Shown here one piece after another: positions 1 to 35,764 of a stretch of DNA of 35,764 nucleotides. The stretch comes from Campylobacterales bacterium (GTDB lineage: Bacteria; Campylobacterota; Campylobacteria; Campylobacterales; QNZT01), in assembly GCA_027056215.1 (NCBI GenBank), contig JALULO010000116.1:1-35764 (forward strand), written 5' to 3'. The notes beneath the pieces were generated by a model. The model ran no database searches and was not told the DNA's origin. It saw nothing but the letters and a program-made list of their open reading frames with translations. Position numbers and translations under genes: made by a program. Each line of letters opens with the position of its first letter. Within the stretch, counting starts at the first letter, position 1.

Positions 1-1
1 C

Positions 2-595
2 CATTTCGATATCAGCTTGGGATATGGCTACAGCAGAGTCGATGAGAACAGTTCTCAAGATGCACAGAGCCTTTCACTAGGATATTATTATGGTGATTTC
101 AGCGCACGAGTGTATACATCCAACTACGATCTCCAAAGTGGCGAAAGTGGCATTGATGATACGACACTCGCACTCTACTATCGTTGGTCTTCATCATCCT
201 ATACCTTAAAAACTGGAGTCGGTAGCTATATCCCCTCTGACTCTGATAACCAAAACCAAACTGACTACTTCCTCACCGCCAGAATAACTCGGTATTTGGG
301 ACTTTACGATATCAGTGCAGAATATCAACACACTTTCATGCGAGATGATAACACAACAGACAGCGAACTTCTAACACTCTCTTTAGGCTATATGCCCACT
401 CCAAAAACCTATATGTCATTTTCTTTTACCAACCAAACCTCTATTTATGAAGGAGAAGCATCACTGCAAAATATCACTTTTTCTGGAAGCTACTTTTTGA
501 ATAGTCACTGGTTTTTCTCTGGTGAAGTCGCCAAAGGATTGAGTAACAGTGCTACAGATTTTTCCTATGCGGTGAATGCAGGATACTATTTTTGA
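2..595 (+). CDS. Outer-membrane beta-barrel protein, C-terminal part (5' end outside window)
   Basis: The frame is open from base 2, and the listed TTG at 17 is probably internal. The sequence has an alternating polar/aromatic beta-strand pattern rich in Y/S/T/G/N. It ends in NAGYYF, the aromatic C-terminus typical of BAM-inserted barrels. Confidence 0.6.
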   Translation, partial: HFDISLGYGYSRVDENSSQDAQSLSLGYYYGDFSARVYTSNYDLQSGESGIDDTTLALYYRWSSSSYTLKTGVGSYIPSDSDNQNQTDYFLTARITRYLGLYDISAEYQHTFMRDDNTTDSELLTLSLGYMPTPKTYMSFSFTNQTSIYEGEASLQNITFSGSYFLNSHWFFSGEVAKGLSNSATDFSYAVNAGYYF

Positions 596-622
596 GTGCT
601 GACACCATACAAAAGCACTTTT
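595..622 (+). terminator. Possible intrinsic terminator after the barrel gene
   Basis: AGTGCT (595-600) pairs with AGCACT (614-619) around a 13-nt loop, followed by a short T run. The stem is short, so support is weak. Confidence 0.35.
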
Positions 623-701
623 CATGTTTAGACTTCTACTAATACTCAGGTAATACTTTTAGTTTAGAATTACACTCTAAATTTAAAATATGGAGAACAA
701 C

Positions 702-2015
702 ATGAACAATTACATCAGATTTGGAATCGTATCTTTGGCAGCATCGGCTGTTTTAGTAGGATGTGGTAGCACAAATACTACCACTAGTAGCACCGACAAC
801 ACCACACTGGAGACAGGGTATTTCATCGATGCAGCGGTAGAAGGATTGGCGTATGAGACAGCATCAGGTGTGAAAGGTACGACGGATGCGTATGGAAGAT
901 TTCACTATAGAGCAGGGGAGAAGGTAAGATTTTTACTCGGTAAACTTGATATAGGTGAAGCAACTCCCGATCAGGAAGGGTTGGTTACACCTCAGACGCT
1001 AGCAAAGGCAGATGATGCTCTGAAAGTGCGTTTACTCAGAGTCCTTCAGTCACTCGATAGTGATAATAATCCGGAGAACGGGATCACGATATCCAAAGAG
1101 ATACTTGATACTCTGGGTAATATCGGTAACGAGAGGGTTAAATTTTCAAACTTCAAAGATGATAACGAGTTGATGAAACTCAATGGCGATCTAGCGGAAA
1201 AACTCGATCATGATTATGATGGACATATCGATGTTGATGCACAGAAAGCAAAAGAGCATTTTGCAAATAGCATGAACAGATGGAAAGGCGGTCATAAACC
1301 TGATCAGGATTCAGAAGCATCCCATGGAAAAGGTAAAGGCAATTTTCAGGGGCAGGGCAATGGACAGGGAAATAGAAAAGGTAACGATAAAGGTCATGGA
1401 GCGGAGCACAAAAAGGGTTTTGATATGGATCTCTCGGCTTACCCTCTGGCAGAGTTGACAACCGATCAGAAGTATTCTCTGGCATATATGTGGAACGAAG
1501 AGAAACTGGCAAAAGATATCTATCTGGCGTTAAATGAACTCTATCCGACCAATCAGTTTTACAACATCGCCACCAGAAGCGAAACCCGACATGAAGAAAA
1601 AGTTGAAGAGTTGGTACAGCGATATGATATCAATATCACCAATCTACAAGACTATACCGTTAACTATTCCGAAGCAGAGCTGAGAGCACTACCGGCAGGA
1701 ACGTACGGTGTTGACAAGATTCAAGAGCTCTATGATACGCTTTATACCAAAGGTGAACAGTCAAAAACAGATGCATTGCAAGTAGCTTGTATGGTGGAAG
1801 TGACTGATATCGAAGATTTAGATCGATTTATCACAACAGCACAGGAAGTCAATGCAACAGATCTGGTAGCAGTTTTTGAAAGATTGAGAGAAGGTAGCTA
1901 CAATCACTACTGGGCATTTGACAAGGCACTCAAAACAGAAGGTGTCACCGACGGATGTGCTAGTGCTGGAGAAGCCTATGCTAAAACAACAGAAGAATAC
2001 CCTACGTCACACTAA
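702..2015 (+). CDS. Lipoprotein with C-terminal DUF2202/ferritin-like domain
   Basis: The ORF is open from 690, but GGAG at 692-695 sits 6 nt before the ATG at 702. Signal peptide plus lipobox: MNNYIRFGIVSLAASAVLVG-C-GS. There is a G/N/Q/K low-complexity linker (GKGKGNFQGQGNGQGNRKGNDKGHG). The C-terminal part (DQKYSLAYMWNEEKLAKDIYLAL...RHEEKV...VEVTDIEDLD...NHYWAF) looks like a DUF2202 four-helix ferritin-like fold. Confidence 0.7.
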   Translation: MNNYIRFGIVSLAASAVLVGCGSTNTTTSSTDNTTLETGYFIDAAVEGLAYETASGVKGTTDAYGRFHYRAGEKVRFLLGKLDIGEATPDQEGLVTPQTLAKADDALKVRLLRVLQSLDSDNNPENGITISKEILDTLGNIGNERVKFSNFKDDNELMKLNGDLAEKLDHDYDGHIDVDAQKAKEHFANSMNRWKGGHKPDQDSEASHGKGKGNFQGQGNGQGNRKGNDKGHGAEHKKGFDMDLSAYPLAELTTDQKYSLAYMWNEEKLAKDIYLALNELYPTNQFYNIATRSETRHEEKVEELVQRYDINITNLQDYTVNYSEAELRALPAGTYGVDKIQELYDTLYTKGEQSKTDALQVACMVEVTDIEDLDRFITTAQEVNATDLVAVFERLREGSYNHYWAFDKALKTEGVTDGCASAGEAYAKTTEEYPTSH

Positions 2016-2099
2016 CTAACATAATAGATCTCAAAAACTGTCCTATATAGATACAGGATGGTTTTTGATGATATTTTGTAAGTATGCTAATAACTCCTC

Positions 2100-5000
2100 T
2101 TACTCTTTTATCTTTCCTTCATACTTGCTTCTTAACCATTGGTCAAGTGGATTTATCATCCTGTAAATCACAGGTACAACAAGTAAGGTTAGCACCATCG
2201 AACTTAAAAGTCCACCGATGATCGCTATCGCCATGGGTGCTTTGGTTTCACTTCCCAAAGAGTCGCTTAGTGCTAGTGGTAACATAGCAAAAATCATCGC
2301 TATAGTTGTCATCAAAATCGGTCTCAGTCTTTTTTCTCCTGCTTCGATGAGTGCTGCATTGGCATCTTTGCCTTTTGCTACGGCTTCATTGGCAAAATCC
2401 ACCAGTAAAACGGCATTTTTACCAACCATTCCCATCAGCAACATAAAGCCTATCATGACAAAGAGACTAAAGTGTTGTCCTGTTAAAAAGAGGGCTATCA
2501 TAACCCCGATGATACTCAAAGGCAGTGCTACCATGATGATAACAGGTTGTATGAGTGATTCGTATAAAATCGCTAAGATGATAAACATCAAGATCACAGA
2601 AAGCCCCAGTGCTGCACCGAAAGCTTTGTTTGTCTTGACCATCTCATCGGCAAAGCCTGTAAACTTATAGCTAACACCTTTTGGTAAAAGTGTATCGATA
2701 CCCGCTTTTGTATACGTAACTGCACCGCCAAGATCGAGTCCAAACAGATCAGAATAAACCGTCACTTGTCGTTGTCTGTTAAAGTGATAAATAGAGGCTA
2801 AAGATTTTGTTTCTTTAAAGTTTACCAATCCATCTAAATAAACTAAATCTCCATTTGCTCCCCGAAGTTGAATCTTTTTTATATCTTCTATACTTTTTCT
2901 ATCTGCATCATCAAAACGCAAAGTAATATTATATTGTTTTCCATTTTCTTCGAAATGGGATATCTCTAAATCACTTGAAAAAGCTATCGCAATGGCTTGT
3001 GCAATTTGTGTAGCAGATATACCGACTCTGTTGGCATTGGTACGATTGATATTGATATCGATTTGTGGTTTACCTTCATCCATATTACTATCAATATCAA
3101 CAAATCCCTTTTTCTTTGCTAGATATGTCATTAACCTTTTTTTTGCAATTTTTAAGTCTTTAAATGAATCAGACTTTAATACGATTTGATAAGGGACTGA
3201 GACACCGGCACCTTTGATATTTGGAATGGCAGCAGCAGTGATGAACATATCTTTTTGATAAGGTTTAAGTTTTTGGCGGAAGTCTTGGATGATATGTTCT
3301 TGATTGATACTTCTTTTATCTTTAGGTGTTAATTTTACATAGATAAGGGCTTTATTCTTTTCTTTCACAGAATTATATCCCACACTTAAAGTTGTAAACA
3401 TGACATTTTTATTTTTTTTGACAAGATCTTCTATGACCTTTGATTCTTTAATCATCTCTTCAAGTGATATACCGGCATGCGCTCTTAGTTTGATGTTAAA
3501 CTCTGCTTTGTCCTCTTTCGGGAGAAAATCCATGCCGATTTTGGGAAAGAGGCTGAGACTTCCTACAAATATAGCCACTATCACTATCAGTGTAAGGACT
3601 TTAAACTTCAAAACTATCTTCAACGTGACTTCATATATCTTTTCAAGAAGTTTGAAAAATACTTCAGTGATATTGTAAAACCAACTCTCACCCTTTTTGA
3701 GTACTCTAGCACTCATGCTGGGCATAAAAGTCATCGCAACCGTATAAGAGATGATGATGGCAAATCCAACGGTCATAGCAAATGATTCAAAAAACTTTCC
3801 AACGATTCCACTCATGTTTGCCACGGGGATAAAGACAGCAAGAAGCATCGCTGAAATCGCTAAAATCGCAAATGCCATCTCTTTGACACCTTCTACTGCT
3901 GCTTCAAACTTACCCATACCCGCTTCCATCTTTTTATAGATGTTTTCAAGCACAACGATAGCATCATCGATGATGATACCGATAGAGAGTGTCAGACCGA
4001 TAAGCGTCATCTTATTGAGATCAAATCCCATAAAATTCATCAGGGCAATCGTTCCCAAGATAGAGATAGGGATAGCAAGTGCTGAAACCATGGTGATCGT
4101 AAAGTTACGTAAAAATCCAAAGATGATGATAACAGCTAAAAATGCACCATAGATGAGATCAAACTCTACATCTTTAAGAGAGTGTGTGATAAAAGGACCG
4201 GTATCTTGTAGTGTTTGGACACCATATCGCTCTCCTGCTAAACGCTGAAGCTGGGGGATAGACTTTTTGACACGCTTGATGATGTCGAGTGTATTGGTTC
4301 CTGAAATTTTTTGCACTTCAAGCATCACACCTTCTACCCCGTTAAAAGATGCGTAACTGTCTGCGTCACTGAGGGTATCTTTGACTTTGGCTATATCTTT
4401 GAGTTTGATATTGTCTGTGATCATAATGTTTTTGAGATCTTCAACACTGCGTGCATCTGCTTTTGTTTTGAGGATATATTCATTTTTATTGGTGATGAGT
4501 TTTCCGCCGCCGATTTTGACATTTTCACTGCTTACGATGCTATTGAGTTCTCTTATGGTGATGCCATATTTGTTTAAAAGATTGATATCAGGATAGATTT
4601 TGATCTCTCTGTCTTTGTAACCGATGATATTGATTGCACCGACGCCATTGATCTTTTGCAAAGCAGGTTTTACTTTTTCATCCGCAAATATCATGAGGTT
4701 TTTTAAAGAGTCCTTTTTGGCTGTGAGAAAAACATTGATAACTGAAGCACCACCGATATCGAGTTTGCTCACCAACGGTGTTTTGGCATCGTCTGGTAAG
4801 AGTACAGCAGATACTTTATCGCGTACATCATTGGTCGCTTCATTGATATCTCGTTCAAGAAAAAACTTGACCATCACTACACTTGCACCTTCACTACTGG
4901 TTGAGATGATATTGTCTACACCACCGATGCGTGAAATCGCTTCTTCTATCTTATCAGTTACCTGTGATTCCATGGTACTTGCTTCTGCACCTGGGTAGAT

Positions 5001-5141
5001 AGTTTTGATAGTGACTATGGGAAAGTCGATATTTGGATAGAGTGCTGAGGGCATAGACTTGAAACTTATAAAACCAAATATCACCAATGTCAATACATAC
5101 ATCAGTGTTGTGATGGGTCTGTTTATGGCTAACTTATACAT
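2100..5141 (-). CDS. RND efflux transporter permease (AcrB/HAE1 family; CmeF/HefF-like)
   Basis: 1013 aa. The N-terminus MYKLAINRPITTLMYVLTLVIFG...YPNIDFPIVTIKTIYPGA is typical of the family. There are two large periplasmic loops and about 12 TM segments. It is the last gene of a 4-gene operon with tight or overlapping junctions. Confidence 0.95.
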   Translation of the reverse strand: MYKLAINRPITTLMYVLTLVIFGFISFKSMPSALYPNIDFPIVTIKTIYPGAEASTMESQVTDKIEEAISRIGGVDNIISTSSEGASVVMVKFFLERDINEATNDVRDKVSAVLLPDDAKTPLVSKLDIGGASVINVFLTAKKDSLKNLMIFADEKVKPALQKINGVGAINIIGYKDREIKIYPDINLLNKYGITIRELNSIVSSENVKIGGGKLITNKNEYILKTKADARSVEDLKNIMITDNIKLKDIAKVKDTLSDADSYASFNGVEGVMLEVQKISGTNTLDIIKRVKKSIPQLQRLAGERYGVQTLQDTGPFITHSLKDVEFDLIYGAFLAVIIIFGFLRNFTITMVSALAIPISILGTIALMNFMGFDLNKMTLIGLTLSIGIIIDDAIVVLENIYKKMEAGMGKFEAAVEGVKEMAFAILAISAMLLAVFIPVANMSGIVGKFFESFAMTVGFAIIISYTVAMTFMPSMSARVLKKGESWFYNITEVFFKLLEKIYEVTLKIVLKFKVLTLIVIVAIFVGSLSLFPKIGMDFLPKEDKAEFNIKLRAHAGISLEEMIKESKVIEDLVKKNKNVMFTTLSVGYNSVKEKNKALIYVKLTPKDKRSINQEHIIQDFRQKLKPYQKDMFITAAAIPNIKGAGVSVPYQIVLKSDSFKDLKIAKKRLMTYLAKKKGFVDIDSNMDEGKPQIDININRTNANRVGISATQIAQAIAIAFSSDLEISHFEENGKQYNITLRFDDADRKSIEDIKKIQLRGANGDLVYLDGLVNFKETKSLASIYHFNRQRQVTVYSDLFGLDLGGAVTYTKAGIDTLLPKGVSYKFTGFADEMVKTNKAFGAALGLSVILMFIILAILYESLIQPVIIMVALPLSIIGVMIALFLTGQHFSLFVMIGFMLLMGMVGKNAVLLVDFANEAVAKGKDANAALIEAGEKRLRPILMTTIAMIFAMLPLALSDSLGSETKAPMAIAIIGGLLSSMVLTLLVVPVIYRMINPLDQWLRSKYEGKIKE

Positions 5142-5148
5142 ACTTTAC

Positions 5149-5868
5149 CTACTTTTTTGTATCTGTTATGATTGTACCATCACCAAAAAGTCCAACTTTT
5201 AAATCTTTGGCTTTGACTTCTGCTTTGATCTTTCGTCTTTGGGTATCAATCGCCGGATATATTTTGGTGATTTCTCCCTCATATACTTTGTCACTGCCAT
5301 CTACTTTGTATGTAAATTTATCGCCTTTTTTGACATCAGCCCAATATTTTTGGTCGTACTCTAAAACCAATTTCCTTTTATGTAAACTTTGGATTTTAAA
5401 TGCTGTTCGTATCATCGCTCCACTGACCGCATCACCAACTTCAATGGCTTTATCAAAAATAACTCCTTCAAAAGGTGCTTTCAAAATGGTTTTATCTAAA
5501 ATGGCTTTTTGGTAGGAAACTTGTGCTTTTGTTGTAGCATAGATAGCCGCATATTTATCTAATTCCGCTGGATCAATGATAGATTTTACTTTTATTCTTC
5601 TATTATAATTTTTTTTAGCATATTTGAGTTTTGTTTGTGTTATCGCTAATGCAGCTTTAAGATCAACATTTTGTAATTTTGCTAAAGTTGTACCTCGTTT
5701 AACAATAGATCCAATATCGACCGAAATTTTATCTACTATGCCACTAGCCGAAAAAGCTAAATTTGCACTTCTTTCTGAGTGCACTGTAAAAGTTGCATAA
5801 ATGTCATTTGCATAAACACTTAAAGTAATCGTGTTTATGAGGGTCAGTATAATGAGTAATTTTTTCAT
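5149..5868 (-). CDS. Efflux RND periplasmic adaptor (membrane fusion protein), short form
   Basis: Signal peptide followed by an HlyD/barrel-sandwich-like sequence. Its ATG overlaps the upstream TolC stop (ATGA at 5865-5868). It ends 7 nt before the RND gene. Its 239 aa resembles the short CmeE/HefE adaptors, a comparison made from memory. Confidence 0.85.
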   Translation of the reverse strand: MKKLLIILTLINTITLSVYANDIYATFTVHSERSANLAFSASGIVDKISVDIGSIVKRGTTLAKLQNVDLKAALAITQTKLKYAKKNYNRRIKVKSIIDPAELDKYAAIYATTKAQVSYQKAILDKTILKAPFEGVIFDKAIEVGDAVSGAMIRTAFKIQSLHKRKLVLEYDQKYWADVKKGDKFTYKVDGSDKVYEGEITKIYPAIDTQRRKIKAEVKAKDLKVGLFGDGTIITDTKK

Positions 5869-7103
5869 TTGATATAATCCTTAAGATTTTTATTGGCTGC
5901 GAAGTAAAAATTTGCTTTTGCAATTTCATAATCATTTTGTGCTTTTTTAAAACGTGCTTGTGAAGCTGTTTTTTGACTCAATGCATCTAGATATGTGATT
6001 TGATCCACTATACCTGCATTAAATTTGGCTTTGATACTTTTATAAACACTTTGAGCAGCTTTTAATGCACTTTGCGCACTGTGGATATTGAGTTTGGCAG
6101 TTTTAAGTGCATCTATTGAGAGTTCATATCGTATCTTTTCTTGTGTCTTTTGAAAATCTATCTTCTCTTGCATCGCTTGTCTTTGGATTTGTAAAGCTTC
6201 TTTTTGTTTTTTGATAGAACCATTGTCAAAGAGTCTCAAATTGGCAACAATTGCCAATTTGTTTTGTTTGTCAACTTGGTTGATTCCCAGTTTTTGGAGT
6301 CCATCATCTCTACTATAATCGTAATATCCATAGGTATCTTCTAATCGGATATTTGGATAGTAAATTGAACTTAAAGCTTTAGCGCTATGTGTGATTTCTT
6401 TAGCGTGTTCTTGCAGTGATTTTATCGCTTCACTGGGTGTATAAGTTAAATGTTTCGGATTTAAGAAAGTTGATTCATCTAGTGAGTTGATCAAGATACC
6501 ACTTTTAAGAGAGAGATAGCGTTTTAAAGTTTTGATAGTAAGTTTCAAAGATTCTACCGCATAGTTATTTGTTTCATAGGCAGATTGCAATTTATCAACA
6601 TAATCTTGTGCTGCTAATCCTGCCAATTTGAATTTCTTAACTTTTTTAATATCTGCTTGAAGTTGACGAGCCTTTTCTTGTAGTGCTTTACGTTGAGATT
6701 CAGCACTTTTAATATTGTAAAAATCTTTTACGATATCTAAAGAAAGAGATTTTTTGAGATAGATCAAATCATATTGACTCGCAGTATATGCATTTTCTTT
6801 TTGTTTTACCTGTGCACTTTTTCTAAACCCATCAAAAAGATCAACACCTGCTTTGGCAAATAGATTGAGCGTATTTCCTGGTTGAAAAGCAGAAACTTTG
6901 TCAAAGGTTACATACGCACCACCCACATCCAGAGTAGGGTAGTAAGCACTTTTTTGTGACTCTAAGGCTTTGTGTTTTGATGCTACTTGTAAAGCAGAAG
7001 CTTTTAAAAGTTGGTTGTGCTTTTGGGCTGATGCTATCAAAGAGCTCAAATCCTGAGCATAGATAAGAGTGGGAAACATCAATAACCATAATCTCTTTTT
7101 CAT
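5865..7103 (-). CDS. TolC-family outer-membrane efflux protein
   Basis: 412 aa with a signal peptide and two repeated coiled-coil/barrel halves rich in A/Q/K/L. It shows the typical ...DL..L...A...N..L. start. It overlaps the tetR stop by 4 nt (ATGA at 7100-7103). Confidence 0.85.
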   Translation of the reverse strand: MKKRLWLLMFPTLIYAQDLSSLIASAQKHNQLLKASALQVASKHKALESQKSAYYPTLDVGGAYVTFDKVSAFQPGNTLNLFAKAGVDLFDGFRKSAQVKQKENAYTASQYDLIYLKKSLSLDIVKDFYNIKSAESQRKALQEKARQLQADIKKVKKFKLAGLAAQDYVDKLQSAYETNNYAVESLKLTIKTLKRYLSLKSGILINSLDESTFLNPKHLTYTPSEAIKSLQEHAKEITHSAKALSSIYYPNIRLEDTYGYYDYSRDDGLQKLGINQVDKQNKLAIVANLRLFDNGSIKKQKEALQIQRQAMQEKIDFQKTQEKIRYELSIDALKTAKLNIHSAQSALKAAQSVYKSIKAKFNAGIVDQITYLDALSQKTASQARFKKAQNDYEIAKANFYFAANKNLKDYIK

Positions 7104-7696
7104 TTTTTCTCCTCTATAAGTGTAAACAGTGTGTCTATATATAAGTCTAATTCTTTTTGCATATCCGAGATGGCTCTGGTTGCCATGCTGGCGATGAAAA
7201 GCCCCTCTGCCGTAGCAAACAACCCTTTTGCAAAGTGCAACGATTCAGAAATAATTTCTCCTTTGTCGATACCCTCTTGCAAAATCTGTTCAAACCACTG
7301 ATAATAACTCTCAAAACATTCTGTCTGAAAATCGATCATCTTTTCATTTGGGCTCACAAGTGAGATAGAGACAAACTCCTTATACAAGGTACGAAGTTCA
7401 GCATCTTGTTCCTCATAAAAAAAACCAAAAAAGAGTTTGATCTTCTCTTTCGTTGATGTAGCCGTTGAAAGTCTTTTCTTTTTGATTTCATTGTGTTCAT
7501 GCATGAGGATATTGACTATCTCAAAAACGATATCCTCTTTGTTCTCAAAGTAGTCATAAATCGTTCCCTTTCCAACACCCGCAGTCTTTGCTACCTTAGA
7601 AATAGTCAAATCCTTGATACCATGTTCTATAAACAAAGCCGTACAAGAAAGTGCAATATCTTTTCTTTTCTGTACTTTATCTACAATAATTGCCAT
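7100..7696 (-). CDS. TetR/AcrR-family transcriptional repressor
   Basis: N-terminal HTH: TISKVAKTAGVGKGTIYDYFENKEDI. 198 aa. First gene of the efflux operon. Confidence 0.9.
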   Translation of the reverse strand: MAIIVDKVQKRKDIALSCTALFIEHGIKDLTISKVAKTAGVGKGTIYDYFENKEDIVFEIVNILMHEHNEIKKKRLSTATSTKEKIKLFFGFFYEEQDAELRTLYKEFVSISLVSPNEKMIDFQTECFESYYQWFEQILQEGIDKGEIISESLHFAKGLFATAEGLFIASMATRAISDMQKELDLYIDTLFTLIEEKK

Positions 7697-7721
7697 TTAT
7701 AACCTTTATAAGTTTTATGAC

Positions 7722-7734
7722 TGACCGTCGGTCA
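7722..7734. promoter_or_regulatory. Candidate TetR operator (TGACCG-T-CGGTCA)
   Basis: A perfect 6+6 inverted repeat that is GC-rich in an otherwise very AT-rich intergenic region. It lies 26 nt upstream of the tetR ATG. Confidence 0.5.
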
Positions 7735-7810
7735 TTTATGTGAAATTGTAGGATATATCGACTTAAAGTGATCTAAAAACTTAAGAATAGAAACAAAAAT
7801 ATTTATTTTT

Positions 7811-7819
7811 TGCTATAAT
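7811..7819 (+). promoter_or_regulatory. Extended -10 (TGcTATAAT) for the NosD-like gene
   Basis: tgctataat lies about 48 nt upstream of the ATG at 7867. Confidence 0.35.
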
Positions 7820-7866
7820 TTTAAAAGATAATAGCGTCATGCAACCACTAACCATCGGAGTATTGG

Positions 7867-9090
7867 ATGAAGATTATTTTTATAGTACTATTTTTACCTA
7901 TCATGCTTTTTGCTAGTGACTTGCAAAAAGCTATTGATGAGGCTAAACCATATGCTGTGATAGAGCTTAGTAGTGGCGTTTTCAAAGGACATTTTATCGT
8001 CGACAAACCTCTGAAAATCATCGGGGCAAGAGGATCAAATGTGATCTTTGATGCAGGTAATATTGGAAGTGCTGTAGTCCTTAAAAGTTCACATATCACG
8101 CTTGAAAACATTACCATCAGAAATACCGGTCATCGCAAAGAGATTTCCGATAGTGCTATCAAAGGCGAGAATATAGATGATATTACTATTAAAAAATGTC
8201 ATATATATAATGCTTTGTATGGTATCAATCTTTCGATGGTAAATGGTTGTCACATTATTGCAAATACCATTTCTTCAGTAAAAGAAAAAATACCGCTTAG
8301 AGGTGATGGTCTAAAGTTTTGGTATGTAAACGATTCTCATATTGTGGGCAACACTTTTGTCAAAGTAAGAGATATACACCTTGCTAGATCGAACCACAAT
8401 ATCATCAAAAAGAATCGCTTTTTAGATAGTAGATTTGCCACCTATATTGAATTTGGTAAAGAAAATATCGTAACGCAAAATATTTATCGTTACAATGAGA
8501 CAGGTGTGCTACTTGAAGGAAGTCAAAATATTAAAATCATACACAATCAAATATTTAGTTCCAAGGGTGTTGTCGGAATCGGTATTGTATTGCGGGGAGG
8601 AGGGGATATAGTTGTGAAAAACAATACAATAAAATACAATGCTAAAGGACTATATGTTGATGCAAAACCTTCTAGAGAGATTAAAACCAAACGGGTTATC
8701 ACCGAAAATGAGATAAGTTTCAATCTTGAAGCGATCCATTTTCATGCTATTATTAGCAACAATGTTTTGACATTTAACAAAATACATCACAATATGGAAG
8801 ATATTGTTAAGGATATAACGGGTAATAAAAACCTTAATAATAAAGTAGCATATAACTACTGGGGTCAGTACCGGGGATTTGATAGAAATCATGACAATAT
8901 TGGGGACACACCTTATGTCATCAAGCGCTATTTTGATAAATTGTATACGTATGATAACAAGATAAGATTTTTTTATGGTAGTGTTGTGATGGCTTTGGTA
9001 GATTTTATGTGTGAAATAGCACCGTTTACAAAACCAGAATTTATTCTTGAAGATAAAAAACCAAATTTTTTAGATTTGAGTGATCGATAA
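7867..9090 (+). CDS. NosD-like periplasmic right-handed parallel beta-helix protein
   Basis: Signal peptide MKIIFIVLFLPIMLFASD. Many repeats of about 22 aa of the form N..I..N.I (PbH1/CASH-like). The C-terminal DRNHDNIGDTPYVI motif and a hydrophobic tail match those seen in NosD-family proteins. Confidence 0.7.
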   Translation: MKIIFIVLFLPIMLFASDLQKAIDEAKPYAVIELSSGVFKGHFIVDKPLKIIGARGSNVIFDAGNIGSAVVLKSSHITLENITIRNTGHRKEISDSAIKGENIDDITIKKCHIYNALYGINLSMVNGCHIIANTISSVKEKIPLRGDGLKFWYVNDSHIVGNTFVKVRDIHLARSNHNIIKKNRFLDSRFATYIEFGKENIVTQNIYRYNETGVLLEGSQNIKIIHNQIFSSKGVVGIGIVLRGGGDIVVKNNTIKYNAKGLYVDAKPSREIKTKRVITENEISFNLEAIHFHAIISNNVLTFNKIHHNMEDIVKDITGNKNLNNKVAYNYWGQYRGFDRNHDNIGDTPYVIKRYFDKLYTYDNKIRFFYGSVVMALVDFMCEIAPFTKPEFILEDKKPNFLDLSDR

Positions 9091-9110
9091 ACATCGAATT
9101 AACCGATCAC
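9080..9110. terminator. Inverted repeat between convergent genes (possible bidirectional terminator)
   Basis: GTGATCG (9080-9086) pairs with CGATCAC (9104-9110) around a 17-nt loop. No clear T tract follows on either strand. Confidence 0.3.
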
Positions 9111-9123
9111 TCATGGTAAAGTG

Positions 9124-9636
9124 CTATTTTTTATGTAGTTTTACTTCTCCTGTACCCAATTCTTGGAGTACTTTTTGCGCTTTGCTTAGTTCTGCATCAT
9201 TGCCATGAACAAGTACAAGAACTTTACCTTTTTTGAGTAGATCTTCGTAGTGGAGTGCTTCTGTTTCCAAAAGACCAAGATCAACAAGCCATGTTGCCAA
9301 CGCTGTGATCGAACCAACTGTAGCTGCACCACCTACCAAACCTGCTAGTGATGCAACTATCGGACCGGTGGCGACCAAAGGACCAAACCCTGGTACCCAG
9401 AAAAAAAGAGCACCCATAAAAAAGCCCCATAGACCTCCCCAAAAAGCACCTGTTTTGCCCCAGTATAGAACATCTTTATTCTCTTTTTTATACTCAAAAG
9501 AGTCCTCTTGACGTATCTCTCCCTTTCCCAGAACTGAGATATGTTCTTTTCCTAAATCTGCTTTTATAAGTGCTTCAACAGCATTTGCTGCATCATCGTG
9601 TTTGTCATAAACAGCTATAAGTGTATCTTTTTTCAT
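9124..9636 (-). CDS. General-stress-protein-like membrane protein (GSP17M/YflT-like end domains flanking a glycine-zipper TM core)
   Basis: N-terminus: LIAVYDKHDDAANAVEALIKADLGKEHISVLGK. Central G-rich TM segments: GAFWGGLWGFFMGALFFWVPGFGPLV...LAGLVGGAA. A second soluble domain follows. The gene starts 12 nt downstream of hdeD, so the two probably form an operon. Confidence 0.6.
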   Translation of the reverse strand: MKKDTLIAVYDKHDDAANAVEALIKADLGKEHISVLGKGEIRQEDSFEYKKENKDVLYWGKTGAFWGGLWGFFMGALFFWVPGFGPLVATGPIVASLAGLVGGAATVGSITALATWLVDLGLLETEALHYEDLLKKGKVLVLVHGNDAELSKAQKVLQELGTGEVKLHKK

Positions 9637-9648
9637 AACTAACTCCTT

Positions 9649-10233
9649 CTATTTTTTCGTAGTATTGTCGGGGATATTCCCGATTTTTTTGATTTTATTT
9701 CCAATTACGATGAGGGTAATACCATCAAACAATAAACTGATTCCCACAAAAATTCCTATAAGCCAAGCTTCTGCTGCGATAGAAGTCCATGAGATAAGAA
9801 AGATGATTGCCAATAATAATGAGAAAAACCCGTTTAGAGACCAAAGCCACCATCCTTTTGATGGTTTCATCATAGATCCTAGTGCAAAACCGATAAATGC
9901 ATCCAATAGGAAGTAAATAGCCAGTAACAATCCTAGTGTTTCAACACCGACTAGTGGACGTACTAACATAAACACACCTACGCCAATCAGTATAAGTGTC
10001 TTTAGCCAGCCGAGCCAATCATTTTTTTCTGTAACAAAGGTTAAAAAACCAGATACAATACCCCCAAATATCATCAACCATGCAACAAATGCCATAGCAA
10101 ACACTGAGGTATAAAAAGGATATATAATCCCCACAAAGCCTAGTATAACCAATATAACGCCTATGATCATAGCATGTTTGCTATATCTAGGCAAAATATC
10201 AAGATCTGATGGTAACATCGAATAGTTCCACAT
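9649..10233 (-). CDS. hdeD: HdeD-family (DUF308) acid-resistance membrane protein
   Basis: 194 aa with six predicted TM segments built from repeated DUF308-like units (GIILVILGFVGIIYPF..., LIGVGVFMLVRP..., LLFDGITLIVIG). A strong RBS (AAGGAG) precedes the ATG. Confidence 0.75.
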   Translation of the reverse strand: MWNYSMLPSDLDILPRYSKHAMIIGVILVILGFVGIIYPFYTSVFAMAFVAWLMIFGGIVSGFLTFVTEKNDWLGWLKTLILIGVGVFMLVRPLVGVETLGLLLAIYFLLDAFIGFALGSMMKPSKGWWLWSLNGFFSLLLAIIFLISWTSIAAEAWLIGIFVGISLLFDGITLIVIGNKIKKIGNIPDNTTKK

Positions 10234-10292
10234 ATATAACTCCTTATATAATAATTTTCAGTGTTATGATATAAAAATATACGATATATGTC

Positions 10293-10308
10293 TGTTTGTT
10301 GGCTAACA
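10293..10308. promoter_or_regulatory. Site A of the TGTTA-N6-TAACA palindrome (TGTTTGTTGGCTAACA), upstream of hdeD
   Basis: Lies 21 nt from the -10-like TATCAT on the minus strand (plus-strand coordinates 10266-10271). See the regulon finding. Confidence 0.55.
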
Positions 10309-10393
10309 GTTATGCATAAATATTGCTTTGATTGTGTGTTTTTATGATAGCTGAATTATTTGTTAGATAAGGGTGGATGAAGTCTGAGAGGAA

Positions 10394-10423
10394 AGGAAGT
10401 CACCTCTTTGTCAGTGACTTCTT
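10394..10423 (-). terminator. Hairpin terminator after the YfdX gene pair
   Basis: GAAGTCAC (10396-10403) pairs with GTGACTTC (10414-10421) around a 10-nt loop. It starts about 8 nt after the stop at 10431. On the minus strand it is followed by CTTTCCTCTC. Confidence 0.45.
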
Positions 10424-10430
10424 CATGTGC

Positions 10431-11573
10431 TTATTTGACTGTATCTTTTAGATCCTTTTCTACCTCTTTTTTAAAATTTTCTTTATCTAGTTTCGTTTCG
10501 AAACGTTCTTTGCTTCCAGTTTCTTCAACTTTCGCTTTAGCACGTGGATTACCTTCGGTCATTTTTGGTTTGGCGAGTGCTGTGGCTTCTTCTTTTGCAA
10601 CTGAATCGATCAGCGTTGCATAAGCTGTTTTTGATTTTTCATAATCTGTTTTTTGTACATTGCCTTTTTTACTTTTCGTTATAAGTTTGTCTATTTCAGA
10701 CATAAGCGTTTTAGAGGCATTTGATGATGTAGGGAGATAGCCTTCGATGTGTGCCAATTGTAATTGCTCTTTTGCTAGTTGTATTAATTTGGTTTCTTTA
10801 TCCTTTCGTGATTTGGAAAGTTCCTGAGCAGTGGTTATCGCTTCTTGTGAAATAAGTAACGAAATAGGAACCGTCATCTTTGTGTGGACGATTGTATCAA
10901 CACCTCTTAATAAAATCTTAAGTGCTACTTTTGCACCTTTGTTTTGATGGAGAGCTTTAAGTGCCGTTTTTGTTGCAATGGGATAAAGTTCCATAGGCAA
11001 ATAGGCTGTATCAATAGTGAGTTGATTTCGTAGTAGTAACAATAAATCAATCGCATCCTGAGTTTGGTCATTTTCCAAGAGTTTTAGTGACTTTTGTTTG
11101 ATTTTTTGAGCTTCTGTTAGTGTGATACCATGTTCTAGAACAGAGAGGGAGACATCAACTGGTACAAATTTTAATTTTTGATTGTTTTTGAGTGCCTTGT
11201 CAAAGAGTTTAGAAGCAGCTTTAAGGGCGATTGTTGCTGATTTTGTTTTATCTTTTTCTAGTGAAGCCATAGCCTCGTCAGTTAAATCAAGTGCTTGCAG
11301 AATCTCCATAGGTGATTGTGTCAATTTTTGACCTTGTTTTTTAACGGCTTTATTGATGATTTGATGTTCAGGTAGCAGACCAAGTGAATTGTAGTATGCC
11401 AACTCTTTTTTACTTACTTTATAGTGCGCATTGTCAAATCCGTAAAATGAATGGATTGGAACGTCAGCATTTTTGATCATTTTAAGCTCTGTTGGCTTGA
11501 TAGAGTCTGCTGTAAGTATCGTTGTAGCAAGCATAAGTGCTGTTGTGATGGAAAACATGATTTTAGTTTTCAT
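10431..11573 (-). CDS. YfdX-family periplasmic protein with K/E-rich C-terminal extension (paralog 1)
   Basis: Signal peptide present. The YfdX-like core includes ...LKAASKLFDKALKNNQKLKFVPV... and ...IDTAYLPMELYPIATKTALKAL...LLRGVDTIVHTKMTVPI. This resembles the E. coli YfdX pattern YLMPL...A...LL...G..D..., recalled from memory. Confidence 0.7.
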   Translation of the reverse strand: MKTKIMFSITTALMLATTILTADSIKPTELKMIKNADVPIHSFYGFDNAHYKVSKKELAYYNSLGLLPEHQIINKAVKKQGQKLTQSPMEILQALDLTDEAMASLEKDKTKSATIALKAASKLFDKALKNNQKLKFVPVDVSLSVLEHGITLTEAQKIKQKSLKLLENDQTQDAIDLLLLLRNQLTIDTAYLPMELYPIATKTALKALHQNKGAKVALKILLRGVDTIVHTKMTVPISLLISQEAITTAQELSKSRKDKETKLIQLAKEQLQLAHIEGYLPTSSNASKTLMSEIDKLITKSKKGNVQKTDYEKSKTAYATLIDSVAKEEATALAKPKMTEGNPRAKAKVEETGSKERFETKLDKENFKKEVEKDLKDTVK

Positions 11574-11612
11574 AAGTTGATCCTTTTATATGATATTTTT
11601 TATTTTTATACT

Positions 11613-12623
11613 TTAGAAACTATCTGTTTGTGCTTTTTGTTCAAAATGCAACTTATCTTTTGTCTCTTCGGATGAAGCTTGGGCATGTGGTTTTGTTGTA
11701 CTATTCCATACCGAATCATTCTTGGCAATTTTTCGTTTTTCCAGACGCATTTTACGTAAAAGAGCTCCAAAGTCATTTTTTACTTTTTGATAAAGTTTCT
11801 CTGTGTCATTTTTGCCTTTTATTTCTACTTTGAGAGCAGTTATCTGTTTTTCAAGTGATGTATACTCTTTAGAATGTTTACCGATATATCCAAGCAAATG
11901 ATCTTTTTGCAATTCTTGTTGTGCTGCATCAAGTAATGCCGTTGTCTCTTTTTTATTCTTTTTTTCAACTTTTGATGCTGCTGTAACTAAATCTTGTGCC
12001 GTAAGCAGACCGATAGGAATCACAACTCTACTATTTACAAATGTATGCATTCCATCTATCAAAGTCATCAGCGCAACTTTTTTATCCCCTTTTTTAAGTG
12101 CTTCAAGTGCTTTTTTTGTTGCAGTTGGATAAAGATCCATCGGAATATATATGGTATCTATGTCCATCTCATCTGTAAGTGGTTGTAAAATTGCTTTTGA
12201 TTCTTGTACTTTATGATCTTTTAGTAATTTGATAGACATATCGATAGCCTTTTGTATCTCTTTTGGTGTAGCGTCGATGGCATAGAGTCCAATCCTATTG
12301 TTGATAGGTACAAGTTTAAGATTTGGATCTACCTTGAGTGCTTTATCAAATAGCTTTGTTGCTTTGGTAAGTGCATCTTCCGCAGCTTTAGTATCTTTTT
12401 TTTGTATTGCATCTGTTGCAAAAAGGCTATTATTTAAACCAGATATAATATCTTTGGATGCAGTCTTAAATGTTTTTTGCTGTAAAGCTGCTTCTTTTGC
12501 AACGACTTGTTGTGTGAGCTTTGTGTGTGTAGCATGCTGTGATGTAGAGTTTGCCTGTAAAGCTAATGATCCGAACATCAATGCCGCCGCGATAGTTGAA
12601 ATAGAAATAATATTTTTCATCAT
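11613..12623 (-). CDS. YfdX-family periplasmic protein (paralog 2)
   Basis: Same architecture as the downstream paralog: LTKATKLFDKALKVDPNLKLVPI..., IDTIYIPMDLYPTATKKALEAL..., LIDGMHTFVNSRVVIPI. It has a signal peptide and is arranged in tandem with paralog 1. Confidence 0.7.
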   Translation of the reverse strand: MMKNIISISTIAAALMFGSLALQANSTSQHATHTKLTQQVVAKEAALQQKTFKTASKDIISGLNNSLFATDAIQKKDTKAAEDALTKATKLFDKALKVDPNLKLVPINNRIGLYAIDATPKEIQKAIDMSIKLLKDHKVQESKAILQPLTDEMDIDTIYIPMDLYPTATKKALEALKKGDKKVALMTLIDGMHTFVNSRVVIPIGLLTAQDLVTAASKVEKKNKKETTALLDAAQQELQKDHLLGYIGKHSKEYTSLEKQITALKVEIKGKNDTEKLYQKVKNDFGALLRKMRLEKRKIAKNDSVWNSTTKPHAQASSEETKDKLHFEQKAQTDSF

Positions 12624-12691
12624 GAATCTCCTAAAATTTTTTGTAGTTTAATTATATCACTAAATAAAGTTAAATAATAAATATGAAGTTA

Positions 12692-12712
12692 ATTGATGGT
12701 TAACCAATCAAT
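12692..12712. other. Imperfect palindrome ATTGATGGTTAACC(A)ATCAAT overlapping the deaminase stop codon
   Basis: A perfect GGTTAACC core is flanked by ATTGAT/ATCAAT arms with one bulged A. It could be a terminator hairpin or a protein-binding site upstream of the YfdX genes. Confidence 0.3.
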
Positions 12713-13172
12713 AACGTATTTTATGAGGATTGTTATTCCAGTATTTGAAAAGTTCCTGACACTGGTGTTTTGGCGTATGGGTAAATTTGATAGGGTCTTT
12801 GGTATTTTGTTTGATGATTTCAGTGATCAGTACATCATCAAAACCGATTTTTGCGCTTTGTATTTGCGTGTTACAGTAGAAAACTTTTTCGATATGAGCC
12901 CAGTGGATTGCAGCAAAGCACATAGGACATGGTTGCGCGGTAACATAAAGATGGCAACCGTTAAGATGAAAATTTGCTAATTTTTGAGCTGCTTCGCGGA
13001 TAGTCACGATTTCAGCATGTGCTGTAGGATCATTGTTTTTAACTACTTCATTGTGCCTTAGGGCAATCACTTTATCATCTTTGACGATAAGTGCGCCAAA
13101 AGGACCACCATCACCTGCGTCGATCCCCCTTTTGGCTTCTTCAAGGGCGAGTTCCATAAAATCTTGTTTCAT
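12708..13172 (-). CDS. Guanine deaminase (CDA-fold nucleoside/nucleotide deaminase)
   Basis: HAE zinc motif (PTAHAEIVTIREA) and PCPMCFAAI motif. The sequence is colinear by eye with B. subtilis GuaD (GGPFGA.IVKD...NDPTAHAE...C.PCPMC.GAI.WA). I chose the start at the ATG at 13172 (MKQDFMELAL...) because it avoids overlap with the upstream gene. The ORF itself is open to 13205. Confidence 0.8.
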   Translation of the reverse strand: MKQDFMELALEEAKRGIDAGDGGPFGALIVKDDKVIALRHNEVVKNNDPTAHAEIVTIREAAQKLANFHLNGCHLYVTAQPCPMCFAAIHWAHIEKVFYCNTQIQSAKIGFDDVLITEIIKQNTKDPIKFTHTPKHQCQELFKYWNNNPHKIRY

Positions 13173-13185
13173 GTTCCCTAGCCCC

Positions 13186-13887
13186 TTAGTTACGTTGATT
13201 TCCAAAAAACTCTAGAAACATTACAAAGAGATTGATAAAATCAAGATAAAGGGAAAGTGCACCGACGATTGCCACGCGACTGAGGCTTTCTCCTGATCTA
13301 TTTGCCATATCTTCGCCCATAGCTTTTATCTTTTGGGTGTCATATGCAGTGAGTCCCACAAATATAATGACTCCAATCACACTAATCCACCACTCAAATA
13401 CAGGACTCTTAAGAAAAAAGTTGACTACTATTGCGATGATAATACCGATCAAGCCTGCAAACAGGATAGATCCCCATGAACTCAGATCTGTATCTGTAAA
13501 ATAGCCGTAAAGACTCATAACACCAAATGTCAATGCGGTTATGAAAAAAGTCATTGCAATGGAAGTTTCAGTATAGATTAAAAATATACCTCCTAGTGTC
13601 AAACCGTCTACAAATGAGAAAAGGATAAAAAGTACCCGTGCACTAGAAACATCCATCTTATTGATACCTGCAGAAATTGCTACGACCAGTCCTATCTCTA
13701 CCGCTAAAAGTACCCAAATCATATAAGGATTACCAAAGAGGATGTGGATAAGTGTTGGGCTATGTGAAACCATGAATGCAGTTAGACCAGATACCAGTAA
13801 ACCGATCATCATCCAGTTATAAACTGATCTTAACAGCAAGTTGGTATCTGCTTCGCGCAAATGTGTAGTTAAAATATTATTTTGCAT
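13186..13887 (-). CDS. BAX inhibitor-1/YccA-family membrane protein
   Basis: 233 aa with about 7 TM segments. It has the typical family layout, including ...YDTQKIK... before the last TM segments. Confidence 0.85.
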   Translation of the reverse strand: MQNNILTTHLREADTNLLLRSVYNWMMIGLLVSGLTAFMVSHSPTLIHILFGNPYMIWVLLAVEIGLVVAISAGINKMDVSSARVLFILFSFVDGLTLGGIFLIYTETSIAMTFFITALTFGVMSLYGYFTDTDLSSWGSILFAGLIGIIIAIVVNFFLKSPVFEWWISVIGVIIFVGLTAYDTQKIKAMGEDMANRSGESLSRVAIVGALSLYLDFINLFVMFLEFFGNQRN

Positions 13888-13950
13888 ATATTCTCCTTCT
13901 ATAATATGTATTGGTCAAGGAAATTATAGAGAAATTGTCAAGAAAAAGTC

Positions 13951-13966
13951 TGTTAGCTAACAAACA
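13951..13966. promoter_or_regulatory. Site C of the palindrome (minus-strand read TGTTTGTTAGCTAACA; contains the perfect 12-mer TGTTAGCTAACA), upstream of the BI-1 gene
   Basis: Lies 22 nt from a perfect minus-strand TATAAT (plus-strand coordinates 13923-13928). Confidence 0.55.
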
Positions 13967-14033
13967 TTTAGAGTATTATTAGATCGAAAACAAATAGAGC
14001 TATACTATAAAGACTATAGCAAAAAGCTCATAT

Positions 14034-14264
14034 TTATAGTCTGTATGTTTCTTTGATTTTGTGAAGTAGATAATAAGCTATAGTAGTAGAAAATATTACG
14101 TTAATAACGATGAGCCAGATATCGCTGTTTGTTGGCATCACCATGAGATCTTCGCCAAGTTTCGGGTTGGAGTACCAGCCAAAGAGTGTAAAAAGCCTAT
14201 CGATTGCCCAGTAGGCAAAATAAGCAAAAATATTGAAAAGGATAAAAGTGGTGAAGCGGGACAT
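14034..14264 (-). CDS. Small two-TM membrane protein, unknown function
   Basis: 76 aa with two hydrophobic helices. A strong RBS (AAGGAG) lies 6 nt upstream of the ATG. Confidence 0.6.
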   Translation of the reverse strand: MSRFTTFILFNIFAYFAYWAIDRLFTLFGWYSNPKLGEDLMVMPTNSDIWLIVINVIFSTTIAYYLLHKIKETYRL

Positions 14265-14359
14265 AGTTCTCCTTTTTTCAGTGTATGTTCATATATAAGC
14301 ACAAAGCAGTCCTGAAACTGAAAATCAGCATAGATTTCCAGTTTTCGGAAGTAAGAGTT

Positions 14360-14974
14360 TTAGGAAAGGATCTCTTCGATGGTGATATAGTCACCAACTC
14401 TACCGGTCATCTTCTCTGCATCGGTATTTACCGGAAGTGTTTTTTTACCCGGTCTCCAGCCTGCAGGACAGACTTCACCAGTTTTTGTGGCATGCTGCCA
14501 TGCTTCTACCTGTCTTAAGAACTCGTTGACATTTCTACCGACTGAGGGAGCTTGTACTTCCTGTGCGACAACAACACCGTCAGGATTGATCAGAAATCTT
14601 CCACGCAAAGCAATACCTTCATCTTCAAGCAATACACCAAAGGCACGACTTACTTCTTTTGTAGAGTCAGCACCAATGGTGAGTTTAAGATCTTTTAAAA
14701 GAGGCTCAGTTTCTACAAATCTTTTGTGTGAAAATTTTGTATCGGTCGATACCGCCAGGATATCTACACCCATAGCCTGAAATTCATCATATTTTGCATT
14801 CATAGCGGCGATCTCTGTAGGGCATACAAATGTAAAGTCGGCAGGGTAAAAACAGACTACATGCCATTTACCTTTATAGTCGTCACTCTTTACTGTCGTG
14901 TAGTGACCACTTTTCGCGTCATATGCTTCCATCGCAAATTCGGGTGCTTTTCTCATAACCAATGTTGAACTCAT
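14360..14974 (-). CDS. ahpC: Typical 2-Cys peroxiredoxin (AhpC/TsaA family)
   Basis: Peroxidatic Cys motif: FYPADFTFVCPTE. Resolving Cys motif: GEVCPAGW. I chose the start at the ATG at 14974 because AAGGAG lies 6 nt upstream. The ORF is open to 15061. Confidence 0.9.
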   Translation of the reverse strand: MSSTLVMRKAPEFAMEAYDAKSGHYTTVKSDDYKGKWHVVCFYPADFTFVCPTEIAAMNAKYDEFQAMGVDILAVSTDTKFSHKRFVETEPLLKDLKLTIGADSTKEVSRAFGVLLEDEGIALRGRFLINPDGVVVAQEVQAPSVGRNVNEFLRQVEAWQHATKTGEVCPAGWRPGKKTLPVNTDAEKMTGRVGDYITIEEILS

Positions 14975-15135
14975 GTTGTTCTCCTTTTGTTTGTTTTCAT
15001 GTTTAGTCTCGTTTTCAGAGATACCTTCTTCTTTTGCTTCGATTGGATTTTCACATCCCATTTTCGATCCTTATACTTAAGTGATGTTTGAATTATAATA
15101 TCATAAGGATAATAATTAGTAAACGAAAATAATTA

Positions 15136-16980
15136 TTAAATATTTTCTTCTCCTGTACCCCCGAGTCCCTTAATCATAGAAACGGGAAATTCCGTATCGA
15201 CAGAGCGTATGTGTAGATCGCGTTGAGGAAAGGGAATCTCGATGCCGTTGGCATAAAGAGCATCGTAGATGAGGATCAGAAAGCGTGAAGTGGTACGTTT
15301 GGGGTAGAGTATCTCTCGTCCGACGAGCCAGACAAAAAGTTCATAATTAACGCTACTATCGCCCATCTCTGTCATAACAACTCTAGTATAACGCTCTTGT
15401 GTTTTATAGATATTATTGAAGTTACTGGTTTTAACTGCTTCTAGTACAACATCGATTACTTTTTGTGGTTTAGTACCATACGCTACACCAAAGGGAATCT
15501 CAAAACGGCGTATCTTATCATTCATAGTCCAGTTAATGACACGATTTTGGATCAGATCTTGATTGGGTACGATGATGTCAATGTTAGAGTTGGTATTGAT
15601 AGTGATAGAGCGCATTTTGATATCGACTACATGACCTCGGATATTGTCATCAAGTTGGATATAGTCTCCGATCTTAACACTACGCTCTACCATTAAAATG
15701 ATACCGGAAACAAAGTTTGAAATAATATTTTGCAATCCAAAACCGATGCCGACAGAGAGTGCTCCAGCGACTAGGGCGATGGAGCTAAGATCGATACCAA
15801 GTATTTTGAGTACGATAAAGAAAGTGATGATAAAGATCAAATAATAACCCAGATTGGAAAGTAGTGTCCGTGTGCTAGCAGTGATAGTTCTATTTTTCAG
15901 TGAGAGGCGTTTGATTTGATGTTTATAAAAATTTCCAACAAAAAAACCAAGGATAAAAATTAGTAAGGAAATGAAAAGTTTGACGATACTTACCGGAGTT
16001 TTGTTGATCATAAAGAGTGGTTGATTGGTGATTTTCCAAAGGTGTTTTATTTGGCTTTGAAGTTCTTGTATACCTTTTCCCTTGATTGCATCGACTGTCC
16101 CCAAAATAGATTTTTCCATTTGCGTTAGTAAAGTATCAGTATCTTCAGTGATAGTAGGTTCATTACTAATATGTATTTGTAGATAGGTTGTAATCTGCTT
16201 TTGAAGCGTAAAAGCATTGTCGTTTTTTTGTTCCAGTGCGATACTAAAACGTAAAAAAAGTAACTCTAGCTCTTTTTGGGAAAGATTTGTTTGACGATCT
16301 TTGAGTTTCAAAAGTCGATTTTGAACATACTTTATCATGTCTGTACGATCAAGTAGTGTATAGCGTTCTTTTTTGATGAGAATTTTCTGGGTCGAAGTAT
16401 TAATCTTACTCAATTCTGTATCGAGTTTTTTTTGTGCGTTTTGAATCGCTTTTGGATCAAATGTGATATGTTGTATCGCAGTCGTAAGCAATGCTGTGAT
16501 GTGTCTAATCTCCCTTTTTTGTAAGGTTAGTTTTGTTTGTGCCTGTTGCTGCTCTTTGGCATAAAGTGCATAAAATAGTTGTGTTGTGAGTGTGGTAGTA
16601 TTATGATCTTTGATTTGTCTATTGAGCGTTTCTATTTTGTTGGCAGTGATTTGAAGTGCATTTTGGTTTTGTGCTTGTTCCAAACTAGTTTGGATAAAGA
16701 GATCAAATAGTTGTAGATAGCTTTTTTGATCGGTAGGGGTGGGAAGATTGTGTTCTTTTGGTTGTATTGTACGTTTGAGTTTAATCAGTTTATTTAAAAG
16801 TGTCTTTTGTAAGCTGATTTCATCGGTAGTTTTTTTTAAATGAGAAAGCTTCTTGTATAAGGAAGTATAGACTTGTGTATTTCCTGTGATGATTGTACTG
16901 TTAAGATCGGCACTAAAGAGTAGTGATGGGAGGAAAAGCAGACATAGTACCCAACCATTTTTTACAAAGATACGTTTCAA
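15136..16980 (-). CDS. MscK/MscS-family mechanosensitive channel with long periplasmic coiled-coil N-domain
   Basis: Signal peptide followed by about 330 aa of Q/K/L-rich helix, then TM segments. The MscS core is GALSVGIGFGLQNIISNFVSGIILMVERSVKIGDYI. Confidence 0.85.
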   Translation of the reverse strand: MKRIFVKNGWVLCLLFLPSLLFSADLNSTIITGNTQVYTSLYKKLSHLKKTTDEISLQKTLLNKLIKLKRTIQPKEHNLPTPTDQKSYLQLFDLFIQTSLEQAQNQNALQITANKIETLNRQIKDHNTTTLTTQLFYALYAKEQQQAQTKLTLQKREIRHITALLTTAIQHITFDPKAIQNAQKKLDTELSKINTSTQKILIKKERYTLLDRTDMIKYVQNRLLKLKDRQTNLSQKELELLFLRFSIALEQKNDNAFTLQKQITTYLQIHISNEPTITEDTDTLLTQMEKSILGTVDAIKGKGIQELQSQIKHLWKITNQPLFMINKTPVSIVKLFISLLIFILGFFVGNFYKHQIKRLSLKNRTITASTRTLLSNLGYYLIFIITFFIVLKILGIDLSSIALVAGALSVGIGFGLQNIISNFVSGIILMVERSVKIGDYIQLDDNIRGHVVDIKMRSITINTNSNIDIIVPNQDLIQNRVINWTMNDKIRRFEIPFGVAYGTKPQKVIDVVLEAVKTSNFNNIYKTQERYTRVVMTEMGDSSVNYELFVWLVGREILYPKRTTSRFLILIYDALYANGIEIPFPQRDLHIRSVDTEFPVSMIKGLGGTGEENI

Positions 16981-17057
16981 CTAAATTTCCCTTTTGGATG
17001 ATGATTTTTACGATAAACACATAGCATAATACATTCCTATTTATAATCTATTTTGTA

Positions 17058-18323
17058 TTATGTCATGAGAAGTTGATATGCCATGACTACACTTAAGATG
17101 AGTGTTATAATCATAGCAAACAGTGAAAAAAAGTTGGTAAATTTACTTGCAGTGTATTGTCCCATGATTGCTTTATTGTTGGAGATTAGCAGTGTGATGG
17201 CTATAAGCACGGGGATGAGCATACCGTCAAGCACCTGAGAGTAGTAAAGTGCATCAACAACGGTGATGGACGGGATCATATTTATCACATTTCCAAAGAT
17301 TAATGCTCCGACAAAAACAAAGTAAAAGCCTTTTGCATCACTGACTTTATTGTCCATTCCTTCTCTCCATCCAAAAGTGTCTGCCACAGCATAAGCAGTT
17401 GATCCTGCTAATACGGGGATCGCTAGAAGTCCGGAAACAATGATACCCAAACTAAAAAGGACAAAAGCAAAATTCCCTGCGGCAGGTTTAAGTGCGTCAG
17501 AAAGCGTGGTCACATCCTGTATATCTGCTCCCTTGCCATAAAGCATAACTGCACCTGTGACAATCATACAGTAAGCTAAAAGGTTGGAGTATATCATGCC
17601 TACAGCCGTATCAAATCCTACTTCATCAGCTTGCACAACGCTCTTCTTTTCCTCTTTCTCTTCAGCTGCTTGCCAAAAAAGTAAATAAGGTGAAATCGTT
17701 GTACCAAGCATACCAAGGGCTGCAATAATCCATACCGAATTCATCTGAATATGTGGTGTAAAAGTATTTATAAGTAGTTTTGATAGACTGGGTTTAGCCA
17801 GAATCGCTGAGATGATATAAATACCAAGTACGGCAGTTAGACCAATGAGGATATTTCGAATCGTTTTATATTTTCCAAAGAGAATCAGCCACACGATAAG
17901 TGCAGTGAGAGGAATCAAAAAATAGATCGTAGCATACCCTGTGAAGATATGCAATACTGCAGCAATACCATTGAGATCAGCACCGATGGTGAGGATGTTA
18001 GCAATTGCCAATACCATTACCATCATAATAGTCAATTTTTTGGAGTAAAATGCTGTTGTGATTTCTGGCAGGCTTTTCCCCGTAACGATTGCAATACGTG
18101 CAACGGCATTTTGAATGGCAATCATCATAGGTGTGGAGAGTAGTAAAAGCCATAGTTGTGTAAAACCTGTTGTCGCACCAACGATAGTATAAGTAATAAT
18201 ACCGGCAGGATCATCACCTGCCCCTCCTGTGATGATACCTGGACCTAGATCTCTTATACGTTGACGATTACGTGCGATTTGCTCTCGTATTTTAGTATGT
18301 AGAGGAGTGCCGAGATTTCCCAT
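17058..18323 (-). CDS. Nramp-superfamily cation transporter with non-canonical metal site
   Basis: 421 aa with about 11 TM segments. The N-terminus LGPGIITGGAGDDPAGIITYTIVGATTGFTQLWLL is colinear with MntH GP..IAAIGYIDPGN...G..FGY.LLW. DPAG replaces DPGN, and ISPY replaces the TM6 MPH motif. Confidence 0.8.
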   Translation of the reverse strand: MGNLGTPLHTKIREQIARNRQRIRDLGPGIITGGAGDDPAGIITYTIVGATTGFTQLWLLLLSTPMMIAIQNAVARIAIVTGKSLPEITTAFYSKKLTIMMVMVLAIANILTIGADLNGIAAVLHIFTGYATIYFLIPLTALIVWLILFGKYKTIRNILIGLTAVLGIYIISAILAKPSLSKLLINTFTPHIQMNSVWIIAALGMLGTTISPYLLFWQAAEEKEEKKSVVQADEVGFDTAVGMIYSNLLAYCMIVTGAVMLYGKGADIQDVTTLSDALKPAAGNFAFVLFSLGIIVSGLLAIPVLAGSTAYAVADTFGWREGMDNKVSDAKGFYFVFVGALIFGNVINMIPSITVVDALYYSQVLDGMLIPVLIAITLLISNNKAIMGQYTASKFTNFFSLFAMIITLILSVVMAYQLLMT

Positions 18324-18339
18324 CTTGTTCCCTTTCTAA

Positions 18340-18543
18340 TTTTCGATTTTTTTGATCTGATTATCGGGTAATACCATCAAACAGCGAGCTGATACCGACA
18401 AGTCAGGTTTCTGCTGCTACAGAAGTCCATGAAACAAGAAAGATGATTGCTAATACCAGTGAGAAAAATCCATTCATGATAGCATATTTGCTATATTTTG
18501 GCAAAATATCCAGATCTGAGGGTAACATAGAATAGTTCCACAT
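18340..18543 (-). pseudogene. hdeD paralog remnant (large internal deletion plus frameshift; a 46-codon ORF persists at 18403..18543)
   Basis: The minus-strand translation is MWNYSMLPSDLDILPKYSKYAIMNGFFSLVLAIIFLVSWTSVAAET*. This matches HdeD residues about 1-22 fused to about 134-156. Further out-of-frame similarity (..GISSLFDGIT..) extends to about 18340. The RBS AAGGAG is retained. Confidence 0.7.
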
Positions 18544-18637
18544 TCTTGACTCCTTATGATAAAGTTTTTAGATCATTGATAGTGATAGGTTATCAATCAT
18601 TTTCAGCAAAATGATATAAGAAGTTGAAAAATTTGTC

Positions 18638-18653
18638 TGTTTGTTAGCTAACA
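18638..18653. promoter_or_regulatory. Site B of the palindrome (TGTTTGTTAGCTAACA), upstream of the hdeD remnant and the Nramp-like gene
   Basis: The flank tgtctgtttgttagctaacagttatg is nearly identical to that of site A. The same 21-nt gap separates it from the same atgata element (18611-18616). Confidence 0.55.
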
Positions 18654-18767
18654 GTTATGAACCTAACGCAAGAATATTATTTGAGATATATCTTTGTTTT
18701 CTGGCAGATAAATAGAAAATGGTTGTGAACTATTTTTTCTTCTTTATTTTCAAACTTTACAACGACT

Positions 18768-18812
18768 CGTGAGGAATATGTTCCTGTTAGGGATACGTAT
18801 TCCTCCTCCACG
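18768..18812. other. Long imperfect hairpin in the non-coding gap
   Basis: CGTGAGGAATA pairs with TATTCCTC(CTC)CACG, and an inner TCC/GGA pair is possible. No adjacent T tract is present. It lies between the permease pseudogene and the duplicated promoter. Confidence 0.4.
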
Positions 18813-18881
18813 TACTTGTTATATCTGAACTTATTTTAGCAGTGAAAAGTTAAAAATCAAGGTTTGACCCTCTATGCTCTC

Positions 18882-19821
18882 TTAAAAAATAAAATTGTCT
18901 AAAATATATAGCCCGATGCCTATAGCATATACGATAAATCCCCAGAAAAGCATCTGTGTTAGAAAAAGTGCCGATGCTTCACGACTCTCATATGCAGCAT
19001 AGATACGATAGGTGATAAGATTGGCAAGTGCCGCAACAAGAGTACCGAAACCACCGACATTCGTACCCCAGAGCAGTGCTTGCCATTGGGGTGTGAATTG
19101 ATGCAAAAGTAGCGTTGTCGGAACATTGCTGATAAATTGGCTTAGTATGGAAGAGAGCATAAAAATGTGTATCGGATGATCAAGTACATGAAAAAGAATG
19201 CTTTTTGACTGATTTGCAAGTCCCAGAAAAAGTATGAATGTTACCAGAAGTGGATAATCGACTTTGAGTGTTTTGGGAGCCCAAAGTAGTGCGGAAAAAG
19301 GTACGATAAAACCTGTATACCATGGACAGATTCGGAGAACAGAAAGTATGCCCAAAACCAGTAGAAGTAGATACAAAATACCAAGCTGATAATCTCTTTT
19401 TTGTTGGATTTCTATGGAGTGTTTCTCATGTCGTTCTATCGATATCACAAAAGAGATAGCGAGAAAGAGTGCAAAAAGCCCCAGTGAAAAGGGTGCGATG
19501 ACGCGGATAAAGCTGGATATGCCGACTTGATAAAAAGAGAAAATAAAGAGATTCTGAGGTGTGCCAAAAGGTGTGAGTGCAGCACCTAGCCAAAAAGGTA
19601 CCTTTTTCCAAATGCCCTGCAATGGCTGTCAAAAAGCCACTTTCTTCAATCCCTTTAACTGCTACGAAGAGTACCCAGAGCAAAAAAATAGGAATGAGCT
19701 GATCTGACCGGTAGTGTGGAAGTTCATGAAGGTACAAAGTGAGTGAACTGATGCCAAAGAGAGAAAATATGAGTAGCCACTCTTCAATGAAAAACTCACT
19801 TATTCGCTGTATGATTTTCAT
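18882..19821 (-). pseudogene. YbiR/ArsB-NhaD-superfamily anion permease, disrupted (frameshift, probably also an internal deletion)
   Basis: Two overlapping ORFs in different frames (19426..19821 and 18882..19622) read as one protein. The N-part is ...LWVLFVAVKGIEESGFLTAIAGHLEKG. The C-part is VPFWLGAALTPFGTPQNLFIF...ISNVPTTLLL...NVGGFGTLVAALANLI. The frame switch is near the A5 run at about 19600-19612. Confidence 0.6.
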
Positions 19822-20015
19822 GCCATATTCCTATATCTTCCAGTTTCAGCAACTTCGTGTCAATTATTCTTTGAGTTCGTTGACCGGTGAAGAGAAACCG
19901 AGTATACGCATAAGTGGCATCACATGTTCAATCTCTGAATCCTGCGATGCTTTGTGTTGATGATTATGTGTGATTTACTCCTGTATTTTAGATTGCAGGA
20001 GCATTGCGATGTTTC

Positions 20016-20216
20016 TCATTCATCAGAGGACAACTGTTCTTGTTTGAGTGTATCAAGTGCGGTTTGCATCGTATCAAGGATCACTTTTGCTGTTTTTTGT
20101 TCATCATTTTCAGGTAAATCCCAGTCAAAGATATGCATATTGGCTTTGAAGATTAGCCCCATCTCTTTTTTGATGCTTGATTGCATTTTTTCAAGTTCTT
20201 TTTCTAATGGTGTCAT
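20016..20216 (-). CDS. Small acidic cytoplasmic protein, unknown function
   Basis: 66 aa, helical and E/K/D-rich. RBS AAGGAA lies 5-6 nt upstream. It has its own copy of the palindrome plus a -10-like element. Confidence 0.5.
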   Translation of the reverse strand: MTPLEKELEKMQSSIKKEMGLIFKANMHIFDWDLPENDEQKTAKVILDTMQTALDTLKQEQLSSDE

Positions 20217-20274
20217 ATTGTTTCCTTAAAGTAAATTAGTATTATGAATAGTATCATAGATATACATTTAAAAA

Positions 20275-20290
20275 TGTTAGTTGGCTAACA
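20275..20290. promoter_or_regulatory. Site D of the palindrome (TGTTAGTTGGCTAACA), upstream of the 66-aa ORF
   Basis: The half-sites TGTTA/TAACA are perfect. It lies 21 nt from a minus-strand TACTAT (plus-strand coordinates 20248-20253). Confidence 0.5.
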
Positions 20291-20312
20291 AAAGTATATC
20301 GATAGATGGATT

Positions 20313-21605
20313 TTACTCTTTTTGTACTTCTACTTTGTCTGCTCGGGTGATATATTTTTTACGAATGTCAAAGTAGAGGTTGGAAAAGTAGCTCACGAGT
20401 ACGACACTTACACCGGTAGCGACGACGACATTGTAGTCAAAAGTAGTTTCCATCGCCAGTACAACAGCGGTAAGGGGGAGTTTCATGAGAACACCCATAA
20501 AGACTGCTGCGCCGATTGCTGCAAAATAAAAAGGTTCGACAGGCATATAGTAGGTTCTAAGGAGTTCACCAAAGGCGTAGCCGATGAGTGCACCGATACT
20601 CATCAATGGTAAAAATAGTCCTCCAACAGCATTTGCATAGATAGAAATCGTTGTACCGATGATACGCAGTACGATGACAGTTAAAATCAGTGCCAGTGAG
20701 AGGTGGTGTTCTTGGTTTATGAGTGTTATAACGATTACTTTACCGGAAAATGCAGCCTGTGGCTTGATAAGCAAGATGGTGCCTATCGTACCACCGCCGA
20801 TAAGGGCAAAGATATGATTTCTCCAGCGACTGAAGTTTTTAAAGATTTCCAGATCTATGAAATGGAGTACCCGTTTTTTCAAAAAGAGATAAAAATAGAC
20901 AAATGCAGTGATAAATGGGATAAATATCAGATTGGCGATGATGTAAGTATTGTTAAAATGGCGACCATGAGAGTGATGAAATATGATCGGATCAAGGAAA
21001 TTTATACCAACGGAAAAGGCGATCATAGATGCAAGGATGAGATAGCCGATGTATTGTTTGATAAACTGGTAAGCGATATTTTCAACAGCAAAAGCCATCC
21101 CTGTAACAGGTGAGACAAAGATTGCAGCGATACCGCTACTTGCTCCAACACTTATCATCATCTTTATCAGCATCTCAGGAAAACGAAAGAGACGGTGAAT
21201 TTGATAGGCAATCATCGCACCGATACCGGCACTAGGACCTTCTGTTCCAGCAAGAAAGCCACTGGAGAGGGAAAGCGTGGAAGCGATGATTTTGAAAAAA
21301 AGTGTTTTTGTAGTGATAATCATTTTGTTTTTTGCGATGGATTCGGCGATTTCGCTGACACCATATTCGCGGATATTTTTATCTTTAGAAACTATATAGT
21401 TGACAAAAAAGATTGCCAGTGTCGGTACGAGATAGATATACCATACAGGTAGGGTTGGTATGGTCTTGTAAGGATCTCCCATAAAAAGAAAATAGGTAAC
21501 AAAAGTGATGAGTAACTCATAAAAAGTGATAAAAAAACCGCTAATCAGACCAGTTATGATAGAAGCGATGATGAGTTTGCCAAGCATACTGGTGATACCT
21601 TTCAT
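20313..21605 (-). CDS. ClC-family chloride channel/antiporter homolog (no CBS domains)
   Basis: GTEGP corresponds to the GREGP gating-Glu motif, and GGLFLPLMSIG to the GxFxP motif. ...METTFDY corresponds to the central Tyr region. 430 aa and all-membrane. Confidence 0.85.
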   Translation of the reverse strand: MKGITSMLGKLIIASIITGLISGFFITFYELLITFVTYFLFMGDPYKTIPTLPVWYIYLVPTLAIFFVNYIVSKDKNIREYGVSEIAESIAKNKMIITTKTLFFKIIASTLSLSSGFLAGTEGPSAGIGAMIAYQIHRLFRFPEMLIKMMISVGASSGIAAIFVSPVTGMAFAVENIAYQFIKQYIGYLILASMIAFSVGINFLDPIIFHHSHGRHFNNTYIIANLIFIPFITAFVYFYLFLKKRVLHFIDLEIFKNFSRWRNHIFALIGGGTIGTILLIKPQAAFSGKVIVITLINQEHHLSLALILTVIVLRIIGTTISIYANAVGGLFLPLMSIGALIGYAFGELLRTYYMPVEPFYFAAIGAAVFMGVLMKLPLTAVVLAMETTFDYNVVVATGVSVVLVSYFSNLYFDIRKKYITRADKVEVQKE

Positions 21606-21619
21606 ATAATATGAGGAAT

Positions 21620-21633
21620 GGATTTAAATCCAC
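21620..21633. other. Perfect 14-bp palindrome TGGATTTAAATCCA between the nhaP stop and the ClC start
   Basis: Read directly from the sequence. It may be an operator or a short terminator stem. It lies 15 nt upstream of the ClC ATG. Confidence 0.35.
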
Positions 21634-21664
21634 ATGAAAGTATAGCAAAAATTTCAGTAAAATT

Positions 21665-23221
21665 TTATATGCCGAGATTTTCCAACTCTAGAAGTTTTGA
21701 ATCAAGTTCATTTTGTAAGTGATGGTAAACATCTGAACTTAAAGTACCGCTTTGATAAAGTTCTAAAAGTCTGGCTTTTTGATTTAGGATAGCATGTCGT
21801 TTAAAACGAAGCATCTCTTCATGCATCATAACATCATGATCTATATCTAGTGTATCAAGTTTTGCCGTAGTTTCATCGAGTATCTTTTGATACTCATTTT
21901 TGAGTTGATCCATACTTTTTTTACTTAGCATACGTCGTTTGTGTAGTTTTTCAAGATCCTCCAATGTTTCTCCTATCATAGATATCTCTGCTTTGAGCAT
22001 CTCATAGTCATACATTTGCGATCGGGTATTGACGATTGCAAGCATCTTTAGAAGCGGTGTCATAGTCAATCCCTGAATAAAAAGTGAAAGTAATACAACT
22101 CCAAAGACCAATGTTACTATCACTTCTTTAAATGCCATTGTGTCAGGTAGGCTGAGTGCTAGTACCATTGAAAGTGCGCCACGTAGTCCACCCCATTCCA
22201 TAGCGATACTCCAGCGAAAAGGAAAGTGTAGTTTTGTAGGATAAAAAAGTGCCCATGTCCCTGTAACGACGACAAAACGTGCAACCAGTACAGAACCATA
22301 TGCGATTAGTACAATAGGCCATAGTTCCCAGAGCATTTGTAGGTTGATAGCAAACCCCATGAGAAGAAAAATAAGAGAGTTGAGGGCAAAAGCGATATAT
22401 TCCCAAAAAGTTTCCGTTGTGATGCGTATAGAGGGAAAGATAGTTTGGCTAAAACCCTTGTTCCCACAGATGAGTCCAGTTGCAACAGTACTCATAACCC
22501 CGGATACACCAAGATTATCAGCAATCAAAAAAGAGCCATAGGCTGCAACTGTCGTCACTGTGATAGTGATCATGGCATCGTCGAGGTGTTGCATCGTGAC
22601 GGATGCAAGAAGACCGACGATTGTTCCGACAAGTAACCCCAATCCTACAATACGAAAAAAATTGATCATAGAAGCATCAAAAGAGGAGAGATGTCCTTGA
22701 AGGTATTGCATAGCAAGTATAAATACAACGATCGAAGTACCATCGTTGAGCAAACTTTCACTTTCTATGAGTATACGTAGTCTTCTAGGTGCACCTAACT
22801 CTTTAAAGATGGAAACTACAGAGACAGGATCTGTCGCTGCAACTGCCGCACCAAATAAAATCGCGAGTGGCCAAGTGATGGTATCGATTTGGGTAAATTC
22901 TACACTAACAGGAATCAAAACAGCCGCTGTTGCCAATGTGGAGATGATGACACCAGGGATGACCAATACTGTAACGATCCAAAACTCTTTTGTCATTTCT
23001 GATGAACGTAGATGGATAGCTGCTTCGAAAATGAGTCCTGGTAAAAAGATTGTATAAAGTATCTCTTGACTGATCTTAGGAGCGTTGAGGAGATGTGCTG
23101 CACCGAGTGCCAATCCCACGCCCATCAAGGCAATAGTATAAGGAAGGTGGATGCGTTTCGCTAGTACCGCAACTGTTGATGCGATGATAAAAAGAATTAA
23201 AATAATTGATTCGTTGTTCAT
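21665..23221 (-). CDS. NhaP/CPA1-family Na+(K+)/H+ antiporter with C-terminal cytoplasmic coiled-coil domain
   Basis: 518 aa. The membrane domain contains ...AATDPVSVVSIFKELGAP..L..L.ESESLLNDGTSIV..., the typical CPA1 signature. A helical tail of about 120 aa follows. Confidence 0.85.
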   Translation of the reverse strand: MNNESIILILFIIASTVAVLAKRIHLPYTIALMGVGLALGAAHLLNAPKISQEILYTIFLPGLIFEAAIHLRSSEMTKEFWIVTVLVIPGVIISTLATAAVLIPVSVEFTQIDTITWPLAILFGAAVAATDPVSVVSIFKELGAPRRLRILIESESLLNDGTSIVVFILAMQYLQGHLSSFDASMINFFRIVGLGLLVGTIVGLLASVTMQHLDDAMITITVTTVAAYGSFLIADNLGVSGVMSTVATGLICGNKGFSQTIFPSIRITTETFWEYIAFALNSLIFLLMGFAINLQMLWELWPIVLIAYGSVLVARFVVVTGTWALFYPTKLHFPFRWSIAMEWGGLRGALSMVLALSLPDTMAFKEVIVTLVFGVVLLSLFIQGLTMTPLLKMLAIVNTRSQMYDYEMLKAEISMIGETLEDLEKLHKRRMLSKKSMDQLKNEYQKILDETTAKLDTLDIDHDVMMHEEMLRFKRHAILNQKARLLELYQSGTLSSDVYHHLQNELDSKLLELENLGI

Positions 23222-23242
23222 GGTAGATTGGATATCAGTTGA

Positions 23243-23974
23243 TCATACTTTGGAGGCATGATTTTGATCGATTTTATGAATCAATTGTTCAAGGTTCTTG
23301 ATCGCAAGGTGTCCTCGGGTGCTGAGGATAACTTCTTCTTTCTTTAGCTTCTGTATTTGTGTGCTGACAACTGAGCGGACTGATCCTACCATCTCAGAGA
23401 GTGATTCATGTGAGAGAGTATTGATGAGTTTAACAGGATAATGTTCGTCTGAATCATTGCTCTTTGGAAGTGCGTGTTGTAAGATGAGTTTGGCAAGACG
23501 TGTGGCTGTATCGTCGAAGACCATTGATTCTCCAAAAGCTTCAAGGTGACGCATCATATCACCCAGATAAGGTAAAAAAGCTTCATTAAATTTTGGATGT
23601 GTTTCAATCCACACTCTCGCCTTCTCTAGTGGTGTATAAAGTACCGTAATCTCGTCCATGGCGATTGGAAATACGACATGCTCTTGACCATCAAGAAGGG
23701 TAAAAATATCATAAATATCGCCGGGTGCTAAAAGAAACGGTGCAATACTTCTACCTGTATTTGGATTAACTTGTGTGATCTTTAAACGACCTTTTAAGAT
23801 GACATGACAATATTTCATAGCTTCTTCATGATCGATGGTTTCACTTTTCTTCCAACTAGTGATCTGACATTTTTGAAGTATCTCTTTTTTGCTTTGTTCT
23901 TCAAGACCACTAAAAAGAGGTGCATTTTGCAAGAGAGTATTGGCTTCGTGATACCAGTTGTTGTTTTCTGTCAT
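23243..23974 (-). CDS. Crp/Fnr-family transcriptional regulator (cNMP-binding-like domain plus C-terminal HTH)
   Basis: PLFSGLEE... begins the beta-roll domain. HTH: SHESLSEMVGSVRSVVSTQIQKLKKEEVI. There is no N-terminal FNR Cys cluster. I chose the start at the ATG at 23974, which has AAAGG 6 nt upstream. The ORF is open to a GTG at 24028. Confidence 0.85.
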   Translation of the reverse strand: MTENNNWYHEANTLLQNAPLFSGLEEQSKKEILQKCQITSWKKSETIDHEEAMKYCHVILKGRLKITQVNPNTGRSIAPFLLAPGDIYDIFTLLDGQEHVVFPIAMDEITVLYTPLEKARVWIETHPKFNEAFLPYLGDMMRHLEAFGESMVFDDTATRLAKLILQHALPKSNDSDEHYPVKLINTLSHESLSEMVGSVRSVVSTQIQKLKKEEVILSTRGHLAIKNLEQLIHKIDQNHASKV

Positions 23975-24074
23975 GTTCATCCTTTTGTGATTGTAGTATG
24001 ATAGCATTATTTCATTTTGAGTTTTCACTATGATGAAATATTAGAGATAATTATTTGAACTTTTGTACCTCTTT

Positions 24075-24090
24075 TGTTAGTTGACTGACA
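24075..24090. promoter_or_regulatory. Site E of the palindrome (TGTTAGTTGACTGACA) in the divergent crp / MBL-pps intergenic region
   Basis: Lies 21 nt upstream of the extended -10 TGaTATAAT (24109-24117) that faces the plus-strand operon. Confidence 0.5.
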
Positions 24091-24183
24091 TACAGGAAAA
24101 TATCTATGTGATATAATTTCAACCGATAGCATCTATTTACTTGAGATGATGCAAAATTGTAAATCAAATACGAAGGATATATA

Positions 24184-25578
24184 ATGGCTTATTTACAATC
24201 ATTTGGTGCAGCGGAAGTTGTTACAGGATCTTGTCATATACTGAATCTTGACTCTGGTGAAAAAATCATGGTTGACTGTGGTATGTTCCAAGGAGAGCAT
24301 GAGCGAGAAAATTTTAAACCGTTTGGATTTGATCCTTCCCAAATAGATGTATTGCTTATCACCCATGCGCATCTAGATCATGTAGGACGTATACCGAAGT
24401 TGGTAAAAGAAGGGTTTACGGGAAGAATCATTTCCCACCGTTCTACTTTTGACCTTGCAGAGGTTGTTTTACTGGATTCAGCGCACCTGATGGAAGAAGA
24501 GTATCGTACACATTTTCGTAAAGCACAAAGACGTGGTGAAGAACATCATGTTAGGCAGCCTCTTTATACTCCTGAAGATGTTGAAGATGTATATGATTTA
24601 CCAAGTACGTATGTGTCGTATGGTGAAAAGATTGCATTGGGTAAAGATACTACGGCGATTTTTCGTGATGCAGGACATATCCTTGATTCAGCGACTATTC
24701 AAATAGATTTTATGGATGGGGGAAAACCAAAAACGATTGTTTTTAGTGGTGATCTTGGTAATCACAATGATATTGTTATGTCTGATCCTGATGCTGTTAA
24801 AAAAGCTGATGTCCTTTATATCGAATCTACATACGGAGATCGAAATCATAAAGGGATTAAAGAGAGCGTAGATGAATTTAAAGAAGTGATTACAAATACA
24901 TTACTTTCACAAGGTAATATACTGATCCCCTCTTTTGCGATAGAGCGTACACAAGAGATTCTTTGTCTTCTTAAACAGATGTACGATGATAAAGAGTTGC
25001 CACTATGTAAAGTCTATCTTGATTCACCGATGGCAATACGTGCAACCAACCTTTACAATAAATATCATGACGAACTTAGCACGTGTTGCAATGATTTTCT
25101 GAAACGTGATGGGACAATTTTTGATTTTCCTTATCTACACTATACACTTAAACCTGAAGAATCGAAAAAAATCAATAATGAAAATGGTTGTATCATCATC
25201 GCGGGGAGTGGTATGTGTACAGGTGGACGGATACTGCATCACTTTAAAAATCGTATTTGGAACCCTAAAAATGCAATACTTTTTGTAGGTTATCAAGCAC
25301 ATGGAACACTGGGTAGAGAGATAGTAGATGGTGCGAAGTTTATCAAAGTGTACCATGAGAAGATAAAAATCGATGCCAGAATCTATACTATCAACGGTTT
25401 TTCAGCACATGCAGATCAGAGTGAATTGCTTGCTTGGATGCAGAGTTTTGATAATCTTGGAAATATTTTTTTGATACACGGTGAAAAAGAGAAACAGGTT
25501 GTTTTCCAAAAAGTGATTCATCAAGAGATGCCAAATAAGGTTCATATCGTCCGTGAAGGTGAAAAAATTCAAATATAA
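24184..25578 (+). CDS. MBL-fold beta-CASP hydrolase (RNA-metabolising metallo-beta-lactamase, COG1236-like)
   Basis: The HAHLDH motif (ITHAHLDHVGRIP) is present. The beta-CASP region and C-terminal motif (GFSAHADQSEL...IHGE) are typical of CPSF73/RNase J-like enzymes. Confidence 0.85.
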   Translation: MAYLQSFGAAEVVTGSCHILNLDSGEKIMVDCGMFQGEHERENFKPFGFDPSQIDVLLITHAHLDHVGRIPKLVKEGFTGRIISHRSTFDLAEVVLLDSAHLMEEEYRTHFRKAQRRGEEHHVRQPLYTPEDVEDVYDLPSTYVSYGEKIALGKDTTAIFRDAGHILDSATIQIDFMDGGKPKTIVFSGDLGNHNDIVMSDPDAVKKADVLYIESTYGDRNHKGIKESVDEFKEVITNTLLSQGNILIPSFAIERTQEILCLLKQMYDDKELPLCKVYLDSPMAIRATNLYNKYHDELSTCCNDFLKRDGTIFDFPYLHYTLKPEESKKINNENGCIIIAGSGMCTGGRILHHFKNRIWNPKNAILFVGYQAHGTLGREIVDGAKFIKVYHEKIKIDARIYTINGFSAHADQSELLAWMQSFDNLGNIFLIHGEKEKQVVFQKVIHQEMPNKVHIVREGEKIQI

Positions 25579-25603
25579 TACTAAATAACATCTGGGGGTT
25601 ATT

Positions 25604-28021
25604 ATGAGTAGTAAATATGTAAAATGGTTTAATGAGATTGGAATAGAAGATGTTGTAGAAGTGGGAGGTAAAAATGCTTCTTTGGGTGAGATGTATCAAA
25701 ATCTCACAGAAGAAGGAGTACGTGTTCCCAATGGATTTGCGATAACGGCATCGGCATATAAGTATATTCTCGATTATAATGATGCATGGAAAAAGTTACA
25801 TGAGCAGCTTGATATGCTTAAACCGAACGATGTCAAGGTTCTGCAGGAAAAAGGTGCGGCATGTCGTCAGATTATCTATGATTGTGAATTGCCAACTGAC
25901 TTGAAAACGGAAATTTTGTCCGGTTATGCTGCTTTGAAAAAAGAGTACGGCGAAGGGCTTTCGCTGGCGGTACGTTCTTCGGCAACGGCGGAAGATTCCC
26001 CCGAAGCCTCATTTGCAGGACAGAACGATACCTATCTGAACATTGCGTCCGATGAAGCATTGCTGGATGCGTATAAACGTTGTCTGGCTTCCAACTTTAC
26101 AGATCGTTCCATTCACTACAAGTACGACAACGGGTTTGACTATTTTAAAGTCTATCTCTCTGTCGTTGTGATGAAGATGGTTCGTTCTGATGTAGGTGCT
26201 AGTGGGGTCATGTTCAGTCTTGATACAGAGACAGGTTTTAAAGATGTTGTTTTTATCAATGCTGCGTTAGGACTTGGTGAAAATGTCGTTCAAGGAACGA
26301 TCGATCCTGATAGTTTTTATATCCATAAACCAACCTTTAGTAAAGGTTTTCATGCAGTGTTAAAACGTCGTTTAGGAAAGAAACATCTTAAAATGGTTTT
26401 TACAGATACACTTAATACTGACAATATAGCAGTAGAATATACCAAAAACATTGAGACAAGCGAAGATGAGCGTAAATGTTTTTGTATCACAGATGATGAT
26501 GCTATGGTTTTGGCAGATTATGCGATCAAAGTGGAAGACCATTACTCTAAAAAGGCAGGTTATCATAAGCCTATGGATATGGAGTGGGCAAAAGATGGTA
26601 TGGATGGGCATCTTTATATGGTACAGGCACGCCCGGAGACAGTTGAATCCCAGAAAAAGGGAAATATCCTTAAGATGTACAGACTTAAAGAAAAAAGTAA
26701 GGTACTGGTAAGTGGACGTGCAGTCGGTACGAAGATCGGGCAGGGGGAAGTACGTACTATCACTGATGTCAAGTATTTGAGTGATTTTAAACCAGGAGAA
26801 GTACTTGTTGCAGATACAACGACACCGGATTGGGAACCTATTATGAAAACTGCTTCTGCTATCGTGACCAATAGGGGAGGACGTACGTGTCACGCAGCGA
26901 TTGTCTCCCGTGAATTGGGGATTCCTGCAGTAGTGGGTTGTGATAATGCTACTAAAGTACTTACAAATTCCCAAGAGGTCACGGTTAGTTGTGCCGAGGG
27001 TGAGACCGGATATGTTTATGATGGTAAACTTGATTATGAGATTGACAAAACTGATCTTTCTCAACTTCCTGAAACCAAAACAGAGATCATGATGAATCTG
27101 GGAAATCCGGATATCGCATTTTCGCTGGCATCACTTCCGGTAGATGGTATCGGATTGGCACGGATGGAGTTTATCATCAACGAATATATCAAAGCACACC
27201 CGATGGCTTTGCGTCACCCAGAAAAGGTTGACGATCAGACACGTAAAGCACTGGAAGAACTCAGCGAGGCATATGATACCATGGAAGATTTCTTCGTCAA
27301 AACCCTCTCCGAAGGTGTTGCGACGATTGCGGCGACGGTGTATCCCAAACCGTGTGTTGTGCGTATGAGTGATTTCAAAACCAACGAATACGCCACACTG
27401 CTAGGCGGAAAGTTCTTTGAACCGGTGGAAGACAATCCTATGATCGGCTTTCGCGGTGCGGCACGCTATGCCAATCCTGCCTATGAAGAGGGATTTGCGC
27501 TGGAGTGCAAGGCGATGAAACGGGTACGCGAAGAGATGGGGTTTGACAATGTTATCTTGATGATTCCTTTCTGCCGTCGTGTGGATGAAGGCAAACGCGT
27601 ACTGGAAACCATGGCAAAATATGGACTCAAACGGGGTGAAAAGGGATTGCAGATTTATGTCATGTGTGAAATCCCGAACAATGTCATCCAGATCGATGCT
27701 TTCAGCGAAATCTTTGACGGTTTCAGTATCGGCTCCAACGACTTGACACAGCTTACACTTGGGGTGGATCGTGACAGCGAAATCGTGGCATTTGACTACG
27801 ATGAACGCGATCCGGGTGTCATGAAGATGATTGAGATGGCAGTCGAAGGTGCCAAACGCAACAAACGACATAGCGGTATCTGCGGACAGGCACCGTCGGA
27901 TTATCCCGAAGTGGCGGAGTTTCTGGTGAAACTGGGTATCGACTCTATTAGCCTCAATCCCGACAGTGTGCTCAAAACCCTGCGGGATATTGTCCGGCTT
28001 GAAAAAGAGTTGGGGAGATAA
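25604..28021 (+). CDS. ppsA: Phosphoenolpyruvate synthase (pyruvate, water dikinase)
   Basis: 805 aa. N-terminus: VGGKNASLGEM. Catalytic His loop: TNRGGRTCHAAIVSRELGIPAVVG. C-terminal PEP-utilising TIM domain: GIGLARMEF...GFSIGSNDLTQL. Confidence 0.97.
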   Translation: MSSKYVKWFNEIGIEDVVEVGGKNASLGEMYQNLTEEGVRVPNGFAITASAYKYILDYNDAWKKLHEQLDMLKPNDVKVLQEKGAACRQIIYDCELPTDLKTEILSGYAALKKEYGEGLSLAVRSSATAEDSPEASFAGQNDTYLNIASDEALLDAYKRCLASNFTDRSIHYKYDNGFDYFKVYLSVVVMKMVRSDVGASGVMFSLDTETGFKDVVFINAALGLGENVVQGTIDPDSFYIHKPTFSKGFHAVLKRRLGKKHLKMVFTDTLNTDNIAVEYTKNIETSEDERKCFCITDDDAMVLADYAIKVEDHYSKKAGYHKPMDMEWAKDGMDGHLYMVQARPETVESQKKGNILKMYRLKEKSKVLVSGRAVGTKIGQGEVRTITDVKYLSDFKPGEVLVADTTTPDWEPIMKTASAIVTNRGGRTCHAAIVSRELGIPAVVGCDNATKVLTNSQEVTVSCAEGETGYVYDGKLDYEIDKTDLSQLPETKTEIMMNLGNPDIAFSLASLPVDGIGLARMEFIINEYIKAHPMALRHPEKVDDQTRKALEELSEAYDTMEDFFVKTLSEGVATIAATVYPKPCVVRMSDFKTNEYATLLGGKFFEPVEDNPMIGFRGAARYANPAYEEGFALECKAMKRVREEMGFDNVILMIPFCRRVDEGKRVLETMAKYGLKRGEKGLQIYVMCEIPNNVIQIDAFSEIFDGFSIGSNDLTQLTLGVDRDSEIVAFDYDERDPGVMKMIEMAVEGAKRNKRHSGICGQAPSDYPEVAEFLVKLGIDSISLNPDSVLKTLRDIVRLEKELGR

Positions 28022-28023
28022 AG

Positions 28024-30126
28024 ATGCAAAGCAACGCTATCTTCCTCTACAGCGATGCCCGACGATCCGGAACGCGGATTGTCGCGCTGGGGTTGATGGC
28101 GATGCTCAAACGTGAAGTAGCCGATGTTGCCTACTTCAAGCCGATTATCACAAAGCCTGTCGAAGAAGAGCGTGATATCGACTTTTTCAAACACTACTTT
28201 AAACTCAGACAGCCTGTAGAGAGTGCTTACGGATTGCATATTGACGAAGTGCAAAAGCTGATTGCCGAAGATCGTCTTGGCGAAGTCTATGAACGTATTT
28301 TGGAACGCTACCATGCGCTCGAAGGAGCGTACGATGTGATTTTGTGCGAGGGCATAGAAGATGATTTCGATTTTGAACAAGTACTCGATTTTGACATAGA
28401 TCTGGAGATCGCTGCTAGTCTTGCGATTCCTATGATTGCGATTGTCAATGCCAAAAAAACAGAAAATCTGGAAACTTTAGAACAACATCTCAAACTGCTT
28501 GAGCGTACATTTGCGAAACATCGTCTTCATCTTCTTTCATTTGTTGTCAACCGTCTTGATGTTTCATTTGTAAAAGCTTCCCAAAAAGTGCTTCAGACGG
28601 AGGCACCACTTTTTGTTCTTCCCGAAATGGCGGAACTCAATCAGCCTACGATTGCCGAGATCATGGAGCAGACAGGTGCAACACTTATTTCCAAAGATGA
28701 GAAGATGCTGGATCGTTCCGTGGCACAGAGTATCGTCGGAGCGATGACACTAGAGCATTATCTGAACTATCTGAAAGATGGTGATTTGATTATCGTGCCG
28801 GGGGATCGTTCGGATATTTTGGTAGGAACTTACTGGGCGAATCTGTCACGAAAAAATCCTTCGATTGCGGGCATGCTTCTGACCGGAGGTCTGGTTCCTG
28901 CCGAGAGTATCATGCAGTTGCTTTCGGGCGTTGATTTTCCTGCACTGCCGATGATCGGACTTCATGAAGATACCCAGGCAGCGGCTTTGAAAGTGCAGGC
29001 GGTACAGTCGGAAATCACGCTCAAAAGTGAACGGAAAATCTCTCTGGCAGAGGGGCTTTTCTGTGAACACGTTGATCTGGATATCATCAAAAAACGTCTG
29101 ACACTTTCTCGTCCAGAGACGATGACTCCAGTACGGTTTACTTATATGCTTTATGAAAAGGCGCGTCATTCAGGTAGTGATGTGTTGCTTCCTGAAATTG
29201 ATGACGAGAGGGTTCTTCGAGCTGCTGAGATTGTGCTTCGTCGTAAACTATGTAAAATCACACTGTTGGGAAACCCGGAAAAAATCGCCCAGCGTGCTAG
29301 TTTACTGGGACTAAACCTCTCTGGCGCACGTATTGTTGATCCTGAGAATTTTCCGGATATGGACAAATTTGTCGAAACATTTTATCAGTTACGTAAACAC
29401 AAAGGTATCATCCTTCCAATGGCAAAGGAGATGATGAGCCGGGTCAGCTACTTCGCAACGATGATGGTTCATCTGGGCTATGCAGATGCTCTAGTCAGCG
29501 GTGCTACCCATACGACACGTGAAACAATCAAACCCGCTTTTGAGATTATCAAAATGGAACCAGAAGAGAAACTCATCTCTAGTGTTTTTTTTATGTTATT
29601 GCATGACAGGGTGCTTGTGTACGGTGATTGCGCGGTCAATCCCGATCCAAATGCTGAAGCGTTGGCTGAGATTGCCATTCAGTCTGCACATACTGCACAG
29701 GCTTTTGGGCTAGTACCACGGGTGGCAATGCTTTCTTATTCTAGTGGTGATTCCGGTGTTGGGGAAGATGTAGACAAAGTGCGTAAAGCAATGGAAATAG
29801 CAAAACAAAGAGCACCTGAATTGCTGATCGAAGGACCGATGCAGTATGATGCAGCCATTGATCCAAAAGTTGCCAAAGAGAAGATGCCTGGAAGCAAAGT
29901 TGCTGGACAGGCGACGGTTTTTATCTTTCCCGATCTCAATACCGGAAACAATACCTACAAAGCGGTACAGCGTAGTGCCGGTGCTATCGCAATCGGTCCG
30001 ATTTTGCAGGGTATTCGAAAACCGGTCAATGATCTGAGTCGCGGCTGTTTGGTGGAAGATATTGTCCATACGATTGCGATTACCGCAGTACAAGCGGCGA
30101 TGGAGAAGGCGAAACAGAAATCATGA
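28024..30126 (+). CDS. pta: Phosphate acetyltransferase, long form (BioD-like/DRTGG N-domains plus PTA_PTB domain)
   Basis: 700 aa. The C-terminal half (...GADALVSGATHTT..., ...YGDCAVNPDP..., ...SYSSG.SG..., FIFPDLNTGNNTYKAVQR) is a classic Pta. It starts 2 nt after the pps stop. Confidence 0.95.
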   Translation: MQSNAIFLYSDARRSGTRIVALGLMAMLKREVADVAYFKPIITKPVEEERDIDFFKHYFKLRQPVESAYGLHIDEVQKLIAEDRLGEVYERILERYHALEGAYDVILCEGIEDDFDFEQVLDFDIDLEIAASLAIPMIAIVNAKKTENLETLEQHLKLLERTFAKHRLHLLSFVVNRLDVSFVKASQKVLQTEAPLFVLPEMAELNQPTIAEIMEQTGATLISKDEKMLDRSVAQSIVGAMTLEHYLNYLKDGDLIIVPGDRSDILVGTYWANLSRKNPSIAGMLLTGGLVPAESIMQLLSGVDFPALPMIGLHEDTQAAALKVQAVQSEITLKSERKISLAEGLFCEHVDLDIIKKRLTLSRPETMTPVRFTYMLYEKARHSGSDVLLPEIDDERVLRAAEIVLRRKLCKITLLGNPEKIAQRASLLGLNLSGARIVDPENFPDMDKFVETFYQLRKHKGIILPMAKEMMSRVSYFATMMVHLGYADALVSGATHTTRETIKPAFEIIKMEPEEKLISSVFFMLLHDRVLVYGDCAVNPDPNAEALAEIAIQSAHTAQAFGLVPRVAMLSYSSGDSGVGEDVDKVRKAMEIAKQRAPELLIEGPMQYDAAIDPKVAKEKMPGSKVAGQATVFIFPDLNTGNNTYKAVQRSAGAIAIGPILQGIRKPVNDLSRGCLVEDIVHTIAITAVQAAMEKAKQKS

Positions 30127-31307
30127 AACTCTTTGTTCTCAACTCCGGCAGCTCCTCTTTGAAATATACCTTGTATGATATTCGTGACGGTATCCGTAAA
30201 ATTGTCTGGGGTATGGTAGAGCGTATCGGTGAGAAAGAGGGTAGGGTGACACTTTTTCATGCATTGGAAAAAGAGGTGATTTTGGCACATATCAAAGATC
30301 ATCATAACGCTTTGAAACTGGTGCTGAGGCAGTTAGATAAATATGGATATCTCAAATCTTTTTCCGATTTAGCAGGCTGTGCACACCGTGTGGTGCATGG
30401 CGGGGCGAAATTTACTGCACCAACGCTGATCGACCGGGAAGTGCTGGAAGCCATCGAAGAGCTGATCCCACTTGCCCCTTTGCATAACCCCGCCAATCTC
30501 GAAGGGATCAAAACGCTCATGAAGCTTTCCCCTACAACGCCACAGATTGCACTTTTTGATACGGCGTTTCATCAGAGTATGCCGGAGGTCGCGTATCGAT
30601 ATGCATTGCCCGAAGCGATGTCCCTTGAACTCGATATCCGCCGTTACGGCTTTCATGGACTTTCACACCACTATTTGCGGGATGAAACGGCAAAATTACT
30701 CTCAAAAGCACCGCGTCAGTGCAATTTAATCACCCTACATCTTGGAAATGGTGCTAGTGTCGCAGCGATAAAAGCGGGAAAAAGTATCGATACGTCGATG
30801 GGATTTACACCGCTGGAAGGTTTGGTGATGGGAACACGCCCAGGGGATCTCGATGCAGGTATTTTACTCTATTTGATGCAAAGCAAAGGTATGGATGCAG
30901 CAGCACTAGATCAGTTACTCAACCATGAAAGCGGACTCAAAGGGCTTTGCCATACCAACGACATGCGTGAGATTTTGGAGCGAAAAGCACAGGGAGATGT
31001 AAAAGCGACACTGGCTTTTGAAATTTTTTGCTACCGGATTCAAAAATATATTGGAGCTTATCTGGCGATTTTGGGTGGTGTGGATGCTGTTGTTTTTGCT
31101 GGGGGCATCGGAGAACATAGTGCAGAAGTGAGGGAACGGATCTGTACGCAGATGTCCCACCTCGGGTTGGTGATAGACGAAGTGAAAAACCGTGCTTTCA
31201 CAAAAGGTGCGCAGATGGTGCATAGCCCGCAGAGCAAAATAAAAATTGCCGTTGTGCAGACCGATGAAGCGTTGCAGATGGCAAGAGAGAGTGTTAAAAT
31301 ATTATAA
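30123..31307 (+). CDS. ackA: Acetate kinase
   Basis: N-terminus: VLNSGSSSLKY. Further motifs: HRVVHGG, ...FDTAFH..., ...GFHGLSH..., ...LHLGNGAS..., ...MGTR.GD.D.... Its ATG overlaps the pta stop (ATGA at 30123-30126). Confidence 0.95.
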   Translation: MKLFVLNSGSSSLKYTLYDIRDGIRKIVWGMVERIGEKEGRVTLFHALEKEVILAHIKDHHNALKLVLRQLDKYGYLKSFSDLAGCAHRVVHGGAKFTAPTLIDREVLEAIEELIPLAPLHNPANLEGIKTLMKLSPTTPQIALFDTAFHQSMPEVAYRYALPEAMSLELDIRRYGFHGLSHHYLRDETAKLLSKAPRQCNLITLHLGNGASVAAIKAGKSIDTSMGFTPLEGLVMGTRPGDLDAGILLYLMQSKGMDAAALDQLLNHESGLKGLCHTNDMREILERKAQGDVKATLAFEIFCYRIQKYIGAYLAILGGVDAVVFAGGIGEHSAEVRERICTQMSHLGLVIDEVKNRAFTKGAQMVHSPQSKIKIAVVQTDEALQMARESVKIL

Positions 31308-31317
31308 GGAGAAAAAT

Positions 31318-33843
31318 ATGCCACACAAATCCCGAAAAATCAAAGCGGTACTGATGGCAGGCGGTTTTGGAACACGTATCCAGCCCCTGACAAACTCTGT
31401 ACCAAAGCCGATGCTTCCCATACTCAATATCCCGATGATGGAACATATCGTCAATAAATTACGACGAAGTGGTATAGACGAAATAGTCATATTGCTCTAT
31501 TTTAAACCCGAAGTGATTCAAGAACATTTTGGGGATGGTAGCAGCCGTGGTGTGAAAATCACCTATGCTCTACCCGATGATGACTATGGTACAGCTGGTG
31601 CAGTGGGATTTGCCAGAGAACATCTTGATACCACTTTTATGATTGTTAGTGGGGATTTGGTGACAGATTTTGATTTTGATGAGATCATCGCATTTCATAA
31701 ACAAAAAGCTTCAAAATTAACGATTACATTGACACCTGTTGAAGACCCTTTACAATTTGGTGTTGTCATTACCGATGATGACGGGAAGATAGAGCGCTTT
31801 TTAGAAAAACCAAGTTGGGGTGAAGTTTTTAGCGATACGATCAATACCGGTATTTATCTAATCGAACCGGAGATTTTGGACTATATTCCGCAAAATAGCT
31901 CTTATGATTTTTCAAAGGATCTTTTCCCTCACTTGATGGAAGAAGGGATTACCTTGTGGGGATGTAGTGTACAGGGGTACTGGAGAGATGTGGGGAATCC
32001 TATGAGTTACCGTGAAGTGCATCAAGATATCTTTGAGGGGAAAGTGCTCTATGATTTGCCAGGACACTGTATCCAAAATGAGACGGTAAATCTTTGTTTA
32101 GAAGATGGTGTTCAGTTACCTCGTACAGTGACGACTCGTGGGATAGTTGTGATTGGCAAAGGTACGACCATAGCTGATGGAGCTGTATTGGAAAATTGTG
32201 TGATTGGACGAAATTGTGAGATTGGTAAAAACGTGCAGATAGAAAATAGTATACTTTGGGAGAGGGTACACGTTGGTGCAAAAAGTCGTTTGAACAATGT
32301 CATAATTTGTAATGATACGACGATTGATGAATCGTGCAGTATCAGAGATGGGGCGGTGATTGCCGAGTTTTGCAGAATTGACGAGGGTGTGAAGATCATC
32401 AAAGATGTGACTGTCTGGCCGCATAAAGTCATAGAGAAAAAAGCGGTTGTCAGCAGCAATGTTGTTTGGGGTGAGATGTACAAAAGTTCCCTGTTTCACA
32501 AAGGTAAAGTGATTGGTTCCGCCAATGTAGAACTCACCGGAGAGATGGCAGTGAAGATCGCCGAAGCGTTTGGTACGATTTTGCAGGAGGGCTCGACAGT
32601 CTATGTCTCCAGAGACTATCACCCTTCTTCACGGATGCTAAAACGGTTTGTTCTGGGAGGACTCCTTTCTACCGGTATCAACTGTGTCGATATCCAGGCG
32701 ATCCCGAGTAACGTCATGCGTCATGAACTCTTCAAAAACGAAGATATTGCAGCGGGTGTGCATATCCGTCACTCTGTCAGCCATATCAATAAAACAGAGA
32801 TTGTCTTTTTTACACACGAAGGGATGTTAATCGATACCAATTTGGCAAAGAGTATCGAGCGTATTTTTTTTCGTGAACAGTTTCGCCGTGTCAATCCTGG
32901 ACGTATTGGAAAGATTCAAGAAAGCTACGACATGAAGTTAGCGTATAAACGAGATGTTAGGGCATTGATTTCCAAAGAGATTTTTGCAGGTGTGCATTTT
33001 AAAATAGCAGCCAATATGTTACATGGTATGGTAAGTGATATCTATCCTGCACTACTAGATACACTGGGGATTGATAATATTATGATCAATGATTATGTTA
33101 GTGTAAAAAAACTGGAAAAAATCACTGCCCAAAATCAGGTCGCAGCAAAACAAGAACTCTCCGATATCGTTAAAGCATTAGGTCTTTGTGTGGGGATTAT
33201 GCTCTATCCCAATGGACAGCGGATGGATATCGTTGATGATCATGGAGTGATTCTTCCTCGTGAGCGGGTACTAATGGCACTTTTATATATGCTTCATTTG
33301 CATGATAGTAAAACCTATAAAGTTTATTTGCCTGCGTGGGCACCGGATATCATGGACGATAAATTTACGGATATCGAAATCAAACGGGGACGGTTGATGG
33401 GCAAAAAGACAGAATATTTAGGACAGTTTGATTTGGTTGCTGACGTGGATGCGCATTATGCTTTTACAGAATTTGGCTATCACAGTGATGCGATTTATGC
33501 AAGTTTGAAAATTCTTGAGTTTATGGTGTTGCATAAAATGAACTTTTCAAAAATATTGGAGCATATTGAAGATTTCTACTATTTTGCAATCTCACTTTCA
33601 TGTCCTGCTGCAACTAAAGGAAAAGTGATGCGACTTTTTATGGAAGAGGGGAAAAACTATACCATTTCACACCTCGATGGTATCAAAATCACTTTTGAAA
33701 AAAATGAATGGGTCTTGATGATTCCAGATGATCATACAGATTTGGTACATTTATATGTACAATCTTTTGAGCGAAAAAGAGGGGAAGATCTGAAAGAACG
33801 ATATGTGCAAAAGATGAAGGAGTGGATTTCTGAGGATATGTAA
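31318..33843 (+). CDS. Fusion protein: sugar-1-phosphate nucleotidyltransferase (plus left-handed beta-helix) fused to a phosphohexomutase-like domain
   Basis: The start ATG at 31318 is preceded by AAGGAG, and the ORF is open from 31246. N-terminus: AVLMAGGFGTRIQPLTNSVPKPMLP (G-x-G-T-R NTP-transferase loop). Hexapeptide repeats follow. From about residue 390 there is a PGM/PMM-like fold. Confidence 0.8.
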   Translation: MPHKSRKIKAVLMAGGFGTRIQPLTNSVPKPMLPILNIPMMEHIVNKLRRSGIDEIVILLYFKPEVIQEHFGDGSSRGVKITYALPDDDYGTAGAVGFAREHLDTTFMIVSGDLVTDFDFDEIIAFHKQKASKLTITLTPVEDPLQFGVVITDDDGKIERFLEKPSWGEVFSDTINTGIYLIEPEILDYIPQNSSYDFSKDLFPHLMEEGITLWGCSVQGYWRDVGNPMSYREVHQDIFEGKVLYDLPGHCIQNETVNLCLEDGVQLPRTVTTRGIVVIGKGTTIADGAVLENCVIGRNCEIGKNVQIENSILWERVHVGAKSRLNNVIICNDTTIDESCSIRDGAVIAEFCRIDEGVKIIKDVTVWPHKVIEKKAVVSSNVVWGEMYKSSLFHKGKVIGSANVELTGEMAVKIAEAFGTILQEGSTVYVSRDYHPSSRMLKRFVLGGLLSTGINCVDIQAIPSNVMRHELFKNEDIAAGVHIRHSVSHINKTEIVFFTHEGMLIDTNLAKSIERIFFREQFRRVNPGRIGKIQESYDMKLAYKRDVRALISKEIFAGVHFKIAANMLHGMVSDIYPALLDTLGIDNIMINDYVSVKKLEKITAQNQVAAKQELSDIVKALGLCVGIMLYPNGQRMDIVDDHGVILPRERVLMALLYMLHLHDSKTYKVYLPAWAPDIMDDKFTDIEIKRGRLMGKKTEYLGQFDLVADVDAHYAFTEFGYHSDAIYASLKILEFMVLHKMNFSKILEHIEDFYYFAISLSCPAATKGKVMRLFMEEGKNYTISHLDGIKITFEKNEWVLMIPDDHTDLVHLYVQSFERKRGEDLKERYVQKMKEWISEDM

Positions 33844-33855
33844 AACTTTTTAAAC

Positions 33856-33871
33856 TGTACGCTAACTAACA
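33856..33871. promoter_or_regulatory. Site F of the palindrome (TGTACGCTAACTAACA; weakest copy), upstream of the LOG / H+-ATPase genes
   Basis: The right half-site TAACA is perfect and the left half matches 3 of 5 positions. It lies 21 nt upstream of a perfect TATAAT (33893-33898). Confidence 0.4.
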
Positions 33872-33924
33872 GAAACTGTGCAGAGATTGCACTATAATTC
33901 TATTATTAACATAGAGGAGTTTTT

Positions 33925-34875
33925 ATGAAAAAAAAGTATTTCATCAAACCACCGAATAGAAAGCGACGGGAGACTGATCTCCCGTGGCAACATCCTAAAC
34001 TTAAAGCAGAAGATCCTGAAGCATTGAAGAGGATAGATGCAATTATGACCAGCCCTAGTTATCGCTTGGCTGTAGAAGATCAAAATTTTCTTCTTTGTGA
34101 TGATACCTTGCCTGTAAGATTACAATTGGATTATATAAAACCTGAATTGATTTTACGCGAGCATGGGATTGAACGAACTATTGTTGTGTTTGGTTCGACT
34201 CGTATTGTTGAACGAAAAACGGCACTTAAAAAGCTTGAAGAAGTGCAAAAAGCACTAGAAAAAAATCCCTCGTCCGAGAAGTTGCTTCAAGCATTGCGAA
34301 AGGCTGAGCGGATTTTAGAAAAATCAAAATATTATGAAGTTGCCAGAGAATTTGGGCAATTAGTAGGCAAGGCAGGAAAAGGGAAAGATGATAACCGTGT
34401 TGCCATCATGACCGGTGGTGGTCCTGGTATCATGGAGGCGGCAAACCGTGGTGCTTTCGATGTCGGTGCTAAAACAATCGGTTTAAATATCACCCTGCCT
34501 CATGAACAGTTTCCCAATCCTTATATCACTCCTGAACTCTGTTTTCAGTTTTACTACTTTGCTATACGAAAAATGCACTTTCTCAAACGTGCATGCGGTC
34601 TAGTGGTTTGTCCCGGTGGATATGGTACGATGGATGAACTTTTTGAAACACTGACACTGATTCAGACACGAAAAATTGCCCCTGTACCGGTTATTTTTAT
34701 TGGTAAAGAGTATTGGACAAAGTTAGTGAACTTTGAGATGTTTGAAGAAGAAGGAGTCATTGATCCAGAGGATCATAACCTTTTTTGGTTTGCAGAGAAT
34801 GCACAAGAAGCTTGGGAAGGTATGTTGGCGTGGCATGAAGCAAATAAAACACCACTGTATGGTGACGCTAAATGA
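33925..34875 (+). CDS. LOG-family (TIGR00730) nucleotide 5'-monophosphate nucleosidase-like protein, long type
   Basis: GGGPGIMEAANRGA and PGGYGTMDELFE motifs are present. RBS GAGGAG precedes the ATG. Confidence 0.85.
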   Translation: MKKKYFIKPPNRKRRETDLPWQHPKLKAEDPEALKRIDAIMTSPSYRLAVEDQNFLLCDDTLPVRLQLDYIKPELILREHGIERTIVVFGSTRIVERKTALKKLEEVQKALEKNPSSEKLLQALRKAERILEKSKYYEVAREFGQLVGKAGKGKDDNRVAIMTGGGPGIMEAANRGAFDVGAKTIGLNITLPHEQFPNPYITPELCFQFYYFAIRKMHFLKRACGLVVCPGGYGTMDELFETLTLIQTRKIAPVPVIFIGKEYWTKLVNFEMFEEEGVIDPEDHNLFWFAENAQEAWEGMLAWHEANKTPLYGDAK

Positions 34876-34890
34876 GAAGAGGAGTGAATC

Positions 34891-35764
34891 ATGACAGATG
34901 AAGTAAAAAATGTTGATCTGAAAAACCTGAAAGGGCTTTCTTCAGATGAGGCTGCACAACGTCTGAAAAAGTATGGTCCAAATGCGATAGAAGAGAAAGA
35001 AGAGAGTTGGTGGCATCGGCTTTTTCGTCGTTTTTGGGGACCGATTCCTTGGATGATCGAAGTTGCATCTATCCTTTCAGCAATGGCAAAGCGTTGGGAA
35101 GATTTTACGATTATTATGATTTTATTGTTTGTCAATGCGATTGTAGACTTTTATCAGGAGTCTAAAGCCCTAAGTGCGATTGCGGTACTCAAAAAGAAAT
35201 TGGCAAGAAAGGCAATTGTACTTCGAGATGAGCAGTGGCAATCCATTGATGCAAAAGAGGTTGTACCAGGGGATATCATCAAAATAAAAATCGGTGATAT
35301 CGTTCCGGCAGATGCAAAGCTGCTGGGAGGTGGAGATTTTTTACTGGTAGACCAATCGGCATTGACGGGAGAGTCCCTTCCTGTAGATAAAAAAGTGGGT
35401 GAGAGTCTTTATGCTAATGCGATTATTAAACAAGGTGAGATGACAGCTGAGGTGACTGGAACAGGGATGCATACTTATTTTGGTAAAACTGTAGGATTGG
35501 TTGCTAAGGCACAAGAGGAAGAGCATAGTCACTTTCAACAGATGGTTATCAAAGTTGGTAATTTTCTTATTTATGTTACGCTTGTAATGATTGCAATTAT
35601 TATTTACCATGGTCTTAAAACCCATCAGCCGACAGTCGATCTTCTTATTTTTGCATTGGTGTTGACTATCTCAGCAATTCCAGTAGCGATGCCTGCTGTA
35701 TTGACTGTGACAATGGCGATAGGTGCAAGAGTATTGGCATCTAAAGATGCTATTGTTAGTAGAT
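34891..35764 (+). CDS. P-type ATPase, type IIIA plasma-membrane H+-ATPase-like (N-terminal 291 codons; continues beyond window)
   Basis: This frame is not in the ORF track because it has no stop in the window. The frame is open from the ATG at 34891, which has RBS GAGGAG. LSSDEAAQRLKKYGPNAIEEKEES, PADAKLLGGGDFLLVDQSALTGESLPVDK and ISAIPVAMPAVLTVTMAIGARVLA are colinear with plant AHA and fungal PMA1. Confidence 0.85.
   Translation, partial: MTDEVKNVDLKNLKGLSSDEAAQRLKKYGPNAIEEKEESWWHRLFRRFWGPIPWMIEVASILSAMAKRWEDFTIIMILLFVNAIVDFYQESKALSAIAVLKKKLARKAIVLRDEQWQSIDAKEVVPGDIIKIKIGDIVPADAKLLGGGDFLLVDQSALTGESLPVDKKVGESLYANAIIKQGEMTAEVTGTGMHTYFGKTVGLVAKAQEEEHSHFQQMVIKVGNFLIYVTLVMIAIIIYHGLKTHQPTVDLLIFALVLTISAIPVAMPAVLTVTMAIGARVLASKDAIVSR

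Follow-up and report, generated by a model that had tools for sequence, protein, structure and literature searches.

The window, that is, the whole stretch of 35,764 nt analyzed here, is DNA of a deep-sea-vent member of Campylobacterota and carries six similar palindromic 16-mers (sites A to F), each followed by a -10-like hexamer. The question raised by this arrangement is whether the palindromes are operators of a single regulator and, if so, which protein would act on them and in which mode. In our judgment, they are probably sites where the neighboring Crp-family regulator activates acid-, ion-, and energy-stress genes in the class-II mode, binding and activation being what we infer from the evidence below.

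Table 1. Sites, -10 hexamers, and genes of the window, ordered by position
Feature	Position	Strand	Description
Unit A	9124..10233	-	hdeD-like (DUF308) 9649..10233, YflT-domain stress protein 9124..9636; Pfam, NCBIfam
Site A -10	10266-10271	-	TATCAT; spacing 21 nt
Site A	10293..10308	-	TGTTAGCCAACAAACA, oriented towards hdeD; 59 nt to hdeD ATG (10233)
Terminator-like hairpin	10396-10421		After unit C
Unit C	10431..13887	-	BI-1 13186..13887, deaminase 12708..13205; Pfam
Unit C, two YfdX-domain genes	11613..12623 and 10431..11573	-	Pfam
Site C -10	13923-13928	-	TATAAT; spacing 22 nt
Site C	13951..13966	-	TGTTTGTTAGCTAACA; 63 nt to BI-1 ATG (13887)
Genes 3' of site B	14034..18323	-	Nramp 17058..18323, MscS-family channel 15136..16980; Pfam
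Further genes 3' of site B		-	Peroxiredoxin 14360..15061, 76-aa ORF 14034..14264
hdeD remnant	18403..18543	-	46 codons, MWNYSMLPSDLDILPKYSKY...; between site B and the Nramp gene
Site B -10	18611-18616	-	TATCAT; spacing 21 nt
Site B	18638..18653	-	TGTTAGCTAACAAACA
Unit D	18882..20216	-	Conserved 66-aa ORF 20016..20216, then CitMHS-type transporter gene
Site D -10	20248-20253	-	TACTAT; spacing 21 nt
Site D	20275..20290	-	TGTTAGCCAACTAACA, 6-N4-6 palindrome without mismatch; 58 nt to ATG (20216) of the 66-aa ORF
ClC	20313..21605	-	After the regulator gene, same strand
NhaP	21665..23221	-	After the regulator gene, same strand
Regulator	23243..23974	-	Crp/Fnr superfamily, 243 aa, candidate binder; Pfam
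Site E	24075..24090	+	TGTTAGTTGACTGACA; 93 nt to beta-CASP ATG (24184)
Site E -10	24112-24117	+	TATAAT, extended as TGaTATAAT; spacing 21 nt
Unit E	24184..33843	+	beta-CASP RNase-like gene, pps, pta, ackA, fusion gene; Pfam
Site F	33856..33871	+	TGTACGCTAACTAACA, 2 mismatches, weakest of the six; 53 nt to LOG ATG (33925)
Site F -10	33893-33898	+	TATAAT; spacing 21 nt
Unit F	33925..35764	+	LOG-family 33925..34875, P-type cation ATPase from 34891 to past the window end; Pfam

The palindromes and their promoter geometry

The six 16-mers and their hexamers lie where a sequence-only reading had placed them, with the spacing it had given, and all six are intergenic, as it had also claimed, in a window where intergenic DNA amounts to 7% (binomial p = 1e-7). 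On the other hand, its 5-N6-5 consensus proved too loose, giving 36 matches in the window with up to two mismatches against 29.6 expected, that is, no enrichment. The motif is better described as the 6-N4-6 palindrome TGTYAG-N4-CTRACA, the window sites sharing TGTTAG-N4-CTAACA, and the family consensus with its conserved center and flanks is ttcTGTYAGCYRGCTRACAgaa. When at most one mismatch is allowed in the 12 specified bases, TGTTAG-N4-CTAACA finds five sites where 0.097 are expected (300 shuffles), an enrichment of about 50-fold. Moreover, a weight matrix trained solely on sites from other genomes returns the six sites as its top six matches in the window, with scores of 16.4-24.2; the next-best match, overlapping site C, scores 10.7, and the mean best score of shuffled windows is 8.5.

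Sites A and B had been described as related by duplication, and B is indeed a copy of the hdeD promoter with approximately the first 30 hdeD codons; therefore, the window holds five independent sites. This duplication, together with the lack of enrichment of the loose pattern, would suit an origin of the sites by chance in AT-rich intergenic DNA or as dispersed REP/MITE-like copies. Nonetheless, the flanks are unrelated except for the A/B pair, orthologous promoters of other genera keep their sites, and the motif is neither frequent within genes nor embedded in a longer dispersed repeat, two signs of a spurious motif that the earlier reading had named. The enrichment, the fixed spacing, the intergenic placement, and the ranking by an independent matrix refute this explanation, to which we give practically no weight.

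In 68 of 82 site-gene pairs (83%; 45 pairs at 21 nt and 23 at 22 nt), site and TAnnnT hexamer are spaced by 21 or 22 nt, with every other offset found in 0-10 pairs. If the start sites are set by these hexamers, the spacing would put the site center at -41.5 or -42.5, which agrees with the class-II distance first proposed. A seventh site with identical geometry is located on the same contig beyond the window (window-equivalent 40339-40354). Many palindromes are flanked on both sides by a hexamer at 21-22 nt, as divergent promoters, and several -10 hexamers bear an extended TG.

A fixed distance to a -10-like hexamer would also be expected of a -35-like upstream element for an alternative sigma factor. 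However, the 3' hexamer is of the housekeeping TATAAT type, and the element is a palindrome of 16-22 bp that reaches -49, far past a -35 hexamer, and that is functional in either orientation and for two divergent promoters together, making this explanation very improbable. A repressor function of the same Crp-family protein, which would occupy -49 to -34 and block RNA polymerase until a signal arrives, is unlikely to a lesser degree. The site overlaps the place expected for sigma region 4 of the polymerase, some Crp/Fnr proteins are repressors, and the near-consensus -10 hexamers, several with the extended TG, might fire unaided without -35 boxes. Yet operators of repressors need no single fixed spacing, whereas that observed holds for unrelated genes and distant lineages, and a lone palindrome exactly between two divergent -10 boxes matches contact-dependent class-II activation.

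For activation, a dimer of the regulator encoded at 23243..23974 would bind each palindrome, which precedes a sigma-70-type -10 hexamer by 21-22 bp, and, centered near -41.5 or -42.5, would contact RNA polymerase directly, activating promoters without a usable -35 box. Promoters of Campylobacterota generally have no -35 box, so its absence alone is no argument for activation.

The candidate regulator

The regulator matches HTH_Crp_2 with 38 bits and cNMP_binding with 26.1 bits in Pfam. Its AF2 model (pLDDT 87.9) predicts the CRP fold, with a TM of 0.81 to the CRP of M. tuberculosis, at a sequence identity of ~20% to solved CRP-family structures. The residues that contact cAMP, G71, E72, R82, and S83, are D, I, H, and V in this protein; their loss from the sensor domain suggests that the signal would not be canonically bound cAMP. 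Also, no FNR cysteine cluster is present in the sequence, which has only two Cys (positions 36 and 56). Candidate signals, given the content of the regulon, are low pH, ion stress, and energy limitation.

Across phyla, the motif variants and the recognition helix of the regulator change together: RSVVST pairs with TGTYAG..CTRACA, RVVVNR with TGTAAC..GTWRCA, and RKVVNL with TGCCTC..GGTAACA. Arg is retained at the position of CRP residue 180, as is the TG of the motif, while Ser takes the place of Glu181 and the motif has lost the G of TGTGA, a correspondence that fits a rule reported earlier (PMC1274295). This co-change and the nearly constant company of the palindrome and the homologues of the regulator uphold the choice of 23243..23974 as the candidate.

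In most relatives, the regulator gene itself lies 3' of a site, like any regulon member, and it could be argued that another transcription factor binds the palindromes, the Crp-family gene being merely one of its targets. This is quite improbable, because TGT-N10-ACA is the characteristic shape of CRP-branch sites, the motif variants follow the changes in the regulator's own helix, no second DNA-binding gene is recurrent beside the sites, and the co-transcribed partner protein is all-helical, without a recognized DNA-binding domain. Within the window, autoregulation of the Crp-family gene is doubtful: the side of site E that faces this gene has no TAnnnT at 21-22 nt, and the homology to the closest relative ends at the edge of this site.

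Gene units and their conservation

Counting the one past the window, seven sites would head co-directional gene blocks filling ~35 kb. Operon extents are deduced throughout from gene spacing alone; the four genes of unit C would form a single operon, as would the five of unit E, to judge from their tight spacing and the gene calls. The last gene of unit E encodes a mannose-1-P guanylyltransferase/phosphomannomutase fusion (ATG 31318). The transporter gene of unit D is broken over two frames (19426..19821 and 18882..19622) and contiguous in the L064 sequence, and the complete ATPase of unit F is visible in L081 together with the genes after it. The organism is represented solely by metagenome-assembled genomes. 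The activated genes would comprise those for acid and envelope stress proteins (HdeD, YfdX, YflT, BI-1), ion transporters (Nramp, MscS, P-type ATPase, and possibly NhaP and ClC), redox protection (peroxiredoxin), and PEP, acetate, and glycolytic enzymes (pps, pta, ackA, aldolase, enolase).

The same palindrome recurs in 80 genome loci that each have a regulator homologue and in 52 metagenome contigs retrieved by the DNA pattern alone. Nearly all Campylobacterota loci with a regulator homologue also carry the motif, with 60 of 66 sites intergenic where intergenic DNA makes up 10%, and the commonest distance from site to ATG in related loci is 53-64 nt. Among the pattern-found contigs, at least 18 encode a regulator homologue within a few kb and ~31 contain regulon genes. 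Hydrothermal-vent Campylobacterota are shown to have conserved the regulator family along with the motif and its geometry, and in them a single palindrome would often serve two divergent promoters, one of them that of the regulator's own operon.

Recurrent targets are yfdX, hdeD, BI-1, pps, beta-CASP, LOG with the P-type ATPase, Nramp, and the regulator's own operon. Classified by first gene, 120 distinct promoters include 36 of the partner-regulator operon, 27 of yfdX (the top target after that operon), 9 of CysZ-like genes, which sit upstream of beta-CASP, 8 of hdeD, 5 of an amino-acid permease, and 3 of pps, a census skewed towards regulator-adjacent genes because most loci were chosen for encoding the regulator.

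Footprinting of orthologous promoters, proposed along with a spacing check by the sequence-only reading, bears out its six target units, each having a site-bearing counterpart in an independent lineage. Sites are present at hdeD promoters (L012, L015, L030, L130), at BI-1 promoters of Sulfurovum (L005, L016), and at the LOG-ATPase promoter of an independent lineage (L008), and the site E orthologue is kept with its -10 in L001, L113, and L120. For Nramp, the counterpart is a site-headed DUF389 gene that it follows in L042 and L044. Homologues of the 66-aa ORF, 45-68% identical, occur in L050, L031, L019, and L015, those of the last two within site-headed operons. As for the suggested coupling of pH/ion homeostasis with acetate/PEP metabolism, the conserved core of the regulon consists of yfdX, hdeD, and the operon of the regulator itself, and acetate/PEP metabolism is more peripheral.

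Comparison with known regulators

A literature search found no description of this regulon, and in this sense it is not yet described, as had been supposed; its mechanistic type is familiar. As in E. coli class-II CRP and FNR promoters, a dimeric regulator of Crp/Fnr fold would act on a 16-bp palindrome of TGT-N10-ACA shape, centered here, from the 21-22 nt spacing, at -41.5 or -42.5. A single CRP-type site for divergent promoters, as in the present loci, is known from malX-malI. However, E. coli CRP recognizes TGTGA-N6-TCACA and FNR TTGAT-N4-ATCAA, in contrast to TGTYAG-N4-CTRACA, and the present regulator has Ser for Glu181, altered cAMP contacts, and no FNR cysteine cluster.

The best NCBIfam match of the regulator is the cyanobacterial NtcA (GTA-N8-TAC at -41.5), although its 33.5 bits are far below the TIGR03697 cut-off of 245. 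More distant relatives in Gammaproteobacteria, Nitrospirae, and Delta have an NtcA-like helix, RVVVNR (RVTVTR in NtcA), and their motif TGTAAC-N4-GTTACA is compatible with GTA-N8-TAC. At motif position 4, in contrast, the window clade shows T or C where A would be expected of NtcA, and its regulon concerns stress, ions, and carbon instead of nitrogen assimilation.

In Campylobacterota, the sole Crp/Fnr-superfamily regulators described are those of the Nss family (NssR of C. jejuni; NssA, NssB, and NssC of W. succinogenes), activators whose palindromic sites lie near -40 (PMC1274295, PMC6682613, PMC11539149). NssR has A180/Q181 and the motif TTAAC-N4-GTTAA; for the W. succinogenes proteins, of which NssA and NssB carry a DNA-binding domain of the Dnr type, the binding consensus used is TTGA-N6-TCAA. 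Membership of the present regulator in this family is rejected by its residues R/S, its TGT...ACA-type motif, and its regulon, which differs from the nitrosative-stress and denitrification genes targeted by Nss proteins.

Finally, the present locus resembles Anr-type regulons and the low-oxygen-activated (lxa) locus of Burkholderia cenocepacia. The latter is a gene island with 17 intergenic copies of one Crp/Fnr-type palindrome and, like the present locus, encodes a CRP-family regulator locally (PMC3721108). Both share acetate kinase, phosphate acetyltransferase, a 'lysine decarboxylase' (LOG family), a cation-transporting ATPase, and a metal-dependent RNase (PMC3721108). Low oxygen is a demonstrated inducer of lxa. 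The lxa motif, TGA-N6-TCA (Anr/Fnr-like), is unlike the one found here, and universal stress proteins and polyhydroxyalkanoate genes are abundant in lxa, whereas the acid/ion module of YfdX, HdeD, BI-1, Nramp, and ClC, absent from lxa, is the conserved core of the present locus.

Palindrome and promoter spacing in the window and in related loci

The sequence-only reading described six TGTTA-N6-TAACA palindromes at a class-II distance from -10-like hexamers. All six 16-mers (sites A to F) and their hexamers are found where they had been placed (see the table), and all six sites are intergenic, in a window where intergenic DNA makes up only 7% (p = 1e-7). The consensus itself proved too loose, with 36 window matches at up to two mismatches against 29.6 expected, and since this 5-N6-5 form is not significantly enriched, a 6-N4-6 palindrome common to the sites, TGTTAG-N4-CTAACA, was adopted in its place. 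With at most one mismatch over the 12 specified bases, five window sites are observed vs 0.097 expected (300 shuffles), site D being a perfect match; site F has two mismatches. Moreover, a matrix derived from other genomes only ranks sites A-F as the top six window matches (scores 16.4-24.2), the next best (10.7) overlapping C. A dispersed repeat of the REP/MITE type is ruled out, because the flanks are unlike except for the A/B duplication and the spacing to the -10 box and the ATG is fixed. The palindromic feature in the window is real.

Coordinates of sites and other features (window positions unless a comparison locus is named)
Feature	Position	Strand	Hexamer	Hexamer position	Remark
Site A	10293-10308	-	TATCAT	10266-10271	21 nt from site
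Site B	18638-18653	-	TATCAT	18611-18616	21 nt from site
Site C	13951-13966	-	TATAAT	13923-13928	22 nt from site
Site D	20275-20290	-	TACTAT	20248-20253	21 nt from site
Site E	24075-24090	+	TATAAT	24112-24117	21 nt from site
Site F	33856-33871	+	TATAAT	33893-33898	21 nt from site
Seventh site, right of window	40339-40354		TATAAT		22 nt from site; window-equivalent, after correction of the scaffold gap in L081
Regulator gene	23243..23974	-			243 aa
hdeD promoter duplicate with site B	18544-18660				35-nt insertion in leader
hdeD remnant ORF	18403-18543	-			46 aa, upstream of Nramp
CitMHS-type transporter gene	19426..19821 and 18882..19622	-			two overlapping frames
GMP/PMM true start (ATG)	31318				10 nt past ackA stop
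Gap in L081	L081 ~7317-7416				100 N; ~window 31395
Left part of window	17-9090				porin-like fragment, DUF2202, TetR and RND efflux (OEP, HlyD, AcrB), NosD-like
Partner gene, L001	8642-9139				
Partner gene, L010	9506-9985				
G(G/A)TAAC(T)TT element	L013 1945; L015 2623; L023 1642; L094 10485; L112 9580				also at other yfdX/hdeD promoters

The comparative set comprised 80 genome loci, each encoding a homologue of the regulator, the candidate binder of sites A-F, and TGTYAG-N4-CTRACA is present in nearly every Campylobacterota locus of this set. The refined matrix holds 20 bits of information, with the widened consensus ttcTGTYAGCYRGCTRACAgaa. Of the 66 high-scoring sites in the comparison loci, 60 are intergenic, in DNA with an intergenic share of 10%; the few assigned to genes reflect errors of a crude ORF caller. 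The site lies upstream of the gene, most often 53-64 nt from the ATG, and of the 82 site-gene pairs, 45 have a TAnnnT hexamer at offset 21 and 23 have one at offset 22, compared with 0-10 at any other offset between 0 and 49. The spacing read from the window therefore recurs in 68/82 pairs, besides all six window sites, and if the hexamer is taken as -12 to -7, the site centre would fall at -41.5 or -42.5. The outcome of this check, which the sequence-only reading had proposed, agrees with that reading.

Sites with like geometry are also found at orthologous promoters of other lineages, namely those of hdeD (L012, L015, L030, L130), BI-1 (L005, L016), DUF389 followed by Nramp (L042, L044), CysZ-like followed by beta-CASP (L001, L002, L011, L113), pps (L003, L021, L022, L035, L102) and LOG followed by the ATPase (L008). 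The 66-aa ORF has homologues with 45-68% identity, those of L019 and L015 inside site-headed operons. Every window unit is in this way supported independently. As a separate observation, yfdX and hdeD promoters of many lineages carry an extra G(G/A)TAAC(T)TT 6-12 nt downstream of the palindrome, together with a TATACT -10 box. This element, which window sites A and C lack, may be a third half-site or the site of a second factor.

The regulator and its recognition helix

[quoted passage not shown] Its C-terminal winged HTH is of the Crp type (Pfam HTH_Crp_2, 38 bits vs a cut-off of 27), and the cNMP_binding domain (Pfam) scores 26.1 bits, slightly below the 27.5 cut-off. The AF2 model (pLDDT 87.9) contains a long helix at residues 127-153 and, with Foldseek, gives a TM of 0.80-0.82 over ~230 columns to M. 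tuberculosis CRP and GlxR, at ~20% identity. Also, a profile search of the PDB returned GlxR, M. tuberculosis CRP, NtcA and CooA (E = 1e-20 to 1e-13), with E = 3.5e-20 in support of this fold.

Within this superfamily, the regulator is neither CRP, FNR, NtcA nor Nss, and no NCBIfam equivalog matches it. In CRP structures, G71, E72, R82 and S83 are the cAMP contacts; by hhalign, these positions correspond to D89, I90, H99 and V100 of the regulator. CRP proper is rejected because these contacts are replaced, the helix reads RSVVST, not R180/E181/R185, and the motif, with T or C at position 4 and a conserved G at position 6, differs from TGTGA-N6-TCACA. For FNR, the regulator has only two Cys (positions 36 and 56) and no FNR-type [4Fe-4S] cluster, the family alignment has no column with an invariant Cys, and the motif is unlike TTGAT-N4-ATCAA. 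NtcA is dismissed by a TIGR03697 score of 33.5 bits vs a cut-off of 244.95 and by the motif, in which position 4 is T or C (A in only 10% of window-clade sites), not GTA-N8-TAC. The Nss family, in turn, is set apart by its described features: NssR has A180/Q181 and the site TTAAC-N4-GTTAA (PMC1274295), and TTGA-N6-TCAA is the consensus used for W. succinogenes NssA, NssB and NssC (PMC11539149), whereas the regulator has R/S at 180/181 and a TGT...ACA motif.

The recognition helices of the regulator and E. coli CRP align by hhalign. Arg stands at CRP position 180, alongside the kept TG of the motif, Ser occupies 181, the Glu being lost together with the G of TGTGA, and Ser-Thr fall at 184-185. 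The kept TG with Arg180 and the lost G with Ser181 fit the 180/181 specificity rule (PMC1274295). Moreover, variants of the motif track the helix: GSVR-S-VV-ST pairs with TGTYAG..CTRACA, GSVR-V-VV-NR (gammaproteobacterial, Nitrospirae and delta relatives) with TGTAAC..GT(A/T)(G/A)CA, GSVR-K-VV-NL with TGCCTCTTAGGTAACA, and R-(T/A)-VVS (L031, L045) with TGTTACCTAGGTAACA. This argues that the gene proposed in the sequence-only reading would indeed encode the binder.

Homologues with 53-84% identity occur almost only on Campylobacterota metagenome contigs, with the genus labels Sulfurovum, Sulfurimonas, Sulfurospirillum, Hydrogenimonas and Nitratifractor. Remoter ones (38-48%) belong to vent Gammaproteobacteria, Nitrospirota and Deltaproteobacteria genomes (L046-L079), where they often form tandem paralogue pairs. 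Just downstream of these remote genes lies a variant palindrome, TGTAACCC(A/T)GGTAGCA, and hdeD, pps, yflT and ackA are among their neighbours, which suggests that the regulon module moved between phyla.

In most relatives, the regulator operon begins, immediately after the palindrome, with the gene of a conserved all-helical partner of ~160-180 aa that carries the motif KKTGxS[IV]ESITYEILEG. This partner is found in ~47 loci (alignment A3) and is absent from the window. For this protein, Pfam gives sub-threshold matches only (DUF6781, Phasin_2), and the PDB sequences only sub-threshold designed helical proteins. It could be a co-sensor or modulator of the regulator.

Content of the probable regulon and layout of the window

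Metagenome contigs were also scanned with the DNA pattern ATTATA-N21-22-TGTYAGYYRRCTRACA, the regulator not being used as query. Among the 52 contigs obtained, at least 18 have a regulator homologue within a few kb, and ~31 carry regulon genes (yfdX, hdeD, yflT-cydAB, CysZ-like/beta-CASP, pps). Separately, unrelated contigs (L097 with six copies, L119, L105, L091) contain many exact copies of TGTTAGTTAACTAACA, off the promoter geometry and with no regulon genes near; these probably belong, as its operator or repeat, to a different system whose sequence matches the pattern by coincidence.

A census over all loci, in which a promoter was counted where a site is followed by a hexamer at 21-22 nt and by the start of an ORF, gave 120 distinct promoters. 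The first gene is the ~165-aa partner, followed by the regulator, in 36 of them, yfdX in 27, CysZ-like in nine, hdeD in eight, an amino-acid permease in five, and pps, yflT and a 192-aa membrane protein without known family in three each. BI-1 and rhodanese head two each, LOG, CorA, DUF389, thioredoxin and the regulator gene itself one each, and other genes 17; cytochrome bd genes (cydAB) lie farther along some site-headed operons. Based on these first genes, the conserved core is the regulator's own operon with yfdX and hdeD. The carbon genes, and with them the acetate/PEP part of the proposed coupling, are more peripheral. Overall, the sequence-only reading of a Crp/Fnr-type regulon is supported.

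From ~9.1 kb to its right end, the window is packed with stress, ion and carbon genes (Pfam): YflT, HdeD (DUF308), two YfdX genes, deaminase, BI-1, peroxiredoxin, MscS, Nramp, a frameshifted CitMHS transporter, the 66-aa ORF, ClC, NhaP, the regulator, beta-CASP, PPS, Pta, AckA, a GMP/PMM fusion, LOG and a P-type ATPase. No palindrome copy occurs in the left 9 kb, so that the island carrying the motif ends abruptly on its left side, at ~9.1 kb. On the other side, a seventh site, TGTTTACTAGCTGACA, is seen right of the window in L081, the public scaffold copy of the contig; the block that it precedes, aldolase - FAD-oxidoreductase - enolase, has its ATG at a distance of 57 nt. With the window units, this gives a stretch of ~35 kb made up of co-directional gene blocks, each site-headed. 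The gap in L081 falls within the GMP/PMM start and is flanked by a 55-nt duplicated overlap, which is collapsed in the window; the true start places GMP/PMM in the same operon as ackA. Generic promoter and terminator scans of the window gave little enrichment over shuffles, and their sole yield was one terminator-like hairpin after yfdX1.

That A and B are duplicates, a caveat already raised, is confirmed: B copies promoter A and ~30 hdeD codons, in what looks like promoter capture. The Rfam scan found no RNA family in the window, hence the 314 nt that separate Nramp from site B are no known riboswitch; they are an hdeD remnant. The CitMHS-type gene is split in the window and contiguous in L064; either a frameshift has made it a pseudogene, or the assembly is in error there.

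Between site and regulator, relatives have the partner gene and sometimes a paralogue too. Both are missing in the window, where homology to the closest relative (L001) ends exactly at the edge of site E, and the window regulator has thus lost the genes that normally precede it. On the regulator side of site E, offset 21 holds TAATTA, not TAnnnT, and a distinct TGcTATCAT is found 71 nt away from the palindrome, at a distance of 23 nt from the ATG; autoregulation in the window is doubtful on these grounds. The pps-pta-ackA segment has 86% nucleotide identity to L001 over 5.7 kb, and the L001 regulator only 78-79% protein identity to that of the window. Within 24000-34000, the G+C over pps-pta-ackA is 0.45-0.46, vs ~0.35-0.37 elsewhere.

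Proposed mechanism and comparison with known systems

The best-supported reading is that a regulator dimer bound at -41.5 would exert class-II activation, because the strict spacing does not depend on lineage and the palindrome works in either orientation. Also in favour of this reading, one palindrome often stands midway between two divergent -10 boxes, with the hexamer at 21-22 nt on both sides, and in other loci two sites lie 42-43 bp apart, one per promoter. The single-palindrome arrangement can be likened to E. coli malX-malI, where one CRP-type site serves divergent promoters. Promoters of this phylum generally work without a -35 box. That the regulator instead represses from sites A-F seems improbable.

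Judging from the genes in the regulon, its signal may be low pH, ion stress or energy limitation. A bolder proposal, which we regard as speculative and rather doubtful, is that this regulator branch would be the master switch of a stress-survival island shared across vent phyla (Campylobacterota, sulfur-oxidising Gammaproteobacteria, Nitrospirota, Desulfobacterota). It would be a sensor of something other than a cyclic nucleotide (e.g. protons, a metal or an energy-state metabolite) through a His/Asp-rich pocket, would act with the ~165-aa helical partner without known family, and would routinely drive two divergent promoters from one dimer site. If true, vent microbes would have in it their own equivalent of the dormancy regulons lxa/Anr and DosR.

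Regulation in vent Campylobacterota is little known, the organisms concerned being known almost only from metagenomes, and the assignment of regulator, motif and regulon is concrete and testable. It would tie acid/ion homeostasis genes (yfdX, hdeD, BI-1, ClC, Nramp, P-type ATPase) to PEP, acetate and glycolytic genes; moreover, the paired changes of motif and recognition helix would be a specificity code open to mutagenesis, and the motif could serve as a marker for annotating stress regulons in vent metagenomes.

As a mechanism, class-II activation by a dimer of the Crp/Fnr type is textbook, and what is new is the family member and its regulon, not the principle. The phylum has no orthologues of FNR, ArcA and NarP and, Nss aside, lacks regulators of the FNR type (2019 review, PMC6682613), and for Crp/Fnr regulators in it other than Nss no description was found in the literature searched. 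Likewise, literature on the phylum, on YfdX/HdeD and on vent transcriptomes yielded no description of the motif or regulon, an absence that is not proof. In architecture, the Burkholderia lxa locus comes closest, with 17 copies of an Anr-like palindrome and a local CRP-family regulator (PMC3721108), and its content overlaps that of the window in ackA, pta, LOG, a cation ATPase and a metal-dependent RNase (PMC3721108). Homology is rejected, since the motif and the regulator branch differ, and the two systems are therefore analogous only in architecture and in part of their gene content.
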